From: Patescibacteria group bacterium | Lineage (GTDB): Bacteria > Patescibacteriota > Patescibacteriia > UM-FILTER-42-10 | Direction of reading: 5' to 3' | Length of the DNA: 52,301 bases | Assembly: GCA_041666485.1 (NCBI GenBank) | Contig: JBAYGW010000006.1 | Coordinates: forward strand, 1 to 52,301 | Shown: positions 1-52,301 of the stretch, piece by piece | Layout: the number at the start of each line of letters is the position of its first letter | How positions within the stretch are numbered: the first letter of the stretch is position 1 | The notes under the pieces: generated by a model | What the model was told of the DNA's origin: nothing | The model's input: the letters and a program-made list of their open reading frames with translations, nothing else | The model's database searches: none | Translations under genes and position numbers: made by a program

Positions 1-12
1 GCTTATTAACTT

Positions 13-123
13 CCTCTGGTGATTCTAGCGGAGAGGCAACACCTGTTCCCATCTCGAACACAGTAGTTAAGCTCTCTAGCGCCGATGATACTCTTTATTG
101 GGGAAAGTAGGTCATTGCCAGTT
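13..123 (+). rRNA. rrf: 5S ribosomal RNA (complete; window opens in the 23S-5S spacer)
   Basis: The conserved 5S core CACCTGTTCCCATCTCGAACACAGTAGTTAAGC lies at 40-72. Helix I closes between CTGGTGAT (16-23) and ATTGCCAG (114-121). A hairpin plus T-tract follows directly. Ends are approximate to +/-3 nt. Confidence 0.85.
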
Positions 124-132
124 ATATAGAAG

Positions 133-163
133 AACCTCTGTCTAAAACAGAGGTTTTCTATTT
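133..163 (+). terminator. Rho-independent terminator after 5S rRNA
   Basis: 9-bp stem AACCTCTGT (133-141) / ACAGAGGTT (147-155) with a 5-nt loop, followed by TTCTATTT. Confidence 0.7.
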
Positions 164-525
164 GCTAAAATATAAAAATCAGTGTATGACCTATCCCGAA
201 CTTCTATAGTGAGGGATCAAACATTGCCAGTTTTATGAATAAACACCTCTAACCATGGGGTGTTTTTCATTTTGGGAAAATTGAGCTCAATAAAACAGTG
301 CGAAATCCCGCATTGGAGCGAAGCGACAAGTGCGGGACAGGGGTTTTCTATTTGTGTAAAATATTATAATTACGCACGTAATTTCCTGGATAATTACACG
401 AAAATCGATCCAATATGGGAGCGATTTTTTATTTTGGTGAATATTTTGGAAATACTTGACCGGACAGAATAATGTGTTAAGCTTCGCTCACGCCATATGT
501 ACTCATACACCGAAGGAGGGCCCAC

Positions 526-1056
526 ATGGCAAAGACAAAGTGGAAAGGGAAAAACATCCCCGATCCCGCCCCCAAGCTCTTTGGCAAACAAACCAACCAA
601 CTCCATCGCGGTGACTTTCTGCGCCTTGCTGAACGATTTCAAGATCGCAACCCAACTACTCCGCACCATCCCGAGCTACTGCACAAACTCATCTACCTTA
701 TCCGGCATGCTCTCCATAGATTTACGCTTGACGACCTATGTCAGATGGCGGAAATTCTGGGCAGGATATCGCCCGGTAATATTGAAGGGTCTGTGGAGCT
801 CTATCAGTTCGCAGACGCCTGCAATCTGGTCGGACACCGGATTGAGAAAGTGGCCGGGCACGCCGTAAATATCGCCTTTGATCCGCTCAGCCGGAAAAAT
901 GAAGCATTAATCCTGCTTTCTATGCGGTACCCCGACATGGTTTCCGTCTATCCGGATCGTGACAATTCCGATCTGATCATCGTACGGTTGGAGATTCCTC
1001 CGACTTTCGGATTACATGTCCCGGCAGACATATTCAACCGGGATCATTCACTATAG
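526..1056 (+). CDS. Hypothetical protein, 176 aa, in GC-rich island 1
   Basis: ATG is preceded by GAAGGAGG about 8 nt upstream. The ORF ends inside a strong terminator. I recognised no family motif. GC is clearly above the flanks: line 661-720 counted 32/60 GC, flank 361-420 counted 19/60. Confidence 0.55.
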   Translation: MAKTKWKGKNIPDPAPKLFGKQTNQLHRGDFLRLAERFQDRNPTTPHHPELLHKLIYLIRHALHRFTLDDLCQMAEILGRISPGNIEGSVELYQFADACNLVGHRIEKVAGHAVNIAFDPLSRKNEALILLSMRYPDMVSVYPDRDNSDLIIVRLEIPPTFGLHVPADIFNRDHSL

Positions 1057-1084
1057 GACAATAAATCAATGTCCTATTTTTTTT
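1053..1084 (+). terminator. Rho-independent terminator
   Basis: Stem ATAGGACA (1053-1060) / TGTCCTAT (1070-1077), then a T-run to 1084. It overlaps the stop codon of 526..1056. Confidence 0.8.
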
Positions 1085-1170
1085 GGCTAATATCAGCCAA
1101 AATAGAAATATTGTGAATAAAATTTAAGCTAAAGTTAGCATTATTATACTAAAATACCCCTCAAATTAGC

Positions 1171-1200
1171 TTGACGAATTAGCATCCCATCATTTATAAT
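1171..1200 (+). promoter_or_regulatory. Sigma70-like promoter for the 1245 gene
   Basis: TTGACG (1171-1176), an 18-nt spacer, then TATAAT (1195-1200), 45 nt upstream of the ATG. Confidence 0.55.
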
Positions 1201-1244
1201 CTTTGTATGATAATGTATGATAATTGCTAATATATAACTATAAA

Positions 1245-2093
1245 ATGGCTAATAAAGGACGAAGCAGACTTACAATTACATTAAGGCAGGATTTACTCCC
1301 CTTTCTTGATCAAACAATTGACGGAACAAAGATTAGAAACCGGTCACACGCGATTGAATATATTTTAGGTAAATATTTGCAGGGACCAAAAATCGGCAAA
1401 GCTGTAATTTTGGCAGGTGGTAAAGGAATCCAGATGCGTCCTTTGACTTATGAGATGCCTAAAACGATGATCCCGGTACATGGTAAACCGATCCTGCAGC
1501 ATATTATTGAATCGCTGCGCGACCAGAGAATCAAGGATATTACTGTCTTGATCGGTCACTTGGGTGAAATGATTCAGGATTATTTCAAAGACGGGTCTAA
1601 GTTTGGGGTAAGTATTGATTATGTAAAAGAAAAACACCAGTACGGAACCGGCGGATCATTACGCGAATTAAAAAATAAATTAAACGATGCCTTCCTGCTG
1701 ATTTACGGCGATGTATTGTCAGAAATAAATTATCTGGATTTTATTGACTTTCATAAATCACATAATCAGATTGCCAGTATGGCACTCACCTCTCAGGATC
1801 ATCCGACTGAATACGGGGTTGTAAATTTACAAGGATCAAAGATTGTGAAGTTTGAAGAAAAGCCCGAAAAGAAAGCCGGGCTGTCTCATTTGATCAATGC
1901 CGGCATGTACATTCTGGAATCCAATATCTTTAAATATATTCCGCCAAAAGGATATGTCAGTTTGGAACAAGACGTGTTCCCCGACCTGGCAAAAAGGGAA
2001 AAATTATTCGGCTATCCGTTCTCGGGCCTCTGGTTTGATGTTGCTACTCCTGAAATTTACGAAAACGTAATTAAAGAATGGCCTAAAAATTAG
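1245..2093 (+). CDS. Sugar-phosphate nucleotidyltransferase (NTP_transferase fold) with an N-terminal ribbon-helix-helix (CopG-like) domain
   Basis: The N-terminus RLTITLRQDLLPFLD...RNRSHAIEYILGKYL matches the RHH pattern. AVILAGGKGIQMRPLTYEMPKTMIPV is the G-x-G-x-R nucleotidyltransferase signature and GTGGSL follows. I prefer ATG 1245 over the track's TTG 1224. Confidence 0.75.
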   Translation: MANKGRSRLTITLRQDLLPFLDQTIDGTKIRNRSHAIEYILGKYLQGPKIGKAVILAGGKGIQMRPLTYEMPKTMIPVHGKPILQHIIESLRDQRIKDITVLIGHLGEMIQDYFKDGSKFGVSIDYVKEKHQYGTGGSLRELKNKLNDAFLLIYGDVLSEINYLDFIDFHKSHNQIASMALTSQDHPTEYGVVNLQGSKIVKFEEKPEKKAGLSHLINAGMYILESNIFKYIPPKGYVSLEQDVFPDLAKREKLFGYPFSGLWFDVATPEIYENVIKEWPKN

Positions 2094-2109
2094 ACTTTCT
2101 ATTTAGAGG

Positions 2110-2140
2110 CACATCTTTCAATCCTGGAAGGTGTGTTTCT
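2110..2140 (+). terminator. Possible terminator hairpin
   Basis: Stem CACATCTT (2110-2117) / AAGGTGTG (2128-2135) with one G-U pair, then TTTCT. The T-tract is weak. Confidence 0.4.
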
Positions 2141-2203
2141 GAAGTAGAAGGGTTCGCCCTTCACGCTCTTTTCACATCAACCGCCCTTAAGGGGGTGATT
2201 ATC

Positions 2204-3193
2204 ATGACAGTGCTCGTGGGTGTTTCCGCGAACGTGGAGTACACGCTCTGCTATCCGGCTTGCGATGCCGACAAGCTCAACCTTCCGCCCAGCGGAAGAA
2301 CTTGTTGCGTCGCGGGGTCCTCCTGCAACGTCGCGATTACCCTCCAGAACGCCGGCATTTCGTCGGTGAAGCTCCTTGTCACCGCCGGTGACGATGAGAA
2401 TCGCGGCAGAATCAGCAGCGAAATGGCTCGTCGCGAGCTGGACACATTCCTCCTCCCCTGGAGGAAGACCACCAACGTCAGCTACTCGCTGAACCGGGAT
2501 GGTAAGTCCCAACTGCTCTGCTTCAAGGGTGAATACCTCCCCGGCAAGCTTGAAGAGCATGATGTGATTGAAGGTCAGGTCCGTCAGATCCGACCCAGGT
2601 TCCGGGTAGGAACTGGGGTCCAGATTGCGGACGCACCGGTGATTCACACCATGTTCGGAGCGATCCGGGATGATGAGGGTAGCCTCATCAGCAGCACCAA
2701 CGTGCTGAACCCGGGGATTTCCCTGCTGGAAGCGCACAGCGATCCGGAAACCGACTTCCGTCGGCTGGAATCGCTGCGTAACCTTCTGCTGCGGACCAAC
2801 ATCCTGGTTGTGAACCAGAGAGAGTTGCAAGCCCTGCTTGCCAACATGAATCTGGGGAGCATCCGGCAACTGCAGAGTCTCGGAGCCGAAGGTTCCATGA
2901 AGGTCCTGGTAACCAGATCCAGCGACGGGGCGATCCTGTACAACGGCGATCCGGAAGAAATTCCGGTGGACGCTTTCAACCACGTAGAAGTGGTTGATCC
3001 CGTCGGTGCCGGGGACTGTTTCCTCGGCTACTTCATCGCCATGCTGGTGCAGAACGCGCCCGTTCATCTGGCGCTTGAGACGGCTTCGGCCGCAGCGGCC
3101 ATCACGGTCGGCAGGGTCGGGGGTTCCAATACTCCCAAGCTGTTCGAGGTCCAGGAATTTCTGGCCAAGCACTCCATCCGCACTTCACCCTAA
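2204..3193 (+). CDS. PfkB-family carbohydrate/nucleoside kinase (ribokinase-like), in GC-rich island 2
   Basis: C-terminal PfkB signature VDPVGAGDCFLGYFIA (DxxGAGD) and an N-terminal GSSCNVAITLQNAG (GG-x-N-x-A-like) motif. AAGGGGG lies 8 nt upstream of ATG 2204; the track's GTG 2195 is less likely. Line 2221-2280 counted 34/60 GC. Confidence 0.75.
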   Translation: MTVLVGVSANVEYTLCYPACDADKLNLPPSGRTCCVAGSSCNVAITLQNAGISSVKLLVTAGDDENRGRISSEMARRELDTFLLPWRKTTNVSYSLNRDGKSQLLCFKGEYLPGKLEEHDVIEGQVRQIRPRFRVGTGVQIADAPVIHTMFGAIRDDEGSLISSTNVLNPGISLLEAHSDPETDFRRLESLRNLLLRTNILVVNQRELQALLANMNLGSIRQLQSLGAEGSMKVLVTRSSDGAILYNGDPEEIPVDAFNHVEVVDPVGAGDCFLGYFIAMLVQNAPVHLALETASAAAAITVGRVGGSNTPKLFEVQEFLAKHSIRTSP

Positions 3194-3196
3194 CCA

Positions 3197-3232
3197 GGAC
3201 GTGAAACACACGTGTGTCTCCGTCCTTTTTTT
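3197..3232. terminator. Bidirectional terminator between convergent genes
   Basis: GGACG...CGTCC stem enclosing the palindrome ACACACGTGTGT, followed by T7. It sits between the stop of 2204..3193 (+) and the stop of 3248..4414 (-). Confidence 0.7.
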
Positions 3233-3247
3233 ATTACCAAACAAAAT

Positions 3248-4414
3248 TTATACCTTTAAAATTTTATCCTGCAAATTTTTGTATTCTTCGCTCAAATCAT
3301 CTGTTTCGGTGAATGAACTAACATATTCTCTCATTTTTTCCTTCACTTGAAATGATGCAAAATCAAATAATGAGTCATCCAGTTTATGCTGGTGAACACC
3401 ACCTACGACATCTTGCAGTGAGATTGAGTCTAGATAAAATTCTTTGTTTGAATTATCCGGCCTGACGATACAGCACATTTTACCCGACTCCCCCTTTTCC
3501 AATAATTCAACTGCATACTCACCAAGCTTAATCGCATATTCCCGGTCAATATCAATTGGTTTACCGGTCTGCAGATAGTTCCTAGGAATTATGCATTGAG
3601 CATATATACCAAGCTCTTCTTTAATTTTTTCCCTCAAGCCGATGGAAATAAAATTCTGCCGGGATTCTTTTCTGAATTTGTCTTTTTGGTTATCCGATAT
3701 GCCGGAAACAGACCGGTCAAAACGCACTTCCTCAGCAATTACTACGGTTGCATATTCCCCGTTTGATTTGTATTTCTTTTCAATCGCCTGCATCAGCGAA
3801 TCCAGTGATACCTCCCTTTCCGGAACAACAATTAAATCCGGGTCAGCGAGACAAGAAGCGGCAGGAATCCATCCGGCCTTCATACCTATTGTCTCAACTA
3901 AAAAAACGCGTTTCAGGGCATAGGCAGCGTCCTCTTTTACTTGTTTGGTAATATTAATTATTTTGCTGGCAGCGGTCGGAAAACCGGGAGACCAATAAGT
4001 CCCCGGCAGATCATTATCAACCGTTTTCGGCAAACCGATTACCGGTATCGCCAATTGTTTAGAAACTTCGTATGCCGCGCTCATTGTATCATCCCCACCG
4101 ATAGCGACAATCGCGTCAATCCCCAATTCTTTTATTCTGCTTTTCAGCTGATCAATACCATTATCCTCTTTTAGCGGATTAGTCCTGGAAGACCGGAGAA
4201 AAGTTCCCCCGTGTGTCTGTAATACTGATAAATCAATATCAGTTAAATCAATTGTCTTGCCGCCGACCAGCAGACTCTTCCATCCCTCAATCCCGCCAAG
4301 TACTTTATATCCCTTTTTTTGACCAGCGGAAATAACGCCATATAATGTGGCATTTAAAGCGGCGGCTAATCCACCGCCCGTAAAAGTAATTATGGTCTTT
4401 TTTTTGCTAAACAT
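3248..4414 (-). CDS. pfp: 6-phosphofructokinase, PfkA family, with PPi-dependent-type active-site signature
   Basis: Motifs FTGGGLAAALN, IGGDDTMSAA and LPKTVDNDL. Asp in GGDD and Lys in PKT (E. coli positions 104/124) are the classical PPi-PFK residues, versus GGDG / G-T-IDND in ATP-PFK. GC is low, like the backbone. Confidence 0.8.
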   Translation of the reverse strand: MFSKKKTIITFTGGGLAAALNATLYGVISAGQKKGYKVLGGIEGWKSLLVGGKTIDLTDIDLSVLQTHGGTFLRSSRTNPLKEDNGIDQLKSRIKELGIDAIVAIGGDDTMSAAYEVSKQLAIPVIGLPKTVDNDLPGTYWSPGFPTAASKIINITKQVKEDAAYALKRVFLVETIGMKAGWIPAASCLADPDLIVVPEREVSLDSLMQAIEKKYKSNGEYATVVIAEEVRFDRSVSGISDNQKDKFRKESRQNFISIGLREKIKEELGIYAQCIIPRNYLQTGKPIDIDREYAIKLGEYAVELLEKGESGKMCCIVRPDNSNKEFYLDSISLQDVVGGVHQHKLDDSLFDFASFQVKEKMREYVSSFTETDDLSEEYKNLQDKILKV

Positions 4415-4453
4415 TGCGAATATATCATAGAATTTTTTTCAATATTTTTCAAG

Positions 4454-4482
4454 TTGACAGCAGTAAAATAAGCCGTTAAAGT
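4454..4482 (+). promoter_or_regulatory. Sigma70-like promoter for the 4558 gene
   Basis: TTGACA (4454-4459), a 17-nt spacer, then TAAAGT (4477-4482). The ~75-nt leader contains small hairpins (GGCCAG..TTGGCC, GCGCtcaGCGC). Confidence 0.6.
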
Positions 4483-4557
4483 CATTAAACCAATCACGCT
4501 CGTTAACAGGCCAGAAAACTTGGCCAATTTCTGCGCTCAGCGCCAGGGAGGAAGATC

Positions 4558-5550
4558 ATGGCAGGGATTGCAGTGGGGTTCTCGGTGAACCCGGAAGAAC
4601 ACCTGGTTTTTGAAGGAGGTCTGCCGGAAGGAGTAACGGCCAGAGTCAACCACGATTACTACGCAGTCCACGGGGGCGGGAGTTCCTTCAACATCCACAA
4701 AGCGGTTGCCGGCGCCGGTATCGCTTCCATGCTTTTCGTGCCGGTCGGTTACAGTCCGGACGGTAAACTGGACTTCAATCGGGGACAGATGGATGAAATG
4801 CTCGCGGGCATGAGTGCTGTACGGCTCCCGTTGCGGGATCGGCATTCATCGCGGGCGACTATTCTGTGCCCGAGCAAAGGTCCGGGCGGAAGAATCCTCG
4901 CCTACAAGCCGCCAATTCTCGCGGATCGTGTTCCTGATGCCGTGGAGAAAATCCGCGGACATCTGCGCAACCAAGCACCGGAGTATCTGGTCTTGACCGG
5001 AATCATGGAAGACGAACTTCCGCTGGCCAGGACCTTCACCGAACACAAAGACGGGAAAGTAGTTTTCGCTCCCCATGTCTCACTGATCAATTCCGGCAAG
5101 ATGCTAGAAGTCCTGCCGGAGGCGGACTACTTGTACCTTTCAGCCATTGAAAGCAAAGCGCTGCTGGGCAATAAAATGTCCCTGCAGCAACTGCAGGAAT
5201 TTGCCCGGAAGCATGAGCTGGAGCTGGTCAGTGTTTCAAACGGCAAACATGGTCTCTGGATCGCCACGCCGGAAGACGCCTTCCACATTCCCGAAGTCCC
5301 CTTCGCCGTACGGTGCATTGACACAACCGGTGCCGGTGATGCGCTGATCTCCGGGATGTTGATCTCGTTCCTCAGAGGATGCAAATCCGTCCGCGCTGCC
5401 GCGCTGTTCGGTGCGGCTCATGCCCGCATGGCATGCACCAGAATTGGTGGATCTAGTGTACCGGCCTGGGATGAAGTTGAGAAACTCGTTGAAGCCACGC
5501 GTGGCGGCATTGAGTTTGGCACCAGTGGTTCTTTTTCTACGTCACTCTAA
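4558..5550 (+). CDS. PfkB-family carbohydrate kinase, second and divergent copy, in GC-rich island 3
   Basis: Motifs IDTTGAGDALISGML (DTxGAGD) and HGGGSSFNIHKAVAGAG. GGGAGG lies 7 nt upstream of the ATG. Line 4681-4740 counted 33/60 GC. Confidence 0.75.
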   Translation: MAGIAVGFSVNPEEHLVFEGGLPEGVTARVNHDYYAVHGGGSSFNIHKAVAGAGIASMLFVPVGYSPDGKLDFNRGQMDEMLAGMSAVRLPLRDRHSSRATILCPSKGPGGRILAYKPPILADRVPDAVEKIRGHLRNQAPEYLVLTGIMEDELPLARTFTEHKDGKVVFAPHVSLINSGKMLEVLPEADYLYLSAIESKALLGNKMSLQQLQEFARKHELELVSVSNGKHGLWIATPEDAFHIPEVPFAVRCIDTTGAGDALISGMLISFLRGCKSVRAAALFGAAHARMACTRIGGSSVPAWDEVEKLVEATRGGIEFGTSGSFSTSL

Positions 5551-5578
5551 TTGTGGCGTTTTTTTATTCTACTTGGAA

Positions 5579-5607
5579 TTGACAATTAGTGAAAAAAATG
5601 ATATTAT
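5579..5607 (+). promoter_or_regulatory. Sigma70-like promoter for the M23 peptidase gene
   Basis: TTGACA (5579-5584), a 17-nt spacer, then TATTAT (5602-5607). Confidence 0.6.
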
Positions 5608-5644
5608 ACCTTTTCAGTACAATAACAAATCAATCGCTTGCTAT

Positions 5645-7117
5645 ATGCCTATTAATAAAATAAAGATAAATTTTATTGGCGCTATTATTACCCTTGGAAT
5701 TAGCGCTTTTTTTATTGCAACGGCAAATGCAGCAGATATTCGCACGATTATTTTTCCTGTATTGGGACCAACACACTACTCAAATGATTTCGGTGCACCA
5801 CGCAGTGGCGGAAGAACACATGCTGGAAATGATATTATCGGCAGAAAACACCAGGCATTAGTGGCTGTCATGGATGGCACGATCAGGCTTGTTAATTATC
5901 CCGAACCCTACTGGGGCTATGCTGTTATTTTAGAAGGAACAGACGGTTACGAGTACTGGTATCTCCACATGAATAATGACAACCCGGGCACGGATGACGG
6001 CCGAGCCAGCGGACCGGATATTTACGCCCCTGATATTGCACCGCGGCTTCCGGTTAAGCAGGGTCAACTGATCGGCTATATGGGCGACAGTGGTAACGCC
6101 GAATACACAGTTGACCATCTGCATTTTGAAATCCACCGGCCAGATGGCAATGTTATTAATCCCTACGAAACATTATTAGCTGCACCAAAAATATTTTCAG
6201 CAGTTGACGGACCGACACTTCATAATGAATTATTACCCTATGCTCAGTTCAAAGGCGGCGCATCTATTACCACGGGCAATTTGGATAATTCTTATGAAGG
6301 AATTGAATTAGTAACCGGTGCCGGACCGGGTGGCGGTCCACATCTGCGCGTCTTTTCAGAAAACGGGGATGTACTAAATCAGTTTTTTGCGTATGCCGAA
6401 GATTTTAAAGGCGGTCTAGATGTCACTACCGGTGATATTGATGGTGATGGTAATGATGAGATTATTACAATTCCAGGCCCGGGCATGTCGGCAAATGTCC
6501 GTATATATACACCAAGCGGAGAATTATTAAATGAATTTATGGCCTATCCTGAATTTGCGAAAATGGGAGGCAATGTCAGCGCAGCTGATCTGAATAGTGA
6601 CGGAAGGGCGGAAATTGTAACCGGAACATTGGCAGGAGGCGGACCGCAGGTAAGAGTTTTCAGACCGGATGGCTCCCTGCTGTATCAGTTTTTTGCTTAT
6701 GCCGAAAATTTCCGCGGGGGCGTGGACGTTGCAGCCGTAGCTGCCACATCTGAAAACAGATCAATGATTATTACCGGCCCTGGCCCTGGCGGCGGACCGC
6801 AGGTGCGTATTTTTAAACCATGGGGAGATGTTCTGGGTCAGTTCTTTGTTTATGATAAACAATTCCGTGGGGGCATACGCGTTGATGCGAATGAATATAC
6901 TTCTGGATTATCTGGACCGGAAATAGTTACTGCACCAGCTAGTCGTGGCGGACCTGACTTTCGGATTTTTGACATGCACGGAAATTTGCGTTCGTATCTC
7001 ACCGCTTATGAACGTTGGTGGCGAGGGGGTTACAATATTGCAATTGATAATGACCTAATTTATACCGTAACCACAAACGGCGGCAGAAGAGCATCAGTAA
7101 GGGCAATTACACCCTAA
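5645..7117 (+). CDS. Secreted M23 (LytM-type) metallopeptidase fused to FG-GAP/VCBS-like repeats
   Basis: Signal-like INFIGAIITLGISAFFIATANA. M23 motifs HAGNDI and DHLHFEIH. About six repeats of F.AY...F.GG..V..GD.DGDG..EI.TG.G.GGGP.VR.F follow. Start is moved from the track's 5411 to ATG 5645, because the upstream part runs through the previous gene and its terminator region. Confidence 0.8.
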   Translation: MPINKIKINFIGAIITLGISAFFIATANAADIRTIIFPVLGPTHYSNDFGAPRSGGRTHAGNDIIGRKHQALVAVMDGTIRLVNYPEPYWGYAVILEGTDGYEYWYLHMNNDNPGTDDGRASGPDIYAPDIAPRLPVKQGQLIGYMGDSGNAEYTVDHLHFEIHRPDGNVINPYETLLAAPKIFSAVDGPTLHNELLPYAQFKGGASITTGNLDNSYEGIELVTGAGPGGGPHLRVFSENGDVLNQFFAYAEDFKGGLDVTTGDIDGDGNDEIITIPGPGMSANVRIYTPSGELLNEFMAYPEFAKMGGNVSAADLNSDGRAEIVTGTLAGGGPQVRVFRPDGSLLYQFFAYAENFRGGVDVAAVAATSENRSMIITGPGPGGGPQVRIFKPWGDVLGQFFVYDKQFRGGIRVDANEYTSGLSGPEIVTAPASRGGPDFRIFDMHGNLRSYLTAYERWWRGGYNIAIDNDLIYTVTTNGGRRASVRAITP

Positions 7118-7423
7118 AATATTTGACGAATGTGTTATAATATAGTAACTTGGTCAATTCGGATAGGTGAATGACATATCCTAGACGAATGGACTAGTTG
7201 CTTTCTTTTTTGAATAGAAGCATAAATTATTACGGAGAGGTACTCGCCTCGCTGAAGCGAAGCGAAGCGGGTCAGAGTGGGCCGAAGCCACGAGCAGAGC
7301 AAACTGCTTTGCTCTGAGAGGAGCTGAGGCGGGCTGGCTGATGCGCTATCAGCGCCAGACAGCCCCGGACGAATGGGTTGTTCTACATAAGAAAGCATTT
7401 TAAAAATATTTCTATTTACATAC

Positions 7424-7519
<96 letters not shown>

Positions 7520-7762
7520 TCCCCCATGCTATCGCACGGAGTCGCTCATGGCCTATCGGCCAATCAATTATAGTAACCTAATAACTAACAGCTGAGTCGG
7601 ATGCCTCGAGAGAAATCGAGAGGCATACAATTAAAAGTATTCAAACGGGTGCGAGCGAGGCACGCAGCCGAGCGACAATCAATCCGAGTATACGCAGGAT
7701 TGATTGGCACCCCGGACAACGACCCTGAGTGAGCGGAGCGAATCGAAGGGGAGGCAAAAGTC

Positions 7763-7789
7763 CCTCCCTCTCCGCCAAAATTCAAAATT
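7763..7789 (+). repeat. Direct repeat of the tRNA-Ser 3' end (att-like), copy 2
   Basis: CCTCCCTCTCCGCCA is identical to tRNA positions 7499-7513. With its flank (CCTCCCTCTCCGCCAAAATTCAAAATT) it matches copy 3 at 26 of 27 nt. Confidence 0.7.
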
Positions 7790-7799
7790 GGAAACAAAA

Positions 7800-7979
7800 A
7801 TGAAGAAATTAAATATCAAAATAATGCTCTCCATTTTCGCAATATTATTTGGCGCATTTATGATAGTTTTTGGCGAATTTGACGATAGTCCTGGATTGCA
7901 GGGGCTTGGACTCATAACAGTAATTATTAGTGTTGTGAATATTATAAAAAGCAGGAATAAAAAATCTATAATCTGGTAA
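7800..7979 (+). CDS. Small membrane protein (59 aa, 2 predicted TM)
   Basis: MKKLNIKIMLSIFAILFGAFMIVFGEF...GLGLITVIISVVNII. Start is moved to ATG 7800, because the track's upstream extension crosses the tRNA-end repeat. Confidence 0.5.
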   Translation: MKKLNIKIMLSIFAILFGAFMIVFGEFDDSPGLQGLGLITVIISVVNIIKSRNKKSIIW

Positions 7980-7985
7980 TAAATA

Positions 7986-9059
7986 ATGATTGGAAAAGTA
8001 GACGATAATTTAACCCCGCAAGAGACAGAATCCCAGCAATGGGAAAACGAAGTAGAGAAAGTTTTTTCTAATGTAGAATATTTACAAGGACCGGAAGCTA
8101 GAAAACAACGTGATAATTTTTCGCAAAATGATTCTAAATTAAAAGAGCGAACCAGAAATGCAGAAGTTTTGTTTAGATACTTAAAAAGATATACTGGCAA
8201 GGAAGTAGCTATTAGAGAAGTGAGCAAAGGCATATTTGAAATATCTTTTGAAAATTCACCAAACCAAATTCCGGAATTGCCGGAAGGATATGGTTACAAG
8301 GGGGGTGCTGCTAGGGCTCATTTAGAGTCTACTTTAGGTATCAAGCAATCATCTGTTAGAGATTTGGATATAGTATTTTTAGGTAAAACAGAAAACAAAG
8401 AAGTGACAGACATGCTCGCTCGTGAATATATGCCTGAAGATTATGAGAATGGTTACGGAGTTGAAAGTTTGGATTCTGATTATTTTGACACACGTGATTT
8501 TACGATAAATGAAGTGTACGTCGGAGACAGACATAATATAATAGCAACACAACAATGTATCTTAGATACAATTCGCAGAATTTTACGTGTTACTGAATTT
8601 GAAAAGAAAGATCGTATTTACGATGAGGGGGATTACTGGGTCAATCCTAAAATACTCGCCAAAGCTTTACGGTTATTAGCACAAGAAACTTCCAGAGGCC
8701 AAGTAATGGAATTTGCAGACAGAGACGCTGTGGGATGGATTGGTATAGATAGCTTCCATATGGCATTACATTTGGACCGCGCCATGGGACAAAGCCAAGA
8801 TACAGCTTATAATTATATACAAGAGCTTATTGATAATGGGCAATTACCCTCAGATATCAATACACCTGAATTAGCGGCAGACTACCTTAAAGCAGACCTT
8901 TATGATTTTGTATTCAAAGCTCCAAGATTTAAAGGAGTTGATAGTGGTCTGACTGGTGAAGATGAGCTTATATATTGGGAAGAAGAATTTGGTGAACTTG
9001 TTGATCTACCTACTTTTCAGAGTTTTTCTAAATCACCACAAAATAAATTGCAAAAATAG
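7986..9059 (+). CDS. Putative nucleotidyltransferase, distantly CCA-adding enzyme / poly(A) polymerase head-domain-like
   Basis: KGGAARAHL...VRDLDIVF resembles GGxVRD...DxD. TRDFTINEVYV resembles the RRDFTINA motif of that family. This is recognition by eye only. Confidence 0.4.
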   Translation: MIGKVDDNLTPQETESQQWENEVEKVFSNVEYLQGPEARKQRDNFSQNDSKLKERTRNAEVLFRYLKRYTGKEVAIREVSKGIFEISFENSPNQIPELPEGYGYKGGAARAHLESTLGIKQSSVRDLDIVFLGKTENKEVTDMLAREYMPEDYENGYGVESLDSDYFDTRDFTINEVYVGDRHNIIATQQCILDTIRRILRVTEFEKKDRIYDEGDYWVNPKILAKALRLLAQETSRGQVMEFADRDAVGWIGIDSFHMALHLDRAMGQSQDTAYNYIQELIDNGQLPSDINTPELAADYLKADLYDFVFKAPRFKGVDSGLTGEDELIYWEEEFGELVDLPTFQSFSKSPQNKLQK

Positions 9060-9107
9060 TTATTAATAAGTTCGTATCTTTACCCCGCACCCTTTAGTGG
9101 TGCGGGA

Positions 9108-9134
9108 CCTCCCTCTCCGCCAAAATTGAAAATC
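9108..9134 (+). repeat. Direct repeat of the tRNA-Ser 3' end (att-like), copy 3
   Basis: CCTCCCTCTCCGCCAAAATTGAAAATC, preceded by the hairpin CCCGCACC-ctttagt-GGTGCGGG. Confidence 0.7.
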
Positions 9135-9176
9135 GCATTTTAAAGACATTCTTGATCATTATTAAAGTACAATAAT

Positions 9177-9803
9177 ATGATAAGTCAACAAGAAAAAATA
9201 ATACCTCAGCAACAGATACCGAAACAAAAACCAAAATTAAAATTCATTCCTTTAATAATCACCTTGGGGCTTTTTATTGTCGCTATATTAGCTGGCAAAG
9301 GATATATTACATTACCTAAAATAAATTTTCTTTCAGATGTCTACGAAATTACACCTGATGCAACAGTCGGAGTTCCGTGTAGTTATGAATTTTCCGAATT
9401 AATTTCTTTTTTAGATACAAGGAATAATGGCAACACAGATATATATACATTTTATCTCGGTTCAGGCGTTGGGTTTCCTCCAATGGGGCTTATCCTTGGT
9501 ATTGATGGTGTATTAAAAGGCACGCCCACAGCAGAGGGCCTCAGCAAGTTTCAAGTTTGTGTCAAAGATGTTGGTGGAAATTCTACATGCAGAACATACT
9601 CTTTAAGAGTAAATCCTGCTAATACTTCCAATAATACTACCTGCCCCACAACATCAAACCCACCTTGTGGTTCATCGGAAAACGGCATAGCTGTAATGGG
9701 AGTAATTGTACCTGCCTCATGCAGCTGTCCGAGTGACACTGATTTTGCCCAGATGGATAATATAACAGCCGGCGGTCCATATAAAATCTGTACCTGTAAA
9801 TAA
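9177..9803 (+). CDS. Membrane-anchored or secreted protein with an Ig-like segment and a Cys-rich C-terminus
   Basis: N-terminal TM FIPLIITLGLFIVAILAG. GVLKGTPTAEGLSKFQVCVKDVGG resembles the 'putative Ig' repeat pattern. The C-terminal ~60 aa carry 7 Cys. Confidence 0.5.
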   Translation: MISQQEKIIPQQQIPKQKPKLKFIPLIITLGLFIVAILAGKGYITLPKINFLSDVYEITPDATVGVPCSYEFSELISFLDTRNNGNTDIYTFYLGSGVGFPPMGLILGIDGVLKGTPTAEGLSKFQVCVKDVGGNSTCRTYSLRVNPANTSNNTTCPTTSNPPCGSSENGIAVMGVIVPASCSCPSDTDFAQMDNITAGGPYKICTCK

Positions 9804-9863
9804 TTCAACTAATTTCCAAATATCTCTGGATGTTGACCTGAACAACCCAGTAATTTAATAATG

Positions 9864-9895
9864 AAAAAATACCTGCAAGAAAGCAAGTATTTTTT
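9864..9895. terminator. Bidirectional terminator between convergent genes
   Basis: A-run, then stem ATACCTGC (9869-9876) / GCAAGTAT (9883-9890) with one mismatch, then a T-run to 9895. Confidence 0.6.
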
Positions 9896-9926
9896 ATATC
9901 TTTGTGAGAAATATTATATTCTCAAA

Positions 9927-10478
9927 TTATTGACTATCAACAGAATCATTAACTTCTGTTGAATCAATTGGCTTACCTATTTTGAAGATTTTAATTATAC
10001 CCCAACTGATCAGCAGATAAACAAAGGCTGCCACCAAGGTTGACCATTCAAAATAAGAAGTTGTTTCAACCCCTTCAGCAGTAGAAGCGCCAAAGACATT
10101 TAGAAATGGCCCGGCAAAAGGCATACTTACACCGTAAATCAACTTAGTAAACCCTGCATCAGGATTTGCACCAAGGATTCTCATTACAAAACGGAATGCA
10201 AGAACTATCTCTATAAATCCTAACAGGTACCAAACGACTTGATAAGCATGAAATAGTGTCTTCTTTTGTTGGTAATCTTTTGCTGCGCTAGGTGTAACGC
10301 CAACAGTTTGCTCTGTCTTTGTTGACTCACTTGTTGGTGTTGATGTTGAAGTCGATACTGTTTGGGCAGTTTGAGTCGGACCAACAGAAGTAGACTTTCT
10401 TATTGTTTGTTCAGAATTGGCATCTGAAACCTTTGTCAATTCCTCCTCACTGCGCGATGTGCTTAAATTTGGGTCCAT
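9927..10478 (-). CDS. YggT-family-like membrane protein with a low-complexity Thr/Ser-rich N-terminus
   Basis: YQVVWYLLGFIEIVLAFRFVMRILGANPDAGFTKLIYGVSMPFAGPF fits the YGGT pattern (RF.l..lgAnp.n.F...iY..s.P...PF). A second TM lies at the C-terminus. Confidence 0.5.
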   Translation of the reverse strand: MDPNLSTSRSEEELTKVSDANSEQTIRKSTSVGPTQTAQTVSTSTSTPTSESTKTEQTVGVTPSAAKDYQQKKTLFHAYQVVWYLLGFIEIVLAFRFVMRILGANPDAGFTKLIYGVSMPFAGPFLNVFGASTAEGVETTSYFEWSTLVAAFVYLLISWGIIKIFKIGKPIDSTEVNDSVDSQ

Positions 10479-10775
10479 ATTTTTTTGGGTTAGATTGGCA
10501 CCGATCTAGCAGTGCGCCCCATTAAATTTGGAGCTTATGTATTAAGCGTACTCTCCTAACCAATATTTAGCAAAGATTTTGATAAATTAGCCTTATTAAC
10601 AGCAAATTTGATTAAGTATTGAATTTAACAGTCTGATTTCCAGATTATTGTCTCCTTTCTAACAATCAACTTATCATTTGGTAGTATTTTTAATTATTTA
10701 GATTTGTTATAATTAACTCTCAAGAGGAAATAGTATTTTCTTCATATCTTTAATTGTTATGATAGTAAACATTTA

Positions 10776-11948
10776 ATGCCAAGCAAAAAAAAATTTTTAC
10801 GAATTATTTTCTACATCGCCGCGGCTTTAGTGTTACGTTTTATAATCGTGAACCAAGTTTTGGAAGCCACTGAGACATGGTGGATACAAGCTGTTTCGAT
10901 AATAATCATCTTTGGAATTGGAATCGGTTATGTTTTCCGCGGTACGGCAAAAGTGATTGAAGAAACTACTGAAGTATTAAAAGACCGGACAAAATTGGCC
11001 GGCGGGTTTCTGCAGGCATTCGGAACCGCTTTTCCGGACATGGTAATCGGCGTGGTTGCCGCATTTATTTCCCTGCAAGTTAGAGATACGGATTATGTGC
11101 GGGCGATCAATTTGGCGATTATTGCCGCCTCCACCACCTTTGGTTCTAATATTTATAATATTGTGCACGCAACCTGGTGCGTTTACCGGCAGAATTTGGC
11201 AAATTTGAAAAGTAAGGCTGTATTAATGTTTCCAAAAATAAAAGCAGGGGGGCTTGTCAGACCGCTTAGTGAACATAATGTGAAGCCATCAATAAATGAG
11301 ATGGACGGCGCAATCCGCGTTCTGACAGCTTTGACTATGTTGACCGCATTTGTCGCTGTTAGCATGGTCTTATTCGGACAGGTTGAGAATAAAACAGAAC
11401 AAATCCCCGGAGACTTATACCAGCTTATCTTACCTGTCGGTATAGCTTTATTTATCTTTTGTGCCGGAATTCTTTATTACTTCCGCAAAAGTGAACTTCC
11501 TGATTCTCCCGATAAAATTATCATTGAAGAAAAAAGATACTATGATCATCAGCGTACGGCAAGAATTATATTTGATCTAATACTGTCCGGCATTGCTATT
11601 TTATTTGCAGCAGAGAGCATGATTAAGGCGATGGAAATTTTTTCGCAATTAACTCACATCCCCTTCGTCGTCACCGGCATTATGGCCGGATTAATCGGCT
11701 GTTTTGGCGAGATGTTAGTGGTCCATAATTTTTCCGTCAATCCGAAAGGCCGTATCGGCGATGCCATCGTCGGTGTGGCTATGGATAATATTGTCACGAC
11801 CTTAGGCGCGGCGATTGTGGCGATCATGGGTGGTATCTTTCTGGGCAGTAATTCACTGATTTTAATCTTTATAATAATTCTAACCGCCAATACCCTGCTG
11901 ATTGAACAGATTTCCAAATTAAAAAACAGTTTACAGGTTATTAAATAA
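10776..11948 (+). CDS. Polytopic membrane protein, Na+/Ca2+-exchanger (YrbG-like) family candidate
   Basis: About 10 hydrophobic segments. An alpha-repeat-like motif FGTAFPDMVIGVVAA and a second GLIGCFGEMLVV resemble GTS(L)PE repeats. Confidence 0.45.
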   Translation: MPSKKKFLRIIFYIAAALVLRFIIVNQVLEATETWWIQAVSIIIIFGIGIGYVFRGTAKVIEETTEVLKDRTKLAGGFLQAFGTAFPDMVIGVVAAFISLQVRDTDYVRAINLAIIAASTTFGSNIYNIVHATWCVYRQNLANLKSKAVLMFPKIKAGGLVRPLSEHNVKPSINEMDGAIRVLTALTMLTAFVAVSMVLFGQVENKTEQIPGDLYQLILPVGIALFIFCAGILYYFRKSELPDSPDKIIIEEKRYYDHQRTARIIFDLILSGIAILFAAESMIKAMEIFSQLTHIPFVVTGIMAGLIGCFGEMLVVHNFSVNPKGRIGDAIVGVAMDNIVTTLGAAIVAIMGGIFLGSNSLILIFIIILTANTLLIEQISKLKNSLQVIK

Positions 11949-11952
11949 CATA

Positions 11953-12519
11953 ATGGCTGTAGATATAGTAAAACTATCAAAAGAATTAATGTATAAGCAG
12001 ACTGAGAAAAATCAGGCGCCTGCTTGGCTTTTGACTGAAATTGCAATTAAAAAAGGCGAGGTACTTTCAAAAAAATATCATGTTGATGGAAAACTTGTGT
12101 TGACCTCGTTATATCTTGCCCACACAATTTTCAGCCCCGTTTGGAATGGTGCTATCCAAAAAAAGCATCCGGAACTAAGTGCTAAATTTGCCAAAAAATA
12201 TTTAGACAAATGGGGTATTAATGACGATGATCAAAAAATCATACTGAACTCTATTAAAGCTCACCATAATAAAGTCCCCACTCAATCAAAAATTGCAGAA
12301 GTTGTAAAAAATGCGGAATGTTTTAAATTTGTAACTACCGAAGGAGCTTTAATTTTGTTGCATGAATTAGGGCGACGACAAGTATCTTATGAAGAAGCGG
12401 TCGGTAAAGTAATAATCAAAATGGAACAAAAAAAGAGCCTGATAACTCTGATTGACTGTGTAGAAGAAGCTGATAAAAATTGCAAAATAATACTGAAAAT
12501 TTTTAACAAAAAGTCCTGA
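11953..12519 (+). CDS. Hypothetical protein (188 aa)
   Basis: Clean ORF starting 5 nt after the previous stop. I recognised no confident motif. Confidence 0.5.
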   Translation: MAVDIVKLSKELMYKQTEKNQAPAWLLTEIAIKKGEVLSKKYHVDGKLVLTSLYLAHTIFSPVWNGAIQKKHPELSAKFAKKYLDKWGINDDDQKIILNSIKAHHNKVPTQSKIAEVVKNAECFKFVTTEGALILLHELGRRQVSYEEAVGKVIIKMEQKKSLITLIDCVEEADKNCKIILKIFNKKS

Positions 12520-12601
12520 ATTGCCTGGATATCGCGGGTATTCCATCCGAATTTCAAGATAGCCGGCTGCGGATCTAGCTTAATAAATTGAAGGCCCAGA
12601 A

Positions 12602-13717
12602 ATGATTTTGATAAAAGAAATAAGTAGTGTCTCCGAGATCAAGAAATTTGTAAAATTCCCCTGGAGTATTTATCAAGACGATGCTAACTGGGTTGCGCCC
12701 TTGATCCAGGACCAGATGAATTTTTTCAATCCGAAAAAAAATCCGTTCTATCACCATTCACGGGTACAACTGATTATGGCCTATGAAAACGGAAAACCGG
12801 TCGGAAGGCTTAGTGTGCACGAAAACACGCTCCACGTAAAAAGGCATGGGGAGCCTGTAGGATTTTTTGGGTTTTTTGAATGCATAAATGATTATGCGGT
12901 AGCCAAAGCAATGTTTGACTACGCCAAAAAATGGCTGAAAGAAAAAAATTACTCCATAATGCGCGGCCCCGCTAATTTTACGATCAATGGGGAATATGCA
13001 TTATTGGTTGATGGGTTCAGTCAACCGCCGATGGTTATGATGACCTACAATCCGCCGTATTATTTAAAACTATTGGAACAATACGGCTTTACCTCAGCTC
13101 AAAGTATGTATGCCTTCAGCAAAAGTTGTACGGATCCGCTCCCCGAAAACGTCCTGACTATGGCAAACGAGGTTGAGCAGAAATATCCCGACTTGGTTAT
13201 CAGAAAAGCCGATCTGTCAGATCTGGAAAATGAAATCAAGATTGTACACCAGATATATGCCCAAGCTTGGGATGAGAACTGGGGCGCAGCACCGATGAGC
13301 GAGGGAGAAATACTGAAGCTGGCCGATGACCTTAAACATATCCTTGACCCGGATATTGCATTCATTATGGAGTACCATGGGCAGCCAATCGGATTTTCCC
13401 TGTCCATCCCGAACGCTAACGAAGCGCTGCGTAGCGCTAACGGGCGGCTGTTCCCGCTGGGCCTTCTGAAGATTCTCTGGAAGAAGCGTAAAATAAAAAC
13501 TTTTCGTGTTTTGGTAATGGGCGTTTTAAAAGAACACCGCCACCACGGTTTTGACGCCGTATTCTACAAGAAAACTTGGGAACAGGCGAAGAAAAAAGGA
13601 TATCGCTGGGCGGAAATGTCCATGATTAATGAATCCAATATTCCCATGCGCCGTGTGCTGGAATGGTTGGGAGCAAAGGTGTATAAAACCTACCGGATGT
13701 ATGATCGTCATTTGTAA
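12602..13717 (+). CDS. GNAT-like N-acetyltransferase-family protein (long ~370-aa form)
   Basis: The N-terminal pattern FVKFPWSIYQDDANWVAPL...NPFY...GKPVGRLSVHEN and the C-terminal FRVLVMGVLKEHRHHGFDAVFY (acyl-CoA-binding-like) resemble a widespread uncharacterised GNAT-fold family. Confidence 0.5.
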   Translation: MILIKEISSVSEIKKFVKFPWSIYQDDANWVAPLIQDQMNFFNPKKNPFYHHSRVQLIMAYENGKPVGRLSVHENTLHVKRHGEPVGFFGFFECINDYAVAKAMFDYAKKWLKEKNYSIMRGPANFTINGEYALLVDGFSQPPMVMMTYNPPYYLKLLEQYGFTSAQSMYAFSKSCTDPLPENVLTMANEVEQKYPDLVIRKADLSDLENEIKIVHQIYAQAWDENWGAAPMSEGEILKLADDLKHILDPDIAFIMEYHGQPIGFSLSIPNANEALRSANGRLFPLGLLKILWKKRKIKTFRVLVMGVLKEHRHHGFDAVFYKKTWEQAKKKGYRWAEMSMINESNIPMRRVLEWLGAKVYKTYRMYDRHL

Positions 13718-13796
13718 CTCCAATAAGTAGTTGACGTTACGTTGATCAAATAATACAATTAATATAGACGAACATTATATTAATGAGTGTAATTCT

Positions 13797-14450
13797 ATGA
13801 AAAAACTCGCGCTAATCTTGGGTGCAATTGTAATTGCTCTTTTTTGTTTAGTGGTCGGGAATTGGTATTTCAGCAAATCGGGAGCACCTGCCACAGGAGC
13901 GATCTCTGAAACCGAAGCCGTTGATACGCTAAAAACCCGCTTCCCGGAATTAAAGTCATACCCAAGCGACAACCTGCCGTCAAAATCCGTCGCGACGGAA
14001 AAAGCCGACGACGGTTGGTATATAGCCTTTGTTCAGGAAGGATCCGGCGTACCGGTTATTGACGCGCAGTGTTTTTTAATTAAAAATGATAAAACTTTTT
14101 CGCGCATAAACTATGTTCCGCAAAACAACACAGTCACCGGAAAATTTTCCGCAAAGGAATGCATGTTAATCACAAATACTGATGATGGAAATGTGAATAG
14201 TAACTGTGCGCTGGAAACATGCCACGGATTAAATATAAAGTGCGGTGCTAACCCCCCAGAGGCCTGTACAATGATGTACGCAATCGGTGATAAATGTTTA
14301 CAATATGCCGAATGTGGCATCCAAAACGGTGAATGCCAACCGATTCAAAATTCTCAATTTACACAGTGCGCGTCATGCGTTCAAAACTGCATTGATACTT
14401 TTGCTGATGATAATATAGGGTTGTTTGAATGCGAAAGTAATTGCAATTAA
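13797..14450 (+). CDS. Secreted or anchored Cys-rich protein
   Basis: N-terminal TM/signal LALILGAIVIALFCLVVG. The C-terminal ~90 aa contain 15 Cys. Confidence 0.5.
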   Translation: MKKLALILGAIVIALFCLVVGNWYFSKSGAPATGAISETEAVDTLKTRFPELKSYPSDNLPSKSVATEKADDGWYIAFVQEGSGVPVIDAQCFLIKNDKTFSRINYVPQNNTVTGKFSAKECMLITNTDDGNVNSNCALETCHGLNIKCGANPPEACTMMYAIGDKCLQYAECGIQNGECQPIQNSQFTQCASCVQNCIDTFADDNIGLFECESNCN

Positions 14451-14494
14451 TTGGATAGATAATAAGCTTAGTTATTATTAACAGCTAAAAAAAT

Positions 14495-15130
14495 ATGAAG
14501 AAACATGTGATTAATATAGCTGGCGTACTATTTATTGCCCTGTTTTTATCTGGCTGTGGGAATACGTCCAACCAGAATACAAACCAAAAAGCAAACACAA
14601 ATACTCAAACCAACAATCAAACAGTGACACAGGTTGATAATACCTCTAACGGGAAGGATGCTGATGGTTTTGTCCGAATGCCGGGCGAACCCAGTCGTGG
14701 CGATGATGCATATTATATTACTGGTGAAATATGCGAACAGTTCACAAAAAGTTTTATGGAAAGCTTACTTGGAAAAGATATTATTAAAGCCGCGCCAACT
14801 AATTCAGAAACTACGAACTGCCAATATGATCTAAGTGCTCCGGATTCACACGGCGTGACAACAAACATACTTCTGAGTCTTTCGTATCTTTCAATTGACA
14901 ATCAGGTCAAAGGGCATGAATTGATGGACCGCACTGCTAATTCTGACCCGTCTATTCCTGTTGACAATTACGTAATAAAACAGGAAAATGGTCTGATTAA
15001 TGAGATATATCTAGTGCTTAATCCCAATAAATTTATCAGCATAAATCGCAGTTCTGCTAATGCATTAAGTGAAGCTGATGTATTGTTACTTGCACAAAAA
15101 CTAGGACAAAAAATAAAAGACTTCAAATAG
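14495..15130 (+). CDS. Lipoprotein with an Asn/Thr/Gln-rich linker
   Basis: Lipobox FLSGC, followed by NTSNQNTNQKANTNTQTNNQT. Confidence 0.6.
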   Translation: MKKHVINIAGVLFIALFLSGCGNTSNQNTNQKANTNTQTNNQTVTQVDNTSNGKDADGFVRMPGEPSRGDDAYYITGEICEQFTKSFMESLLGKDIIKAAPTNSETTNCQYDLSAPDSHGVTTNILLSLSYLSIDNQVKGHELMDRTANSDPSIPVDNYVIKQENGLINEIYLVLNPNKFISINRSSANALSEADVLLLAQKLGQKIKDFK

Positions 15131-15166
15131 TACCAAAAGATAATCAATAATTAACTACTATCACGT

Positions 15167-16111
15167 ATGAAAAAGTTAGCGGTGGTGGCATTTGGCGGCA
15201 ATGCCCTTTTAAGGAGTGACCAGGCGGGGACCATTGAAGAGCAGGAAAAAAACGCGCTGGATACCTGCGAACGTTTGTTATTATTAATCAATCACGGATA
15301 CAATGTAGTACTCACACATGGTAACGGCCCGCAGGTCGGTAATATTCTACTGGCAAATTCAGCGGGAAAGCAAATTCACAATTTACCTGAAATGCCCCTG
15401 GATATTTGTGTTGCCTATTCACAAGGATTTATCGGCTATGTTCTGGAACAGCAACTGCGTAATGTGCTTCGTGCTCATGAATTGGATCGTGACATCATTA
15501 CTATTATTACTCAGGTGCTGGTTGATAAAGACGACCAGGCATTCCAAAACCCCACCAAGCCGGTCGGGCCGTATTATTCCAAAACAGATGCCGACAAATT
15601 GGCCGCTGAAACCGGCGCAATATATAAAGAGGATCCGCGCGGACGCGGTTTCCGTAAAGTAGTGGCATCTCCCAAGCCGCTCGTCATCAGTAACCAGCGT
15701 TCCATAGCCAATCTCGCGCGGGACGGGCAGATTGTGATCGCTGTCGGCGGAGGAGGAATACCGACGCATTATGTGGCAGAAGACAAGTTAGAGGGAATTG
15801 ATGCGGTAATTGATAAAGACCTGGCATCCGCTCTTTTGGCAGGAAACATTAATGCCGATAAGTTATTTATTCTCACGGATGTACCAAAAGTCTGCATCAA
15901 TTATAATACTCCAAAAGAGAAGGCCATTGACCGGATGAGCGTGAAACAGGCCAAACAGTACCTTGAAGAAGGTCATTTTGCCGAAGGTTCCATGGCACCC
16001 AAAATCCGCGCAGCTATACATTTTGTGAAACATACCGGTCGCGATGCGATCATCACTTCACCAGAAGTATTGGGCGTGGATGACGGCGGAACCAGGGTTT
16101 CAATTATCTAA
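15167..16111 (+). CDS. arcC: Carbamate kinase
   Basis: Motifs VVAFGGNALL, THGNGPQVGNILL and AVGGGGIP, with the typical length of 314 aa. Confidence 0.85.
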   Translation: MKKLAVVAFGGNALLRSDQAGTIEEQEKNALDTCERLLLLINHGYNVVLTHGNGPQVGNILLANSAGKQIHNLPEMPLDICVAYSQGFIGYVLEQQLRNVLRAHELDRDIITIITQVLVDKDDQAFQNPTKPVGPYYSKTDADKLAAETGAIYKEDPRGRGFRKVVASPKPLVISNQRSIANLARDGQIVIAVGGGGIPTHYVAEDKLEGIDAVIDKDLASALLAGNINADKLFILTDVPKVCINYNTPKEKAIDRMSVKQAKQYLEEGHFAEGSMAPKIRAAIHFVKHTGRDAIITSPEVLGVDDGGTRVSII

Positions 16112-16140
16112 AACATCTTACCCCGATTACCCAACTTGGT

Positions 16141-17379
16141 ATGAACTCAAAATACGATGTTATTGTTATCGGGGGAGGCGCATCTGGAATGATGGCCGCC
16201 GGGCGGGCGGCTGAACGGGGGCGCTGGGTTTTGTTATTGGAAAAAAATAATCATCTGGGCAACAAACTGGCGCTGACCGGCGGCGGCCGATGTAATATAT
16301 GTAATGCTGAAGAGAATAAAAAACTACTCTTGAAAAATTACGGCAAAGCGGAAAAATTCCTCTATTCCCCTTTTTCACAGTTCGGTGTAGATGATACATT
16401 CAATTTTTTCGCATCGCACAGTTTACCTTTAATAATTGAAACAAATCAACGTGCTTTTCCTAAAACAGAAAAAGCCACGGATGTCATCCGCGTTTTAGAA
16501 CGCTATATGCGGCAAAATAACGTAACCGTACAAATAAACACCGAGGTACGGGGTTTTACAGTAAAAGAGAAGCAAATCACCGGCGTGATGATTAACGGCA
16601 AAACAGTTTTTGCTGAATCGTATATACTAGCAACCGGTGGTAAATCACACCCCGAAACCGGATCAACCGGCGACGGGTTTCATTGGCTTACTGAACTGGG
16701 GCATCAAGTTGCCGAGCCTACCCCGACCATTGTTCCGCTAGCCACACAGGATCAATGGATTAAAAAACTAGCCGGTACATCATTGGATGACGTGAAAATT
16801 ACATTTTTTGCGGCAGGAAGAAAAAGCTTTGCAATAAAAGGCAGGATTCTCTGCACCCACTTCGGTATTTCCGGACCAATTATTCTCAATTCATCGGCAA
16901 AAGTTGCTGATCTGTTGCACAAAGGCAAAGTTACCGCCAATATTGATTTATTCCCTCAAATGGACCTCGGCAAATTAGATAAATATATTACAAAAATTTT
17001 TGACAGTAATAAAAACAGGAGTTTCAAAAGTGTAACTAAACTTTTTACTCCGTCAGGAACGAATTCGGCCATATTATCATTATTACCGCAAATCAATCCG
17101 GAGAAGAAAATACACAGCATCAGTAAACAGGAACGAAAACAATTGGTGAATCTACTGAAAAGTCTTTCGGTTACTATTACCGGTTTAATGGGATATGAAC
17201 GCGCAGTCGTAGTTGACGGCGGCCTGTCCATTGAAGAAGTTGATGCCAGAACAATGAGATCTAGAAAGCACAGCAATCTGTATATTACAGGGGATCTTTT
17301 ACATATCTCACGGCCATCGGGCGGATTTTCATTGCAACTATGTTGGACAACCGGCTGGATCGCAGGAAACAACGCTTAA
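16141..17379 (+). CDS. FAD-dependent oxidoreductase, HI0933/BaiN-like family
   Basis: Motifs YDVIVIGGGASGMMAA (Rossmann GxGxxG) and LTGGGRCNICN, characteristic of the HI0933 family. Confidence 0.75.
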   Translation: MNSKYDVIVIGGGASGMMAAGRAAERGRWVLLLEKNNHLGNKLALTGGGRCNICNAEENKKLLLKNYGKAEKFLYSPFSQFGVDDTFNFFASHSLPLIIETNQRAFPKTEKATDVIRVLERYMRQNNVTVQINTEVRGFTVKEKQITGVMINGKTVFAESYILATGGKSHPETGSTGDGFHWLTELGHQVAEPTPTIVPLATQDQWIKKLAGTSLDDVKITFFAAGRKSFAIKGRILCTHFGISGPIILNSSAKVADLLHKGKVTANIDLFPQMDLGKLDKYITKIFDSNKNRSFKSVTKLFTPSGTNSAILSLLPQINPEKKIHSISKQERKQLVNLLKSLSVTITGLMGYERAVVVDGGLSIEEVDARTMRSRKHSNLYITGDLLHISRPSGGFSLQLCWTTGWIAGNNA

Positions 17380-17406
17380 ATAAAAAAATATTAACTAAAT
17401 AAATAT

Positions 17407-17889
17407 ATGATAAAAAAATATTTTTCCATCATCAGCATCATACTAATGGCATTTTTTGCGCTCGGGTGTACAAAAAAAACGGAACAAACGCAAAATCAAG
17501 ATATCAATACCAATACTGTATCCACGCAGAACCAAAACATAAATACCAACACCGCAAAAACTGAAAACAAACTTTGCGATTGGATTGATGAGTCAGACAT
17601 TATCATCAAAATAAATTTTGCCGACGGCGTAGTTAAAGACACTTCGTACGAAGCGGGTTTCTATTACAGTGCAATCGGATCTACAATGCGTCTGGCCCGT
17701 TCAGGCTGTGATTACCGCACCGGCTTCAGTTATGAAGAATTAAAAAACGCCGGGGCAGTACAGGTCGGCGTACGCGGTTATACCGACAGCAACCGGAGGC
17801 AGATTCTCGGAGAGCCAATCAATGTCATCTTAGACGCCAATGGGAAACCGGATATTGGATCATATATTGAAGTCACTATTACCGACTAA
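17407..17889 (+). CDS. Lipoprotein with an Asn/Thr/Gln-rich linker
   Basis: Lipobox ALGC, followed by TQNQDINTNTVSTQNQNINTNT. The architecture matches 14495..15130. Confidence 0.6.
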   Translation: MIKKYFSIISIILMAFFALGCTKKTEQTQNQDINTNTVSTQNQNINTNTAKTENKLCDWIDESDIIIKINFADGVVKDTSYEAGFYYSAIGSTMRLARSGCDYRTGFSYEELKNAGAVQVGVRGYTDSNRRQILGEPINVILDANGKPDIGSYIEVTITD

Positions 17890-17972
17890 GTCTTAACATC
17901 AATATTTCAATTTGCATTATTACACAACATCCCTGACAAGGTGTATAATAACACCTGCGTAAAGATAAAAAT

Positions 17973-18443
17973 ATGAATACCCTAATCCTATACAAATCAA
18001 AATGGGGCACCACCAAACAGTATGCTGAATGGATTCATTCTGCATATCCGGAATCAGATATTTTTAGTATTGATGATTTTGATTCCAAAAAACTGGATAA
18101 CTACGAAACAATCGTAATCGGCGGCAGGACTTATATCGGCAGGATCCAAATCGGCAAGTTTCTGGTCGGAAATTGGAACGTACTAAAAGATAAAAATGTA
18201 TATCTATTTTCAGTCGGCTTGATTCATCCGGATAAAAAAGAAAGTAAACAGTCGTTTGAAATGATACCGGAAGACATCCGCAATTCCTTGGCGGGATATG
18301 CAAAACTGCCCGGGATGACCGATCCAAGAAAACTAAACCTTCTGCAAAAATCATTAGTAAAAAAACACAAAAACCAGCCGGAGAATGTTAATAAGGAAGC
18401 AATACAGCCAATTGTGGATTTTTTAGTGAGAAATGCTGAATAA
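17973..18443 (+). CDS. Flavodoxin-like domain protein (HemG/Flavodoxin_5-like)
   Basis: The N-terminus ILYKSKWGTTKQYAEWI fits the flavodoxin phosphate-binding loop pattern (S/T-x-x-G-x-T). Confidence 0.5.
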   Translation: MNTLILYKSKWGTTKQYAEWIHSAYPESDIFSIDDFDSKKLDNYETIVIGGRTYIGRIQIGKFLVGNWNVLKDKNVYLFSVGLIHPDKKESKQSFEMIPEDIRNSLAGYAKLPGMTDPRKLNLLQKSLVKKHKNQPENVNKEAIQPIVDFLVRNAE

Positions 18444-18452
18444 TAATGCTTA

Positions 18453-19079
18453 ATGAAAATCAATACCTTAAAACTAGATACCCGGCTAATATATTCAGCT
18501 ATCATTATTTTCTTTTTTTGCACCGTTTTCGCGCACATTTTTTCATCCGCACAGTATAACTGGCAAAATCATTCACTCAGCCAACTGGCTGCGCAGAACT
18601 ATTCCCTCGGCTGGATCATGCAACTGGGATTTTTTATTTTTGGCATATTATTTACAGCGGGTGTAATATTGAAAATCAAAAATAGCAGGAAGGTGCGAAT
18701 CGTAGACATGCTTGTACTTTTTTATGGCCTTTCTGTTTTACTCTGCGGGATATTTTCTTCCAGACCATTTGCCGAAGACGTCCCCTATTCAGAGGTGGAA
18801 TCCGGACTGCATTATGCATTCGCGGTTTCAACCGGTATGTTTTTAAACCTTAGTGTTCTTGCTTCCATTTTAACGTCAAGAAGTGTTGGCGAAAGACTTT
18901 TCCACGGGGCATTTTTAATTACTATTTTTATCAGCTCACTGTTTGTAATACTGATCCGGGATGGCTATCTTGATGCGCCGATGGGTATTTTGCAAAGGAT
19001 CATCTTTTTTACCGGGGTTATCTGGCTGTTTATATTTTTTCTGAAAAGGGATAGAATAGAATCAGATAATAAACCATGA
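18453..19079 (+). CDS. Integral membrane protein (~6 TM), possibly DUF998-like
   Basis: Hydrophobicity pattern only. Confidence 0.45.
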   Translation: MKINTLKLDTRLIYSAIIIFFFCTVFAHIFSSAQYNWQNHSLSQLAAQNYSLGWIMQLGFFIFGILFTAGVILKIKNSRKVRIVDMLVLFYGLSVLLCGIFSSRPFAEDVPYSEVESGLHYAFAVSTGMFLNLSVLASILTSRSVGERLFHGAFLITIFISSLFVILIRDGYLDAPMGILQRIIFFTGVIWLFIFFLKRDRIESDNKP

Positions 19080-19729
19080 CAAATATGAGCAACCTGTATT
19101 GGACAAAAGCTCATGCGCATTATTCAAGACAAGACTGGATCAATAAACCATCCATTTTTGCTGAGTTTGCCGTTCAGTATTTCCCTAATACAGGGAGAGT
19201 ACTGGATTTAGGCGCCGGACAAGGGCAGGACAGCCGTTATTTTGCTGAAAAAGGATTTGAGGTGGTATCAACTGATTTTGAAGATTTTGCGTTGGGTTTG
19301 AACGAAACAAATATCCCCTCTCATTTGGAAAAAAGAATTAAGGTGGAAGAAGTTGATATCTCCGAAAAGCTGCCTTTTTTTAATCAGGAATTTGATGTTG
19401 TCTATTCTCACTTAGCCCTGCACTATTTTGATACGAAAACCACAGAAGAAATTTTCAGAGAAATAAAAAGAGTGCTTAAAATCGGTGGTACAATTGCTTT
19501 TATGGTAAATTCAACAAGTGACCCTGAATACAACACTGGAATCAAAATTGAAAAAGACTTTTTTGCCATGAAAAAAAAGATTAAGATGCGTTTTTTCAAT
19601 ATTGATACGGTAAAAGAATTTACCAAAGAATTCAAAACAATTTTAGTTGATAACCTGGGAGAGTCCTACAAAGACAATGCTGTCGGAGTTCATAATATGA
19701 TCCGTTACATTGGAAGAAGAGTTGAATAA
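19076..19729 (+). CDS. Class I SAM-dependent methyltransferase
   Basis: Motif I VLDLGAGQGQDSRYF and a post-I acidic residue (VVSTDF). The start overlaps the previous stop (ATGA). Confidence 0.75.
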   Translation: MTNMSNLYWTKAHAHYSRQDWINKPSIFAEFAVQYFPNTGRVLDLGAGQGQDSRYFAEKGFEVVSTDFEDFALGLNETNIPSHLEKRIKVEEVDISEKLPFFNQEFDVVYSHLALHYFDTKTTEEIFREIKRVLKIGGTIAFMVNSTSDPEYNTGIKIEKDFFAMKKKIKMRFFNIDTVKEFTKEFKTILVDNLGESYKDNAVGVHNMIRYIGRRVE

Positions 19730-20681
19730 CCGAGAATTTCAATCAAAAGATATTCTAAAAAGAAAGCAAGAGCTTGTTCAATCCAAAGCCCTTGCTGTTG
19801 TCCGTACTTACGACACTTTTGAACATGAATCTGGAAAGAAAGATGTTTCGTTGTGTAAAAATTCTAGGGGAGAAAAGTTTATTCTACGCATCGGGGAGGT
19901 TAGAACTAAACAATTCTTTTTCAAAGGATACAAAGGAGGATCTTTAATTATCCCTGAAATCCTGAAGCAAGAATTGATGGGGGTGCCCTATGAGTTTGAA
20001 GAATATTTGACCGGCAGTTTAGCAAGTGAAATAGCCGCAAATAGTGGCGAGGGGGAGATAGAACCGGAACTGCTGGAAAAATTATTATCTGCATTCTGGG
20101 AATTCCAGACGATCGGAAAGCAAGCGTTCCTGGAACAGCGTTTCTCCATTGATAAAATCGTTGAACATCTGCATAAAGCAGAAGGTTTATCAAAAAATTA
20201 TGCTGAAGTTGAAAAAATAATCTATCAACACCGGGACTTCTGGAATAAGGGATATCCATCCAAATGGAAATTTGCTTTGGACAACTTAATTATCACTGAA
20301 AATAATAAAGTAGGCCTGATTGACAATGCTAAAATTGGATTAAGGTATTTCGGCTATGATTTGGGCTGGTTAATTTGGCCATTATGGGTAACCATGAAGA
20401 CGGGATATTACAGGAAAACAGATGAATACTTGCGATATCTTAATGATTTCAGTCACCGGGTTGCTGAAACCGCGCCAAAAGAATACAGTAAAATAGATGT
20501 TAAGAAATATTTTTGGTTAATGATTTTGGAAAGAATTATCGGTATGTATTTTGATGTCGCTAATAACACCAAACATTTAAGACACTGGTCAATCGGTTTA
20601 AATGAGAATCATAAAAGAACTAAAGAGTATCTTTCTTTCTTAGAATCAATACTAAAACATACACTAATAAAAATCAGCTAA
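19710..20681 (+). CDS. Hypothetical protein, possibly aminoglycoside-phosphotransferase/kinase-like fold
   Basis: ALDNLIITENNKVGLIDNAKIG resembles the APH catalytic loop plus DxD-like segment. The start is uncertain: TTG at 19710 overlaps the previous gene and no nearby in-frame ATG exists. Confidence 0.35.
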   Translation: MEEELNNREFQSKDILKRKQELVQSKALAVVRTYDTFEHESGKKDVSLCKNSRGEKFILRIGEVRTKQFFFKGYKGGSLIIPEILKQELMGVPYEFEEYLTGSLASEIAANSGEGEIEPELLEKLLSAFWEFQTIGKQAFLEQRFSIDKIVEHLHKAEGLSKNYAEVEKIIYQHRDFWNKGYPSKWKFALDNLIITENNKVGLIDNAKIGLRYFGYDLGWLIWPLWVTMKTGYYRKTDEYLRYLNDFSHRVAETAPKEYSKIDVKKYFWLMILERIIGMYFDVANNTKHLRHWSIGLNENHKRTKEYLSFLESILKHTLIKIS

Positions 20682-20684
20682 AAA

Positions 20685-21305
20685 ATGATTAAAAATATAA
20701 TAATTGATTGGTCTGGGGTAATTAATGATAATACAAAAAATGTTTATCAGGCAGTTTTAATAATTTTTAAAAATCACGGCATTGATCCGATTTCGTATGA
20801 GAAATTCAGACAGCAGTGGCAACAGCCCTATATGCTTTTCTATAATCGGTATATGCCGGAGCTCACGCATGACCAGGAGCAGAAAGAATATACTGAAGCA
20901 ATCGCCAGTCAGCCGGAACCCAGCGCTTACCCAGGCATTGTAGATACATTAATAAAAGCAAAAGAACAGAGTAAGAATATTGTAATCCTCAGTGGCGATC
21001 CTACTGAGCATGTTGAAAAAGAAATTATTAGATACAAATTAGAGGGTGTTTTTACTGACAAATATACTCTTGTGCATGACAAGTCGCTTGTAATCAAAGA
21101 AATCATGGACAAATACAGTTTTAACGCAAGCGAAACGATATTTATCGGAGATACAATGCACGAAGTTGAAAGCGGAAAATCTGCTTCTGTTCAGACCGGC
21201 GCAGTCACGTGGGGAATTGATACGGAAGAAAAACTATTAAGTGCCAAGCCCGATTATATTATCCACAACATTGAAGAACTAAAAGTTTTAATCACCGATA
21301 ATTAA
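20685..21305 (+). CDS. HAD-superfamily hydrolase (phosphatase-like)
   Basis: Motif I-like IIIDWSGV, motif III/IV region K...IFIGDTMHEVESG. Confidence 0.65.
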   Translation: MIKNIIIDWSGVINDNTKNVYQAVLIIFKNHGIDPISYEKFRQQWQQPYMLFYNRYMPELTHDQEQKEYTEAIASQPEPSAYPGIVDTLIKAKEQSKNIVILSGDPTEHVEKEIIRYKLEGVFTDKYTLVHDKSLVIKEIMDKYSFNASETIFIGDTMHEVESGKSASVQTGAVTWGIDTEEKLLSAKPDYIIHNIEELKVLITDN

Positions 21306-21341
21306 TAATTGACACCTGTAAAATTAGATTTATCTGCTCTG

Positions 21342-21370
21342 TTGATGCATTCAGTATTTTCTGATAGAAT
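21342..21370 (+). promoter_or_regulatory. Sigma70-like promoter for the ABC-2 operon
   Basis: TTGATG (21342-21347), a 17-nt spacer, then TAGAAT (21365-21370). Confidence 0.5.
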
Positions 21371-21385
21371 GCAAAAACAAAATAT

Positions 21386-22321
21386 ATGTCTATTATTGAA
21401 GTAAAAGGGCTGGTAAAAAAATTTAAGACTCCTGACAAAAAGGGGGATCTTATTGCGGTTAACGGGATATCTTTTTCCGTGGAAAAAGGCGAGATTTTTG
21501 GCTTGCTCGGGCCGAACGGCGCGGGCAAAACGACAACTCTGGAAATTATTGAAGGTTTGCAGGACCCGACCAGCGGAGAAACACTGATTAAAGGAATAAA
21601 TACGCACAAAGAACTAAGTAAAGTAAAAAACCTGATCGGCATTCAACTGCAGTCTTCCGCCTATTATGAGTTTCTGAAGCTTGGGGAAATTCTGGAACTG
21701 TTCGGAACTTTTTACCACAAGGCGATTGAGCCGGACAAATTACTAGACATAGTTCAACTGAGAGATAAAAAGAAAGCCCTGATCAAACAGCTCTCCGGCG
21801 GGCAACAACAGCGTTTTTCCATCTGCGCTGCTTTGGTCAACGACCCGGAAGTCGTATTTCTGGATGAACCGACCACTGGTCTGGATCCGCAGGCACGCCG
21901 CTCCATGTGGGAATTCATCAAAAAAATCAATGAGCAGGGCAAAACGATTGTTATCACAACGCACTATATGGAAGAGGCGGAATACTTGTGCAATCGTGTG
22001 GGTATAATGGATCAGGGCAAAATTATTTCTCTTGATACACCAAAAAATTTGATAAGAAACCTGCATTCTTCCGCCCGGATAAATTTTTATGCAGATGAAC
22101 AGTTTGATATTGATTTATTAAAATCCGTGAATGGGATTTTGGAAGTAAAAAATGACGTCAATCACAAATATCATTTGAAAGTAACACAGAGTAATGAAGT
22201 ACTGCCGAAGCTTTATAAATGGGCGGAACAGAATAACGTCTTCATGCAGGAGTTGGAAGTAGTAACCGCCGGACTGGAAGATGTATTCATAGAATTAACC
22301 GGGAAAAAATTAAGGGATTAA
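21386..22321 (+). CDS. ABC transporter ATP-binding protein (ABC-2/DrrA-like)
   Basis: Walker A GPNGAGKTT, signature LSGGQQQR, Walker B VVFLDEPTTGLD. Confidence 0.9.
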   Translation: MSIIEVKGLVKKFKTPDKKGDLIAVNGISFSVEKGEIFGLLGPNGAGKTTTLEIIEGLQDPTSGETLIKGINTHKELSKVKNLIGIQLQSSAYYEFLKLGEILELFGTFYHKAIEPDKLLDIVQLRDKKKALIKQLSGGQQQRFSICAALVNDPEVVFLDEPTTGLDPQARRSMWEFIKKINEQGKTIVITTHYMEEAEYLCNRVGIMDQGKIISLDTPKNLIRNLHSSARINFYADEQFDIDLLKSVNGILEVKNDVNHKYHLKVTQSNEVLPKLYKWAEQNNVFMQELEVVTAGLEDVFIELTGKKLRD

Positions 22322-22322
22322 C

Positions 22323-23438
22323 ATGCTAAAACTGATTTGGGCAAATATTAAAATGACCTTCCGCGATAAGCAGGCGGTTTTCTGGTCCTTGGCTTTTCCT
22401 TTGATGTTTATTATCATTTTCGGCCTGTTTGATTTCACCAAAATGGGCAGTGCCAACTACATAATTTTTGATAACGCAAATTCAGATCTCTCTCTGCAGT
22501 TTCAGCAAGGTTTGAGTGATATTGAATTCTTGAAAAAAATTGATTCCCCGGAAAATCTGGATCTTGCCAAAGAGCAGCTGCAAGCCGGTGATGTTGATAT
22601 CATTATTGTCATTCCGGACAGTTTTGCCAGTAACCTACCTGTTTCTGCCCAACAAATACAGGGCAATCCACTCCCCTTCAATCCCTCACCGATAGAAGTG
22701 ATTTATGACGAATCCAATGTAACGGTAAACCAATTAGCATTGGGAGTCGTGGATAAATTTGTTGATCAAATGAATATGGGCATTGCCAATACCCCAAAAG
22801 TTTTCAGCTACACCACTGAAAGCATACAATCCAAAGAAATTAAATACATAGACATTATTATGCCCGGCATTTTAGCTATGGCGATCATGATGTCAGCGGT
22901 AATCGGCATCTCCACCGGAATCAGTCAATACCGGGAAAGAAAATTATTGAAACGCCTTTCCGCTACACCGCTTAAAGTTCGTAATTTTTTAATCGCCGAA
23001 GTTTCTTCTTACCTTTTTTTGAATCTAATACAAATCACTTTAATAATTCTTGTTGCGCAACAGGTTTTTGACGTAAATGTTTATGGAAATATTTTCTTAA
23101 TCTACGGTATTTGCATTGTGGGCAGTCTGATATTTTTGAACCTGGGGTTTGCAGTCGCTGGGTATGCCAAAAATACCAAGACTGCGGAATCGTTATCGCA
23201 AGTAATCACTATGCCGATGATGTTTTTCTCCGGAGTCTTCTTTTCACCCGAAGCGCTACCGGCAATTGTAGGTAAAATAGTAAAATTTCTTCCGCTCACT
23301 CCGATGATTGAAGCGTTACGCGCTGTTTCAGTCAACGGTGAAGTGCTTAAGGATATCTGGACTCAACTGGCCTTTATGGCTGGCTGGATAATTTTGTCTT
23401 TCTTGATTGCCTGGAAAGTTTTTAAGTTTAAAGACTAG
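22323..23438 (+). CDS. ABC-2 type transporter permease
   Basis: An N-terminal TM, a large extracytoplasmic loop, then 5 C-terminal TMs. It starts 1 nt after the ATPase stop. Confidence 0.8.
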   Translation: MLKLIWANIKMTFRDKQAVFWSLAFPLMFIIIFGLFDFTKMGSANYIIFDNANSDLSLQFQQGLSDIEFLKKIDSPENLDLAKEQLQAGDVDIIIVIPDSFASNLPVSAQQIQGNPLPFNPSPIEVIYDESNVTVNQLALGVVDKFVDQMNMGIANTPKVFSYTTESIQSKEIKYIDIIMPGILAMAIMMSAVIGISTGISQYRERKLLKRLSATPLKVRNFLIAEVSSYLFLNLIQITLIILVAQQVFDVNVYGNIFLIYGICIVGSLIFLNLGFAVAGYAKNTKTAESLSQVITMPMMFFSGVFFSPEALPAIVGKIVKFLPLTPMIEALRAVSVNGEVLKDIWTQLAFMAGWIILSFLIAWKVFKFKD

Positions 23439-23454
23439 GCCAAAAATATAATTA

Positions 23455-23478
23455 ATGCCCCTACAGGGGCATTTTTTG
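23455..23478 (+). terminator. Rho-independent terminator
   Basis: Stem ATGCCCC-taca-GGGGCAT, followed by T6. Confidence 0.8.
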
Positions 23479-23619
23479 TTTTCCGATTTACACGGAGAAC
23501 TATTTACTCATCGCTCTACTACCCTTGACAAATCCTCCGACTGTGCTACTGTGCCGCTACCTGATTGCTGGATGGTCCAGCATGTTATACATACTCTCAA
23601 ATAGCTAGGAGTCAAGCTG

Positions 23620-23841
23620 ATGGATGCATGGTTGCCCCTTACGAAGGATCACGAAGGAATGACGGCGGGAGCCGTTTTGGAACAAGGAGGGACCCCTTAT
23701 GCGTCAACCGAGCAACGTCTCGTCATCATCAGTGGGGATGAACACGAGGCCATCGGCTGCGACGCGGATGACACGATCAGGCCGTCGGACGTCGCCCTCG
23801 GCGTCATTGACCTGCCGGTCTTCCTCCGGCAATCCAACTGA
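23620..23841 (+). CDS. Hypothetical small acidic protein (73 aa), in GC-rich island 4
   Basis: AGGAG lies ~7 nt upstream of the ATG. Line 23701-23760 counted 36/60 GC. Two other frames and strands are also open here, as expected in GC-rich DNA, so the frame choice is tentative. Confidence 0.35.
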   Translation: MDAWLPLTKDHEGMTAGAVLEQGGTPYASTEQRLVIISGDEHEAIGCDADDTIRPSDVALGVIDLPVFLRQSN

Positions 23842-23980
23842 TCATCTAGGTCTCTCACGAGACAAAGGATGTGGATCAAAATACTGCATCCATTTTTTTA
23901 TCCAAATATTTAACTTTTATTGTAAAACACATTAATCCGGACTTCAACTACAATTTATTGCAAATAAAATTTTTGCAATA

Positions 23981-24000
23981 TTTTGCTAATATTAGCAAAA
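23981..24000. promoter_or_regulatory. Perfect 20-bp palindrome (candidate operator)
   Basis: TTTTGCTAAT|ATTAGCAAAA, immediately followed by TGGTATAAT (an extended -10-like element at 24001-24009). Confidence 0.45.
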
Positions 24001-24017
24001 TGGTATAATATACATCT

Positions 24018-24043
24018 TGTCATTTCATGACATAATATGTCAT
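24018..24043. promoter_or_regulatory. Overlapping inverted repeats TGTCAT-N3-ATGACA-N5-TGTCAT (candidate operator)
   Basis: Half-sites at 24018-24023, 24027-24032 and 24038-24043, roughly 30-55 nt upstream of the -35 element of the locus promoter. Confidence 0.45.
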
Positions 24044-24071
24044 TATAAGACATATAAGTACAAATCATCTC

Positions 24072-24100
24072 TTGACTTTTTTACTGCATTATGCTAAAAT
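24072..24100 (+). promoter_or_regulatory. Sigma70-like promoter for the HTH + giant-gene operon
   Basis: TTGACT (24072-24077), a 17-nt spacer, then TAAAAT (24095-24100), 45 nt upstream of ATG 24145. Confidence 0.6.
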
Positions 24101-24144
24101 AGTTACAGTAAATCACAACAAAAACAAAAAAATACCATCAAAAA

Positions 24145-24321
24145 ATGGAGCAATTACTAACCCTCAAGGAAGTAACGGAGATCCTGCGCGTTAGCGAAAG
24201 GACAGTTTATCGTTACATTGATTCGGGTGAGTTAAAAGCGATTAAGATCGGGCAGTGGCGTTTCAGCCAAGAAGATCTTAATCGTTTTATATTCAGTAAA
24301 AAAACGGAAGGCCATGTTTAA
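24145..24321 (+). CDS. Excisionase-family (MerR-like) helix-turn-helix DNA-binding protein, 58 aa; below the ORF-track length cutoff
   Basis: My translation is MEQLLTLKEVTEILRVSERTVYRYIDSGELKAIKIGQWRFSQEDLNRFIFSKKTEGHV. It matches the excisionase-type HTH pattern (LT.kE.A..L.VS..TvYr.i..G.l.a.kiG..wRf...dl..f). Its stop TAA (24319-24321) overlaps ATG 24314 of the giant gene. Confidence 0.75.
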   Translation: MEQLLTLKEVTEILRVSERTVYRYIDSGELKAIKIGQWRFSQEDLNRFIFSKKTEGHV

Positions 24322-27300
24322 CCGAAAGAACAAACTGGAATTGGTACACCAAATAGTGCGTGGCTCCAAAAGAAGGGGTGTCCCCTCTCTATTGGCATTC
24401 GTATTGATCATGCTTTTTGCGTCATTGACAATTCTTATCTTCGCCAATATTGCTATTCAAAATCATCACTCGGAATCAGCGGGTCTTGTCTATAAAACCA
24501 CCGTGGCCGGTGATGTTATTATTCGTACCAGCCCGTCGGATTGTACCGGCTGGTTAAACCCCGATTTAGCAAAGAACATTGACCTGCTTGGCTCTTCATC
24601 AACAAAGGAATTTAATACCAATAATTCAGCATCATACACCAACACTCCTTACGAAAACTTAGGCGATGTTGCGGAGTTTGAATTAGCCAATGCAAAATTG
24701 GTCTGCGGAGGTTTCCAGTTGGCGGAGAATATCCCACCCGAAGCGGTAGATATTGTTGGAACTATCAGTTTGTCTTTTGCCACAGAAACATTTGATAACA
24801 ACGAAGATATTGTTGTTTTTTCCTATTCAATGGACGGCGGTAAGAACTGGAAGGCAGTTGACTCCTTCGCCCTGCTGGAACAAATGAATAATCAAACCAG
24901 GGAAGGATATTGGTCCTATATTATTCCTGATTTGAATGAACTAAAAAAGAGTGAAGATTTTTTGGTAAGAGTCCAATATGTTTCTGAACCGAACAAACAA
25001 CCGGCGACTGCTTACGTAGACGGAATCGCACTTGATATACAATATTTTGAAGAAAAAAGAGACAGTGGAAACTTTGGAGAGATACAAGTTACTAACAAAG
25101 AAGGGATTAACTCCCAAACCACCGCGGTCGCAACGATTGAGGTTGAAAAGAATTCAACTTTCGGATTATTGGGCGTTCCTACTAAAAAAAGGGAGGTTAA
25201 ATCTGTACAGTTAATACACCCGGACGGATCTGTCGCTGAACCGGAAACAAAAATTGAAGAAAAAGAAAATGGCACGACAAAACAAAAAGAATATTCAATC
25301 CAGCCGGTAAATTTTGATAAGCCGGGTGTTTATAAAGCTACTTTCGCAATTGAAGAGAATGGGGTGGTTGAAGAAAAAACTGAGGAATTCGCTTGGGGTG
25401 TCTTATCTTTAAACAGCACGAAATCCGTATATAACCCGGGGGAAACCGCCAATTTAAGTATTAGCGCCTATAATGGTAACGGTGATTTTGTGTGTGATGC
25501 GGATCTTTCCATACAAGTTACAAACCCAAAAGGAAAAGTTGCGACATTATCCACCGCGGAAGGCAGTATTCTTAAATCGCCGCAATGCGGACCAAATATT
25601 GTAACAAATACCGCTGATTACATTACAAGCATTGAAGATTTGTCCGTCGGCCAATATCAATTGAATATCACTGGAGTTATTGATGGAACAACTTATCAGG
25701 CTGCGGAAAGTTTTTCTGTTGAAAAAGACATTCCGTTTGACATTACACGCATCGGTCCAAGTAGAATATACCCGATTGCGGAATATGAAATGTTCTTAGA
25801 GGTCATACCAAAAGATGATTATTTCGGAACAGTCACTGAATTAGTTCCCGACTTAATTCAAGTTTCAGACATCAATGAAAATGGTCTGCTTAGTACTACC
25901 GATGAAAATAATAATTATATTAATTGGCAGGTTGACTGGAAAAAAGGGAAAGCTTATACATTGTCATACAAGTTTGAATCACCGACGCTGGTTGACTACC
26001 ATTTTAAACTGGGACCGGCTTCATTTGTCAACTACAATAACCCGGACAAAAAAGCTGACCCGCTTGCTGAAACAACCAGCTGGCAGGAGACAAGGCCTTG
26101 GCTGATAGAATCAGATAGTATGGCCGACAAAGAACATAACTCCTATATAGACGGGGATACAAACCGAGTTGAAATCATCAATGAAAAACAACTTCGTTAC
26201 CGAGCAGAAAACAGTGAAATTAAAGATCGGTTTTTCCCAAATAATAATTTCTTCCAAGGACCTGACAATAGTTGGCATATTGTAGAAACGCAACTGGATA
26301 TTATCAGCATGGGTGACAGCCGCGTTTCATTCAACGTGAACGGCAAACCACTTATTTTGACACCGGCAGTTGTCATTGGTGGAGTAACCCAACCCATAGA
26401 TACTTTGTCAGCAGATTATCGTGCTCAATTACAAATGCGTCTGGAGGTTCAGAAAATTGATCAGGGAAATAAATGGTCACACATCTTTTTCCGGTTACCC
26501 GAGATTGAAGCGATTGAATTTTTAGTGGAACCGGACGATCACACTATAACTAATGCAAATCCAACATCATTGCTTGTTGACGACCAACTCCTATTGAATT
26601 TTTCTGATCTTGTTGCCTCCGGATTTACCGTTTCGGTTACTCCAAGCAAAATACGAGTTACCAATCTGAAAGACGGCTGGAACACACTGGATCCGACTGA
26701 TACTTTCTACTCTTCAACCGGAGCGGATGGTCAGATAACCTATGGTAACTCAATATATACTGCGACTACAAATGGTACCACATCATTGATTGAAGACAAT
26801 CAATTAATAGTACCATCTTCTGAAACAAGAAGTTTTCTTTCATTTGATACATCATCAATTAGTGATACTGCGACAGTTAGCGCGTCAGATGTCAATACGT
26901 ACGCCGAGTCTTTTGCCAAATCAAAGACTCTAAATACTACTTACTCTATTCAATACTACAGCGGACAGAATGGCATTGGCGCCACACTTGATTCAAGTTC
27001 TGCCGACTGGAACAGCTGTACTACTAGCCATGGTACTTTGAACTGGTCCAACAGTGTCGGTTGGAAATCACAATCACTCACTTCTCCGGCCAGCGCCGTC
27101 AATCTAACCGGCGATACCGATTTTAAACTAGTTGAAGATTTTACTGTTTCAACCGGTGAATATAAGCGGGTAGTTATGCGCCAAACGGAATACGCAGATA
27201 CTACTTCAGACCCGTATTTAGATGTCACCTATACGGCCGGCATTAACGTCTCCGGTAACGCATATAATGAAAACTCCACAGCTGCCCTCACCGAGTGCGA

Positions 27301-30300
27301 CGGTTCTACTAACATGATTAATCTACGGGTGCAAAGCACCACTTATCAAACTTCCTGCAATGATACAACCGGGGCTTTTACTTTCACCGGCGTAGCGACA
27401 CCATCCAGTTCTGAAGCGATGATTATCTGGATTGACGGTCAGACCCCGGACGGTTCAACCGTGAATCAATACTCAGGAACCGGTGACGTTACAGGCATGA
27501 CTGTCCAGGAAAACTCCGTAACCGTCCACAATGACTCCGGCGCATCATATGTCAGTAATTCTGATTTGAATACATTTGATAATGGTGATGATGATGACAT
27601 CAACTATACGGTTTCAACAAGCGACCTGATGATTGAGGACGGGCACCGGCTATTGATCAAGACCAACGAATACCTGGATGCCGGTGGTATAATTACGACC
27701 TCTCCCGCTGCTACACAAAGTGCCATGGATGGTGATATTTATCTGGAATCCGGCGCGGCAATCTCTATTGGTGCCTATGCGCTTTCAATCGGCGGTGACT
27801 ACACAGTAGAAAGTTCCGCGGGAATAATATTTACTACCGGACAAATAACTACTTTTACCGGAACTACTACCGGATTTTCAATTGATACACCGTTAAATTT
27901 TGACAGCTTGGTATTCAACGGTACCGGCGGCGGATGGACATTTGATGGTGATGCTACGATGACTAATGACCTGACCGTAACCGCCGGTACAATCATTTTG
28001 GGGGCGGCAAGTTATGTCGCGGATGATGTCATAATCAATGGCGGAACACTGGATGTAAGCAGTGGAAATAATTATTCGCTTAGCGTCATGGGCTCCTGGG
28101 ATATTGATGGTGGTAATTTTGAAGCTCGGTCAGGCAATGTAACTTTTAATTCGTACTTTGGGTCAGAGACTATTGACTCCGACGGAACCGGTACTGATTC
28201 TTTTTATGATCTCACATTCAATGATGTGAGCGGACATTGGGATCTTGCTGGAATTTTAGACGTAAATAGAAATCTAACAATTACCGGTGGCACAGTTGAT
28301 AATTCATCCGGCAATTATAATATCAATGTTGGAGGCAGTTGGGATAATGACGATGAATACATCTGTGGTACTGGGACTGTAACGTTTGACGCCACTTCCG
28401 GCACTTTATCAATTGACGCAGACGGAACGGGTGCCGATGCTTTTTATGACCTGACATTTAATGACGGTGGCGGGACAGCTACCTGGCAACTGACAGGACT
28501 TTTAGATGTTAATAGAAATCTTTCTATCGCCGGAGGAACTGTTGATAATTCCGCCGGCAATTACAATATCAACATCGGCGGCGGATACGATAATGATGAC
28601 GGTTATACAAGAGGAACAGAAACAATAACTTTTGACGCGACTTCCGGCACAAACCTAATTGATGGAGACGGGACAGGTAACCAGGACCTTTATAATGTCA
28701 CGTTCAATGACGGTGGCGGAACAGCTACATGGCAATTAACCACTAATTTTGACTGGATATACGGAACTACCACCTTGACTGACGGGGTGTTTGATTTGAA
28801 TAATTATTATTGGTACTCCTACGGTAACTTCAACAAGACCGGGGGTTCATTGCAGATGAATCAGGCATCGGACAATTTAGTTTTTCAGGGTACTTTTACT
28901 ATTTCCGGGGCAGAGGGTGCTGATGTCTTTACGTACGGGACTATCCAGGTGCAGGATGATTTCACTATTTCAGGAGATAATACTTTTGTATTCGGCGGAG
29001 CCGGCAGTCCGCGGGTTGTCTTCACCGGTACAAAGGATCCGACAATATCAATATCCGGCGCTAACAATGTTATTGGATCTAGCACTTATAGTGCGTATTT
29101 TGATATTGCATTTACAAATTCAACCAACACACTGACCTTCCTGACGGCCGTGAATGCCGGACATTGCCGACCACAAGAAGGTAAATTTGTAATCAACGGG
29201 CAAAATCTGAGGTGTGATGGAGTCTTTTACGCATATGCCGGCAGCGGTATTGACATGGCGAGCGGGTCCTTGATTATCGGCAGAGAGTCCTATGCAGGAG
29301 GATCATATAGCCCCTTTTGGTATGAGGCTGGCGCTACAGAGAATATATCCGGGGGAACTATCCAGGTTTATGGATCAGAGCAGGCTACTTACGGCACAGC
29401 CTATTTTGCTGATGGATCTAATTTCACTCCCACCGGCGGAACATTTCAATTTATGGGTACTGCTACCGCTTCCATTTATGTAGCGGAAGTTGATGCTGCT
29501 GACTTCAACTTTTGGGATCTTACTATAGGCAATGGCAGTACAAAAACGGTAGAAATCAATACCGGATCAGTATCAGCAATTGACGTTGATGGTGATCTTA
29601 CCATCACTGCCGGTGCAACACTAGATTCCAACGGAGAACCGTTTGAGGTTGCCGGTAATTGGGATAATAACGGAACTTACACGCATGACAGTAATGCGGT
29701 TACCTTTGACGGAAGCGATACAGACAACACGATTGAAGCCGGCAGCTCTGCATTCTATGATGTCATTTTTCAAGGGCTAGACGGTGCCGGTTTGTGGACT
29801 TTCCAGACCAATGATGCAACTGTTACCAGAACGATTGATATAGATACGAGCGATGAAGTAGTGATTGCCACCGCACGAACGATTACTTGGACCGGATCCG
29901 CTTTCACATTGGACGGGACAATCAGCGGAGCAGGAAAACTTACGATTGATTCTTCTACTACCATACCTACAACCGGTACGCTTTCTAGCATTGTGCGTTT
30001 TGATAGTACAGCCGGTAATACTGCGGTAATGCCGACCCGCACCTATGGAGGCAATGTAGAGATTTATAATAACTCCGCGGTTGCAGCTCGGATTGTTACA
30101 CCGGATATCGGGACACATACAGTTTCTGGCAGTTTAATCGTACAGGCAGCTAACACGCAGAATGTAACTTTTGCCGGAGCAACAAATGACCCCACTATGA
30201 ATATCACGGGCGATCTTGACTTTGGTACTTCAGGAGGAGGTGTCCAAACCATAACCACCGGCGCTAACAAATGGACTGTTGCCGGTAACGTAGATTTAAC

Positions 30301-33300
30301 GGCGGGAACTTTTACAACAGAAGCGGGAAATACTCTGGCCATGACCGGCACAACCAAGCAGATTACTTCTGCCAGTAATCCTTTGCTAAATTTTGAAATC
30401 AGTGCCGGTTCGGTCAATAATGTAGATGCAATGGATGTGAATGGTACATTTGCTATCACAGCTGGTACATTTGACCATCAACATGGCGGAGCGGATATTA
30501 ATATTTTTAGTAACTTTACTATAACAAGTGGCGGAAACTGGCTGCCCTCTGATACATATAAAATAATCTTAGACGGTGACCTGACACTTACTGACAGTAA
30601 CGCCACCCCCGAGGAATTATCATTATTACAAATCGGCGCATCTCCCGATACCACTGATCTTGCCAGTGATATTGCTACCAAAGGAGTAATTGTGCCAACC
30701 GGAGATATTTTCAACAGTCATGGCTATGATATGACTCTGGGAGTTTACGGGATATCAGTTACCGGAACACTTGATTTGACGGACGATGTGGAAACAGATG
30801 AAACCTTTATTACCACCGATGGAGATGTAACATTTGCTTCTGGTTCTGCGGTAACAATTGACCAGTCTACCTTTACTTTTGATGCCACATCCGGCACTGA
30901 TAATATTTTTAACGCCGGAATTCAGGATCTTTATAATTTGGTAATCAATGGAACAGTAATAGTGGAAGTGGAGGATGCCATTGATGTTAACGGTAATCTG
31001 ACAATTACCAGCGGCACATTGGATGTTGTGTCAGGCGAGAATAATGTAATCACTGTAGCCGGCGCGTGGGATAACGATGCAACCTTTGAAGCGCGTAGCG
31101 GAACCGTTACATTTGACGCTACTTCTGGAACCTACAGTATTGACGCCGACGGCACCGGCACGGATGCATTTTATGATCTGACTTTCAACGACGGTGGCGG
31201 ATCGGCAGAATGGGATTTGGCAGGCGCACTTGATGTGAACCGTAATATTGCGATCACCGGCGGAACGGTAGATAATTCTTCTGGCAATTATAATATTAAC
31301 ATCGGGGGAGGTTGGGACAATGACGACAGTTATGTACGCGGCACAGAAACAACCACTTTTGACGGAGCTTCCGGTACATACAGTATTGATACCGACAGCC
31401 CATTAGAAGATGATTTCTACAATGTTGTTATTAATGACAGTGCCGGTTCTCTTCATTTAGATCTAACTTCACAACCGGCACAGATTGACGGCAATTTAAC
31501 TATTACAGACGGAATTCTTGATCTGAATAATTATGACATGTATGTGGTGGGTAACGTTTCTAAAACTGGTGGAAATCTTGAGGTGAACCAAGCAAGTGAT
31601 TTGTTAGCAATTACCGGTAATTTTACCGTATCCGGTAATGATGGATCTGCCATTTTCTCTGACGGTACGATTAGTATTGATGGGAATACTACCATATCCA
31701 ATGATGACACTTTTGGTTGTGTAGCCGGTGGTTGGCCGACATTTAGAATGCAGGGTACAACAAACTCCACCATTTCGGTCTCAGGAGCAAATAACGATTT
31801 TGGGACAGGTACAGAATTTTGTGCATTTACATTACAAAAAACAACGAATTACACTCTTCAACAACTCACAAATATCACCGGCACGACCTTTTATTTTGAA
31901 AATGGTATATGGGATGTAAATGGACAGACCGCTAATTTTTCTGACAAAGTACAAATCAATACGGACGGCGTGTTGAAAATGGCTACCGGCACTTTTACAG
32001 TTGGTCGCAACGGATCGGACGGTGACAACCGTGCTCCTCTTTCATTTTTTATCAGCTCATCAGAAGATATCACGGGAGGAACAATTGAAATATACGGTAC
32101 GGCCAATGCAACTTATGGCTCGCTATTTATAATGGATGGTTCAAACTTTACCCCCACCGGCGGAACAGTAAAGTTTTTAGGGACTGATGCCACAAACACC
32201 CTCTACATTACCGAAGTAAACACGGCGGATTTTAACTTTTACAATCTGGAAATTGGTGATGGTACCAATGCTAAAACATTGAACGTCAATACAGCCGCAA
32301 CCATCCCGATAGACATGAACGGCAATCTGACTATTAATGCCAATGGTACTTTTGATACAAATAGTGAGGCGGTTAAGGTGGCGGGTAATTGGACAAACAA
32401 CGGAACATTCACAGCCGATAGCGGTACAGTAACACTGGACGGTGCGGCTACTCAAACCATATCCGGCACATTAACCGGCAGTTCCGCTTTTTATGATTTA
32501 ACAATTACCAATACTTCCGGCAGCTACACCGGATGCGACACTGCTTTCACGCCGGGCGTTGATTTCGCCGCATCGGCAACATCAACAAACAACTATACGA
32601 TTAATACCGGCAATGTAAAAGTTGAATATAACTCTGGATCAACTTATACCTTCAACAATATCAACTGGGCAGGAACACTGGGTAACGAAATAGTATTCAG
32701 AAATTCCAATCTTACCTCAGGTACTTGGTTATTGAACGTATCAGGAATTCAGTCCGCTGTTTCATATGTAAGTGTTGGCCGTTCTGACGCATCAAGCGGT
32801 GATCAGATTATTGCGTCAGATGGCACCAACACAGATTGTAGTAATAATATTGACTGGTTGTTTTCTTCTTTTTCAGTCTCCGGCAGTATTTATAATGAAA
32901 ATACTACAATTGCCCTTACTGAATGTGACAGTTCTACAAACATGGTCAATCTTAGAGTTCAGGGTACCACCTACCAGACTTCCTGCGATGATACCACTGG
33001 TGCTTATTCTTTTTCTGGGATAACCGGACCGACTACAAACGAATCTATGATCATCTGGATTGAAGGCCAGACTCCGGACGGCGCAGCGGTAAATAAATAT
33101 TCCGGTTCTGGAAACGTTACCGGGATAATTGTGGAGGCAAATGCCCTGACAATAAATAACGATTCAGCTGTCGCAGTCTCCAATACCGACCTGGACACCT
33201 ATGATAGTCGTGAAGATAATGACATCAATTACACGGTTGATTCCGGCAGTCTTATTGTTGAAGACGGTCACCGAATAGTAATTAAAACCAATGAGAATTT

Positions 33301-36300
33301 TACACCGGGAGCGTCAGTTACCACATCCCCCGCTTCTACACAATCCGCCATGGACGGCGATATTTATCTGGCAACCGGAGCAACTTTGAATATGGCAACT
33401 AACGCTCTTTCTGTAGGCGGTGATTTTACGACCGCCGGGACAGTCACAATCACTATGGATTCCGGACAAGCTACCACTTTCACTGGGACCACTACCGGAT
33501 TTGGAATTGAAGCGGAAGATGCTTTTGATAGTGTAACCTTTAACGGTTCTGGAGGCGGATGGACGTTTGATGCCGGCGCTACTCTTAACCATCACTTAAC
33601 AGTAACTGCCGGAACCATTACCCTGGGAGGCACAACTTCTGTCGGTGGTAATCTGACTATCAATGGTGGCACTCTGGATGTAAGCAGTGGCAATAATTAC
33701 GCCCTTTCAGTAGCCGGATCATGGGATATTGATGCTGGAGTCTTTCAAGCTCAGTCCGGCAATGTAACTTTCAATGCGGGATCCGGCACTCTGAGCATTG
33801 ATCCTGACGGTACCAGCACTGACTCTTTCTATAATCTGACTTTCAATGACGGCGGCGGATCGGCAGAGTGGGACTTAACCGGAATTTTAGATGTAAATCA
33901 CAATCTCGCAATCACTGGCGGTACAGTTGATAACTCCGGAGGCAATTATGCTGTTACCCTTGGTGGCGGGTGGGATAACGACGATACCTATACTTGCGGT
34001 ACTGAAACTGTAACCTTTGACGCAGCTTCCGGCACACTACCGATAGACGCGGACGGAACCGGAACTGATTCCTTCTATAACACAATATTTAATGACGGGG
34101 GTGGTTCCGCCACTTGGCAACTGACTACGTTAATGGATGTTAATAATGATTTTACAATCACCGGCGGAACTTTTGATTATAACGGCAGCAACACTCTCAC
34201 AGTGGCCGGTGATTTTACCAACAATGATACAGTAACCGAATCCACCGGTACCCTAAAAATGGATGGCACTTCAGGAACTCAATATATTAATAATACTGAA
34301 GCAACTTCGGCAGAAGCGTCTAATTTATATAATTTGGAAATTGACGATTCCGCTGGAAGCGCCATTGTAAAATCTTATTACCCATTAGACACGAACAATA
34401 ATTTTACTATAACCGGCGGCACGCTGGATATGGAAGAAGCACAAACATATTTTCTCACCTCTTCCACCACTGATGCGGTTGCAAACAACATGCGTATTAA
34501 AACCACTGACCCAGCCGGTACTGCAAACAGCACTTCTTCCTGCAATGATAATGAAACTAATCAGTCAAACCTTGTATGTATTTTAAATCCTGGGTCTGCA
34601 AATATTACATGGGGGGCGCTACCTTCAACAATCCAACAAAAAGGTTACATGCTTAGCGACAATCAGGGTATTACCGGTACATATGCCACGGGTGATTGGA
34701 CGGTAAAGGCAACAGCAACAGAAGTAACTGGTCAGTTTTCCTACCCTACCTATAGGTTAGAAGCACGGCTCTGGAAGGCTTCAACCGCACTCGGTAGTGC
34801 AACTGCCATTACCGACTGGGGGTATGCAGATGTCACAGCAAATATAACCAGCGACGTAACGATTACGTTTAGTGGTGTATCACAAACAACACTCACAAAT
34901 GAGGTGCTTTATGTTGAGTTTGCCGCCTATTTCCGTGGCGACGCTATGGACTTGGGTTCAGGCGGGCCAACATCTATGACACTTACAGTTAACGAAGGTG
35001 GCACAAAACAACAAATTACTACCCCCGCCTTTTCCCCGCAAATCAATGTCGGTGGTAATTGGGACAACAATGATATCTTTTATCATAATAAAGGTACAGT
35101 AGTTTTTGACCCCGCTACTGGGACAAAGACAATTGATTCCACCGGAGCGTCTGAAGATGATTTCTATAACCTCACAATCAACGATGGTGCTGGTACCGGT
35201 ACCGTTCAGTTAACCGGATCTAACTTACAAGTAGATAATGATTTCACCTTAACCGACGGGACGTTTGATTTGAATAATTTGCAGACATTGATCACAAACA
35301 GTTTTACCAAGACCGGCGGCAACATAAACATGGATCAGTCCGGTGATCATATCAACGTAGACGGTAACTTTACCGTGTCCGGTGACGGCGGATCATCTGC
35401 TCTTCAAGACGGATCAATTGTTGTGGCTGGCGATGTTGCAATTTCCAATAATAATGTTTTCCAGATGGGCAACAATACCGGCTATCCTGTTTTCTCTATG
35501 GATGGTGCTGTCAGCAAAACCATTACCGTTTCTGGCACTGGCAATTATTTTGGCACGACAGGGGCAACCGGCGAATTTGATATTGATAAAGCTGGAGGAA
35601 CAGTTGTAAACGCGGGATCTGATCTAGCTATGTGGAATCTGGTTCAAAACACCGGTGGTTTAACCGTTGCCGGTAACTATGTTATTAATGCTGACGGACA
35701 ATATGTCGGACTAGGCGGAGTACTGACAATGAGTAACGGAACGCTTAGTGTCGGCAGTGACAATCTTGCTCCATCTTCCTATGCTAACTTTTATGTTGGT
35801 AGCGGGTGGACTGAAGCAATCTCCGCCGGTACGATTGAAGTTGACGGCGCCGGTCATACCACCAATGAAGCAGCTTATTTTGCCAACGGTTCGGCGTTTA
35901 CACCCACCGGCGGAACATTTAAACTAATCGGTAATGACAATTCCACGATTCAAATTGATGAATTGGATACTGCCGATTTCAATTTCTATGACTTGACTAT
36001 CGGTGATAGTTCAAATACAAAAACAGTTGATATAGATGCGGCATCAACCGATATCTTTGAAGTAACTGATAACATTTTAATCAATCCTAATGCCACTTTT
36101 GATACTAATAGCGAGCCGGTCTATATCGGGGGAAATTGGAACAATAACGGTACCTTCACCGCGGACAGCGGAATAGTAACTTTCAATGCTAGTGATACTA
36201 ATAATACTATTGATGCGGGTACCGGTTCATTCTTTGATATTATCTTTGAAGGGGGTGATGGATCAGGAACTTGGTACTTTCAAAATGATAATGCCACAAT

Positions 36301-38512
36301 TACTCATACACTTGACGTAAACACTAGCGATATAGTTTCAATCAATACCGGAATAAACGTTACCTGGACCGGTTCATCTTTTATTCTCGGTGGAACAATT
36401 AACGGATTAGGAACATTAGTAATTGATTCCACTACCATCATCCCAACTACCGGGACTCTATCTTGTATTGTAAGATTTGACGCAACCAATGGTAACACTA
36501 GTGTAATCCCGGAAAGAACATATTATACAATAGAACCATATAACAGTTCAGATGTGTCAGCCAGAACTATTGTACTTGGCACCGCCTCATCACAGGTTAT
36601 TACACTTTCCGGCTATATGTATGTGGTTGCTGACGGAACGCAGAATATTACTCTCAGTGGTACTAGTTATAATCCAACAATCATTGTTGCAAAAGCATTT
36701 GACTTTACTGGCACAGGTGATGGATCAGAGGTTGTATTATCCGGTACAAGCAGTTGGTCTGTTTCAGGCAATGTGGATTTTACCGGGGGCACTTATACAG
36801 CTTCAACCGGAAATACATTAAGAATGAATGGGCTTTTAAAAACCATCACTACGACTGGCAACACCTTGCAGAATTTTGAAGTATACGGAAATGATACTAC
36901 TTCAGTCGGAGCGCTAGACGTTAATGGCACATTCACTGTATCCAGTGGAGCATTTGTACAGGCCGCTGATGCTGATTTGAATGTTGCCGAGGACTTCACA
37001 TTGGCATTAGGCACAACATTCACAGCCGCTTCCGGTACGGGAAAGCTATATCTGGACGGTGATTTGACGCTTACTGACAATACCACATCCAAGCAAGACT
37101 TGGGGAATGTATATATCGGCACCTCTCCGGATACCACGGATCTTGCCAGTGATATTGCTACCAAAGGTATTACAATAAATTCCGGTGATGTGTTAAATAC
37201 CCATGGTTATGAAATGACGATCGGCGTTTATGGTCTGAACGTGATCGGAACTTTGGATATGACTGATGATGTAGAAACAGACGAGACCTTTGTAACTACG
37301 GACGGTGATGTAACATTCGGTGCCGCATCTTCCGTAACCGAGGATCAGTCAACAATCACGTTTGATGCGGCTTCCGGTACTGACAATATATTTAATCCGG
37401 GCGTTCAAAATATAAATAACTTGGTAATCAACGGCGCCAGTTTAACAGTTGAAGTGGAAGACCCGATCATTGTAAATAATGATTTAACAATAACCAGCGG
37501 GATCTTGGATGTCGTATCCGGTGAAAACAACCAAATCAGTTTAGGCGGTGACTGGACCAACAACGGTACTTTCACAGCACAAAATGGAACAGTACTATTG
37601 AACGGTTCCTCTACACAAATTCTATCAGGTACCATGACAACCACATCCCAGTTTTATAATCTGACTGTCAGCAACAGTTCTGGCAGTTACTCCGGATGCG
37701 CGACTTCTTTCACGCCGGGAATTGATTTTGCCGCGGCTGCCACAATCGGCGGAACATACACAATAACCACCGGCGATGCCAAAGTAGAATATAATTCCGG
37801 ATCAGCTTATACGGCAAATAATATTAATTGGAACGGTGGAGCATATGGAGACGAAATAATTTTCCGTAATTCAGATCTTGTTTCAGGTACTTGGACATTA
37901 GATGTTTCCGGGACACAAACTGCCGTAAAATATGTTGATGTCGGTCGTTCAGACGCATCAAGTGGTGATACAATTGACGCTCGGCATATTTCTAATGTTG
38001 ACTGCAGTAACACAACCAATTGGGAATTTGATTCCATTACCCTTAGTATCTCTGATACTACTATCGGTTTTGGTGATCTGACCTCTGCTAACGCCCGCTG
38101 GGCAACCGGCGATGTCGCCGGATCCGACAGTAAGGTAGTTGCTCATACAATAACCGCCTATACCGCCGCTGATAACGGATATCTACTGACCTATAACGGT
38201 CCACTATTAACCAGCGGTTCGGATACAATTACTGCCGCCGCAATTACCAATGATGATGACGGCACGGCAGGAACAGAACAATTCGGATTAGGTATCACCA
38301 CAGCCGGTGACTGCACAATTAATAGCGATTATAATGCTAGCAGTCCCGCGGAGTATAAACTTGCAGCAAGCACAACAACAACCCTTTGTTCCGAAACTGT
38401 GCCTACAGCTTCCGAAGTAATCAGTGCCTATTATATCGCCAACATCAGCAGTGAGACCGAAGCGGGTAATTATTCTACGAATATAACTTATATTATGACC
38501 GCTACGTTCTAA
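24314..38512 (+). CDS. Giant (4732 aa) cell-surface repeat protein: N-terminal signal-anchor, non-repetitive ~970-aa head, nested beta-helix-like repeats, C-terminal ~160-aa domain shared with the three ~360-aa paralogues
   Basis: An uninterrupted 14.2-kb ORF in AT-rich DNA. TM LLAFVLIMLFASLTILIFANIAI. A recurring ~75-aa unit G.VDNSSGNYNINIGGGWDNDD.Y..GT.T.TFDA.SGT..ID.DGTG.D.FYDLTFNDGGG. The C-terminus ISDTTIGFGDLTSANARWATGD...EAGNYSTNITYIMTATF aligns with the C-termini of 39435, 40560 and 46195. Confidence 0.85.
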   Translation: MFNRKNKLELVHQIVRGSKRRGVPSLLAFVLIMLFASLTILIFANIAIQNHHSESAGLVYKTTVAGDVIIRTSPSDCTGWLNPDLAKNIDLLGSSSTKEFNTNNSASYTNTPYENLGDVAEFELANAKLVCGGFQLAENIPPEAVDIVGTISLSFATETFDNNEDIVVFSYSMDGGKNWKAVDSFALLEQMNNQTREGYWSYIIPDLNELKKSEDFLVRVQYVSEPNKQPATAYVDGIALDIQYFEEKRDSGNFGEIQVTNKEGINSQTTAVATIEVEKNSTFGLLGVPTKKREVKSVQLIHPDGSVAEPETKIEEKENGTTKQKEYSIQPVNFDKPGVYKATFAIEENGVVEEKTEEFAWGVLSLNSTKSVYNPGETANLSISAYNGNGDFVCDADLSIQVTNPKGKVATLSTAEGSILKSPQCGPNIVTNTADYITSIEDLSVGQYQLNITGVIDGTTYQAAESFSVEKDIPFDITRIGPSRIYPIAEYEMFLEVIPKDDYFGTVTELVPDLIQVSDINENGLLSTTDENNNYINWQVDWKKGKAYTLSYKFESPTLVDYHFKLGPASFVNYNNPDKKADPLAETTSWQETRPWLIESDSMADKEHNSYIDGDTNRVEIINEKQLRYRAENSEIKDRFFPNNNFFQGPDNSWHIVETQLDIISMGDSRVSFNVNGKPLILTPAVVIGGVTQPIDTLSADYRAQLQMRLEVQKIDQGNKWSHIFFRLPEIEAIEFLVEPDDHTITNANPTSLLVDDQLLLNFSDLVASGFTVSVTPSKIRVTNLKDGWNTLDPTDTFYSSTGADGQITYGNSIYTATTNGTTSLIEDNQLIVPSSETRSFLSFDTSSISDTATVSASDVNTYAESFAKSKTLNTTYSIQYYSGQNGIGATLDSSSADWNSCTTSHGTLNWSNSVGWKSQSLTSPASAVNLTGDTDFKLVEDFTVSTGEYKRVVMRQTEYADTTSDPYLDVTYTAGINVSGNAYNENSTAALTECDGSTNMINLRVQSTTYQTSCNDTTGAFTFTGVATPSSSEAMIIWIDGQTPDGSTVNQYSGTGDVTGMTVQENSVTVHNDSGASYVSNSDLNTFDNGDDDDINYTVSTSDLMIEDGHRLLIKTNEYLDAGGIITTSPAATQSAMDGDIYLESGAAISIGAYALSIGGDYTVESSAGIIFTTGQITTFTGTTTGFSIDTPLNFDSLVFNGTGGGWTFDGDATMTNDLTVTAGTIILGAASYVADDVIINGGTLDVSSGNNYSLSVMGSWDIDGGNFEARSGNVTFNSYFGSETIDSDGTGTDSFYDLTFNDVSGHWDLAGILDVNRNLTITGGTVDNSSGNYNINVGGSWDNDDEYICGTGTVTFDATSGTLSIDADGTGADAFYDLTFNDGGGTATWQLTGLLDVNRNLSIAGGTVDNSAGNYNINIGGGYDNDDGYTRGTETITFDATSGTNLIDGDGTGNQDLYNVTFNDGGGTATWQLTTNFDWIYGTTTLTDGVFDLNNYYWYSYGNFNKTGGSLQMNQASDNLVFQGTFTISGAEGADVFTYGTIQVQDDFTISGDNTFVFGGAGSPRVVFTGTKDPTISISGANNVIGSSTYSAYFDIAFTNSTNTLTFLTAVNAGHCRPQEGKFVINGQNLRCDGVFYAYAGSGIDMASGSLIIGRESYAGGSYSPFWYEAGATENISGGTIQVYGSEQATYGTAYFADGSNFTPTGGTFQFMGTATASIYVAEVDAADFNFWDLTIGNGSTKTVEINTGSVSAIDVDGDLTITAGATLDSNGEPFEVAGNWDNNGTYTHDSNAVTFDGSDTDNTIEAGSSAFYDVIFQGLDGAGLWTFQTNDATVTRTIDIDTSDEVVIATARTITWTGSAFTLDGTISGAGKLTIDSSTTIPTTGTLSSIVRFDSTAGNTAVMPTRTYGGNVEIYNNSAVAARIVTPDIGTHTVSGSLIVQAANTQNVTFAGATNDPTMNITGDLDFGTSGGGVQTITTGANKWTVAGNVDLTAGTFTTEAGNTLAMTGTTKQITSASNPLLNFEISAGSVNNVDAMDVNGTFAITAGTFDHQHGGADINIFSNFTITSGGNWLPSDTYKIILDGDLTLTDSNATPEELSLLQIGASPDTTDLASDIATKGVIVPTGDIFNSHGYDMTLGVYGISVTGTLDLTDDVETDETFITTDGDVTFASGSAVTIDQSTFTFDATSGTDNIFNAGIQDLYNLVINGTVIVEVEDAIDVNGNLTITSGTLDVVSGENNVITVAGAWDNDATFEARSGTVTFDATSGTYSIDADGTGTDAFYDLTFNDGGGSAEWDLAGALDVNRNIAITGGTVDNSSGNYNINIGGGWDNDDSYVRGTETTTFDGASGTYSIDTDSPLEDDFYNVVINDSAGSLHLDLTSQPAQIDGNLTITDGILDLNNYDMYVVGNVSKTGGNLEVNQASDLLAITGNFTVSGNDGSAIFSDGTISIDGNTTISNDDTFGCVAGGWPTFRMQGTTNSTISVSGANNDFGTGTEFCAFTLQKTTNYTLQQLTNITGTTFYFENGIWDVNGQTANFSDKVQINTDGVLKMATGTFTVGRNGSDGDNRAPLSFFISSSEDITGGTIEIYGTANATYGSLFIMDGSNFTPTGGTVKFLGTDATNTLYITEVNTADFNFYNLEIGDGTNAKTLNVNTAATIPIDMNGNLTINANGTFDTNSEAVKVAGNWTNNGTFTADSGTVTLDGAATQTISGTLTGSSAFYDLTITNTSGSYTGCDTAFTPGVDFAASATSTNNYTINTGNVKVEYNSGSTYTFNNINWAGTLGNEIVFRNSNLTSGTWLLNVSGIQSAVSYVSVGRSDASSGDQIIASDGTNTDCSNNIDWLFSSFSVSGSIYNENTTIALTECDSSTNMVNLRVQGTTYQTSCDDTTGAYSFSGITGPTTNESMIIWIEGQTPDGAAVNKYSGSGNVTGIIVEANALTINNDSAVAVSNTDLDTYDSREDNDINYTVDSGSLIVEDGHRIVIKTNENFTPGASVTTSPASTQSAMDGDIYLATGATLNMATNALSVGGDFTTAGTVTITMDSGQATTFTGTTTGFGIEAEDAFDSVTFNGSGGGWTFDAGATLNHHLTVTAGTITLGGTTSVGGNLTINGGTLDVSSGNNYALSVAGSWDIDAGVFQAQSGNVTFNAGSGTLSIDPDGTSTDSFYNLTFNDGGGSAEWDLTGILDVNHNLAITGGTVDNSGGNYAVTLGGGWDNDDTYTCGTETVTFDAASGTLPIDADGTGTDSFYNTIFNDGGGSATWQLTTLMDVNNDFTITGGTFDYNGSNTLTVAGDFTNNDTVTESTGTLKMDGTSGTQYINNTEATSAEASNLYNLEIDDSAGSAIVKSYYPLDTNNNFTITGGTLDMEEAQTYFLTSSTTDAVANNMRIKTTDPAGTANSTSSCNDNETNQSNLVCILNPGSANITWGALPSTIQQKGYMLSDNQGITGTYATGDWTVKATATEVTGQFSYPTYRLEARLWKASTALGSATAITDWGYADVTANITSDVTITFSGVSQTTLTNEVLYVEFAAYFRGDAMDLGSGGPTSMTLTVNEGGTKQQITTPAFSPQINVGGNWDNNDIFYHNKGTVVFDPATGTKTIDSTGASEDDFYNLTINDGAGTGTVQLTGSNLQVDNDFTLTDGTFDLNNLQTLITNSFTKTGGNINMDQSGDHINVDGNFTVSGDGGSSALQDGSIVVAGDVAISNNNVFQMGNNTGYPVFSMDGAVSKTITVSGTGNYFGTTGATGEFDIDKAGGTVVNAGSDLAMWNLVQNTGGLTVAGNYVINADGQYVGLGGVLTMSNGTLSVGSDNLAPSSYANFYVGSGWTEAISAGTIEVDGAGHTTNEAAYFANGSAFTPTGGTFKLIGNDNSTIQIDELDTADFNFYDLTIGDSSNTKTVDIDAASTDIFEVTDNILINPNATFDTNSEPVYIGGNWNNNGTFTADSGIVTFNASDTNNTIDAGTGSFFDIIFEGGDGSGTWYFQNDNATITHTLDVNTSDIVSINTGINVTWTGSSFILGGTINGLGTLVIDSTTIIPTTGTLSCIVRFDATNGNTSVIPERTYYTIEPYNSSDVSARTIVLGTASSQVITLSGYMYVVADGTQNITLSGTSYNPTIIVAKAFDFTGTGDGSEVVLSGTSSWSVSGNVDFTGGTYTASTGNTLRMNGLLKTITTTGNTLQNFEVYGNDTTSVGALDVNGTFTVSSGAFVQAADADLNVAEDFTLALGTTFTAASGTGKLYLDGDLTLTDNTTSKQDLGNVYIGTSPDTTDLASDIATKGITINSGDVLNTHGYEMTIGVYGLNVIGTLDMTDDVETDETFVTTDGDVTFGAASSVTEDQSTITFDAASGTDNIFNPGVQNINNLVINGASLTVEVEDPIIVNNDLTITSGILDVVSGENNQISLGGDWTNNGTFTAQNGTVLLNGSSTQILSGTMTTTSQFYNLTVSNSSGSYSGCATSFTPGIDFAAAATIGGTYTITTGDAKVEYNSGSAYTANNINWNGGAYGDEIIFRNSDLVSGTWTLDVSGTQTAVKYVDVGRSDASSGDTIDARHISNVDCSNTTNWEFDSITLSISDTTIGFGDLTSANARWATGDVAGSDSKVVAHTITAYTAADNGYLLTYNGPLLTSGSDTITAAAITNDDDGTAGTEQFGLGITTAGDCTINSDYNASSPAEYKLAASTTTTLCSETVPTASEVISAYYIANISSETEAGNYSTNITYIMTATF
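27240..38030 (+). repeat. Two diverged super-repeats (~5.2-5.6 kb each) inside the giant gene, each with nested sub-repeats
   Basis: Unit 1 starts ~27240 (NVSGNAYNENSTAALTECDGSTNMINLRVQSTTYQTSC). Unit 2 starts ~32870 (SVSGSIYNENTTIALTECDSSTNMVNLRVQGTTYQTSC). Matching landmarks include SPA.TQSAMDGDIYL (27.7/33.3 kb), DTTDLASDIATKG...DVETDETF.TTDGDVTF (30.65/37.13 kb) and the terminal FTPG.DFAA...VGRSDASSGD blocks (32.5/37.7 kb). Unit 2 carries a unique insert of ~0.85 kb at ~34.2-35.05 kb. Confidence 0.8.
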
Positions 38513-38640
38513 AAAAGCTTGAGCGACTGAAGTTAGAGTGACATTTATTTTTCACAGCCACTTCAGTGGCGTAAGAATCTGATTTAGAAATGTGATCTGT
38601 TAAAAACCACCAGACTACCTGTCTTGAGCCGAGTCGAAAG

Positions 38641-38692
38641 AAAGTCGGTAAGAAATTATTTGCCTTCTTCATAGTCATTTTCGTGGCGCAAG
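38641..38692 (+). repeat. REP-like repeat, left copy
   Basis: AAAGTCGGTAAGAAATTATTTGCCTTCTTCATAGTCATTTTCGTGGCGCAAG is about 80% identical to the right copy at 39264-39315. Confidence 0.7.
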
Positions 38693-38713
38693 CATTTAAT
38701 CAATACATAATCC

Positions 38714-39238
38714 ATGTCCAGATTTTTTGTTGATAATTCATATTACTTTATTACAGTTCCAACAAACCAACTATATCCATTTTTTAGTACTCCTAAACAT
38801 AAATTATTTGTACTAGACAGATTGAATAAAGCAAAGGTAGTTTTCAAGTTAAAAAACTTTGACTTTTGTATTATTTCAAATCATTATCACTTTGTTTCAT
38901 ATTTTAGTAACAGTCAAATAATTCCTAAACTTTTGCAATTTATAAACGGAGGAAGTGCACGTAATTTAAACAAATTAACTGGAAATAAAAAATCCATTTG
39001 GGATGAATATTATATGTATTTAATAGAAGATGAAATAATACTGAACAAAATTAGAGGCTACATAGTTGGTAATCCCTTGAAACATAACGAGATTGAAGCA
39101 TTAAAAGATTTAGAAAAATATCCTTTTTCAAGTTATTGCACCTTAATTAGAAAATTAGGCAAAGATAATGTTAATGAGTATATTAGGACAGTCATTTCTT
39201 TAAATGACAATGATATTGTAAATTTGGTAAAGAAATAG
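38714..39238 (+). CDS. Y1 (HUH) tyrosine transposase, IS200-like / REP-associated tyrosine transposase (RAYT)-like
   Basis: The N-terminal YYFITVPT pattern, the HUH motif in ISNHYHFVSYF, and the C-terminal catalytic-Tyr context IRGYIVGNPLKH (Y..NP.k). 174 aa. Confidence 0.75.
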   Translation: MSRFFVDNSYYFITVPTNQLYPFFSTPKHKLFVLDRLNKAKVVFKLKNFDFCIISNHYHFVSYFSNSQIIPKLLQFINGGSARNLNKLTGNKKSIWDEYYMYLIEDEIILNKIRGYIVGNPLKHNEIEALKDLEKYPFSSYCTLIRKLGKDNVNEYIRTVISLNDNDIVNLVKK

Positions 39239-39263
39239 AATTTGCTAAAAAGCATACCCGACT

Positions 39264-39315
39264 AAAGTCGGTAAGAAAATATTTACCTTTTTCACAGCCA
39301 CTTCAGTGGCGTAAG
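39264..39315 (+). repeat. REP-like repeat, right copy
   Basis: TAAAGTCGGTAAGAAAATATTTACCTTTTTCACAGCCACTTCAGTGGCGTAAG, preceded by the small hairpin CCGACtaaaGTCGG. Confidence 0.7.
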
Positions 39316-39382
39316 GTTGTAAATTAATTTATCCTATTGCATGACAAATTTCAATATGCTAAGATATCAAACTAACTTGATA

Positions 39383-39411
39383 TTGACTTTTTGTGCTTGG
39401 TCTGATATAAT
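39383..39411 (+). promoter_or_regulatory. Consensus-like sigma70 promoter for subunit paralogue 1
   Basis: TTGACT (39383-39388), a 17-nt spacer, then TATAAT (39406-39411). A second upstream candidate is TTGCAT-N17-TAAGAT. The whole region is conserved upstream of 46195. Confidence 0.7.
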
Positions 39412-39434
39412 ATAAGCACAAAGGTGCAAAAATA

Positions 39435-40538
39435 TTGAATATTAACCCTTTGAACAACATGTTTAAAAAAATAGGTGTTTACCTGCTAATATTTGCTTTA
39501 GTTTTTTTATACTACCCGATTAAACCGGCGAATGCTGCTAATTTAACTAAAATTACTGATACGCTTTCTACCTTAACCTCAAACGCGGTCGCCAACCATA
39601 CTATTACATTTGTAACACCTACAGGGGTTGAAGCAAACGCTGATACGATTACAATTGATTTAACCGATTTCACCATCGGTTCTGTTGATTATACAGATAT
39701 TGATCTCGCGGTAGATGGTGATGCCAACTGTAACGGCGCCTGGACGGATAAAACACTCGCAGCGGCAAACAACACTGGAGTATGGGGAGCAACTATCACT
39801 TCATCAGTACTCACGCTTGACGCACCAACTGATGCTGCAGCCGGCGAAATTACTGCCGGAGTTTGTGTGCAGGTAGAAATTGGCCTTAATGCCACATCCG
39901 GTGTTGCAGGAAATGCACAATTAACAAACCCAAACGATGCAAACACGCATGTTTTTGAAATCGCAGGAGTATTTGGTGATACCGGGCAATTCGCATTAGA
40001 TTTTGTCGCGGATGACAGCGTCAATGTAACTGCCACTGTTGATCCTTCCATTACATTCGCAATTTCAGATACTGCTATCGGATTTGGTGATCTTGTTTCT
40101 GCCAATGCCCGCTTTGCCACATCAGATGCTACCGGATCCGATACGGATTCTACCGCCGCTCACACCTTATCAATAGGAACGAATGCAACTGACGGATATA
40201 TTATCACCTACAATGGAGCAACACTTACAAGTGGTGGTGACACTATTTCAGTAGCGGCAATATCTAATGATGAAAACGGAACGCCGGGCAGTGAACAGTT
40301 TGCCATGGGATTTTCAACAAACGGTAACACAACAATTCCGGCAGGATATGATCACAATGCAACAGCGGGTAGTCGCGACTGGACTTTTGTCGCCAGTACT
40401 CTAACTACCATCGCTTCAGAAACAGCACCGACCGCTACCGAGACAATTAGCGCATTTTATCTGGCGAATATCGCGGCTGATACCGAAGCGGGAAGTTATT
40501 CCACCGATATCACCTACATCGCAACAGCAACCTTTTAA
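39435..40538 (+). CDS. Secreted two-domain surface/fibre subunit candidate, paralogue 1 (367 aa)
   Basis: Signal peptide ...YPIKPANA|ANLTK. The mature N-terminus ANLTKITDTLSTLTSNAVANHTITFVTPTG is conserved. The C-terminal domain (from ~40041) is shared with the giant protein and ends ...EAGSYSTDITYIATATF. Start is TTG 39435 (AAGGTG 8 nt upstream), alternatively ATG 39459. Confidence 0.8.
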   Translation: MNINPLNNMFKKIGVYLLIFALVFLYYPIKPANAANLTKITDTLSTLTSNAVANHTITFVTPTGVEANADTITIDLTDFTIGSVDYTDIDLAVDGDANCNGAWTDKTLAAANNTGVWGATITSSVLTLDAPTDAAAGEITAGVCVQVEIGLNATSGVAGNAQLTNPNDANTHVFEIAGVFGDTGQFALDFVADDSVNVTATVDPSITFAISDTAIGFGDLVSANARFATSDATGSDTDSTAAHTLSIGTNATDGYIITYNGATLTSGGDTISVAAISNDENGTPGSEQFAMGFSTNGNTTIPAGYDHNATAGSRDWTFVASTLTTIASETAPTATETISAFYLANIAADTEAGSYSTDITYIATATF

Positions 40539-40559
40539 ATATTAGTAACCGATAAAAAA

Positions 40560-41642
40560 ATGAAGTCAAATATTGTGAAAAAAACTAGTATTTCACTGCT
40601 TATTTTTGCTTTGACTTTTATGTATTTCCCGGCCAGACCGGCTTATGCTGCAAATCTGACCAAAGTTACAGATACACTCTCCACATTAACTCAGAATGTG
40701 GTTGCAAATCACACTATCACCTTTGTCACACCAACAGGTGTGCAGGCGACTACAGACACAATTACGATTGATTTTACAGATTTTACCGTTGGTACGGTTG
40801 AATTCGGCGATATTGATATTGCAGAAGATAACGACGGTAACTGCGATGGCGCATGGACAGATAAAACAGTTGCGGCCACAGCCGGCGTAGGTGCGTGGGG
40901 CGCAGCGTTTACAGGCTCAACATTAACACTTACTCCACCAACCAATGCGGCATCCGGAGAAATTGATGCGGGATTCTGCGTACAAGTAGAAATCGGTTTG
41001 AATGCAGCTGGTGGTAACGCCCAATTGACAAACCCAAATGATACAAATAATCATGTCGTAGAAATCGCTGGAGTTTTCGGTGATGCCGGACAGTTTGCAC
41101 TGGATTTTGTCGCGGATGACAGCGTCAATGTAACTGCCACTGTTGATCCTTCCATTACATTCGCAATTTCAGATACCGCAATCGGTTTTGGCGACCTGAC
41201 ATCCGCTAATGCGCGATATGCAACCGGTGACGCTGCCGGCGCTGATGCAGATTCTGCTGCAGCTCACACAATATCAGTTGGCACCAATGCAACTGACGGA
41301 TATATTGTTACCTATAGCGGTGCTACTTTAACCAGCAGTGGAGATACAATCACAGTAGCCGCGATAACCGATGACGCAAACGGAACTCCGGGCACCGAAC
41401 AGTTTGCCATGGGATTTTCAACCGATGGTAATACCACAATCCCGGCCGGATATGACCACAATGCAACTGCGGGTAGTCGTGATTGGACATTTGTTGCCAG
41501 TACACTTACAACCATTGCTTCAGAAACTATCCCGACCGCAACTGAAACTATCAGTGCATTTTATCTGGCGAATATCGCGGCTGATACCGAAGCGGGAAGT
41601 TATTCAACCGATATTACATATATCGCAACTGCAACCTTTTAG
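40560..41642 (+). CDS. Secreted two-domain surface/fibre subunit candidate, paralogue 2 (360 aa)
   Basis: Signal peptide ...ARPAYA|ANLTK. Collinear with paralogue 1, including perfectly identical 73-nt and 50-nt tracts. Confidence 0.85.
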   Translation: MKSNIVKKTSISLLIFALTFMYFPARPAYAANLTKVTDTLSTLTQNVVANHTITFVTPTGVQATTDTITIDFTDFTVGTVEFGDIDIAEDNDGNCDGAWTDKTVAATAGVGAWGAAFTGSTLTLTPPTNAASGEIDAGFCVQVEIGLNAAGGNAQLTNPNDTNNHVVEIAGVFGDAGQFALDFVADDSVNVTATVDPSITFAISDTAIGFGDLTSANARYATGDAAGADADSAAAHTISVGTNATDGYIVTYSGATLTSSGDTITVAAITDDANGTPGTEQFAMGFSTDGNTTIPAGYDHNATAGSRDWTFVASTLTTIASETIPTATETISAFYLANIAADTEAGSYSTDITYIATATF

Positions 41643-41718
41643 TAATTCCAATAATTTGGTATACTGATATCAATAGTTGAAAGGTTATTAATACCATATT
41701 TATAAAAACAAAAGGGTG

Positions 41719-42711
41719 ATGTCAAAAAACATTACAAAGCTGATATTTGGTGCGCTACTGATTGTAGGGGGCTTTTTTGTTATACCAAAAGCGCAAGCAC
41801 TTACTCTTATCCCCCCCTCATTTGAAACATCAGTTGATCCGGGCGTGACTACGGAAACCACCGTTAAGCTGTACAATGAAACTCAGGAAACACTCAACCT
41901 TTATCCGGAAGTCGTCAGCTTTACGGCTGAAGGAGAAACCGGCAACCCGACATTTGACTTCAATGCCCCAGCTGAAGGAGTCGCTTCATGGTTTACTTTG
42001 CCCGAGGGACCGATTACACTCACCGCCGGCGAAAGAAAAGTAATTGATGTCAAAATTACCCCTCCCGTTGATGCCGAGCCAGGTGGTCACTATGCAACTG
42101 TTTTTTTCGGAACGTCATCACCCAATCTGGAAGACCCGGGCAGTCTAGCGCTATCCACAAAACTCGGTTCTCTGTTTTTACTCAGAGTGTTTGGCGATAT
42201 TAAAGAGTCGGGCAGTATCAGTGAATTTGGCTTAAACGGAAATAATACTCTTTCCAGACTGCCGGCAACTTTCTTTACCCGCTTTCAAAATGATGGCAAC
42301 ATTCATCTAAGACCTACCGGCACTATTAAAATTACCAATATGCTAGGCGGTGATACTGCTGCTTTGGAGTTCAACCCCAAGAAAAGTTGCACCCTCCCCG
42401 ACACCATCAGAAAATATGAAACGATTTGGGAAAAAGATCAGATCAGAGAAGTTACCGGCAATTTTTGGAATAAATTTTGGACAGAGTTTTCCAATGAAAA
42501 AAATAATTTTGCCATCGGCAGGTATAAGGCGACAATTTCATTGGACGCGGGTAATCTAGTTCAAGATACTGCAACTATTACTTTCTGGATTATGCCCTGG
42601 AGAGTAATATCAGTCGCTTTGATTATACTCGCTTTCGTAATTGTCTTACTGATATTTTTGATTAAGAAATACAATCAGTGGATCATCAACAAAGCGCGGA
42701 AAAGGAAATAA
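41719..42711 (+). CDS. Signal peptide + Ig-like/beta-sandwich ectodomain + C-terminal TM anchor protein, paralogue A (DUF916/DUF3324-like architecture)
   Basis: Signal FGALLIVGGFFVIPKAQA. LTLIPPSFETSVDPGVTTETTVKLYNETQETLNLYPEV is the pattern of a chaperone/Ig-like first strand. GGHYATVFFGT is present. The C-terminal TM VISVALIILAFVIVLLIFLI is followed by KKYNQWIINKARKRK. I prefer ATG 41719 over GTG 41716. Confidence 0.75.
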   Translation: MSKNITKLIFGALLIVGGFFVIPKAQALTLIPPSFETSVDPGVTTETTVKLYNETQETLNLYPEVVSFTAEGETGNPTFDFNAPAEGVASWFTLPEGPITLTAGERKVIDVKITPPVDAEPGGHYATVFFGTSSPNLEDPGSLALSTKLGSLFLLRVFGDIKESGSISEFGLNGNNTLSRLPATFFTRFQNDGNIHLRPTGTIKITNMLGGDTAALEFNPKKSCTLPDTIRKYETIWEKDQIREVTGNFWNKFWTEFSNEKNNFAIGRYKATISLDAGNLVQDTATITFWIMPWRVISVALIILAFVIVLLIFLIKKYNQWIINKARKRK

Positions 42712-42719
42712 TAAGAATC

Positions 42720-43601
42720 ATGCGCAATATTAAAAACGCTTCAATCATTATTGGCGTTTTTTTTGTTATGCTTTTTTTATTTATCCCTGAAATTGGCAAA
42801 GCAGACACTGTATCAGGATCACTGAATGTATCTGTTTCAGCGATAGTGCAGGCACCGCCACCACCGGAAGAGCCTGATACGATAGTGCGATTTACTGGTT
42901 TAGCCTATCCGGGATCGGAACTTACCTTTGAACGTAATGGGACTCTTATGGCTACTGTCCCCGCTGATCCGGCCGCAAAATTTGATGTTGCGATTGAAAT
43001 GGATCCAGGAACTTATACTTTTTCTATATATGGCAGTGATGCGGACGGACGTGAGGGGCCGGTTTTTAATATCTCAGTGACGCTATCCTCGGGAGTCACA
43101 ATAACAATAACCGGAATATTTTTAGGACCGACTATTGAAGCGGATACATCGTCAGTTCAGATAGGAGATACAATCACTTTCTTAGGGGTTACAATCCCTG
43201 ACAGTAAGGTGAATCTGTTTGTCAGCCCGGAGACAGTAACCAGTTATGATGTAAATTCCGATAGTAATGGACTATGGTCAAAATCACTGATTGCCGGTGA
43301 AGATCTATTAACCGAAGGAAATCACGAAGTACGTTCTAAATCTACATCCGATCAGGGCGATATTTCAGAATATAGTAAAACTGTTGCATTTACTGTTACC
43401 GAGGAAACTAAACCGGACCCATGTGAACTTGCCTCCCGAGCGGATTTAAACTGCGATGGACGTGTAAGTTTAGTTGATTTTAGTATCTTAATGTTCTATT
43501 GGCAGGAAAATAACCCGGCAAATGCAAGGGCAGATATAAATAAAGACGGTGCGGTAAATATTGTAGATTTTAGCATTATGATGTTTTATTGGACCGGCTA
43601 A
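42720..43601 (+). CDS. Secreted protein with Ig-like domains and a C-terminal dockerin (type I-like duplicated Ca-binding repeat)
   Basis: Signal IIIGVFFVMLFLFIPEIGKA. Dockerin repeats DLNCDGRVSLVDFSILMFYW and DINKDGAVNIVDFSIMMFYW. Start is moved to ATG 42720, because the track's GTG 42678 overlaps the previous gene. Confidence 0.8.
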   Translation: MRNIKNASIIIGVFFVMLFLFIPEIGKADTVSGSLNVSVSAIVQAPPPPEEPDTIVRFTGLAYPGSELTFERNGTLMATVPADPAAKFDVAIEMDPGTYTFSIYGSDADGREGPVFNISVTLSSGVTITITGIFLGPTIEADTSSVQIGDTITFLGVTIPDSKVNLFVSPETVTSYDVNSDSNGLWSKSLIAGEDLLTEGNHEVRSKSTSDQGDISEYSKTVAFTVTEETKPDPCELASRADLNCDGRVSLVDFSILMFYWQENNPANARADINKDGAVNIVDFSIMMFYWTG

Positions 43602-43602
43602 T

Positions 43603-44754
43603 ATGAAACTATCTAACAAACAACTTATTTTCTCCCTGACCGTTGTTATCGGTACAGTTTTATTTGGTAAGGCCGCGAGTGCGGCAAATATCTACGTGAA
43701 CCCGCCGGAGCAGACGGTTTTTGCAGATGAAACATTTTTGGCGGAAGTTTATTTGGACAGCGAAAAAGAAATTATCAACGCCGTTCAAACACAGATTTCT
43801 TATCCAACAAATTATCTGGAAGTCGTGGACCTGGCTTACGGCAATTCTTTTTTAACAATCTGGCCCGAACAGCCAAAAAACAACCCTCAAACAGGAGTAA
43901 TCAGCTTTGCCGGTGGCGTACCAGGAGGAAGTTATGTTTTTGATGCCAAGGTGCTGACAATCACTTTCAAAGCCAAACATACCGGTTCAGCTTTTATAAA
44001 CTTACAGAACGACAAAACCGGCGTTTATCTTAATGACAGCGCAGGAACCCCTGCAAAGATTAATACCACTGGAAGCAAGGTAACAATTCTAACTCCCTCC
44101 TCCCAATCTATCGCACTTTCATCCCCTACTCACCCAGATCAGGATAGTTGGTATTCGGCTGATGATTTCATTGTTACCTGGGAACCAAGAATTGATTCTT
44201 TCTATAGTTACATACTTTCTGCCGACCCCGAAGCTGAACCGGATCAAATTCAGGAGGAGGAAGTGGGTAATGTAACATTTCATGATCTTAAAGACGGCAT
44301 CTACTATTTTATTCTATATGAAAAACCGTCCGGAGAAAATTGGGAATATGCGGGAAAAAGAAGAGTAATGATTGACCAGACGTCCCCTCTGCCATTTGAA
44401 ATCCAACTTGCCGATAATACAAAGGAATATAAAGAAAAAAAAGCAATCATTTTTTCAACTACTGATGCCATGTCGGGGATAGACCACTATGACATTCTCC
44501 AGGGTGAAAAATTATTCACCAATGTATCCAGCCCGTATTTATATCAAATTTATGAACCAACCAATTTCATAGTTCGGGCCTATGACAAAGCAGGCAACCT
44601 GACCGAAGCCGGGAAACTGATTATGGCGGAAAAAGAGAATAATTTCTCAAATTTTGCTATAATACTAATAGTAATAATCATCCTGTTGATTATTATCCTA
44701 TTTATCGTTTTACGGTTCCGATCTAAAGATGAAGATAAGCCTCAGTTGGAATAG
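43603..44754 (+). CDS. Membrane-anchored cohesin-domain protein 1
   Basis: Signal peptide. The cohesin-like domain reads IYVNPPEQTV...AEVYLDSEKEIINAVQTQISYPTNYLEVV...ISFAGGVPGG...LTITFKAKHTGSAFINL. A middle domain (HPDQDSWY...IDQTSPLPFEI...SGIDHYDI...YDKAGN) is shared with the next gene. C-terminal TM FAIILIVIIILLIIILFIVL. Confidence 0.75.
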   Translation: MKLSNKQLIFSLTVVIGTVLFGKAASAANIYVNPPEQTVFADETFLAEVYLDSEKEIINAVQTQISYPTNYLEVVDLAYGNSFLTIWPEQPKNNPQTGVISFAGGVPGGSYVFDAKVLTITFKAKHTGSAFINLQNDKTGVYLNDSAGTPAKINTTGSKVTILTPSSQSIALSSPTHPDQDSWYSADDFIVTWEPRIDSFYSYILSADPEAEPDQIQEEEVGNVTFHDLKDGIYYFILYEKPSGENWEYAGKRRVMIDQTSPLPFEIQLADNTKEYKEKKAIIFSTTDAMSGIDHYDILQGEKLFTNVSSPYLYQIYEPTNFIVRAYDKAGNLTEAGKLIMAEKENNFSNFAIILIVIIILLIIILFIVLRFRSKDEDKPQLE

Positions 44755-46081
44755 CAGGATCATATTAACCTCTTTGCTTGTCATGGGGGGATTTATTGTC
44801 GGAACTAACGTGGCACATGCTGGTGCCACACTTTTTCTTTCTCCATCCGGTGGATCGCTGACGGTTGGCGGATCAATCTCCACAACTGTTGTTGTTAATA
44901 CCGGTGGAGACCCTATTAACGCAGTACAAGCAACAGCTTCGTTTCCTACCGATCTTCTGGAAGCGACTGCAGTAACCCAATCAGGGTTATTTGATTTTTG
45001 GCCGGTCACGCCCATCTATTCCAATGGTTCTGGGACAGTAAATTTTGCGGGCGGACTTAGAGACCCCGGTTATACTGGAACTTCTGGATCAATCGTCACT
45101 ATCACCTTTAAGGGTAAAAAAGCGGGAACTGCCACTATTACTCTAGGTTCCGTAATGATATTAAAGAATGACGGTGATGGAACCGATCTGTTCACCGGTG
45201 CTGGCAGCGCAACCTTTACCATATCAGAACCAACTCCCATTACCCCGATTAAACCAACGCCGGTCCCGGATACGGAAGAACCTGAGGAACCAGAGCCGGA
45301 TATAGAAGCCTTGCCGGCGCCAGTTATTTATTCTGACACTCATCCGAAACAAGACAGTTGGTATACTGACAATTCACCGGCATTTTACTGGGATAAACTA
45401 GAAGGGGCGGAAGGATTCAGTTATTCCTTTGATGATAAAAAGAATACAATCCCGGATGACACGACAGAAGGTACGGATAACAAAGCTAACTTCAAAAAAA
45501 CCAAAGACGGTGTTTGGTATCTGCATGTAAAAGTTCTAAACAAAGGTGGTTGGAGCAAAACGTACCATTACCGGGTTCAGATTGATACTACGCCTCCGTT
45601 AGAATTTGATATTAGAATGGAAGGTGAAAATCCGACCAAGCTGCAGGAACCGAAAATGCATTTTGCAACGGTTGATGAACTTTCAGGTGTTGACCGTTAT
45701 GAACTATCCTTAGATAAAGAACCCTATGCTGTTCTTGAAACCGGCGAAACCGAACCTTTTACATTTTCCAAGCTCCCATATGGTGAACACACGACAGAAG
45801 TACAAGTATACGACAAGGCAGGCAACATACAATCTTCTTCATTAGATTTTAATGTTATCAAGTATTCTACGGAAAGCGGGTTTTGGTTGTGGTCACATTT
45901 TATCCTTTTTTCCTGGCTTGCACTGATACTGCTAATCATAATCCTCGCACTGGTGATCCTACTTTGCTTATTTCTGTTTGTTTGTTGTCGGAGGAAGGAA
46001 GATGATGAGGATGAGGAGCAGAAAAAGCAATCCCGTTGGAAAAAAGCAATATTAAATAAAATTAGAAAAGAGAAAAATTAG
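44729..46081 (+). CDS. Membrane-anchored cohesin-domain protein 2 (with Pro/Glu-rich linker)
   Basis: Signal peptide. Cohesin-like LFLSPSGGSLTVGGSISTTVVVNTGGDPINAVQATASFPTDLL...VNFAGGL...VTITFKGKKAGTATITL. Linker EPTPITPIKPTPVPDTEEPEEPEPD. Shared middle domain (HPKQDSWY, IDTTPPLEFDI, SGVDRYEL, YDKAGN). C-terminal TM plus a charged tail. The start overlaps the previous gene by 26 nt. Confidence 0.75.
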   Translation: MKISLSWNSRIILTSLLVMGGFIVGTNVAHAGATLFLSPSGGSLTVGGSISTTVVVNTGGDPINAVQATASFPTDLLEATAVTQSGLFDFWPVTPIYSNGSGTVNFAGGLRDPGYTGTSGSIVTITFKGKKAGTATITLGSVMILKNDGDGTDLFTGAGSATFTISEPTPITPIKPTPVPDTEEPEEPEPDIEALPAPVIYSDTHPKQDSWYTDNSPAFYWDKLEGAEGFSYSFDDKKNTIPDDTTEGTDNKANFKKTKDGVWYLHVKVLNKGGWSKTYHYRVQIDTTPPLEFDIRMEGENPTKLQEPKMHFATVDELSGVDRYELSLDKEPYAVLETGETEPFTFSKLPYGEHTTEVQVYDKAGNIQSSSLDFNVIKYSTESGFWLWSHFILFSWLALILLIIILALVILLCLFLFVCCRRKEDDEDEEQKKQSRWKKAILNKIRKEKN

Positions 46082-46144
46082 TAAATAAATAGTTAGATTA
46101 CTTTACATTGAAAATAGTATTATGCTAAGATAACATACCTGATA

Positions 46145-46173
46145 TTGACTCTTTTATAATAGTATGATATAAT
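46145..46173 (+). promoter_or_regulatory. Consensus-like sigma70 promoter for subunit paralogue 3
   Basis: TTGACT (46145-46150), a 17-nt spacer, then TATAAT (46168-46173). An upstream TTACAT-N17-TAAGAT is also present. The motif block ATGCTAAGATA...TGATATTGACT...GATATAATATA is shared with 39350-39415. Confidence 0.7.
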
Positions 46174-46194
46174 ATACGTATAATTCAAAAATAT

Positions 46195-47286
46195 ATGACT
46201 AAACACTATTTTAAAGTATTAAATCGCATAGTAAGCATTATAGTAATATTCTTGCTTGTTTTTGTGCTTACTCCGCCTTATCATACTACATACGCGGCTA
46301 GTTTAACCAAAATATCCGATACGCTTTCCACGCTGACCCAGAATGTTGTAGCCGATCACACAATTTTGTTTGTTACGCCAACAGGTGTCCAGGCAGACGC
46401 GGACACTATTACAATTGATTTGACCGATTTCACGGTGGGCACTGTTGATTATACAGACATTGATCTGGCTGTTGATGCTGACGCAAACTGTGATGGCGCC
46501 TGGACGGACAAGACGCTCGCTGCCGCAAACGGAGCCGGCGTATGGGGAGCAACATTCACCGGAGCTGTTCTTACCTTGGATGCTCCGACCGATGCCGCCG
46601 CTGGTGAAATTACCGCGGGAGTTTGTGTACAAGTTCAAATTGGAACAAATGCCTCAGGAGGCAACGCTCAACTGCAAAGTCCCAATGATACCAGTTCACA
46701 CACCATGGAAATCGCCGGAACTTTCGGTGATACCGGTCAATTTGCAATTGACTTTGTTTCCGATGACAGTGTAAATATCACCAGTACTGTTGATCCGTCA
46801 ATTACTTTTGCAATTTCTGATACAACAATCGGTTTTGGCACACTAAGCGCTTCGGCTGCCCGTTGGGCGACTGCCGATACCGCCGGTTCTGCAACAGACA
46901 CGGCCGCGCATACTATTTCAATCGGCACAAATGCAACAGACGGATACATTGTTACTTATAACGGCGCTACTTTGACCAGCAGCGGTGATACAATCACTGT
47001 CGCCTCAATTACAAATGACGCTGACGGGACACAAGGTGCGGAACAATTTGGCATGGGATTCTCAACCAACGGCGATTCTACAATTGCCGCGGCTTATGAT
47101 CATAATGCAACAGCAGGAAATAGGGATTGGGCATTTGTTGCCAGTACTACAACTACGATTGCCTCCGAGCTGGTACCAACTGCATCTGAAACAATCAGCG
47201 CCTTTTATCTTGCCAATATCGCCGCCGATACCGAAGCAGGAAGTTATAACACAGACATCACTTATATTGCTACCGCGACTTTTTAG
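46195..47286 (+). CDS. Secreted two-domain surface/fibre subunit candidate, paralogue 3 (363 aa)
   Basis: Signal ...YHTTYA|ASLTKISDTLSTLTQNVVADHTILFVTPTG. Collinear with paralogues 1 and 2. Ends ...EAGSYNTDITYIATATF. Confidence 0.85.
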   Translation: MTKHYFKVLNRIVSIIVIFLLVFVLTPPYHTTYAASLTKISDTLSTLTQNVVADHTILFVTPTGVQADADTITIDLTDFTVGTVDYTDIDLAVDADANCDGAWTDKTLAAANGAGVWGATFTGAVLTLDAPTDAAAGEITAGVCVQVQIGTNASGGNAQLQSPNDTSSHTMEIAGTFGDTGQFAIDFVSDDSVNITSTVDPSITFAISDTTIGFGTLSASAARWATADTAGSATDTAAHTISIGTNATDGYIVTYNGATLTSSGDTITVASITNDADGTQGAEQFGMGFSTNGDSTIAAAYDHNATAGNRDWAFVASTTTTIASELVPTASETISAFYLANIAADTEAGSYNTDITYIATATF

Positions 47287-47330
47287 TGATAAAATTAAGT
47301 TGTTTCAAAAAATAAATAATCTAAAAAACA

Positions 47331-48344
47331 ATGTCTAAGAAATTTGCAACATCAGCATTGGTTGCCATATTTACATTTTTTGGGGGGTTTTTTATTGCCT
47401 CAACGGCCAATGCATTAACACTAATTGCCCCGACATTTGAGCAAAATGTTGACCCAGGGGTAGCGAGTAAAACAGAAATTAAGCTCTATAACGAAACACA
47501 GGATACACTTTCATTGTATCCGGAAGTTGTTTCATTCACCGCAAATGGTGAGACAGGCCAGCCCACTTTTGATTTTGATGCGCCGCTTGAAGGAGTGGCA
47601 ACTTGGTTTGACTTGCCGGAAGGACCAATTATGTTGCAGGGCGGTGAAAGAAAAATTGTTCCGATCACAATCACTCCTCCGATTGATGCTGAACCGGGTG
47701 GTCACTACGCAACAGTATTTTTTGGTACTTCCGCCCCTAATCTGGAAGATCCGGGCAGCCTGGCACTTGCCACCAAGCTTGGATCATTATTCCTACTGAG
47801 AGTTTTTGGTGATGTTACTGAAGCAGGAAATATCGCGGAATTTGGTCTGGATGGCAACAAAACTACGTTAAACAGATTACCGGCTACAGTATTCACCCGC
47901 TTTCAAAACAGCGGCAATATTCATCTCCGACCGGAAGGAACTATTACGATCAAAAACTTACTGGGTGCTGAAACAGCTAAGCTAGACTTTAATGCAAAAA
48001 AAGGTGCGACCCTGCCGGATAGTATTAGAAAATACGATACAATCTGGGAAAAAGGGCAGGTGAAGCAAGCTTCCGGTAATTTTTGGAACAAATTCTGGAC
48101 AGAGTTTGCCAACGAAAAGAACAATTTTGCTTTAGGCAGATACAAAGCCAGTATCGCATTAACCGCAGGAAATCTGGTCCAGGACAACGCAGAAGTTACA
48201 TTCTGGGTCTGGCCGTGGAGAATTCTGCTTATTTCATTGCTTGTACTCATACTGATTATTCTCCTGCTCGTTATCTTCATCAAACGATACAACAAGTGGA
48301 TTGTGGCAAAGGCAAAAACAACAGCAGAGCCAGAGAAAAAATAA
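47331..48344 (+). CDS. Signal peptide + Ig-like ectodomain + C-terminal TM anchor protein, paralogue B
   Basis: Collinear with 41719..42711, for example GGHYATVFFGTSAPNLEDPGSLALATKLGSLFLLRVFGD. C-terminal TM LLISLLVLILIILLLVIFI followed by KRYNKWIVAKAK. Confidence 0.8.
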   Translation: MSKKFATSALVAIFTFFGGFFIASTANALTLIAPTFEQNVDPGVASKTEIKLYNETQDTLSLYPEVVSFTANGETGQPTFDFDAPLEGVATWFDLPEGPIMLQGGERKIVPITITPPIDAEPGGHYATVFFGTSAPNLEDPGSLALATKLGSLFLLRVFGDVTEAGNIAEFGLDGNKTTLNRLPATVFTRFQNSGNIHLRPEGTITIKNLLGAETAKLDFNAKKGATLPDSIRKYDTIWEKGQVKQASGNFWNKFWTEFANEKNNFALGRYKASIALTAGNLVQDNAEVTFWVWPWRILLISLLVLILIILLLVIFIKRYNKWIVAKAKTTAEPEKK

Positions 48345-48369
48345 ATAATATCTATCCTAGAAAAAGGAA

Positions 48370-48399
48370 ACGCCCTTGATAATAAGGGTGTTTTCTTTT
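48370..48399 (+). terminator. Rho-independent terminator closing the surface locus
   Basis: Stem ACGCCCTT (48370-48377) / AAGGGTGT (48384-48391) with one G-U pair, then TTTTCTTTTC. Confidence 0.7.
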
Positions 48400-48463
48400 C
48401 AGAATATATTTTTACATTTTGTTCATTTTATGGTATGATATCAAAAGAATTAACCAAAAAAAC

Positions 48464-49315
48464 ATGATAAAAATAAAAAAAGCGGTAATCCCAGTTGCCG
48501 GATTTGGTACGCGTTTTTTGCCTGCCACCAAAGCGCAACCAAAGGAGATGCTGCCGATTGTTGACAAACCGTCGGTACAATATGCGGTGGAGGAAGCGGT
48601 GGCAGCGGGTATTGAAGATATCATCCTGATCACCGGACAGAACAAGCGTGCGATTGAAGATCATTTTGACAGCCATTTTGAACTTGAAGATAATCTGCGA
48701 CGGAAAAAGAAGACGGAAAAATTAAAAGAAATTCAAGCGATATCCAAACTGGCTAATTTTATTTATATCCGCCAAAAATCACCGCTCGGTAATGGGCATG
48801 CTGTCTTATGCGCAAAAAGTGTGATCGGTAATGATCCATTTGTTGTTATCTGGCCGGATGATTTGATTGATTCGCCAAAAAATACGATCAAACAAATGAT
48901 TGATGTATACCAGAAATATACATCCCCGGTTATTGGTGTTCTGCAAGTGCCAGACTCGGACATTGAAAAATATGGCATTATCAAAAATAAACATATTAAA
49001 GATAACGTACATGAGATGCTGGACATTGTTGAAAAGCCATCACTGAAATCAGCACCCTCCAATTTAGCATCTTTGAAAGGATATGTATTAGGACCGGAAA
49101 TATTTAAAATTTTAGAAAATATGAAACCGGGTAAAGGCGGCGAGATCTGGCTGGCTGATGCGGTGAAAAAACTACTACCGACACAATCCGTATTTGCCTG
49201 TGAATTTAAGGGTAAGATTTATGATGTCGGATCAAAAGCCGGATGGATCAAGGCCAATATTGCTTATGCAAGAAAAAGACCGGAATTAAAAAAAGAATTA
49301 AAAGGTTATATATAG
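48464..49315 (+). CDS. galU: UTP--glucose-1-phosphate uridylyltransferase
   Basis: KAVIPVAGFGTRFLPATKAQPKEMLPIVDKP is the canonical GalU N-terminal motif. Start is moved to ATG 48464. Confidence 0.85.
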   Translation: MIKIKKAVIPVAGFGTRFLPATKAQPKEMLPIVDKPSVQYAVEEAVAAGIEDIILITGQNKRAIEDHFDSHFELEDNLRRKKKTEKLKEIQAISKLANFIYIRQKSPLGNGHAVLCAKSVIGNDPFVVIWPDDLIDSPKNTIKQMIDVYQKYTSPVIGVLQVPDSDIEKYGIIKNKHIKDNVHEMLDIVEKPSLKSAPSNLASLKGYVLGPEIFKILENMKPGKGGEIWLADAVKKLLPTQSVFACEFKGKIYDVGSKAGWIKANIAYARKRPELKKELKGYI

Positions 49316-49322
49316 AAGATCT

Positions 49323-50690
49323 ATGTCAAAAAAATTACTTTTCATCTTAGCTCCGCTTGCCGTAATCGCAATTTTTGTCATTATATTTTCCATGCTCAGC
49401 GGAGGAAAAACAAAAGTACCCGCCAGCGCAATCACTCCCAAAACACTAACTTATTGGCGCGTACAGGATAGTCAGGCAAGTTTTGATCCGATTATTACTT
49501 CCTGGAGAGCTATGCACCCGAATGTTACGATCCAATATCGTACACTACGTTATGAAGAATATGAACAGGCACTTTTGGAAGCATGGGCCAAGGGTGAAGG
49601 ACCGGATATCTATTCAATTCCGAATACTTGGGTACATAAATATCAAGATTTTATAACTCCCATGCCCGCTTCAACCGGATTGGCATATTACAGTACGGTA
49701 AAATCACTCGGTATAAAAGAAGAACAGAAAATAGAATACAAAGAAACCCCTTCCATCCAACTCCCCCAGCTCGCAAACAACTTTGTTGATTCAGTTTATG
49801 AAGATGTTGTTATTGAGGATAAAATATACGGTTTGCCGTACTCCGTGGATAATATAGGACTGTTTTATAATAAAGAGCTATTGAACCAAGCGAAAATACC
49901 GCTACCTCCGACTACCTATTCGGAATTACTGGCTGATGTCAAAAAATTAACAAAAATTGACAGCGAAGGAAATATTATTCAAGCCGGCGTCGCCTTGGGC
50001 GGGACAGAAAATATACCGCGGTCTATGGATATTCTTTTCCTTCTAATGCTACAAAGCCGTTCAACATTAACTGATCCGCCTAATTTTCTGTTATCAATTC
50101 CTGACGATCCGCAGACAATCCCGGCCGTTAATGCACTTGATTTTTATGCTCAATTTTCCGACCCGAATAAAGAAGTATATACCTGGAATAAAGACCTGCC
50201 AAACGCCCTAGAAATGTTCGCCCAGGGAAAACTGGCCTTCTTTTTCGGCTATTCTTACAATATACCGCTCATTGATCAACTCAGTGCAGGCCAGCTCAGT
50301 TATGGAACTGCCAATGTCCCACAACTTAACCAAGACCTGAATTATGCAAATTATTGGGTGGAAACAGTTGCGCAAAGCAGTAAATATGCCAATGAAGCTT
50401 GGGATTTTCTGCAATATGCAACAAGAGTTGAGAACGTAACAGGCTACCTGGAATCATCGGGCAGACCAACAGCACTGAAAGCGCTTGTTGATGTACAAAG
50501 AGAAGACTTTTTACTTCGTCCGTTTATAGAACAATCGCTGGTGGCAAAAAACTGGTACCATGGTAAAAAACCGAACATTATGGAGCAGTACATTACTGAT
50601 GCAATTGACAGTGTAGTAAATAACCAGCTAGAGGCCAAAGAAGCATTACAATTAGCTCAAAAATTGATCCTACAAACATACACTGACTAG
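49323..50690 (+). CDS. Extracellular solute-binding protein (ABC sugar-type, family 1-like), membrane-anchored
   Basis: An N-terminal TM and LTYWRV...W...HPNVTIQY...YE..L..A.A.G.GPDI, the typical SBP_bac_1 N-lobe pattern. No cognate permease or ATPase lies in the window. Confidence 0.65.
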   Translation: MSKKLLFILAPLAVIAIFVIIFSMLSGGKTKVPASAITPKTLTYWRVQDSQASFDPIITSWRAMHPNVTIQYRTLRYEEYEQALLEAWAKGEGPDIYSIPNTWVHKYQDFITPMPASTGLAYYSTVKSLGIKEEQKIEYKETPSIQLPQLANNFVDSVYEDVVIEDKIYGLPYSVDNIGLFYNKELLNQAKIPLPPTTYSELLADVKKLTKIDSEGNIIQAGVALGGTENIPRSMDILFLLMLQSRSTLTDPPNFLLSIPDDPQTIPAVNALDFYAQFSDPNKEVYTWNKDLPNALEMFAQGKLAFFFGYSYNIPLIDQLSAGQLSYGTANVPQLNQDLNYANYWVETVAQSSKYANEAWDFLQYATRVENVTGYLESSGRPTALKALVDVQREDFLLRPFIEQSLVAKNWYHGKKPNIMEQYITDAIDSVVNNQLEAKEALQLAQKLILQTYTD

Positions 50691-50691
50691 C

Positions 50692-51393
50692 ATGAAGAAC
50701 CGTTATATTTTATTTTCTGTTGCCACATTTATTGTACTATCTGTTTTATTGCCAGTTACTCCCGTATTAGCAGACTGCGACACGGGGAATTTTCTTCCGC
50801 CTTGCACCTGTAGCGGACAATGTAAATTGACAGACTTCCTAGCATTAGGAGCAAATATCATGAAATACGCAGTCGGCGCAGTGGCCGCTGTTGCAATAGG
50901 TTTTATTATTAACGGTGGATTTACCTTACTGATGGCAATGGGCAATTCGGAAAAGATTGATTCGGGGAAAAAGCAATTGAGCGGAACTTTTAAGGGAGTT
51001 GCCATGGTCATGCTGACATGGATACTGGTAAGTACAATTATATTTTTTGCAACTGGTAAAACTGATGGTCTTGTCTTCGGCAGAGGAAAAAAATGGTGGG
51101 AATTCAAAGAAACTCAACTATATGAAATGTACCTGCCTTACGAACCTGGCAGTTTTTGCCCGGTCCGCACTTTTGCGCCGCCAGCAAATGTAACTTGCAC
51201 GCCGTATAATTTTTATCTGAATCCGCAGACCTGTACCAATACGAGTTCCTATGATGACGCGATGAAAGCAAGTGGTAATTGCCGTAAGCTAGGTGTTTGC
51301 GAGGGAGGGTCAGAAATGCTTTGTTGCGATCAGGGTAAGGCCACCAGTTGTCCGAGCAGTGATGATGTAAAAAAATATATTACCGGTGAATAA
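50692..51393 (+). CDS. TrbC/VirB2-like (T4SS-type) pilin-family protein with a Cys-rich C-terminal extension
   Basis: Signal plus a Cys-rich stretch (ADCDTGNFLPPCTCSGQC). Two TMs bracket a conserved loop: AVAAVAIGFIINGGFTLLMAMGNSEKIDSGKKQL...VAMVMLTWILV. The extra ~110-aa tail has 10 Cys. Confidence 0.6.
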   Translation: MKNRYILFSVATFIVLSVLLPVTPVLADCDTGNFLPPCTCSGQCKLTDFLALGANIMKYAVGAVAAVAIGFIINGGFTLLMAMGNSEKIDSGKKQLSGTFKGVAMVMLTWILVSTIIFFATGKTDGLVFGRGKKWWEFKETQLYEMYLPYEPGSFCPVRTFAPPANVTCTPYNFYLNPQTCTNTSSYDDAMKASGNCRKLGVCEGGSEMLCCDQGKATSCPSSDDVKKYITGE

Positions 51394-51414
51394 ATAATTA
51401 TTATTACTATTAAT

Positions 51415-51831
51415 ATGAAATCAAATCAAATTAAGTACTCTCTAATATTGCTTTTCATCGTAATAACACTGTTTTCCATTGCACCCAGAATTGTTACTGC
51501 AGAATCTGTTTGCTGCGATACCGGCTCCCCATGCACCGAAGGAAATCAGTGTTCAAATGGAGTTTGTGGTGGTCTTTGTAATCCGCTTGGTAGTACAGAA
51601 ATGTCTTTAATTGATCTTTGGGTCAGAATTCTACAATTAATGCTTGGCGGAGTAGGTTTGTTCGGAGTAATGATGTTTATTTATGGCGGATTTATTATGC
51701 TCACCTCGGCCGGTAACCCGGATAAAGTAAAAAAGGCTAAAGATACCTTGGTTTGGGCAGTCCTCGGCCTCGCCACCATATTCGTTAGCGGCACAGTGGT
51801 GCGATATCTTTTTGATAACTTTAAATTTTAG
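51415..51831 (+). CDS. TrbC/VirB2-like (T4SS-type) pilin-family protein
   Basis: Signal and a Cys-rich segment (ESVCCDTGSPCTEGNQCSNGVCGGLC). Then LMLGGVGLFGVMMFIYGGFIMLTSAGNPDKVKKAKDTLVWAVLGLATIFV, which is the classic pilin pattern seen in CPR genomes. Confidence 0.7.
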   Translation: MKSNQIKYSLILLFIVITLFSIAPRIVTAESVCCDTGSPCTEGNQCSNGVCGGLCNPLGSTEMSLIDLWVRILQLMLGGVGLFGVMMFIYGGFIMLTSAGNPDKVKKAKDTLVWAVLGLATIFVSGTVVRYLFDNFKF

Positions 51832-51997
51832 CGGCGTACAAAAAAATCCTACCAAATTTTGAGCACTAAATTTGTTCTGTTTTCATACGTCGCCGGTTAA
51901 TCAGTAAATGACACTTGATTAGCTAAGATTAGCGGATAAAATATACTAAATTGCTTTCCATAATAATATGTGAAAGCATTTTTAGTGATGTATTTAT

Positions 51998-52027
51998 TTG
52001 ACATAATTAGGTATATTAGACTATAAT
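51998..52027 (+). promoter_or_regulatory. Sigma70-like promoter for the third pilin-like gene
   Basis: TTGACA (51998-52003), an 18-nt spacer, then TATAAT (52022-52027). Confidence 0.55.
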
Positions 52028-52085
52028 AAAAATATTATATATCCTCAATTTATATATCCTACTAAAGGGAAAGGGGGTGAAAAAT

Positions 52086-52301
52086 ATGAAAAAAATCGTA
52101 GGTCTACTCTCAGGAGTTGGAGCGTTGGTGGTAACAAAGACCGCTTATGCCGTCAGCTTCTATGACCCTTCACTAACCTTAGGACTTGGTAGCGCTGACC
52201 TTCAGCAAACCGTTATCGGACTGATCCAGTGGGTACTCGGATTTTTAGGTCTAATCGCGGTAATCATGATCCTAATCGGTGGCTTCAAATGGATGACTGC
52301 A
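52086..52301 (+). CDS. TrbC/VirB2-like pilin-family protein, truncated by the window end
   Basis: AAGGGGGTG lies 8 nt upstream of ATG 52086. My translation is MKKIVGLLSGVGALVVTKTAYA...LQQTVIGLIQWVLGFLGLIAVIMILIGGFKWMTA. The 3' end lies outside the window. Confidence 0.6.
   Translation, partial: MKKIVGLLSGVGALVVTKTAYAVSFYDPSLTLGLGSADLQQTVIGLIQWVLGFLGLIAVIMILIGGFKWMTA

Follow-up and report, generated by a model that had tools for sequence, protein, structure and literature searches.

Gene content of the block

The window, the whole stretch of 52,301 nt that was analyzed, comes from a Patescibacteria group bacterium and carries a 24-kb block whose genes all lie on the + strand. Genes, paralogies, promoters, palindromes and terminator lie where a preliminary description of this DNA had placed them, and the ORF map agrees with the parts listed there: a giant protein, three small paralogues, two Ig-like proteins, and a dockerin protein with two cohesin proteins. 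The features are:

24018-48399, all genes +: whole block (gene map from ORFs)
24018-24054, no strand: two tandem near-identical palindromes of the TGTCAT-N5-ATGACA type, TGTCATTTCATGACATA / TGTCATTATAAGACATA (repeat search and sequence reading)
24072-24100, +: promoter-like site TTGACT-17-TAAAAT, 10/12, extended TG (promoter scan)
24145-24321, +: HTH_17/excisionase-family DNA-binding protein, 58 aa (Pfam, NCBIfam)
24314-38512, +: T, 4732-aa repeat protein, predicted tip adhesin (ORF, internal repeats)
38000-38509, +: C-terminal Pam-pilin acceptor domain (CTD) of T, aa 4563-4732 (NF058581, BLASTP, CTD profile)
38516-39330, +: inserted element, REP-associated tyrosine transposase-like gene with flanking REP-like repeats (domain matches, repeats)
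39383-39411, +: promoter-like site TTGACT-17-TATAAT, 11/12, extended TG, module 1 (promoter scan)
39435-40538, +: S1, Pam-type pilin with signal peptide, N-terminal beta-sandwich, linker strand and CTD (NF058581, AF2)
40011-40043, +: linker and predicted donor strand of S1, DDSVNVTATVD, aa 193-203 (conservation, Pam paper)
40560-41642, +: S2, Pam-type pilin, 80% identical to S1 (NF058581, BLASTP)
41716-42711, +: A1, membrane-anchored PapD-like/WxLIP-like chaperone (AF2, Foldseek, synteny)
42720-43601 (ORF 42678-43601), +: D, dockerin protein, predicted pilus-base adaptor (Dockerin_1, homologue alignment)
42822-42851, +: donor-strand-like motif LNVSVSAIVQ at the mature N-terminus of D (pilin-linker PSSM)
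43603-44754, +: H1, signal peptide, cohesin domain, FnIII/Ig-like domain and C-terminal TM anchor (Pfam, family profile)
44729-46081, +: H2, second cohesin protein, Cohesin, Big_13 and TM anchor (Pfam)
46145-46173, +: promoter-like site TTGACT-17-TATAAT, 11/12, extended TG, module 2 (promoter scan)
46195-47286, +: S3, Pam-type pilin, 73-75% identical to S1/S2 (NF058581, BLASTP)
47331-48344, +: A2, second membrane-anchored chaperone, 68% identical to A1 (ORF, BLASTP)
about 48363-48399, +: terminator-like hairpin GGAAACGCCCTT...AAGGGTGTTTTC followed by a T-run (sequence reading)

The tandem palindromes lie just 5' of the -35 element and may be operator-like. The promoter matches ahead of the two pilin modules are identical to each other, and that of module 1 is kept in two related loci (L001 and L002). 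The automatic terminator scan left the hairpin at the 3' end unscored on the + strand and listed it on the - strand only. The small HTH protein matches HTH_17 (66 bits) and TIGR01764 (43 bits, cutoff 28.8), and the stop of its gene overlaps the start of the T gene. This regulator had been taken as the 5' part of the block; in the neighbourhood comparison it is not conserved beside related loci.

A transposase gene (38714-39238), missing from the earlier parts list, separates the giant gene from the first pilin gene. It is IS200-like/REP-associated (matches to Y1_Tnp and NF047646) and flanked by copies of the REP-like 21-mer CAGCCACTTCAGTGGCGTAAG at 38555 and 39295. The inserted element is missing in the 94%-identical locus L001, is present with more REP copies in L002, and is not part of the pilus system.

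Pilins, a giant acceptor-domain protein and membrane-held chaperones

S1, S2 and S3 (~360 aa) share 73-80% identity (BLASTP) and score 65-72 bits (S1 70.1, S3 72.3) against NF058581, the 'Pam pilus system pilin subunit' model with a cutoff of 55, which all 75 tested members of the pilin family match. The Pam pilus, a system of ultra-small CPR/Patescibacteria, was first described in Ca. Mycosynbacter amalyticus (Troman et al., bioRxiv 10.64898/2026.03.03.709456). Its parts are the pilins PamA/B/E, the chaperones PamC/D, the tip PamT and the anchor PamR (Troman et al.; NCBIfam NF058581, NF058579). PamA and PamB filaments were solved by cryo-EM, and each Pam pilin is built as NTD-linker-CTD, with the inter-domain linker as the donated strand (Troman et al.). 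The S1 model (AF2, pLDDT 92.6, pTM 0.60) contains two beta domains and a non-strand linker at aa 190-205; the pTM is consistent with a flexible inter-domain hinge. The linker motif DD[QS]VxV[TS]ATV precedes the CTD and is conserved in 93 pilins from 79 loci. Foldseek searches with the pilin model returned only weak, low-TM matches to two-Ig-domain adhesins. Identification of S1, S2 and S3 as secreted pilins is strongly supported.

The giant protein T ends in the same domain. Its last ~170 aa score 60.9 bits against NF058581 (cutoff 55), residues 4563-4732 align at 56-58% identity with the C-terminal ~173 aa of S1 and S3 (BLASTP, E about 1e-55), and a CTD profile finds a single domain, exactly C-terminal, at aa 4573-4732 (192 bits, from profile position 11). 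BLASTP and NF058581 thus agree with the claim that the giant and small proteins have a C-terminal assembly domain in common. Upstream of this domain T reads NTTNWEF where the pilins have DDSVNVTATV, and the donor/linker strand is absent. The body of T contains long internal repeats (200-aa blocks, 40-71% identity) that are rich in T, G, N and D, its composition is biased (T 14%, G 11%, S 9%, N 8.5%), and no domain was found in it with Pfam or NCBIfam. The only strongly hydrophobic segment, residues 25-44, is an N-terminal signal or anchor. In 43 of 61 related loci a CTD-only protein (313-3300 aa) is encoded directly 5' of the pilin genes, and loci with runs of A genes contain a second CTD-only class (~365-385 aa) with its own distinct pre-CTD motif.

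A1 consists of a signal peptide, two Ig-like domains, a C-terminal TM helix and a basic tail. Its AF2 model (pLDDT 93.1, pTM 0.81; C-terminal helix aa 295-330) has as top solved structures in Foldseek the WxLIP of E. faecium (9i25_C, 9i1y; E about 1e-11), followed by the chaperone-usher chaperones CfaA, CsuC and Caf1M and then DraB and SafB. WxLIP_PGBD (DUF916) is the Pfam model most often matched in the A family, by 42 of 79 members at E<=0.05 (best 7.5e-7), and the family profile has EfmWxLIP1 as its top match among PDB sequences (E 0.044). NCBIfam yielded no model for A1 or A2 at E<=1, and no Pfam matches to PapD_N, PapD_C or Usher were found. These data strongly support A1 and A2 as PapD/WxLIP-like two-domain chaperones that are held in the membrane via the C-terminal helix. 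Both analogies drawn earlier, to WxL/DUF916 and to chaperone-assisted pili, are structurally right because the closest solved folds are WxLIP and the chaperone-usher chaperones, and the proposed role of the Ig-like anchored proteins as assembly partners gains support. Domain and motif searches also bear out the reported absence of a W-x-L motif, an LPXTG signal and an usher.

Dockerin and cohesin genes in a conserved cassette

D probably starts at ATG 42720, as the homologue alignment suggests. It is secreted, and its donor-like N-terminal strand is followed by a Pro-rich spacer, a pair of Ig-like domains and a dockerin of type I. Dockerin_1 matches above cutoff (E 6e-10), and both Dockerin_1 and Big_6 are found in 43 of 56 family members. 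D lacks an acceptor CTD and any enzyme or lectin domain. In the family alignment, a variable Pro/Gly spacer separates the N-terminal strand from the first Ig domain. Scored with the pilin-linker PSSM, the D-family motif x[VI][ST][VI][ST]A.V has a median of 6.6, where background gives -11.5; the 99th percentile of background (5.95) is passed by 34 of the 62 D proteins, and the D of the window scores 4.8, just under this threshold. Alternation of the V-x-V-x-A-x-V type, as in D, is common to beta strands in general, and a permutation test showed no locus-specific covariation between the D strand and the pilin linker of its own locus (p = 0.72).

The two cohesin proteins are 27% identical (BLASTP, E 1e-40). 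Their single-protein Cohesin matches are marginal (23.2 and 24.2 bits, the latter for H2, with a cutoff of 24.1; E 8.7e-5 for H1), and Big_13 scores 38.5 bits in H2. Support for a cohesin identity comes at the family level: Cohesin matches occur in 22 of 76 H relatives, and the family profile matches the scaffoldin cohesins 5aoz and 5m2o as well as a chitinase A1 FnIII domain. Among the domains sought, Dockerin_1 is thus clear and Cohesin marginal, and the WxL domain was not found.

The order tip protein, pilin(s), chaperone, dockerin protein and two cohesin proteins is kept in 79 Patescibacteria loci at 40-55% protein identity, including one in a closed genome (CP060223.1). An A gene directly follows the pilin run in 74/74 loci, D follows A in 53/69, H follows D in 48/52, and T precedes the first pilin in 43/61. 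The related loci bear Parcubacteria-type lineage names (Kerfeld-, Uhr-, Falkow-, Doudna-, Nomurabacteria, Paceibacterota). The earlier view of a self-contained surface-filament or adhesin assembly locus in a CPR/Patescibacteria genome is supported. The cohesin/dockerin set, recorded correctly in the preliminary description, was underrated there: judged by gene order, it is a syntenic, conserved component of the cassette.

Assembly model, alternatives and relation to known systems

Taken as a whole, the block is probably best explained as a Pam-type pilus with T as tip, the S proteins as pilins, the A proteins as chaperones and D-H as base tether. The strand pattern suggests a polarity: the linker is present in pilins, absent from the large CTD-only proteins 5' of the pilin genes, including the giant, and present alone in D. 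T has the CTD and lacks the linker strand, and can thus only accept a strand, which would make it the first, distal subunit, a giant adhesin at the tip, comparable to FimH, PapG and PamT. If the N-terminal hydrophobic segment of T is an uncleaved anchor, a distal tip position is impossible. By sequence logic and the Pam model, the CTD groove of each pilin would be capped by a chaperone, the linker strand of an incoming pilin would displace the chaperone strand, and the fibre would grow from its base. The second pilin-chaperone module, with its own promoter, may supply a compositionally distinct fibre stretch, as with PamA and PamB. D has a strand resembling the pilin linker and no CTD; it can thus only donate and would end the fibre. 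Its dockerin may plug into the membrane-anchored H1 and H2 and thereby tether the pilus base, so that assembly would proceed from tip to pilins to a dockerin adaptor docked on membrane cohesins. We infer all contacts in this scheme: chaperone-pilin, pilin-pilin, D-pilin and D-H.

The system had been considered undescribed, but its C-terminal domain passes the NF058581 cutoff and the Pam pilus was published in 2026. Pam pili assemble through donor-strand exchange with the TM-anchored, PapD/FimC-like chaperones PamC and PamD and without an usher, PamT is a CTD-only tip subunit, and PamR pairs a strand at its N-terminus with two FnIII domains and a TM helix (Troman et al.). Set beside PamA, PamB, PamC, PamD and PamR (PDB 25PZ/25QA) by description and NF058581 only, the block shares with Pam the pilin CTD family, two-domain pilins with an inter-domain linker strand, PapD-like chaperones with a C-terminal TM helix, one acceptor-only subunit, several pilin paralogues and two chaperones per locus, the lack of usher, sortase and ATPase, and restriction to CPR. 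In contrast to the small, single-domain PamT, the acceptor-only subunit here is a 4732-aa repeat protein, and window proteins reach only about 31-36 bits with the PamT equivalog model (NCBIfam, cutoff 240). Instead of a PamR-type single chain, which was not found, the locus contains the conserved strand/two-Ig/dockerin protein and two cohesin-TM proteins; D and H may form a two-part equivalent of PamR. The relatives belong to Parcubacteria-type lineages, whereas Troman et al. emphasize Saccharimonadia and Microgenomatia, and, unlike in Pam, no ATP-synthase genes adjoin the locus within the window. Chaperone-usher pili (Pap/Fim, CFA/I, Csu, Caf1) share the logic of donor-strand complementation and exchange, the two-domain PapD-like chaperone fold, a tip adhesin made of a binding region and a C-terminal pilin domain that lacks the donor strand (FimH/PapG type), and ordered polar assembly with a terminator subunit last. 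They differ in having an usher and an outer membrane, soluble rather than membrane-anchored chaperones, and a donor strand in an N-terminal extension; here it is the inter-domain linker of two-domain pilins, except in D.

The same parts could be read as a non-filamentous complex in which S and T are displayed singly, with their CTD held by membrane-anchored A. WxL/Csc loci of Lactobacillales comprise small WxL, large WxL and WxLIP proteins, the last consisting of DUF916, DUF3324 and a TM helix (Hassan et al. 2023, PMC10599100; PDB 9i1y, 9i25), and thus parallel the small protein, the large protein with the same C-terminal domain and the partner with signal peptide, two Ig domains and C-terminal TM helix. 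A strand or hairpin of the WxL partner is also proposed to enter the shared domain. WxLIP is the closest solved fold of A1, and one of the matching entries (9i25_C) has it in complex with a long WxL protein; it is also a remote sequence relative, as the leading PDB and Pfam matches of the A family show. Yet the shared domain has no WxL match and no W-x-L motif, and no LPXTG CscD-type protein is present. It matches instead the model of a pilin family whose proteins form the filaments seen by cryo-EM, and the CPR pilins add an N-terminal domain and a donor linker. Descriptions of WxL proteins portray them as single, non-polymerising peptidoglycan-binding units, and the strand pattern is needed by a polar polymer, not by 1:1 display. 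We consider single display improbable. The likeness might also reflect nothing more than the low-complexity, T/S/G-rich, beta-rich make-up of surface proteins; the block would then be a set of unrelated adhesins that share no assembly pathway. T is compositionally biased and gives weak, spurious internal BLASTP matches to the pilins; its CTD match, however, is specific and above a curated cutoff, and together with a gene order conserved through 79 divergent loci effectively refutes this reading.

A greater, still minor probability attaches to a Pam-type core of T, S and A beside which D and H are a separate, co-regulated scaffold, conceivably a mini-cellulosome-like complex that binds glycans or the host, with the base held by the TM chaperone or a PamR-like protein. 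Cohesin-dockerin pairs normally build surface complexes unrelated to pili, an essential dockerin-domain protein of the saccharibacterium Southlakia was interpreted as host-glycan-targeting (PMC10633639), and the last subunit could be retained by the TM helix of A itself; the generic, sub-threshold strand of D and the lack of covariation point the same way. Cellulosomes (anchoring scaffoldins, Clostridia, Ruminococcus) likewise combine a secreted protein bearing a type I dockerin with two Ca-binding repeats and adjacently encoded, cell-bound cohesin proteins. Unlike them, the locus is without glycoside hydrolases and CBMs, a C-terminal TM helix, in place of SLH domains or sortase, anchors its cohesin proteins, and D has only Ig domains and a pilin-like strand. 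D-H-H lies directly 3' of the chaperone gene in most loci, the conserved strand of D lies on its spacer beyond the Ig fold and in this resembles the N-terminal extension of a pilin, and D mirrors PamR, with a dockerin in place of the TM helix. These observations argue for the tethered Pam-type pilus.

To the known Pam pilus the block adds a predicted giant tip, a conserved dockerin/cohesin cassette and a polar strand pattern. The words 'cohesin' and 'dockerin' and base anchoring by D-H are absent from the main text of Troman et al., and conservation of the dockerin and cohesin genes suggests a tie of the pilus base to the cell that had not been reported before. The block thus probably encodes a sortase-free and usher-free CPR surface filament, built via donor-strand exchange, whose likely role would be to reach towards and attach to a host cell.

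Gene content and surroundings of the block

An ORF map of the surface-protein block recovered every gene named in the preliminary description, all on the + strand.

Genes of the block (ORF map)
24145-24321, +, HTH protein, 58 aa; its stop overlaps the start of the giant ORF
24314-38512, +, T, giant protein, 4732 aa
39435-40538, +, S1, ~360-aa subunit
40560-41642, +, S2, ~360-aa subunit
41716-42711, +, A1, ~335-aa Ig-like protein
42678-43601 (ORF; probable start ATG 42720), +, D, dockerin protein
43603-44754, +, H1, cohesin protein
44729-46081, +, H2, cohesin protein
46195-47286, +, S3, ~360-aa subunit
47331-48344, +, A2, ~335-aa Ig-like protein

BLASTP bore out the paralogies described earlier, with 73-80% identity among S1, S2 and S3 and 68% between A1 and A2; H1 and H2 are 27% identical. 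Residues 4563-4732 of the giant align with the C-terminal ~173 residues of S1 and S3 at 56-58% identity (E about 1e-55), as had been proposed, and the giant does contain long internal repeats. The regulatory sites stand as well: identical near-consensus promoters (TTGACT-17-TATAAT with TG) lie ahead of S1 and of S3, tandem palindromes (24018-24054) lie immediately 5' of a promoter-like site preceding the HTH gene, and a hairpin with a T-run at about 48363-48399 ends the block.

One element was missing from the original list, an IS200-like/REP-associated tyrosine transposase (RAYT) gene at 38714-39238 with REP-like repeats on both sides. It lies in an ~810-bp insertion (38516-39330), a RAYT/REP system in a CPR genome, which separates the giant gene from the S1 promoter. 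The exact 21-mer CAGCCACTTCAGTGGCGTAAG occurs on both sides of the RAYT gene, at 38555 and 39295, and a REP-like hairpin-forming unit is located at 38613. The insertion is missing at the same spot in a 94%-identical locus (L001); another related locus (L002) carries it, with several additional REP copies.

The HTH gene is translationally coupled to the giant gene and is not kept beside related loci. Its product matches an excisionase-family domain (43.4 bits) and, below the cutoff of 80, the MADS methylation-associated defence HTH protein MAD1 (NF047737, 46.8 bits). We rejected it as a component of the pilus system, as a homologue occurs in just 1 of 79 loci and is not upstream of a tip gene there; as a regulator it may have been recruited recently or come from a mobile element.

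Between the terminator of an ABC-2 permease gene (23454-23473) and the locus, positions 23500-23870 have a GC content of 54% vs 42% window-wide and contain no convincing ORF. This segment was considered as a structured RNA and discarded (no Rfam match; folding z-scores of 0.07 and -1.21, which give no signal). It has no Pfam match either and could represent what is left of a decayed or foreign gene. Adjacent genes for Cys-rich signal-peptide proteins (50692-51393 and 51415-51831) lie 2.3 kb downstream of the locus. Their products match Pfam T4SS_pilin (PF18895) at 28.0 and 37.0 bits (cutoff 26.6) and are type IV secretion (conjugation-type) pilins unrelated to the Pam-type locus discussed below. 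A 5S rRNA gene (15-123) at the window start and tRNA-Ser(CGA) (7424-7513) provide housekeeping context.

Pilin subunits, giant protein and chaperones

S1, S2 and S3 match the NCBIfam (release 20) model of the Pam pilus system pilin subunit, CPR_Pam_pilin_C (NF058581), at 70.1, 65.3 and 72.3 bits, and the last 200 aa of the giant match it at 60.9 bits; the curated cutoff is 55. The model is matched by 75/75 tested family members. By homology above the curated threshold, S1-S3 and the C-terminal domain (CTD) of the giant thus belong to the Pam pilin family. The families suggested earlier for S1-S3 (WxL, SCPU, TasA/camelysin) gave no match, S1-S3 having no Pfam match at all at E<=1. The claim of an undescribed system therefore falls: the locus is a variant of the Pam pilus, a kind already represented by a 2026 preprint and an NCBIfam model.

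The Pam system was described by cryo-EM of filaments of the saccharibacterium Ca. Mycosynbacter amalyticus, which identified the pilins PamA and PamB (PDB entries 25PZ/25QA); in these filaments each groove is occupied by the linker of the neighboring subunit, a donor-strand exchange (Troman et al., 2026, bioRxiv 10.64898/2026.03.03.709456). The pam operon encodes PapD/FimC-like chaperones with a C-terminal transmembrane (TM) helix, PamC and PamD, but no usher; PamT, with an acceptor domain only, is the proposed tip, and PamR, comprising an N-terminal strand, two FnIII domains and a TM helix, the proposed terminator and anchor (Troman et al., 2026).

An AF2 model of S1 (75 homologues; pLDDT 92.6, pTM 0.60) comprises two beta domains: NTD strands at aa 38-189, an unpaired linker at 190-205 and the CTD at 206-365. 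The pTM is consistent with two confidently predicted domains on a flexible hinge, and the predicted layout is that of the Pam pilins, an NTD beta-sandwich, a single linker/donor strand and a CTD. Foldseek comparison of the model with a PDB set without the PamA/PamB entries gave nothing beyond two-Ig MSCRAMM adhesins and integrins at low TM (0.15-0.25), which points to two Ig-like domains and is otherwise uninformative. An exhaustive search with the pilin profile yielded 2,622 clusters at 50% identity, 1,615 of them at E<=1e-10. Many of the clusters consist of long proteins in which the match is confined to the stretch from profile position ~198 to the C-terminus. Wherever the source names an organism, pilin and A-family proteins originate from Patescibacteria (Nomura-, Kerfeld-, Uhr-, Falkow- and Doudnabacteria, Paceibacterota, Microgenomatus); other names on a few MAG records, such as 'uncultured Candidatus Saccharibacteria' or 'Gammaproteobacteria' on TPA binchicken MAGs and Methylomirabilis elsewhere, were not relied on for taxonomy.

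Alignment of the 22 residues upstream of the CTD revealed a segment, DD[QS]VxV[TS]ATV, kept in 93 pilins directly before the first CTD strand, DP[ST]I[TS]F.ISD..IGF. In the S1 model this segment falls on the unpaired linker, and by analogy with the Pam structures it would be the donated strand. Large tip-type proteins have the CTD and lack this segment, the giant of the window reading …NTTNWEF|DSITLSISDTTIGF at this position. In loci with A genes in series there is another class of CTD-only proteins (~365-385 aa), which have a pre-CTD motif of their own and seem to be a second type of pilin. Searches of Pfam and NCBIfam with the giant, whole and in five pieces, detected only the CTD and a sub-threshold MG2 match (no Pfam match at E<=0.01). 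Its score against the PamT model NF058579 is 31.5 bits (cutoff 240) and does not support orthology to PamT; the giant does have an acceptor CTD and no donor linker motif, the functional trait of such a tip subunit.

The AF2 model of A1 (79 homologues; pLDDT 93.1, pTM 0.81) shows a pair of Ig-like domains followed by a C-terminal helix (aa 295-330). Its best Foldseek matches in the PDB are the WxL-interacting protein (WxLIP) of E. faecium, free (9i1y) and bound to a long WxL protein (9i25_C), at E about 1e-11, followed by the chaperone-usher chaperones CfaA, CsuC, Caf1M, DraB, SafB and YadV (TMt about 0.5-0.56); RbmA matches more weakly. In sequence searches of PDB chains (a set without PamA/PamB) with S1, A1 and the profiles, the only match was a weak one of the A-family profile, with EfmWxLIP1 on top (E 0.044). 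WxLIP_PGBD/DUF916 (PF06030) is the commonest Pfam match in the A family (42/79 members at E<=0.05, best 7.5e-7); A1 itself scores 15.6 bits, below the cutoff of 27.3, A2 has no match, and DUF3324 (PF11797) was not matched in A. The A family is thus a remote relative of WxLIP and not a member by Pfam threshold, and the confident prediction identifies A1 and A2 as TM-anchored PapD/WxLIP-like chaperones. Because A1 matches both WxLIP and chaperone-usher chaperones, and DUF916 leads the Pfam matches of the A family, the analogies drawn earlier to Csc/WxL-DUF916 loci and to chaperone-assisted pili were both right at the level of fold.

Conserved cassette and the cohesin-dockerin proteins

Gene order was compared in 79 loci from species-representative genomes after classification of their ORFs into tip-type (T), pilin (P), A, D and H genes. 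In all 74 loci with sufficient sequence, the pilin gene(s) are immediately followed by an A gene; a D-type gene comes next after A in 53/69, and an H-type gene next after D in 48/52. In 43/61 loci the gene immediately 5' of the first pilin gene encodes a protein of 313 to about 3,300 aa that has the CTD and lacks the pilin N-domain. The commonest strings are T-P-A-D-H-H (18 loci), T-P-P-A-D-H-H (6) and T-P-A-D-H-H-H (5). A closed 1.08-Mb genome (CP060223.1) with independent gene calls reads T(>3335 aa)-P-P-P-A-D-H-H, and its precomputed Pfam matches include faint ones to Dockerin_1 and Cohesin.

A second locus type (L005, L016, L019, L025, L028, L033, L037, L042, L055, L063, L071, L073 and L074; e.g. 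L005:9986-15450) has the order P, A, a second, ~370-aa CTD protein and two more A genes (~310 and ~335 aa). This CTD protein differs in its N-domain and carries a linker-like motif of its own, …ATASTV.P.L[ST]I.F.GV. D and H are frequently missing downstream; L019, L033 and L037 instead have a cohesin gene and a gene for a longer dockerin-family protein (382-497 aa), with an N-terminus like the pilin N-domain, upstream. Such loci may be PamA/PamB-type two-pilin systems.

Dockerin_1 and Big_6 are each matched by 43/56 D-family members and Cohesin by 22/76 H-family members; scaffoldin cohesins (5aoz, 5m2o) are hit by the H profile, as is the chitinase A1 FnIII domain. By homology, D and H carry dockerin and cohesin modules, respectively. 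With these family-level matches and the conserved order of D and H, the cohesin/dockerin set is an integral, conserved component of the cassette. The block shares these modules with cellulosomes, but its sole dockerin protein carries Ig domains and the locus encodes no glycoside hydrolase or CBM.

Straight after the signal peptide, D proteins contain a conserved strand, x[VI][ST][VI][ST]A.V (LNVSVSAIVQ in the window), separated from the first Ig domain by a variable Pro/Gly spacer; no acceptor domain is present. Scored with a PSSM of the pilin linker, D strands have a median of 6.6 vs -11.5 for N-termini of other ORFs, and 34/62 exceed the 99th percentile of the background, although the pattern is generic and the window copy, at 4.8, lies just below that threshold (5.95). 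A covariation test between the D strand and the pilin linker of the same locus was null (p = 0.72), which speaks neither for nor against an anchoring role because the strand motif varies little.

No single PamR-type protein (N-terminal strand, two FnIII, TM helix) is encoded in the block, and the cohesin-dockerin trio stands in its place: the dockerin of D replaces the PamR TM helix, and H supplies cohesin and TM. D (strand, two Ig, dockerin) together with H1/H2 (cohesin, FnIII/Ig, TM) may form a split analogue of PamR. Cohesin-dockerin pairs as pilus anchors were not reported in a full-text literature search or in the main text of the Pam paper, from which the words 'cohesin' and 'dockerin' are both absent (bioRxiv 10.64898/2026.03.03.709456). 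The dockerin-domain envelope protein SEML1_0315 of the cultivated saccharibacterium Southlakia epibionticum is reported to be essential in a Tn-seq screen (PMC10633639).

A proposed polar fibre and its alternatives

An acceptor-only T, donor-plus-acceptor P and donor-only D form the series expected of a polar donor-strand polymer. Following the published Pam model, subunits would be exported by Sec, the chaperone would cap the CTD groove until strand exchange, and the fibre would grow from its base without an usher. The giant, which we infer to be the tip adhesin, would require cleavage of its N-terminal hydrophobic segment in this role. D is proposed as the terminator docked on H because of the T/P/D strand series and its PamR-like layout: it would donate its pilin-like N-terminal strand to the last pilin, and its dockerin would plug into the membrane-anchored cohesins H1/H2, tethering the pilus. 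The result would be a fully polar, machinery-free series from acceptor-only adhesin through pilins and donor-only adaptor to cohesin, in which the S3-A2 module with its own promoter would supply a distinct fibre segment; the fibre as a whole would serve host attachment. Like the pam operon, the block encodes chaperones of predicted PapD/FimC-like fold with a C-terminal TM helix; it differs in that its acceptor-only, predicted tip protein is a giant and that this variant occurs in Parcubacteria-type lineages.

By the WxL family's own features the block is not a WxL locus: S1-S3 and the giant have no WxL domain (PF13731) and no W-x-L motif in their last 200 aa, and no LPXTG-anchored CscD-type protein or sortase feature was found in the block, where a C-terminal LPXTG signal is absent from every protein, as noted before. 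Nor did its proteins match usher (PF00577) or PapD (PF00345/PF02753) families, in line with the earlier remark on a missing usher; the likeness to chaperone-usher pili is one of fold. A display complex that is WxL-like and does not polymerize is improbable, since both the match to the Pam pilin model and the linker grammar count against it. That the similarities merely reflect sequence composition is next to inconceivable given the profile match of the giant's CTD and the gene order kept across related loci. For D and H alone, an independent surface scaffold that simply shares the location of the pilus is a less favored but serious alternative, compatible with the polar fibre. The full combination, a polar series on a two-part D-cohesin anchor, with the chaperone nearest in kinship to the WxLIP proteins of Firmicutes and with WxLIP, Pam and chaperone-usher systems in one strand-complementation family, is put forward tentatively, its chances being somewhat short of even.

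Little is known of the organelles with which CPR/Patescibacteria attach to host cells, although the group is thought to need such attachment; for the Pam pilus, a single cultivated saccharibacterium is the only described source to date. The cassette reported here is a fixed six-gene grammar with relatives in MAGs named Kerfeld-, Uhr-, Falkow-, Doudna- and Nomurabacteria and Paceibacterota. It predicts that the hypervariable large proteins (313 to >4,700 aa) encoded upstream of pilin genes are tip adhesins, and therefore prime candidates for host specificity, and that the fibre is tethered via a cohesin-dockerin pair. The kinship of the chaperones with enterococcal and lactobacillal WxLIP suggests how WxL surface complexes might work; if the proposal is true, these complexes, Pam pili and chaperone-usher pili would be one evolutionary family of strand-complementation systems.

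Follow-up and report, generated by a model that had tools for sequence, protein, structure and literature searches.

The 4,732-aa protein encoded at 24314..38512 (+) in an ultra-small Patescibacteria (CPR) bacterium is probably a giant subunit located at the distal tip of a Pam-type pilus. Positions refer to the window, by which the whole analysed stretch of 52,301 nucleotides is meant. The ORF starts with ATG and extends over 14.2 kb with no interruption, and it is a real gene. The encoded protein is rich in G, N, T and D, which make up 45% of the residues in the repeats. The following parts could be distinguished:

24314..24460 (+), aa 1-49: N-terminal basic region and 26-residue hydrophobic segment (hydropathy, family N-termini)
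24461..27247 (+), aa 50-978: non-repetitive head, ~930 aa (self-BLASTP, Pfam)
27248..32875 (+), aa 979-2854: super-repeat 1, with a small N-terminal segment (VSGNAYNEN...), predicted beta-helix units and a cap-like end at aa ~2740-2854
28256..29764 (+), aa 1315-1817: internal duplication, copy 1 (tiled self-BLASTP)
30980..32500 (+), aa 2223-2729: internal duplication, copy 2, 43-65% identical to copy 1
32876..38047 (+), aa 2855-4578: super-repeat 2, 40-62% identical to super-repeat 1
34466..34978 (+), aa ~3385-3555: insert domain of ~170 aa (~0.5 kb) within one 82-aa unit of super-repeat 2
38039..38509 (+), aa 4576-4732: Pam-pilus pilin domain, 157 aa, non-repeat (NF058581; acceptor domain only)

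The C-terminus is an acceptor-only pilin domain

When the full-length protein was compared with Pfam and NCBIfam, no significant matches were obtained, and Rfam gave no match near the gene. The C-terminus scanned alone matched NCBIfam NF058581 ("Pam pilus system pilin subunit", CPR_Pam_pilin_C) with 59.0 bits (E 5.5e-16; curated cutoff 55 bits), a domain that is missed when all 4,732 aa are scanned at once. This domain and its counterpart in the neighbouring pilins share 60% identity (E 5e-50), and 16 of the 19 invariant and 30 of the 33 near-invariant pilin residues are retained in the giant. Exactly four genes in the window carry an NF058581 domain, and the window contains no small PamT-like gene. 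On account of its pilin-type C-terminus, the giant is placed in a pilus system and not regarded as a stand-alone fibre. The earlier note on this DNA had overlooked the decisive 157-aa domain.

In the neighbouring pilins, the linker ADDSVNVTATVDP between the N-terminal and C-terminal domains is highly conserved. This linker, the donor strand, is absent from the giant: the linker PSSM reached a maximum of 7.9 anywhere in the protein, versus 42-45 bits in the pilins, and the sequence directly before the C-terminal domain is unrelated to it. The N-terminal beta-sandwich domain of the pilins was not found in the giant either (phmmer, E at least 0.067); here the C-terminal domain is preceded by ~4,500 aa that make up the head and the beta-helix. 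Because the linker strand is missing, the giant is, by these comparisons, not a shaft pilin. Neither is it, on its profile score, an orthologue of PamT, since the PamT equivalog model NF058579 gave 31.9 bits, covering model positions 78-241 only, which is far below the cutoff of 240 bits. With PamT-type pilins it shares an acceptor pilin domain that lacks a donor or linker strand. The sequence evidence therefore supports that the giant works like a tip pilin, without membership of the PamT family.

The giant heads an operon of pilins, chaperone-like and cohesin/dockerin proteins

The genes next to the giant are:

24145..24320 (+): HTH_17 (excisionase/MerR-like) gene, 58 aa, whose stop codon overlaps the ATG of the giant (ATGTTTAA)
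39435..40538 (+): Pam-type pilin 1, 367 aa (NF058581, 70.1 bits), with signal peptide, beta-sandwich N-terminal domain, linker ADDSVNVTATVDP and C-terminal pilin domain
40560..41642 (+): Pam-type pilin 2, 360 aa (NF058581), modelled by AF2 with pLDDT 91.9 as two beta-sandwich domains
41716..42711 (+): chaperone-like protein, 331 aa, with signal peptide, C-terminal TM helix and weak recurrent WxLIP_PGBD and Ig-like matches
42720..43601 (+): dockerin protein, with signal peptide, strand-like N-terminal segment, poly-Pro spacer, Big_13 Ig domain and Dockerin_1 (E 6e-10)
43603..44754 (+): cohesin-like protein, 383 aa, with C-terminal TM anchor
44729..46081 (+): cohesin-like and Big_13 protein, 450 aa, with C-terminal TM anchor
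46195..47286 (+): Pam-type pilin 3, 363 aa (NF058581, 72.3 bits)
47331..48344 (+): second chaperone-like protein, 337 aa, with signal peptide and C-terminal TM helix

The three downstream pilins matched NF058581 with 65.3, 70.1 and 72.3 bits, and all named homologues of the pilin come from Patescibacteria lineages. Foldseek with the two-domain pilin model returned only generic tandem-Ig adhesin or pilin matches (TM ~0.2). Sequence searches of the PDB with the pilin and chaperone profiles gave no match. The two ~335-aa signal and TM proteins are conserved among loci. The 331-aa protein is a candidate for a membrane-anchored pilus chaperone of the PamC/PamD kind; when the ~335-aa proteins were compared with seven chaperones of E. 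coli K-12 (PapD/FimC-type), no similarity was seen on the sequence level (hhalign probability 1.8%).

The Dockerin_1 match (39.6 bits) lies well above its cutoff of 22.9, and the two Cohesin matches are borderline, with 23.2 and 24.2 bits at a cutoff of 24.1. The mature N-terminus of the dockerin protein, DTVSGSLNVSVSAIV followed by poly-Pro, is kept in all eight loci compared (this one and seven others). As a hypothesis, this N-terminus would act as a pilin-like donor strand; it was not among the top 15 linker-PSSM matches of the window. The HTH_17 gene, which is 91-97% conserved, precedes each of the orthologous giants and possibly encodes a regulator.

The body consists of two diverged super-repeats

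Tiled self-BLASTP aligned aa 979-2856 and aa 2855-4578 colinearly with 40-62% identity (E down to 1e-106). This confirmed the two diverged super-repeats that the earlier note had placed at ~27.24-32.87 and ~32.87-38.03 kb, the limits now being 27248-32875 and 32876-38047. On the DNA level, the copies are 66-72% identical over 300 nt, and in the 44 nt at 30641 and 37124, for which two mismatches had been reported, exactly two were counted. All of the sequence motifs quoted previously were likewise located at their reported places. With an HMM that was built up from three clearly recognisable units, 30 units could be identified over both super-repeats, with a match length of 75 aa and a spacing of 82-84 aa (246 nt); the ~75-aa units described before were thus recovered with a length of 75-82 aa.

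An internal duplication in super-repeat 1 had also been noticed and does exist, but its limits of 28.75-30.0 and 31.45-32.4 kb were off, as the real one is wider and shifted. Similarly, the unique insert in super-repeat 2 is present, but its size of ~0.85 kb had been overstated: the unique part measures ~0.5 kb, and aa 3275-3350 still belong to a unit. The insert splits a unit, with HMM positions 1-28 ahead of it and 5-75 behind it, and a family scan of its ~170 aa gave no match.

The proposed CarboxypepD-reg/Ig-like assignment of the segment at the start of each super-repeat was not confirmed. When aa ~979-1100 and ~2855-2975 were scanned alone, no Pfam match was obtained at E up to 10, and the AF2 confidence over this segment was low (pLDDT 30-57). 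Because PF13620 is carried by some proteins that are distantly homologous to the repeat body, the segment may still have a CarboxypepD_reg fold. The same beta-helix repeats also occur outside this phylum, fused to other surface-attachment modules such as SLH and Por_Secre_tail, and related repeats are present in Omnitrophota proteins. The joining of these repeats to other attachment modules elsewhere suggests that in the giant the C-terminal module would be the attachment device and the beta-helix the payload.

The repeat body is predicted to form a beta-solenoid

AF2 modelled aa 979-2178 with a mean pLDDT of 79, mostly 80-95 over aa ~1338-2168. The model of the latter region contains 95 short strands in 825 residues, with 49% strand and less than 1% helix. 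The repeat body is accordingly modelled as a continuous all-beta solenoid, and the beta-helix or solenoid fold proposed in the earlier note is borne out as a prediction by this uninterrupted tile. The best PDB fold matches of the solenoid were all right-handed beta-helix adhesins, lyases and tailspikes, none of them significant (E at least 0.058, TM at most 0.17), and in BFVD viral tail-fibre-type proteins were matched with E 1e-7. No Beta_helix, PATR, Pmp or similar match was detected in the giant with Pfam and NCBIfam at E up to 1.

Because each super-repeat resembles a complete module, with an N-terminal segment, a beta-helix and a cap-like end, two tandem rods are more likely than one rigid rod. 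Of the "long rigid fibre" envisaged previously, the beta-solenoid body is supported by the AF2 model, but not the single stand-alone rod, given the pilin domain at the C-terminus and the two modules.

The head belongs to the least conserved parts and the N-terminus carries a putative export signal

A non-repetitive head of ~970 aa had been described, and this holds with ~930 aa (aa 50-978) after the hydrophobic segment. In Pfam scans, MG2 and Reelin-B beta-sandwich matches were obtained in the head, all of them sub-threshold, and no adhesin or lectin domain was found. Residues ~70-575 are kept in 51 of 150 family representatives. Over aa 1-700, close orthologues are 63-79% identical, and the head is the least conserved part of the region from the head to the early body. 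Head orthologues with 67-75% identity were found by scans of contigs. A word-indexed protein database contained no match to the head; its matches to the repeats were all below ~1,900 aa, and its index apparently covers shorter proteins only. PDB sequence searches with the head, the repeat and the C-terminus gave no match.

The lone hydrophobic segment of the giant comprises aa ~23-48 (Kyte-Doolittle 19-mer, peak 2.88; at most 1.4 everywhere past aa 60). About seven basic residues precede it; it has the length of a TM helix and lacks a clean A-x-A site. Some giants of the family, e.g. P0201 and P0124, have canonical cleavable signals (A-x-A) at this position. The segment is either a Sec signal or a signal-anchor, and it may serve in export instead of anchoring the protein permanently. 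The single N-terminal TM segment reported earlier is hence present as a hydrophobic segment, but it need not be a permanent TM helix in view of the cleavable signals of these family members.

The locus recurs and the giants vary in length

The gene order giant, 1-3 pilins, ~340-aa signal and TM protein, dockerin and cohesin-like TM proteins was identified in eight further loci, so that operons with a giant as first gene recur across Patescibacteria; the giants there measure 2,540-6,592 aa. Six of them (those of L001, L003, L010, L016, L017 and L018) were compared with NF058581 by their C-termini, which scored 53.2-76.8 bits. An upstream gene of "1,178 aa" in L004 was considered as a short orthologue and rejected as a contig-truncated call.

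Orthologues of the giant have 4,393, 4,648, 4,727 and 5,666 aa. The 4,727-aa orthologue, from other assemblies, is colinear with the giant with offsets of at most 5 aa. In one orthologue the difference amounts to a single ~84-aa unit, in another to ~339 aa inside super-repeat 1, and the 5,666-aa orthologue exceeds the giant by ~935 aa. The orthologues show mosaic divergence along with differences in repeat units. The growth in length by segmental duplication that the earlier note had inferred agrees with this comparison, in which length does vary between orthologues via gain and loss of repeats.

Alternative explanations

Could the giant be a membrane-anchored surface fibre, with an uncleaved signal-anchor, the head at the membrane and the rods pointing outward? 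If the N-terminal segment were uncleaved, the giant would be membrane-tethered and would have no distal tip position. The distal Pam domain would then capture a pilin strand or the strand of the dockerin protein, by which the fibre would be cross-linked to the pilus or to the envelope or a fibrous coat would be built. The TM-helix length of the 26-residue segment and the basic residues ahead of it fit this explanation, as do the fibrous surfaces that have been reported for CPR cells and attributed to giant membrane proteins (PMC8080830). It is nevertheless rather unlikely, since in the homologous giants P0201 and P0124 this position is occupied by a canonical cleavable signal peptide, the described Pam components all have cleavable Sec signals (10.64898/2026.03.03.709456) and an acceptor-only pilin domain has a defined tip role. 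A shared C-terminal domain that serves as a non-polymerising surface-anchoring module on a membrane partner, as in WxL/Csc clusters and with no pilus at all, is highly improbable. It would account for several small proteins and one very large protein with a common C-terminal domain next to a TM-anchored partner, and WxLIP_PGBD (PF06030) was indeed matched in the same region of 8 of the 11 ~335-aa partners, at E 0.006-0.25 and below the 27.3-bit cutoff. The domain, however, passes the curated Pam pilin model NF058581, Pam pilins of like architecture were solved as donor-strand-exchanged filaments (10.64898/2026.03.03.709456), and the WxL domain (PF13731) was found in none of 52 pilin-family members at E up to 10. 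With no WxL match and the curated Pam match, the WxL/Csc hypothesis was dropped.

Two further alternatives concern the repeats themselves. Instead of a passive fibre or adhesin, the beta-helix might chiefly be an enzyme, a polysaccharide depolymerase or lyase resembling phage tailspikes and PL6 lyases, which would be carried on the cell surface or the pilus and would degrade the host envelope. Such a function would be compatible with a location at the tip. PL6 alginate lyases, a fucoidan lyase and tailspike depolymerases are among the fold matches, but adhesin-type beta-helices rank equal or above, no glycoside-hydrolase, lyase or Beta_helix family was matched throughout the giant, and the ~30 highly regular units contain no recognisable catalytic insertion; an enzymatic main function is therefore considered improbable. 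That the nested repeats are a collapsed or chimeric assembly has next to no probability. Repeat-rich genes are often mis-assembled from short-read metagenomes, but here the copies have diverged to 40-62% identity in protein and ~70% in DNA, the ORF is uninterrupted over its 14.2 kb, and separate samples and assemblers yielded the colinear 4,727-aa orthologue as well as three further ones, full or partial. The view of the earlier note that the repeats are no assembly artefact was thus upheld.

Comparison with known systems

The Pam pilus of CPR consists of the pilins PamA and PamB, the tip pilin PamT, the chaperones PamC and PamD and the tether PamR (Troman et al., bioRxiv 10.64898/2026.03.03.709456). 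The solved PamA and PamB have an N-terminal domain, a linker and a C-terminal domain and form donor-strand-exchanged filaments, and PamT is a single domain of 25.6 kDa (10.64898/2026.03.03.709456). No giant subunit was described there; an uncharacterised 'tail fibre-like protein' occurs near pam operons, and how the pilus contacts its host was stated as open (10.64898/2026.03.03.709456). The locus described here resembles Pam in the match above the NF058581 cutoff, the pilin architecture of the neighbours, the chaperone-like signal and TM genes in the operon and the restriction to CPR, and the giant shares the acceptor-only logic of PamT. Unlike in PamT, the acceptor domain ends a 4,732-aa protein that is predicted to be beta-helical. 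Also in contrast to Pam, no RbmA-like PamR was recognised, and the operon instead encodes a dockerin protein together with two cohesin-like proteins that have TM anchors. The described Pam lineages are Saccharimonadia and Microgenomatia, whereas that of the giant is Paceibacteria-like.

FimH and PapG have an N-terminal binding part and a C-terminal pilin domain that accepts a strand and gives none; they are incorporated first and are located at the distal tip. The giant is similarly built from an N-terminal part and an acceptor-only C-terminal pilin domain. There is, however, no sequence homology (hhalign 6.6% for pilins and 1.8% for chaperones), no usher and no outer membrane, and in contrast to the lectin domain of FimH and PapG the putative binding part is ~15 times larger and a predicted beta-solenoid. 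Homology to chaperone-usher systems was rejected after negative profile-profile tests against the seven E. coli K-12 chaperones and 14 pilins, and a functional and structural analogy alone can be claimed.

A long, short-rung right-handed beta-helix, as predicted here, also serves as an extended adhesive stalk in the autotransporters Hbp, Ag43, pertactin and Fap2 and in the two-partner-secretion (TPS) proteins EtpA, HMW1 and FHA, and such adhesins are the top PDB fold matches of the giant. The giant differs from them in having no beta-barrel translocator, no TPS domain and no detectable sequence relation, and, unlike these Gram-negative adhesins, it belongs to a monoderm CPR bacterium and would be attached via a pilin domain. 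The giant membrane proteins of Vampirococcus lugosii (PMC8080830) and the products of giant genes of Omnitrophota (10.1101/2023.11.21.568195), which are thought to mediate host contact, are likewise repeat-rich, secreted or membrane proteins of several thousand residues in ultra-small episymbiotic or predatory bacteria. They differ in their WD40, PKD, integrin-like, antiparallel beta-helix and SecA-like domains, and neither a C-terminal pilin domain nor a place at the start of a pilus operon has been reported for any of them. The WxL/Csc clusters of Lactobacillales also combine small and large proteins with a common C-terminal domain and a TM-anchored DUF916-type (WxLIP) partner, but here a WxL domain was undetected, the WxLIP match is sub-threshold and the common domain is the Pam pilin domain.

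Proposed role and significance

In the favoured model, that of a Pam-type tip subunit, Sec would export the giant, presumably with cleavage of the signal. Most of the protein would fold as two tandem right-handed beta-helical rods with an estimated total length of ~55 nm (~2,950 helix residues, ~26 residues per 3-strand rung), and the ~930-aa beta-sandwich-rich head would be located beyond them on the N-terminal side. At the opposite end, the final 157 residues would form the Pam pilin domain, a truncated Ig-like fold with an open groove into which the next pilin inserts its linker strand (donor-strand exchange), so that the fold is completed. As it would have a groove and no linker strand of its own, the giant could only be the first subunit incorporated, which would place it at the pilus tip. 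The three ~360-aa pilins would polymerise beneath it, assisted by the two membrane-anchored ~335-aa proteins as chaperones, and the pilus base may be held by binding of the dockerin protein to the two cohesin proteins, which are anchored in the membrane. Head and rods together may serve for adhesion or host recognition over a long reach, and their length and surface would be altered by segmental duplication, unit gain and loss and cassette recombination. Cleavage of the signal, the tip position, the adhesin role and the cohesin-dockerin anchoring are what we infer from these combined data.

More tentatively, a conserved class of beta-helical proteins of 2,500-6,600 residues may represent tip subunits of the donor-strand-exchange Pam pili of CPR bacteria, forming ~50-nm two-rod 'harpoons' in which the N-terminal head and the recombining repeat cassettes set the host range; in this lineage, the base of the pilus would be anchored by a dockerin subunit inserted into membrane-anchored cohesins; a doubtful point at present, this wider proposal is offered as a possibility. 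If the giants are indeed tip subunits, they would be the largest pilus subunits known.

CPR/Patescibacteria, which live attached to other microbes, account for a large part of the diversity of bacteria, and their host recognition is little understood. Being fast-evolving, built from repeats, equipped with a pilus acceptor domain and first in its operon, the giant is an obvious candidate for host contact. A pilin domain would here mount a cargo of several thousand residues, which may be possible because the described Pam system involves no passage through an outer-membrane usher. The locus extends Pam-type operons to Paceibacteria-like lineages, and the question of host contact becomes testable through the giant, its head and its cassette variants.

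Repeat architecture and predicted fold of the giant protein

The giant protein consists of a head (aa 50-978), two super-repeats (aa 979-2854 and aa 2855-4578) and a C-terminal domain. In a Kyte-Doolittle scan only one stretch, aa ~23-48, was strongly hydrophobic, and nothing similar followed it. The gene and its main internal features are:

24314-38512, + strand, giant gene, uninterrupted ORF with ATG start, 4,732 aa
28256-29764 versus 30980-32500 (nt), + strand, internal duplication in super-repeat 1 (tiled self-BLASTP)
aa ~2740-2854 and aa 4460-4578, cap-like modules

In tiled self-BLASTP, aa 979-2856 were colinear with aa 2855-4578 at 40-62% identity (E down to 1e-106). These two super-repeats, with limits at 27.25-32.87 kb and 32.88-38.05 kb, match those of an earlier note. 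As DNA, the copies share only 66-72% identity over 300 nt, and exactly two mismatches were counted in the 44-nt stretch for which the note had reported this number. With an HMM grown from three clear units, 30 unit copies were found across both super-repeats (match length 75 aa, period 82-84 aa or 246 nt); G, N, T and D make up ~45% of the repeat body. The proposed internal duplication of super-repeat 1 exists, with the limits shifted to aa 1315-1817 versus 2223-2729. The unique insert in super-repeat 2 is also present, its extent reduced to aa ~3385-3555 only, where it splits a single unit (unit HMM positions 1-28 before and 5-75 after). The proposed CarboxypepD_reg segment found no support in Pfam, and the AlphaFold2 model is poor there.

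AlphaFold2 was run on aa 979-2178 with an alignment that combined internal copies with fragments of homologues, which resulted in a mean pLDDT of 79.1 and a pTM of 0.62, with pLDDT mostly 80-95 over aa ~1338-2168. This latter part contains 95 short strands in 825 residues (49% strand, <1% helix), corresponding to ~26 residues per three-strand rung. Right-handed beta-helices account for all of the top-ranking fold matches in the PDB, among them the autotransporter passengers SepA, Hbp, Ag43 and pertactin, the TPS adhesin EtpA, VacA, PL6 lyases and tailspikes. None of these matches reaches significance (best E 0.058), and their TM values are low, which is to be expected of a rod that is long and bent. 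In a viral library, tail-fibre-type Peptidase_S74 proteins matched the model with E 1e-7. The solenoid that the earlier note had read from the repeats, and had left to structure prediction to refute, thus survives as a predicted fold. Each super-repeat has a small VSGNAYNEN segment at its start and a conserved cap-like module at its end, the latter also terminating shorter family members, and therefore the molecule looks like two complete rods in tandem. If each rung takes 26 residues and adds 0.48 nm, the ~2,950 helix residues would give rods of ~29 and 23 nm. It is very likely that the giant is a real secreted beta-solenoid fibre.

A Pam pilin domain at the C-terminus

The last 157 aa of the giant (aa 4576-4732) do not belong to the repeats. 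Three secreted proteins of ~360 aa are encoded downstream, and their C-terminal half matches this part at 60% identity (E 5e-50). The earlier note made no mention of this part. The three downstream genes, each with a C-terminal half similar to the giant's end, are:

39435-40538, Pam-type pilin 1
40560-41642, Pam-type pilin 2
46195-47286, Pam-type pilin 3

The C-terminal domain alone scored 59.0 bits (cutoff 55) on NCBIfam NF058581 (CPR_Pam_pilin_C, 'Pam pilus system pilin subunit'), and the three pilins scored 65-72 bits. When the full 4,732-aa giant was scanned with NCBIfam and Pfam, the domain was missed, while a C-terminal fragment (window 37901-38509) passes the cutoff; it is advisable to scan terminal domains of long repetitive proteins separately. 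The Pam pilin-domain family is the only curated-model family to which the giant belongs. Exactly four genes in the window carry the Pam domain, and no small PamT-like gene was found in it.

Cryo-EM of filaments from Ca. Mycosynbacter amalyticus led to the description of the Pam pilus in 2026 (bioRxiv 10.64898/2026.03.03.709456). In the pilins PamA and PamB, a linker strand lies between a beta-sandwich N-terminal domain and a truncated Ig-like C-terminal domain, and the groove of the latter takes the linker of the neighbour by donor-strand exchange; PamT is a single-domain tip pilin without linker, for which a tip logic was proposed, PamC and PamD are PapD-like chaperones with a C-terminal TM helix, and PamR is the base tether (10.64898/2026.03.03.709456). 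The pilins encoded here fit this description, having two beta-sandwich domains (AF2 pLDDT 91.9) behind a signal peptide that is cleavable. Their linker, ADDSVNVTATVDP, is strongly conserved, and across 52 homologues the linker and the C-terminal domain are the most conserved regions.

The C-terminal domain of the giant retains 16 of the 19 invariant and 30 of the 33 near-invariant pilin residues, and therefore its groove is under the same constraint. The linker was not found in the giant, where the linker PSSM reached at most 7.9 bits anywhere versus 42-45 bits in the pilins, and the sequence preceding the C-terminal domain is unrelated to it. A subunit that accepts a strand but cannot donate one can only be the first to be incorporated, hence the distal tip position, as established for FimH and PapG. 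The giant would be such an acceptor-only Pam subunit, incorporated first and located at the distal pilus tip. Assignments as a shaft pilin or as PamT itself were rejected, as the giant fails the tests for both. A tip location needs cleavage of the N-terminal hydrophobic segment, which has 26 residues without a clean A-x-A site and may be a signal or an anchor; homologues have canonical signal peptides in the same place. Overall, it is considered somewhat more probable than not that the giant serves a Pam-type pilus as its tip subunit or adhesin.

The same gene order was found in eight further loci, including the complete genomes CP060223.1 and CP060230.1: a giant (2,540-6,592 aa), 1-3 pilins, a ~340-aa protein with signal and TM segment, a dockerin protein and cohesin-like TM proteins. 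All six giant C-termini scanned in these loci carry the Pam domain (53-77 bits).

Other proteins of the operon and its surroundings

The remaining operon genes considered are:

41716-42711 and 47331-48344, candidate chaperones with the right topology
42720-43601, dockerin protein
43603-44754 and 44729-46081, cohesin-like proteins, C-terminally TM-anchored

For the candidate chaperones only weak Ig-like and WxLIP_PGBD matches were obtained, and no sequence similarity to E. coli chaperones. An RbmA-like PamR was not recognised in the operon; instead, the dockerin protein and the two cohesin-like proteins are conserved inside it. In all eight loci the mature dockerin protein starts with a conserved strand-like segment, DTVSGSLNVSVSAIV, followed by PPPP. 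This N-terminus looks like a possible donor strand; the linker PSSM did not single it out by any specific similarity. Speculatively, this N-terminus may plug into the last pilin and so attach the pilus to the cohesins. In the head of the giant, Pfam-type family scans recognised no binding domain.

Directly upstream of the giant lies a 58-aa HTH_17 (excisionase/MerR-like) gene (24145-24320, +), the stop codon of which overlaps the giant's start codon (ATGTTTAA). It is found upstream of every orthologous giant at 91-97% identity, is more conserved than the giant's head, and may encode a dedicated regulator. Further upstream, a 73-aa ORF (23620-23841, +) lies in a GC-rich island (56% versus 26-40% in the flanks); its protein has no family match and is conserved in orthologous loci (84%, 56%, 53% and 47% identity). 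Two putative surface proteins are also encoded upstream, a Peptidase_M23 and FG-GAP repeat protein (5411-7117) and a He_PIG Ig-domain protein (9177-9803), as well as a 5S rRNA at the very start (15-123) and a tRNA-Ser(CGA) with a long variable arm (7424-7513). The stretch that separates the giant from the first pilin gene contains an ORF resembling IS200-like/REP-associated tyrosine transposases (38714-39238, +; Pfam Y1_Tnp E 2.5e-5; NF047646 60 bits, below the cutoff of 80); this ORF is present in this window only, relatives having a 138-nt spacer there. In four related loci (L001, L003, L010, L012) the pilus operon is followed, no more than a few kb away and after NTP_transferase and SBP genes, by several small genes of the T4SS_pilin type (PF18895), which points to a possible second surface-filament system next door; the equivalent stretch of the window is probably 50692-51393 and beyond.

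Orthologues and length variation

The giant is a real gene and not an artefact, because orthologues are present on related contigs from separate metagenomes and assemblers. Three complete orthologues were pieced together from overlapping loci. The first (4,727 aa) is 80% identical to the giant and colinear with offsets of ≤5 aa, the second (4,648 aa) is without one ~84-aa unit near aa 1400, and the third (4,393 aa) has a rearranged super-repeat 1 and is 339 aa shorter. In a fourth orthologue, called at 5,666 aa, the last 2,918 aa are colinear with giant aa 1814-4732, and therefore ~935 extra residues lie upstream. The variation in repeat number that the earlier note had proposed to look for is real, with length differences at the level of units. 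A 1,178-aa call upstream of the pilins on a 7.9-kb contig (L004, 82-3618), 81% identical to aa 3555-4732 of the window's giant, was rejected as a short orthologue since it is a contig-truncated giant piece; gene lengths close to contig ends need caution.

Aa 3901-4200 of the giant (window 36014-36913) share 47-55% identity with the orthologue that is closest elsewhere (80% overall), and 68-77% with one that is more distant (60% overall). This mosaic divergence suggests that alleles may have recombined or cassettes may have been exchanged. The homologous block of super-repeat 1 (aa ~1800-2100) is likewise a low-identity patch.

Distribution of the family and comparison with known systems

An exhaustive HMMER search of 1.84 billion cluster representatives with aa 979-2178 resulted in 1,029 proteins with E ≤ 1e-3, of which 222 had E ≤ 1e-30; many of the proteins found are 2,000-7,700 aa long. 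Among the 150 best matches the head (aa ~70-575) is common to 51 and the C-terminal domain to 12. The named relatives are all Patescibacteria (CPR), namely Nomurabacteria, Kerfeldbacteria, Uhrbacteria and Paceibacterota, and a Patescibacteria MAG from groundwater is the nearest genome record. The same repeats, for which Pfam and NCBIfam scans of the full giant gave no curated family, occur in shorter proteins of Omnitrophota, Chloroflexota, Planctomycetota and others, combined with SLH, Por_Secre_tail, LamG, fn3 or PKD modules. Being joined to varied modules across phyla, the repeat is therefore a widespread surface-protein module.

By analogy, the giant would work like the tip adhesin of a chaperone-usher pilus that is carried on a beta-helical stalk of the autotransporter kind. 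That CPR have giant surface proteins is known in general (PMC8080830), and an uncharacterised 'tail fibre-like protein' near pam operons has been mentioned (10.64898/2026.03.03.709456); no description of a giant Pam-domain subunit was found in the literature.

What the first reader, a model, noticed from the sequence alone, without database searches (positions are those of the whole stretch)
38028..38512. C-terminal ~160-aa module of the giant protein is the same domain as the C-terminal half of the three ~360-aa secreted paralogues, all ending ...TATF
Seen in sequence. These segments align along their whole length:
- giant protein: SISDTTIGFGDLTSANARWATGD..AHTITAYTAADNGYLLTYNGPLLTSGSDTITAAAITNDDDGTAGTEQFGLG...EAGNYSTNITYIMTATF;
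- paralogue 1 (40041-40535): AISDTAIGFGDLVSANARFATSD..AHTLSIGTNATDGYIITYNGATLTSGGDTISVAAISNDENGTPGSEQFAMG...EAGSYSTDITYIATATF;
- the equivalent parts of 41145-41639 and 46789-47283.

Established knowledge. A C-terminus of the form G-x-Y-x-(T/S)-x-(I/L)-T-(Y/F/W)-x..., ending in an aromatic residue, is typical of the last strand of beta-sandwich pilin/fimbrial subunits, SCPU-type subunits and WxL domains.

Inference. The shared domain is the common assembly or wall-attachment handle. The giant protein may therefore be displayed on, or cap, a structure made of the small paralogues.
Basis: partly seen in the sequence, partly recalled or inferred. Interest (0 to 1): 0.75.

Follow-up and report, generated by a model that had tools for sequence, protein, structure and literature searches.

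The report
Giant tip adhesin of a Pam pilus
The 160-residue tail shared by a 4,732-residue surface protein and three small neighbours is the strand-accepting pilin domain of the recently described "Pam" pilus of ultrasmall CPR bacteria. Because the giant protein can accept a strand but apparently cannot donate one, it most likely sits at the pilus tip as the host-binding head.

Summary
The last 160 residues of the giant ORF (window 38030-38509; the stated start is 2 nt out of frame) are 59-61% identical to the C-terminal halves of the three ~360-aa paralogues. There are exactly four copies in the window.

The domain is not generic. All four copies pass the curated cutoff of NCBIfam NF058581, "Pam pilus system pilin subunit". 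This is the donor-strand-accepting C-terminal domain (CTD) of a CPR pilus solved by cryo-EM in a 2026 preprint.

The paralogues carry the conserved donor linker DDSVN(V/I)T(A/S)TVDP in front of the CTD. The giant does not: its CTD directly follows a complete repeat module.

In 77 related loci the gene order is: linker-less "head + CTD" protein (316 to >3,494 aa), then 1-3 pilins, a chaperone with a transmembrane helix, a dockerin protein, and two cohesin membrane proteins.

The chaperone model matches E. faecium WxLIP best, then chaperone-usher chaperones. The dockerin protein starts with a pilin-linker-like strand, which suggests a two-piece pilus anchor.

Verdict: a known system (Pam pilus) in a variant the preprint does not describe, with a giant tip adhesin and a dockerin-cohesin anchor. 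Tip placement is inferred, not shown.

The parts
24314..38512 (+). Giant protein (4732 aa). It has an N-terminal signal/anchor segment, a ~4,570-aa repeat-rich head with no Pfam or NCBIfam match, and a C-terminal Pam-type CTD. Proposed tip adhesin.
   Evidence: It is a single uninterrupted ORF. Internal repeats are shown. The N-terminal 900 aa are conserved in the corresponding proteins of 10 other loci. No Pfam or NCBIfam family is reported for the whole protein. The orthologue in L001 is 81% identical over 3,493 aa.
38030..38509 (+). C-terminal domain (CTD) of the giant protein, 160 aa: an acceptor domain with no preceding donor linker.
   Evidence: NF058581 scores 61.7 bits against a cutoff of 55. 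Identity to the paralogue CTDs is 59-61%. The preceding module (aa 4384-4572) has an internal copy at aa 2665-2850 (59% identical) that also ends ...DCSNNIDWLF and is followed by a different domain. The domain boundary is therefore ...NWEF|DSITLSISD, with no linker. The best linker-PSSM score in the giant is 9.6, against 35-40 in the pilins.
39435..40538 (+). Pilin paralogue 1 (367 aa): signal peptide, beta-sandwich NTD, donor linker DDSVNVTATVDP (40011-40046), CTD (40041-40535).
   Evidence: NF058581 scores 70.1 bits. The AF2 model has pLDDT 93.4. The NTD strands span residues 38-189, residues 190-205 are not in a strand in the monomer, and the CTD strands span 206-365. The linker PSSM scores 39.6 at residue 193.
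40560..41642 (+). Pilin paralogue 2 (360 aa): linker at 41115-41150, CTD at 41145-41639.
   Evidence: NF058581 scores 65.3 bits. The linker PSSM scores 39.6 at residue 186.
41716..42711 (+). Chaperone 1 (331 aa): signal peptide, two Ig-like domains and a C-terminal transmembrane helix (PamC/D-like, WxLIP-like).
   Evidence: The AF2 model has pLDDT 92.3, with a helix at residues 295-330. Foldseek against the PDB ranks WxLIP 9i1y/9i25 first (E 2e-11), followed by the chaperone-usher chaperones CfaA, CsuC, Caf1M and DraB. Pfam WxLIP_PGBD is hit weakly by 39 of 60 family members. Homologues are present in 71 of 77 loci, next to the pilin genes.
42678..43601 (+). Dockerin protein (307 aa from the GTG; a likelier ATG start is at 42720): signal peptide, N-terminal linker-like strand SLNVSVSAIV (42819-42848), Pro-rich spacer, two Ig-like domains, dockerin. 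Proposed donor-only terminator/adaptor.
   Evidence: Dockerin_1 scores 39.6 bits (cutoff 22.9), with Big_13 and Big_6 also hit. Of the dockerin homologues, 42 of 47 carry the pilin-linker core motif within 40 aa of the signal peptide. The background rate is 0.026 per 40 aa; chaperones show 0 of 90.
43603..44754 (+). Cohesin-like membrane protein 1 (383 aa): signal peptide, cohesin, Ig-like domain, C-terminal transmembrane helix. Proposed membrane anchor for the dockerin protein.
   Evidence: Cohesin scores 23.2 bits, just below the 24.1 cutoff. The NCBIfam OmpL47-type domain is hit. The gene is conserved downstream of the dockerin gene; cohesin homologues occur in 54 loci.
44729..46081 (+). 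Cohesin-like membrane protein 2 (450 aa): cohesin, Big_13, C-terminal transmembrane helix.
   Evidence: Cohesin scores 24.2 bits (cutoff 24.1) and Big_13 scores 38.5 bits. Its position is conserved across loci.
46195..47286 (+). Pilin paralogue 3 (363 aa): linker DDSVNITSTVDP (46762-46797), CTD at 46789-47283.
   Evidence: NF058581 scores 72.3 bits. The linker PSSM scores 35.4 at residue 190.
47331..48344 (+). Chaperone 2 (337 aa), a paralogue of chaperone 1.
   Evidence: It is 67% identical to chaperone 1 in alignment A5. The same pilin-chaperone pair is present in the orthologous locus L001.

Best explanation
The shared ~160-aa module is the C-terminal domain (CTD) of Pam-type pilins. This is the truncated Ig-like, open beta-barrel domain of a CPR-specific pilus that polymerises by donor-strand exchange.

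Proposed roles of the parts:
- Shaft: the three ~360-aa paralogues are shaft pilins. Each has a signal peptide, a beta-sandwich NTD, the conserved linker DDxVxVTATVD (the donated strand), and the CTD (the acceptor).
- Tip: the giant protein has the acceptor CTD but no linker. It can be bound by the first pilin's linker but cannot insert into another subunit. It is therefore expected to sit at the distal tip, as PamT is proposed to do. Architecturally it resembles FimH or PapG: a receptor-binding head fused to a pilin domain. Its 4,570-aa repeat-rich head would be the host- or surface-binding part.
- Chaperones: the two 331/337-aa two-Ig-domain proteins with a C-terminal transmembrane helix would hold the CTDs before strand exchange at the membrane.
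- Base: the dockerin protein, whose mature N-terminus resembles the pilin linker, is proposed to plug the last pilin's groove. Its dockerin would tie the filament to the two cohesin-bearing membrane proteins.

Shown here: domain identity and family membership, presence or absence of the linker, conserved gene order, the chaperone fold, and the N-terminal motif of the dockerin protein.

Inferred: strand insertion in this particular system, tip position of the giant, adhesive function of the head, and dockerin-cohesin anchoring.
For: Family membership:
- All four CTDs pass the curated cutoff of NF058581 CPR_Pam_pilin_C: 61.7-72.3 bits against 55.
- The cryo-EM preprint shows that the CTD accepts the inter-domain linker strand of the neighbouring subunit. 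It proposes that the linker-less, CTD-only PamT is the tip, that PamC/D are membrane-anchored PapD-like chaperones, and that PamR anchors the filament through an N-terminal strand.

Linker present in the pilins, absent in the giant:
- The linker PSSM scores 35-40 in the three pilins and at most 9.6 anywhere in the giant.
- The giant's CTD abuts a complete repeat module.
- In the AF2 pilin monomer (pLDDT 93.4) the linker is not in a strand.
- Across 59 pilins, the linker and CTD are more conserved than the NTD: 0.60 and 0.58 against 0.44.

Related loci:
- Across the 77 loci, 91 CTD proteins have the linker (288-492 aa, median 372). 53 lack it (316 to >3,494 aa).
- The order is always linker-less gene first: TP in 36 loci, TPP in 6, TPPP in 1, and never PT.
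- The chaperone-dockerin-cohesin genes follow.
- The exhaustive search finds 2,052 clusters. In the best 150 the CTD is always terminal, and roughly 50 of them are 700 aa or longer.

Accessory proteins:
- The chaperone model (pLDDT 92.3) matches WxLIP and chaperone-usher chaperones.
- The linker-like motif is found in 42 of 47 dockerin proteins just after the signal peptide, against a background of 0.026 per 40 aa.

Divergence:
- Against the orthologous locus L001, the head (81%) and the dockerin protein (71.5%) diverge faster than the pilins and chaperones (92-95%). This fits exposed, host-facing or partner-specific parts.
Against: - There is no structural or experimental evidence for this locus. 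No multimer prediction could be run, so strand insertion of a pilin linker into the giant's CTD is untested.
- Foldseek with the full-length pilin returned only generic two-Ig adhesins at low TM-scores (about 0.2). The Pam structures 25PZ and 25QA were not in the library. The 'open groove' is therefore inherited from family membership and was not seen here.
- The window's CTDs match the PamT equivalog only weakly (31-36 bits against a cutoff of 240).
- The locus lacks a one-piece PamR and the ATP-synthase neighbourhood reported for pamA loci. It is a divergent branch of the family.
- The chaperone's best structural match (WxLIP bound to a long WxL protein, 9i25) is also compatible with the giant being held permanently on the membrane chaperone rather than on a filament.
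- Cohesin assignments are borderline: 23.2 and 24.2 bits against a cutoff of 24.1.
Confidence: 0.68

Rival explanations
1. Chaperone-anchored display. The giant protein is not on a pilus. Its CTD stays complemented by a strand of the membrane-anchored chaperone (41716-42711 or 47331-48344). That protein then acts as its permanent membrane anchor, in the way WxLIP is proposed to hold WxL proteins on Firmicute surfaces.
For: - The chaperone model's best PDB matches are E. faecium WxLIP, including the complex 'WxLIP bound to long WxL' (9i25).
- There is weak but consistent sequence similarity to WxLIP_PGBD.
- WxL clusters have the same cast: a small protein, a large protein with the shared domain at its C-terminus, and a two-Ig-domain protein with a transmembrane helix (plasmid loci).
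- The window encodes two chaperones.
Against: - The CTD family is the one shown by cryo-EM to polymerise through the linker strand.
- This reading does not explain why the pilins conserve the linker while the head proteins lack it, why the linker-less gene always comes first, or why the dockerin protein carries a linker-like N-terminus.
- The CTD is not detectably a WxL domain.
Confidence: 0.2
2. Non-polymerising wall- or envelope-binding handle. The CTD is a WxL-like domain that binds the cell wall non-covalently. The four proteins are independently displayed surface proteins that share an anchor.
For: - The C-terminal motif G-x-Y-x-T-x-(I/L)-T-Y-x-A resembles the distal WxL motif.
- hhalign aligns the last 21 columns with a WxL profile at a score of 20.8. 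Column-shuffled controls give 10.6 +/- 1.8, with a maximum of 15.4.
Against: - None of 60 family members hits Pfam WxL, and no global profile-profile alignment is found.
- All four copies belong to the Pam pilin CTD family, whose members form filaments.
- Wall binding would not require the domain to end at the last residue in 146 of 146 cases together with a dedicated PapD-like chaperone.
Confidence: 0.07
3. Generic Ig-like or carbohydrate-binding module, shared by chance of domain shuffling and with no common assembly role.
For: Foldseek with the full-length pilin returns many unrelated Ig-fold adhesins.
Against: - The domain never occurs internally. It is always at the extreme C-terminus.
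- It is found in the same operon context in 77 loci.
- It has no Pfam CBM or Ig match.
Confidence: 0.02

Closest known systems
Pam pilus of Candidatus Mycosynbacter amalyticus (PamA/B/E pilins, PamT tip, PamC/D chaperones, PamR anchor; bioRxiv 10.64898/2026.03.03.709456; NCBIfam NF058581 and NF058579)
   Same: - The CTD family is the same, above the curated cutoff.
- The pilins have two domains with a conserved inter-domain linker.
- There is a linker-less CTD protein.
- The chaperones have two Ig-like domains and a C-terminal transmembrane helix.
- All parts have Sec signal peptides, and there is no usher.
- The hosts are CPR/Patescibacteria.
   Different: - The linker-less member here is not a ~240-aa single-domain PamT. 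It is a 4,732-aa protein, and related loci carry heads of every size from ~150 to >3,300 aa.
- There is no one-piece PamR. Instead there is a dockerin protein with an N-terminal linker-like strand, plus two cohesin membrane proteins.
- There is no ATP-synthase neighbourhood.
- The match to the PamT equivalog is only weak.
- The related loci are labelled mostly Paceibacteria/Parcubacteria-type, as well as Saccharibacteria and Microgenomates.
- The preprint text does not mention adhesin, giant, dockerin, cohesin or WxL.
Two-domain tip adhesins of chaperone-usher pili (FimH, PapG, CfaE, CsuE)
   Same: The logic is the same: an N-terminal receptor-binding part fused to a C-terminal pilin domain that accepts a donor strand but has none of its own, so the protein can only occupy the tip. 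In the Foldseek lists, chaperone-usher chaperones (CfaA, CsuC, Caf1M, DraB) follow WxLIP among the chaperone model's matches, and the CFA/I tip-adhesin complex 6k73 appears in both lists.
   Different: - There is no usher and no outer membrane, and the chaperones are membrane-anchored.
- The donor strand is an inter-domain linker rather than an N-terminal extension.
- There is no significant sequence match to Pfam Fimbrial.
- The head is 20-30 times larger than a lectin domain.
WxL gene clusters of Firmicutes (small WxL, large WxL, WxLIP = DUF916 + DUF3324 + transmembrane helix; PMC10599100; PDB 9i1y, 9i25)
   Same: - The cast is the same: short proteins and a large protein share a C-terminal ~160-200-aa beta domain, next to a two-Ig-domain protein with a transmembrane helix.
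- The window's chaperone matches WxLIP best, by fold and weakly by sequence.
- In both systems a strand from the Ig protein is predicted to insert into the shared domain (PMC10599100).
- The last-strand motif is similar: Y/W-x-L/A after G-x-Y-x-T.
   Different: - The CTD does not hit Pfam WxL, has Tyr where WxL has Trp, and shows no whole-domain profile similarity.
- WxL domains are often followed by a tail, whereas the Pam CTD always ends the protein.
- WxL proteins are regarded as wall-bound rather than filament-forming.
- No linker or donor motif has been described for WxL proteins.
Cohesin-dockerin anchoring (cellulosome scaffoldins)
   Same: A dockerin-bearing secreted protein is encoded next to cohesin-bearing proteins. 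Dockerin_1 is above the Pfam cutoff.
   Different: - The setting is a pilus operon, not a glycoside-hydrolase system.
- The cohesin carriers are single-pass membrane proteins.
- The cohesin scores are borderline.
- The interaction itself is untested.

Membership tests
Pam pilus pilin C-terminal domain (NCBIfam NF058581 CPR_Pam_pilin_C) | HMM score at or above the curated cutoff (55 bits) | tested here: met
   Paralogues score 70.1, 65.3 and 72.3 bits. The giant's isolated CTD scores 61.7 bits. Scanning the whole 4,732-aa protein reports nothing. HMMER's default filters also dropped it locally.
Pam pilus pilin C-terminal domain (NCBIfam NF058581 CPR_Pam_pilin_C) | The domain lies at the extreme C-terminus of the protein | tested here: met
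   The profile end (148/148) aligns with the last residue. The domain is terminal in 146 of 146 complete copies in the loci and in 150 of 150 top representatives.
Pam pilus pilin C-terminal domain (NCBIfam NF058581 CPR_Pam_pilin_C) | Truncated Ig-like / open beta-barrel fold whose groove is filled by the neighbour's linker strand | not testable with these tools
   Only monomer AF2 with DSSP output was available. No coordinates and no multimer prediction could be obtained, and 25PZ/25QA are absent from the Foldseek and sequence copies of the PDB.
Pam shaft pilins (PamA/B/E type) | Beta-sandwich NTD + single conserved linker strand + CTD | tested here: met
   Met for the three paralogues. The AF2 model shows NTD strands at 38-189, an unpaired stretch at 190-205 and the CTD at 206-365. 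The linker motif is conserved. Not met by the giant, which has no linker.
PamT tip pilin (NCBIfam NF058579, equivalog) | HMM score at or above the cutoff (240 bits); single-domain ~241-aa protein | tested here: not met
   The giant's CTD scores 32.1 bits and the paralogues 30.9-36.2 bits. The giant is 4,732 aa. It shares only the defining logic: a CTD without a linker.
Pam pilus system (operon level) | PapD-like chaperones with a C-terminal transmembrane helix encoded beside the pilins | tested here: met
   The AF2 model has two beta domains and a helix at 295-330. Foldseek matches WxLIP, CfaA, CsuC, Caf1M and DraB. Homologues are adjacent to the pilin genes in 71 of 77 loci.
Pam pilus system (operon level) | PamR: RbmA-like two-FnIII protein with an N-terminal strand and a C-terminal transmembrane helix | tested here: not met
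   No such one-piece protein is present. The nearest analogue is the dockerin protein (N-terminal linker-like strand + two Ig-like domains + dockerin) together with the cohesin membrane proteins.
WxL domain (Pfam PF13731) | Pfam HMM match; two Trp-x-Leu motifs | tested here: not met
   None of 60 family members hits PF13731, even at E up to 10. Tyr occupies the Trp positions.
WxL domain (Pfam PF13731) | Profile-profile similarity over the whole domain | tested here: inconclusive
   hhalign local aligns only the last 21 columns: score 20.8, P = 0.014, against shuffles of 10.6 +/- 1.8. The global alignment shows nothing.
WxLIP (Pfam PF06030 + PF11797 + transmembrane helix), for the 331/337-aa proteins | Pfam gathering score; two-Ig + transmembrane-helix architecture | tested here: inconclusive
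   The architecture and the best fold match are met. PF06030 is below cutoff for the window protein (15.6 against 27.3 bits) but is hit by 39 of 60 relatives, best E 7.5e-7. The profile against the PDB ranks EfmWxLIP1 first at E = 0.054.
Chaperone-usher pilins (Pfam Fimbrial PF00419) / SCPU | HMM match; N-terminal extension as donor; usher gene in the operon | tested here: not met
   There is no significant Pfam hit: one member of 60 hits Fimbrial at E = 0.3, and there is no SCPU hit. No usher-like gene is present in the window.

The most novel reading that the evidence does not exclude
Pam-type pili of many Patescibacteria may be modular three-part machines.
- An exchangeable, fast-evolving tip 'head' of almost any size (up to 4.7 kaa here), fused to a linker-less acceptor domain.
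- A shaft of linker-bearing pilins.
- A two-piece base, in which a donor-only dockerin protein plugs the last pilin and docks onto cohesin membrane proteins.

The whole system would share ancestry with the WxL/WxLIP surface-protein clusters of Firmicutes. That would imply that WxL clusters are donor-strand (pilus-like or strand-complemented) assemblies of monoderm bacteria, rather than simple wall-binding proteins.
Probability: 0.3. Interest if true: 0.8.

Novelty: new variant of a known kind. Interest (0 to 1): 0.6.

Why it matters
CPR/Patescibacteria live attached to host cells, and how they recognise hosts is largely unknown. The Pam-pilus preprint states explicitly that it is not known how the pilins contact the host.

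If the linker-less 'head + CTD' proteins are the pilus tips, several things follow:
- Host specificity would reside in a single, highly variable and often giant gene at the head of each pam-like operon. That gene is a concrete target for binding assays and for comparative genomics of host range.
- The giants are invisible to routine annotation. The whole 4,732-aa protein yields no NCBIfam or Pfam hit, although its isolated tail passes the curated cutoff. This class is therefore probably under-counted.
- The proposed dockerin-cohesin base would be a new way to tether a donor-strand pilus to a single membrane.
- The chaperone's resemblance to WxLIP offers a testable bridge between a CPR pilus and the poorly understood WxL clusters of enterococci, listeriae and lactobacilli.

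Tried and rejected
1. Pfam scans of the pilins and of the giant's last 336 aa, and of the whole giant, gave nothing. Only NCBIfam recognised the domain.
2. PDB sequence searches with the CTD profiles A1 and A2 gave no meaningful hit. The Pam entries 25PZ and 25QA are evidently not in the copies held.
3. Foldseek of the full-length pilin model gave only generic two-Ig adhesins at TM about 0.2, because of the two-domain query. It is not usable for or against the truncated-Ig claim.
4. The search for homologous proteins with the CTD profile returned only proteins of 285 aa or less and missed the window's own proteins. This is a candidate pre-filter artefact. The exhaustive search and the locus scan corrected the picture.
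5. The search for related loci with the 60-sequence alignment failed for lack of conserved stretches. A closer 16-sequence alignment worked.
6. A 12-residue linker PSSM did not pick up the dockerin N-termini, because they lack the flanking DD...DP. The 7-residue core motif did.
7. WxL homology of the CTD was tested with a purpose-built WxL alignment from enterococcal, lactococcal and lactobacillal plasmid loci. Only the last strand aligns, so membership was rejected. The system-level analogy is kept.
8. SCPU and classical Fimbrial membership were rejected for lack of any HMM support.
9. The ATP-synthase neighbourhood reported for pamA loci was looked for and is not present in this window.

Full report
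**1. Observation**

The giant ORF runs from 24314 to 38512 (+, 4732 aa). Its last 160 residues are encoded by 38030-38509. The finding's start (38028) is two bases out of frame, but otherwise the description is accurate.

The segment aligns without large gaps to 40041-40535, 41145-41639 and 46789-47283. The giant is 59-61% identical to the paralogues, 87 columns are invariant, and all four end in TATF.

A profile built from 60 family members finds exactly these four copies in a six-frame scan of the window (E 7.5e-64 to 3e-82). Nothing else scores below E = 1. The similarity is far beyond chance.

**2. What the domain is**

Pfam is silent. NCBIfam release 20 recognises the module as NF058581 'CPR_Pam_pilin_C, Pam pilus system pilin subunit'. 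The scores are 70.1, 65.3 and 72.3 bits for the paralogues and 61.7 bits for the giant's tail, against a curated cutoff of 55.

The model derives from a 2026 preprint (10.64898/2026.03.03.709456). Cryo-EM of filaments from the CPR parasite Ca. Mycosynbacter amalyticus showed the following.
- The filament forms because the open CTD of one subunit accommodates the linker strand of its neighbour.

The authors further propose three roles.
- PamT, a CTD-only protein without a linker, is the tip.
- PamC and PamD, PapD/FimC-like proteins with a C-terminal transmembrane helix, are chaperones.
- PamR, which has an N-terminal strand and a transmembrane helix, terminates and anchors the filament.

**3. 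The paralogues are shaft pilins**

AF2 with a 59-sequence alignment gives a confident model of paralogue 1 (pLDDT 93.4).
- A signal-peptide helix spans residues 6-25.
- A beta-rich NTD spans 38-189.
- Residues 190-205 are not assigned to a strand in the monomer.
- A beta-rich CTD spans 206-365.

The stretch not assigned to a strand is DDSVNVTATVDP. This motif is conserved in all three paralogues (PSSM scores 35-40).

Of the 144 homologous CTD proteins classified in 77 related loci, 91 carry a linker of this type (consensus DDQVNVTATVDP).

Across 59 pilins, the linker and CTD are more conserved than the NTD (0.60 and 0.58 against 0.44). The last 25 residues are the most conserved of all (0.69). 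This matches the preprint's statement that the donated linker and its binding site are the most conserved parts.

**4. The giant protein has the acceptor but not the donor**

The residues in front of its CTD are ...HISNVDCSNTTNWEF|DSITLSISD. They form the end of a ~190-aa module (aa 4384-4572). That module has an internal copy at aa 2665-2850 (59% identical), which ends ...DCSNNIDWLF and is followed by a different domain.

The CTD is therefore fused directly to a complete module, with no linker in between. No convincing linker motif occurs anywhere in the 4,732 residues (best PSSM score 9.6).

The head has an N-terminal charged-then-hydrophobic export segment. It consists of long internal repeats and matches no Pfam or NCBIfam family.

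**5. The arrangement is a conserved system, not a local oddity**

A scan of GTDB species representatives returned 77 loci. Most records are titled as Patescibacteria lineages: Kerfeld-, Uhr-, Falkow-, Nomura-, Taylor-, Harrison-, Doudnabacteria, Paceibacterota, Microgenomatus, Peribacteria and Saccharibacteria. A few automated labels name Proteobacteria for contigs carrying the identical operon. I treat those labels as doubtful.

In these loci:
- All 146 complete CTDs end at the protein's last residue, which is F (129) or Y (17).
- The 91 linker-bearing proteins are 288-492 aa long, with a median of 372.
- The 53 linker-less ones range from 316 to 3,247 aa when complete, and exceed 3,494 aa when cut by the locus edge.
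- A linker-less gene is always the first CTD gene wherever one is present: TP in 36 loci, TPP in 6, TPPP in 1, and never PT.
- Downstream come a chaperone homologue (71 loci), a dockerin protein (56 loci) and cohesin membrane proteins (54 loci).

L001 is an orthologous locus with the same gene order as the window. Against it, the pilins and chaperones are 92-95% identical, the cohesin proteins 85-86%, the giant 81% and the dockerin protein 71.5%.

The exhaustive search of 1.84 billion representatives finds 2,052 clusters (376 at E of 1e-30 or better). In every one of the best 150 the match ends at the last residue. Lengths run from 183 to 3,431 aa, and roughly 50 are 700 aa or longer.

So 'variable head + terminal acceptor domain' is a common architecture. 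The window's 4,732-aa protein is longer than any example recovered here.

**6. The accessory proteins**

*Chaperone.* The model (pLDDT 92.3) has two beta domains and a long C-terminal helix.
- Its best PDB matches are WxLIP of Enterococcus faecium (9i1y, and 9i25 'bound to long WxL'; E about 2e-11).
- Next come the chaperone-usher chaperones CfaA, CsuC, Caf1M and DraB.
- Sequence evidence agrees weakly. PF06030 WxLIP_PGBD is hit by 39 of 60 relatives (best E 7.5e-7). The family profile ranks EfmWxLIP1 first in the PDB (E = 0.054).

*Dockerin protein.* It has Dockerin_1 at 39.6 bits and two Ig-like domains. Its mature N-terminus reads DTVSGSLNVSVSAIVQAPPPPEEP.
- An equivalent V-x-V-(S/T)-A-x-V strand followed by a Pro- or Gly-rich spacer is present in 42 of 47 homologues, within 40 residues of the signal peptide.
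- The background density is 0.026 per 40 aa. Chaperones show 0 of 90 and cohesin proteins 7 of 93.
- This is the architecture expected of a donor-only terminator. It is analogous to PamR, but with a dockerin in place of the transmembrane helix. The neighbouring cohesin membrane proteins would supply the membrane anchor.

This step is an inference. The preprint's text contains no mention of dockerin, cohesin, WxL, adhesin or giant.

**7. Mechanism proposed**

All parts are exported by Sec. The membrane-anchored chaperones cap the CTD grooves.

The giant protein (acceptor only) nucleates the fibre. Pilins then add at the base, each inserting its linker into the groove of the subunit before it. 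The dockerin protein's N-terminal strand fills the last groove, and its dockerin binds the cohesin membrane proteins.

There is a precedent for a domain that must end the polypeptide with a conserved aromatic residue. Classical chaperone-usher subunits have a conserved C-terminal motif, and the chaperone anchors their free carboxylate. That statement rests on my own knowledge of PapD-subunit complexes and was not tested here.

Confidence:
- The domain is the Pam CTD: about 0.95.
- The giant is a pilus-tip adhesin: about 0.65-0.7.
- The base is a dockerin-cohesin anchor: about 0.4-0.5.

**8. Rivals**

(a) The giant may stay bound to the membrane chaperone, in WxLIP-style display, rather than riding on a filament. 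This is the serious alternative (about 0.2). The data here cannot exclude it.

(b) The CTD may be a WxL-like wall-binding anchor. Several results argue against this.
- No Pfam WxL hit is found in 60 members.
- hhalign against a WxL alignment, built from plasmid WxL clusters and six database homologues, aligns only the last 21 columns. The score is 20.8 against 10.6 +/- 1.8 for column shuffles, and the global alignment shows nothing.

(c) A generic Ig or CBM module is excluded by the strict terminal position and the operon context.

**9. Comparison and novelty**

The domain and the pilus are already described (preprint and NCBIfam, 2026). Relative to that description, four things are new.
- The tip position is taken by giant and highly variable multi-domain proteins.
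- A dockerin/cohesin pair stands in for PamR.
- The chaperone is closest to WxLIP. WxL clusters show the same three-part cast (PMC10599100; plasmid examples, including a 'pectate lyase-like adhesive' large protein).
- The family extends well beyond Saccharimonadia and Microgenomatia.

I classify this as a new variant of a known kind.

**10. Technical caveat worth recording**

HMMER with default filters drops the giant protein. A local hmmsearch found it only with --max. NCBIfam reports nothing for the full-length protein, although the isolated tail passes the cutoff.

Counts of such proteins from standard pipelines, including, are therefore lower bounds.

Noticed in passing
window 38513-39327 (gene 38714-39238): A REP-associated tyrosine transposase gene (NCBIfam NF047646, E 2.3e-16, 60 bits, below the 80-bit cutoff) sits in an ~815-bp segment between the giant gene's stop and the first pilin gene. 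The orthologous locus L001 lacks this segment: L001 10483/10490 correspond to window 38512/39328. It is therefore a recent insertion inside the operon.
   Followed up: partly
window 24314-38512: Standard HMM annotation misses the Pam domain in the giant protein. NCBIfam and Pfam report no family for the full-length sequence, and hmmsearch needs --max to find it. The isolated 160-aa tail passes the curated cutoff. Giant CTD proteins are probably under-annotated in databases.
   Followed up: yes
window 42819-42848; dockerin homologues in L001-L076: The dockerin protein's mature N-terminus (SLNVSVSAIV, then a PPPP spacer) mimics the pilin donor linker. The motif is conserved in 42 of 47 homologues and is followed by Pro- or poly-Gly spacers.
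   Followed up: yes
window 41716-42711 and 47331-48344: The pilus chaperones resemble Firmicute WxLIP (PDB 9i1y/9i25) more closely than PapD-type chaperones. WxL clusters on enterococcal, lactococcal and lactobacillal plasmids (L078-L084) have the same small/large/two-Ig-plus-TM cast. A possible evolutionary link is not mentioned in the Pam preprint.
   Followed up: partly
L014, L019, L030, L032-L035, L038, L040 (e.g. L014:11614-12744): Loci labelled Saccharibacteria carry a second, much more divergent CTD class (HMM scores of 32-48 bits, ending TYITTAQF/Y) in ~370-aa proteins. These genes are flanked by their own extra chaperone paralogues, up to three chaperones per locus. They may correspond to PamA/B/E-type diversity.
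   Followed up: no
proteins P0014, P0016, P0055, P0062, P0118: Minimal pilins exist elsewhere. They consist of a signal peptide followed directly by the linker motif and the CTD (~190-215 aa), with no NTD. This is the classical 'N-terminal extension + pilin domain' layout of chaperone-usher subunits.
   Followed up: no
L002, L007, L022, L023, L025, L026, L029, L044, L058, L065, L068, L075: Contigs titled 'uncultured Gammaproteobacteria / Bdellovibrionales / Pseudomonadales' (TPA assemblies) carry the same tip-pilin-chaperone-dockerin-cohesin operon as the Patescibacteria MAGs. The organism labels are probably wrong, but this was not checked.
   Followed up: no
window 50692-51393 and 51415-51831: Two adjacent Cys-rich proteins match Pfam T4SS_pilin (28 and 37 bits, above the cutoff of 26.6). 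This is a second, unrelated pilin type at the edge of the window.
   Followed up: no
window 5411-7117: A 568-aa protein combines a Peptidase_M23 domain with FG-GAP repeats. It is a possible secreted cell-wall hydrolase, which is of interest for an epibiotic or parasitic lifestyle.
   Followed up: no
window 24314-38512 (aa 2152-2450, 2665-2856, 3110-3265, 4313-4572 and others): The giant head is built from large internal duplications. For example, aa 4313-4530 resemble aa 2152-2359 at 50% identity, and aa 4384-4578 resemble aa 2665-2856 at 59%. Its first 900 aa are conserved in the tip proteins of 10 other loci.
   Followed up: partly
window 42678-42711 and 44729-44754: Adjacent operon genes overlap as listed by the ORF finder (chaperone 1 with the dockerin protein, cohesin 1 with cohesin 2). 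For the dockerin protein, an in-frame ATG at 42720 just after the chaperone stop is the likelier start.
   Followed up: no

Follow-up and report, generated by a model that had tools for sequence, protein, structure and literature searches.

A large part of bacterial diversity belongs to the CPR/Patescibacteria, which live attached to other cells. In the window, which is the whole stretch of 52,301 nucleotides analyzed here, two paralogous genes, P1 and P2, lie behind genes for pilus subunits (Table 1), and the question raised by this locus is what their products do. An earlier note, made from the DNA letters, had described one copy after each set of subunit genes and had suggested that the products may bind or anchor the subunits at the membrane. 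The sequence of the locus was present in DNA runs only, from groundwater and landfill metagenomes.

Table 1. Features of the locus discussed in the text, with their positions in the window
Feature	Position	Strand	Basis
Giant repeat protein, 4,732 aa, 498 kDa, candidate tip adhesin	24314..38512	+	C-terminal 200 aa, NF058581 60.9 bits
Promoter-like site before pilin A, TTGACT-17-TATAAT, extended -10 TG	39383..39411	+	Consensus match only
Pam-type pilin A, 367 aa	39435..40538	+	NCBIfam NF058581 CPR_Pam_pilin_C, 70.1 bits
Pam-type pilin B, 360 aa	40560..41642	+	NF058581 65.3 bits; AF2 pLDDT 92
P1, chaperone paralogue 1 (putative), 331 aa, 36.6 kDa	41716..42711	+	ORF, AF2, Foldseek, hhalign, dN/dS
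P1 domains: signal peptide aa 1-28; Ig-like domain 1 aa 29-161; Ig-like domain 2 aa 162-294			
P1 C-terminus: TM helix aa 295-316; basic tail aa 317-331			
P1 aa 119-161, candidate subunit-binding/donor-strand region	42070..42198	+	Conservation, pLDDT dip, WxLIP alignment
dock307, secreted, 293 aa, candidate pilus terminator/tether	42720..43601	+	Dockerin_1 39.6 bits; Big_13
Cohesin-like protein, 383 aa, signal peptide, C-terminal TM anchor	43603..44754	+	Pfam Cohesin 23.2 bits, marginal (cutoff 24.1)
Cohesin-like + Big_13 protein, 450 aa, signal peptide, C-terminal TM anchor	44729..46081	+	Cohesin 24.2 bits (cutoff 24.1)
Promoter-like site before pilin C, TTGACT-17-TATAAT, extended -10 TG	46145..46173	+	Consensus match only
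Pam-type pilin C, 363 aa, precedes P2	46195..47286	+	NF058581 72.3 bits
P2, chaperone paralogue 2 (putative), 337 aa, 37.0 kDa	47331..48344	+	71% identity to P1; orthologues; dN/dS

The subunit genes, namely those of pilins A and B in front of P1 and of pilin C in front of P2, passed the NCBIfam model NF058581 (CPR_Pam_pilin_C; cutoff, 55 bits), as did the C-terminus of a giant protein encoded upstream; these profile matches identify the locus as an operon for a Pam-type pilus. Pilin A consists of a signal peptide, a beta-sandwich N-terminal domain (NTD), a conserved linker, and a C-terminal acceptor domain (CTD) ending in ...TYIATATF. In the AF2 model of pilin B, an unstructured linker with the peptide DDSVNVTATVDP at aa 186-197 lies between the NTD (aa 34-181) and the CTD (aa 199-358). 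Conservation within the pilins is highest in the linker and the CTD. The last ~165 aa of the giant protein correspond to the Pam pilin C-terminal domain, and its C-terminal 200 aa align collinearly with the CTDs of the pilins. The donor-linker motif is replaced by VDCSNTTNWEFD, as in 12 of 14 listed homologues of the giant protein. Because an acceptor domain is present and the donor linker is absent, this protein is a candidate tip adhesin. A sortase-type pilus was rejected, as the pilins end in ...ATATF without LPXTG and the locus gave no sign of a sortase. A type IV pilus or T4SS pilin was also rejected for these genes, the only indication being a below-cutoff TrbC match on a signal peptide. 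Genes for T4SS pilins are located farther downstream, separate from these pilin genes.

The ORF of P1 starts with GTG, and the next codon is the ATG at 41719, which the earlier note gave as the start. BLASTP aligned P1 and P2 with 216 of 304 residues identical (71%), 87% positives, and a single gap, at an E-value of 3e-165, a similarity far above chance, and they are thus collinear paralogues; the long identical peptides quoted in the earlier note were present in both. The AF2 model of P1 (mean pLDDT, 91.9) contained helices at aa 4-20 and 295-330 and beta-sandwich domains at aa 29-158 and 166-292, and P2 has the same architecture. In both proteins, a Sec signal peptide, in P1 with the hydrophobic helix at aa 4-20, ends in an AXA site (AQA↓LT; ANA↓LT), directly followed by the common mature start LTLI[P/A]P.FE..VDPGV...T..KLYNETQ.TL.LYPEVVSFTA.GETG.PTFDF, which had been recognized before. 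The single TM helix with a Lys/Arg tail reported for both C-termini was likewise found, as the hydrophobic helix and basic tail WRVISVALIILAFVIVLLIFLI-KKYNQWIINKARKRK in P1 and their equivalents in P2; the TM helix and a YNxWI motif are kept across the chaperone family.

The most conserved block of the family is aa 119-161, in which P1 and P2 are 95% identical, compared to about 71% in the rest of the ectodomain. It comprises an F1-like strand (DAEPGGHYATVFF), a low-confidence loop (aa 133-148), and a G1-like strand (KLGSLFLLRVFGD), and most of it is covered by the shared peptide GGHYATVFFGTS[S/A]PNLEDPGSLAL[S/A]TKLGSLFLLRVFGD (aa 123-161). The pLDDT falls to 64-77 in this region and below 50 at aa 142-144.

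Orthologues of both genes were found in two other genomes, with identities of 92% and 83% for P1 and 94% and 81% for P2 (loci L001 and L002, respectively), whereas the identity between the paralogues was lower (67-71%, against 81-94% for orthologues). The dN/dS values against the closest orthologue were 0.036 for P1 and 0.035 for P2. Both chaperone genes are real and under purifying selection. Both paralogues are kept in the three genomes, pilin and chaperone having been duplicated as a block. The promoter-like sites before pilin A and pilin C are homologous to each other, and the former, at 11/12, is one of the two top sites among 35 matches to the consensus. The two paralogues have a nearly identical putative binding region and probably serve two transcription units or pilin sets and not different binding chemistries.

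The pairing with subunit genes that had been described for this locus extends to the family. A pilin-CTD gene was found in 75 of the 79 sources, nearly always immediately upstream and on the same strand, and in the remaining four the chaperone gene sits at a contig edge; a pilin gene was thus close upstream in all 75 related loci with upstream DNA, from many CPR lineages. Of the 104 chaperone ORFs, 83 had a pilin-CTD gene within 500 bp. The family is centered on CPR and comprises 17,759 clusters at 50% identity. A pattern-limited scan of species-representative genomes with 27 of the closer family sequences as the query gave 439 matches, and the family reaches lineages labeled Kerfeld-, Uhr-, and Parcubacteria as well as Microgenomates.

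This synteny bears on one alternative, that P1 and P2 are generic Ig-fold surface proteins that merely neighbor pilin genes and do not act on the pilins. In favor of it, Ig-like folds attract many matches of low specificity: with E<=1e-3 as the limit, Foldseek returned 500, among them domains of ciliary proteins and transglutaminases, and weak Pfam matches to fn3_5 and NPCBM_assoc were obtained. The invariant pilin synteny in 75 loci of many CPR lineages and the retention of the duplicated pilin-chaperone block in three genomes argue against it, as does the specific and significant profile match to WxLIP described below, a protein crystallized in complex with its neighbor. We regard this alternative as very improbable.

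When the AF2 model of P1 was searched against the PDB by Foldseek, WxLIP crystal structures ranked first (9i25_C, E=5.8e-12; 9i1y, E about 1e-11). Both are structures of WxLIP from E. faecium, and the title of entry 9i25, 'bound to long WxL', indicates that WxLIP was physically bound to the neighboring WxL protein. By hhalign, the chaperone family matched ten Firmicute WxLIP proteins, a profile made from ten annotated WxLIP genes of plasmids, with a probability of 98.2% and an E-value of 2.8e-14 over 244 columns. This alignment covered both domains and ran through domain 2 (query 23-295, template 18-289), the Foldseek alignments comprised 269-292 columns, and aa 119-161 of P1 fell on the F-G region of WxLIP domain 1. 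On the other hand, all Pfam matches of P1 and P2 were below the gathering cutoffs. PF06030 (WxLIP_PGBD, formerly DUF916) was the top weak match of P1 (E=0.016; 15.6 bits, cutoff 27.3), gave no match with P2, and was matched at E<=0.1 by 39 of the 63 family members, with a best E-value of 7.5e-7. Among PDB sequences, the best match of the family profile was EfmWxLIP1, with a marginal E-value of 0.05. The earlier suggestion of a likeness to DUF916/DUF3324 proteins thus held up for DUF916, by profile alignment and structure ranking and below the Pfam cutoff. For the second domain, PF11797 (DUF3324/HBD) had no Pfam match in any of the 63 members, although the hhalign alignment to WxLIP extends through this domain. 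These comparisons support the interpretation that the putative Pam-type chaperones P1 and P2 are distant homologues of Gram-positive WxLIP, a link previously unstated.

WxLIP proteins of Enterococcus, Lactobacillaceae, Listeria, and Lactococcus consist of PF06030, PF11797, and a TM helix. P1 and P2 agree with them in overall architecture and in length (about 330-365 aa), with a sequence identity of about 15%. The gene layout is also the same: in WxL loci, WxLIP adjoins a small partner and a large protein that ends in the partner domain. The phyla and the partners differ, the latter being Pam pilins for P1 and P2 and WxL-domain proteins for WxLIP, and no WxL match in Pfam was found among the neighbor genes of P1 and P2. 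To our knowledge, WxL proteins are not known to polymerize. Identity of the pilin CTD with the WxL domain was considered and not supported: hhalign gave a probability of only 14.6% with full pilins and 3% with the CTD (E=0.015), the pilin profile found nothing among PDB sequences, and Foldseek with the full pilin model returned only generic two-Ig adhesins, with no WxL chain of 9i25 in the top 50. Some motifs look alike by eye (ITFAISDTAIGFG and LSID..FG; GYIVTY and GWxLxV; ITYIATATF and TLTWxLxxTP). Because the pilin CTD has no significant profile similarity to WxL domains, the WxLIP analogy is not simply transferable to the pilins.

The same homology could be taken to mean that P1 and P2 act as has been proposed for Firmicute WxLIP, that is, as a surface scaffold whose domain 1 binds the cell wall and the partner and whose domain 2 binds the host surface, with no role in polymerization. 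The homology over both domains, the WxLIP structures as top structural matches, the shared gene layout (in WxL loci, a small WxL protein, WxLIP, and a large protein ending in a WxL domain), and the peptidoglycan and host binding proposed in the WxLIP paper are in line with this. However, those functions are themselves in silico proposals, the hallmark motif NQIDKxxxYFDLK is absent from the consensus of the chaperone family, which also lacks a PF11797 match, and the partners here are Pam pilins, relatives of which form donor-strand-exchanged filaments solved by cryo-EM. A scaffold of this kind therefore appears distinctly unlikely.

The second group of Foldseek matches of P1 consisted of chaperones of chaperone-usher systems, CfaA, CsuC, YadV, Caf1M, DraB, and SafB (E 1e-9 to 5e-7; CfaA, 1e-9; CsuC, 5.5e-9; Caf1M, 1.4e-7), many of these structures being complexes with subunits. 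TM-scores to the target were 0.5-0.58; the superpositions were loose globally (TMq about 0.4, rmsd 7-9 Å). The predicted fold thus resembles WxLIP and then Ig-like chaperones, and the likeness to PapD-like chaperones that had been noted from the sequence held at the level of structure. It did not extend to a sequence match: PapD_N and PapD_C had no Pfam match at E<=1 in P1 and P2, nor at E<=0.1 among the top families in 63 relatives. No NCBIfam model matched P1 or P2, and one relative gave a weak match to the NCBIfam 'fimbria/pilus chaperone' (E=0.012). PapD, FimC, CfaA, CsuC, Caf1M, SafB, and DraB have two Ig-like domains, as do P1 and P2. Unlike P1 and P2, which are TM-anchored, chaperone-usher chaperones are soluble, periplasmic, and accompanied by an outer-membrane usher, and none of the ORFs annotated in the locus resembled an usher gene.

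A closer comparison is provided by the Pam pilus, first identified in 2026 in one cultured species of Saccharimonadia, Ca. Mycosynbacter amalyticus (Troman et al. 2026 preprint, bioRxiv 10.64898/2026.03.03.709456). Its operon encodes, together with the pilins, PamC and PamD, described as chaperones that resemble PapD/FimC and carry a TM helix at the C-terminus, and donor-strand complementation followed by exchange has been proposed for Pam pili; the chaperone role is an AlphaFold/Foldseek inference in the preprint itself (10.64898/2026.03.03.709456). The accessions of PamC and PamD are WP_260763277.1 and WP_260763284.1. Both these proteins and P1/P2 are CPR-specific, are encoded among Pam pilin genes, and have a signal peptide, two PapD/FimC-like domains, and a TM helix; the sizes of P1 and P2 match that of PamD (37.4 kDa; 10.64898/2026.03.03.709456), and the loci each contain more than one paralogue and no usher. 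PamT-like genes (167-171 bits, full length) were found beside family members in two other loci (L062 and L067), and NCBIfam models of the Pam pilin and PamT match neighbors of the chaperones while nothing matches P1 and P2. The host of the present locus is one of the groundwater Patescibacteria related to MAGs labeled Kerfeld- and Uhrbacteria, whereas M. amalyticus belongs to Saccharimonadia, and the present operon differs from that of M. amalyticus in encoding a giant CTD-bearing candidate adhesin, a dockerin protein, and two TM proteins of the cohesin-like type, while a TM tether resembling RbmA is not obvious. By architecture and context, P1 and P2 are most likely the counterparts of PamC and PamD, and a role of P1 and P2 in subunit binding would agree with that proposed for these in the Pam-pilus preprint (10.64898/2026.03.03.709456).

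The product of the gene following P1, dock307, has a donor-strand-like N-terminus (SLNVSVSAIV), a Pro-rich spacer, two Ig-like domains, and a C-terminal dockerin (Pfam Dockerin_1 cutoff, 22.9 bits); the ORF call begins at 42678. The N-terminal motif is conserved, e.g., SQQVTVTATVPE, and a conserved donor-strand motif at the N-terminus is found in this neighbor and not in P1 and P2. A gene of this type lies directly 3′ of the chaperone gene in 50 of the 79 sources, and the position of the two cohesin-like genes that follow, the second of which also encodes Big_13 (38.5 bits in Pfam), is kept in 49.

These genes weigh on the alternative that P1 and P2 are permanent base anchors or terminators resembling PamR, whose strand would stay in the groove of the last pilin while the TM helix holds the finished fiber. 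The C-terminal TM helix is conserved across the family, and the fold assigned to PamR, that of RbmA, was also matched by P1 (E=5e-8); like P1 and P2, the PamR/RbmA-like tether combines two Ig/FnIII-like domains with a TM helix at the C-terminus. The two roles would overlap, since a membrane-anchored chaperone necessarily tethers the fiber if growth occurs at the base. However, the RbmA match was much weaker than those to WxLIP and chaperone-usher chaperones (TM-score to the target 0.32, against 0.5-0.58), there is one copy per pilin set and not one per operon, and the dockerin gene behind the chaperone encodes a better tether candidate, with a donor motif at the mature N-terminus and a dockerin, followed by two cohesin-like TM proteins. 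The dockerin protein with its donor strand and the cohesin-like membrane proteins are likelier than P1 and P2 to be the permanent anchor. Because another conserved product of the operon looks like a dedicated tether, a permanent anchoring function of P1 and P2 is unlikely, and the role of chaperone is left for them.

We therefore consider that P1 and P2 are probably membrane-anchored donor-strand-complementation chaperones of an usher-less, CPR-specific Pam-type pilus and distant homologues of WxLIP. According to this model, they would be type-I membrane proteins, exported by Sec and freed of the signal peptide, with the two-domain Ig-like ectodomain outside, the C-terminal TM helix holding the protein, and the basic tail in the cytoplasm. 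The C-terminal domain of an exported pilin would be an incomplete Ig-like fold, to which domain 1 of the chaperone, through the F1-like strand, flexible loop, and G1-like strand of aa 119-161, may lend the missing strand, thereby keeping the subunit folded at the membrane. The conserved linker strand of the next pilin (DDSVNVTATVDP in pilin B) would then oust the chaperone by donor-strand exchange, and the fiber would grow from its base. The giant protein, having an acceptor domain without a donor linker, would be placed at the tip, while the dockerin protein, with a donor-strand-like N-terminus only, would cap the base and tether the fiber to the cohesin-like membrane proteins. The lending of a strand by domain 1 has a precedent in WxLIP, for which AF2 predicts that a disordered hairpin of domain 1 turns into a strand completing the WxL sandwich (PMC10599100). 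Mimicry of the pilin donor linker by the chaperone loop was considered and set aside. The consensus of the loop in the family, xGQVxIsSKvGT, resembles DDQVxVTATVDP, and the best PSSM hit lay in the loop in 26% of the chaperones, compared to about 6% by chance, but the likeness is weak; because P1 and P2 themselves score poorly, it is no more than a weak lead.

On a broader scale, it is possible, and we put it forward tentatively, that the Pam pili of CPR and the WxL clusters of Firmicutes branched from one ancient assembly system that belongs to single-membrane bacteria, works without an usher, and is centered on a membrane-anchored chaperone, WxLIP serving as a donor-strand chaperone and the fiber base, in the lineage of the window, being held by dockerin and cohesin-like proteins. 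If so, the shared parts would be a TM-tethered chaperone, small subunits, and large adhesins with a C-terminal acceptor domain, and WxL proteins may form strand-exchanged assemblies and not merely bind peptidoglycan. The base would be held by a dockerin-ended, donor-strand-only subunit in cohesin-like membrane proteins, an arrangement undescribed for any pilus. In the present operon, the proposed roles of the products can be read from three sequence features: acceptor only, donor and acceptor, and donor only. Neither Pfam nor NCBIfam currently recognizes the chaperones, and the present alignments would allow a model of the family to be built. The significant homology to WxLIP connects the Pam system with a virulence-associated gene cluster of enterococci, listeriae, and lactobacilli, and it offers both fields a mechanism open to testing, in which a chaperone anchored in the membrane acts by donor-strand complementation.

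P1 and P2, the two paralogous proteins proposed in the earlier note as chaperone, base, or anchor, were collinear as described there, with 71% identity across 304 residues and one gap (BLASTP, E=3e-165), and each of the shared peptides quoted in that note was found in them. At the N-terminus, both proteins have a hydrophobic signal sequence with an AXA site at its end (AQA/LTLIPP and ANA/LTLIAP); at the C-terminus of both, a hydrophobic helix precedes a tail rich in Lys/Arg. The AlphaFold2 model of P1, obtained with an input alignment of 63 sequences, had a mean pLDDT of 91.9. Residues 4-20 form a signal helix and 295-330 a long terminal helix; between them lie two beta-sandwich domains, 29-158 and 166-292, of which the latter has a short helical insert (250-263), in agreement with the order of signal peptide, beta-sandwich, and C-terminal anchor read from the sequence. 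The source organism is an uncultured Patescibacterium represented in groundwater and landfill metagenomes. Orthologues in two other metagenome-assembled genomes were 92% and 83% identical to P1 and 94% and 81% identical to P2, and the identity between paralogues was 67-71%. The dN/dS values against the nearest orthologue were 0.036 for P1 and 0.035 for P2. Both genes are genuine. Because P1 and P2 are each matched by a separate orthologue in both of the other genomes, the duplication is older than those species, and both copies have been kept.

Features of the pilus locus and its flanks
Feature	Position	Strand	Description	Assignment or motif
Giant repeat-rich ORF	24314..38512		4,732 aa, 498 kDa	Pam pilin CTD at end
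IS200-like Y1 transposase	38714..39238		between giant adhesin and first pilin genes	PF01797, 24.8 bits
Promoter-like site	39383..39411		just upstream of pilin A	TTGACT-17-TATAAT, extended -10 TG
Pilin A	39435..40538		subunit gene, ~360 aa	NCBIfam NF058581 above cutoff
Pilin B	40560..41642		subunit gene, ~360 aa	NCBIfam NF058581 above cutoff
P1	41716..42711	+	ORF, 331 aa, 36.6 kDa	
Secreted dockerin protein	42678..43601, likely start 42720		directly after P1	Pfam dockerin
Cohesin-like protein 1	43603..44754		signal peptide, C-terminal TM anchor	
Cohesin-like protein 2	44729..46081		signal peptide, C-terminal TM anchor	also Big_13
Promoter-like site	46145..46173		just upstream of pilin C	TTGACT-17-TATAAT, extended -10 TG
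Pilin C	46195..47286		subunit gene, ~360 aa	NCBIfam NF058581 above cutoff
P2	47331..48344	+	ORF, 337 aa, 37.0 kDa	
Small membrane protein	50692..51393		downstream of pilus locus	PF18895 T4SS_pilin, 28 bits
Small membrane protein	51415..51831		downstream of pilus locus	PF18895 T4SS_pilin, 37 bits

Pilins A, B, and C matched NF058581 ('CPR_Pam_pilin_C') at 65-72 bits (cutoff 55) and no family in the Pfam search. This model originates from a 2026 preprint (10.64898/2026.03.03.709456), in which cryo-EM structures were solved for two Ca. Mycosynbacter amalyticus filaments made of PamA and PamB. According to that preprint, one linker strand joins the beta-sandwich NTD of a Pam pilin to a truncated Ig-like CTD, which takes up the linker of the adjacent subunit by donor-strand exchange. 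In the same operon, PamC and PamD were predicted by AlphaFold and Foldseek to be PapD/FimC-like chaperones, unusual in keeping a transmembrane helix at the C-terminus, and PamD (37.4 kDa) was abundant in the proteome; further products of the operon are PamT (tip, CTD only), PamE, and the tether PamR, which is RbmA-like and has a TM helix as well as an additional N-terminal strand. Table S1 of the preprint, which holds the proteomics data, gives PamC as QHN42421.1, a 119-kDa protein beside type IV pilus genes, which does not fit a chaperone of ~36 kDa; QHN43268.1 (36.5 kDa, hypothetical), which opens the series of pam accessions, may be the intended entry. The AlphaFold2 model of pilin B (pLDDT 92) agrees with the published layout, with a predicted NTD at 34-181, a CTD at 199-358, and an unstructured linker of lower confidence at 183-198. 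The linker (DDSVNVTATVDP; consensus over 79 pilins, DDQVSVTATVDP) and the CTD were better conserved than the NTD, as in the preprint.

Relatives were scanned with one genome per species; 439 were matched and 78 loci were retrieved. With an iterated pilin-CTD profile, pilins were detected in 75/79 sources, in almost every case directly upstream of the chaperone on the same strand, and in the other four the chaperone lay right where the contig begins; the pairing with subunit genes first noticed in the window holds across these loci. PamT-like genes adjoin family members in more distant loci. With 17,759 clusters at 50% identity (E<=1e-3), the family is very large. Tandem chaperone pairs of different subfamilies were observed at about locus positions 9000-11000 in the related loci L006, L007, L009, L010, L012, L016-L021, L023, L025, L028, and L061. 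Their first gene encodes a short protein (~300-315 aa, 27-41% identical to P1) and their second a long one (~331-357 aa, 46-50% identical to P1), both with a TM helix. This arrangement is reminiscent of the PamC/PamD pair, whereas the lineage of the window has two long-type copies in place of short and long.

P1 and P2 matched no curated model in Pfam or NCBIfam, PF06030 (WxLIP_PGBD, formerly DUF916) being reached by P1 only below threshold, and they were placed by four independent lines of evidence, namely fold, sequence, profile-profile comparison, and context. The best PDB matches of the P1 model in Foldseek were crystal structures of WxL-interacting proteins (WxLIPs) of E. faecium (9i25_C, described as 'bound to long WxL', E=5.8e-12; 9i1y, ~1e-11). 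CfaA, CsuC, YadV, Caf1M, DraB, and SafB came next (E 1e-9 to 5e-7, TM to target 0.5-0.58) as part of a long run of chaperone-usher chaperones, and RbmA matched more weakly (E 5e-8, TM 0.32). PF06030 was detected at E<=0.1 in 39 of 63 family members (best 7.5e-7), and EfmWxLIP1 was the top PDB sequence for the family profile with a marginal E of 0.05. Against a WxLIP profile made from ten genes annotated as 'DUF916 and DUF3324 domain-containing' on Enterococcus, Lactococcus, and Lactobacillaceae plasmids, the CPR chaperone family scored 98.2% probability in hhalign (E=2.8e-14) over 244 columns spanning both Ig domains. The homology between Pam chaperones and WxLIPs indicated by these profiles is statistically solid. 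Both resemblances suggested in the earlier note, to DUF916 proteins and to PapD-like Ig chaperones, were thus recovered, and its interpretation is supported: P1 and P2 are quite probably chaperones of a Pam-type pilus.

The F1-G1 loop of chaperone-usher chaperones leads into their G1 donor strand. The most conserved block of the P1/P2 family, aa 119-161, is made up of an F1-like strand (DAEPGGHYATVFF), a loop in which the pLDDT of the P1 model falls under 50, and a G1-like strand (KLGSLFLLRVFGD). P1 and P2 were 95% identical in this block, ~71% in the rest of the ectodomain, and 40% in the TM helix and tail. In the hhalign alignment, its counterpart is the F-G region in domain 1 of WxLIP, where AlphaFold predicted that a disordered hairpin turns into a strand and thereby completes the WxL sandwich (PMC10599100). 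On the basis of this conservation, the alignment, and the G1 position, strand complementation of the pilin CTD is proposed. After export and cleavage, P1 and P2 would be retained via their C-terminal helix, the basic tail lying inside; they would complement the open CTD of freshly exported pilins at the membrane until the linker of the following pilin displaced them.

P1 and P2 are like PamC and PamD, compared by description, in context, signal peptide, TM helix, fold, and size, and belong to this recently described kind. They are homologous to WxLIPs, yet score under the Pfam cutoff of PF06030, have no match to PF11797, lack the motif NQIDKxxxYFDLK, and have Pam pilins rather than WxL proteins as partners; they are not formal WxLIP members. 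The pilins reached only 3-15% probability against WxL profiles, and no WxL chain was found among the top Foldseek matches of the pilin model. With PapD-family chaperones, P1 and P2 have the fold and the proposed mechanism in common; the sequence domains, the solubility, and the usher of that family are absent from them. WxL loci follow the same gene logic as Pam, combining a small WxL protein and a WxLIP with a large protein that carries a WxL domain at its C-terminus; neither WxL nor DUF916 is mentioned in the Pam preprint (10.64898/2026.03.03.709456).

The C-terminal 200 aa of the giant ORF matched NF058581 at 60.9 bits (NCBIfam cutoff 55). The donor-linker motif was absent from it (local sequence, VDCSNTTNWEFD), and xDxxNNDCW replaced the linker consensus in 12 of the 14 listed giant CTD-bearing ORFs, the window's included, which would make them acceptor-only and fit a tip position. 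The N-terminal 600 aa of the window's giant ORF matched giant ORFs of ~2,250-2,900 aa at the equivalent position in eight other loci, several of them ending at a contig edge. The 4,732-aa protein is likely a tip adhesin added by strand exchange.

The dockerin-protein gene was the next gene after the chaperone in 50/79 sources, with two cohesin-like genes downstream of it in 49/79. Its product has a donor-like mature N-terminus, which a proline-rich spacer separates from two Ig-like domains and a closing dockerin (39.6 bits, Pfam cutoff 22.9), and both cohesin-like proteins scored at or slightly under the Pfam cohesin cutoff. The N-terminal donor motif (SQQVTVTATVPE, AIDVSVSATVPS; window copy, SLNVSVSAIVQA, SLNVSVSAIVQAPPPPEEPDT) lay at ORF positions 30-66, the expected mature N-terminus, in ~40 of 50 dockerin proteins, and 54% of the matches scored above the 99th percentile obtained with 735 control ORFs. 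The window's protein had a poor motif score, stronger in homologues (e.g., SQQVTVTATVPE), and its motif was assigned via orthologue alignment. The dockerin protein is a candidate donor-only terminator or tether analogous to PamR, and a cohesin-dockerin connection from pilus base to membrane is suggested; a donor-only subunit on membrane cohesins as the functional analogue of PamR is a plausible hypothesis from motifs and synteny. This tether candidate, the donor-motif dockerin protein with two cohesin-like TM proteins, speaks against the main rival explanation, in which P1 and P2 themselves are permanent anchors, and the remaining operon supports their role as chaperones. In loci without a dockerin protein, an ORF of ~1,100-1,200 aa follows the chaperone (L063:2385-5969, L071:10897-14436, L056:11013-14426, L077:11069-14740, and L066:4124-7462). 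These ORFs carry a linker-like motif at ~aa 190-240 (DDQ[IV]xVTATV in L063, L071, and L056, and a more degenerate form of it in L077 and L066), gave no match to the pilin CTD, and may encode a further type of donor-only base subunit.

The two promoter-like sites match the consensus and were the two best sigma-70-like matches of the region; the upstream blocks around them are homologous, and TATGCTAAGAT is also common to both. This similarity suggests two putative transcription units that arose when promoter, pilin, and chaperone were duplicated as a block. A homologue of the transposase was found at the equivalent place in L002 (close) and L008 (weak). The two T4SS_pilin proteins have Cys-rich N-terminal regions and are probably part of a CPR conjugation-type T4SS.

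This analysis adds the homology between Pam chaperones and WxLIPs, the family's very wide distribution, and a donor/acceptor grammar that can be read from the operon.
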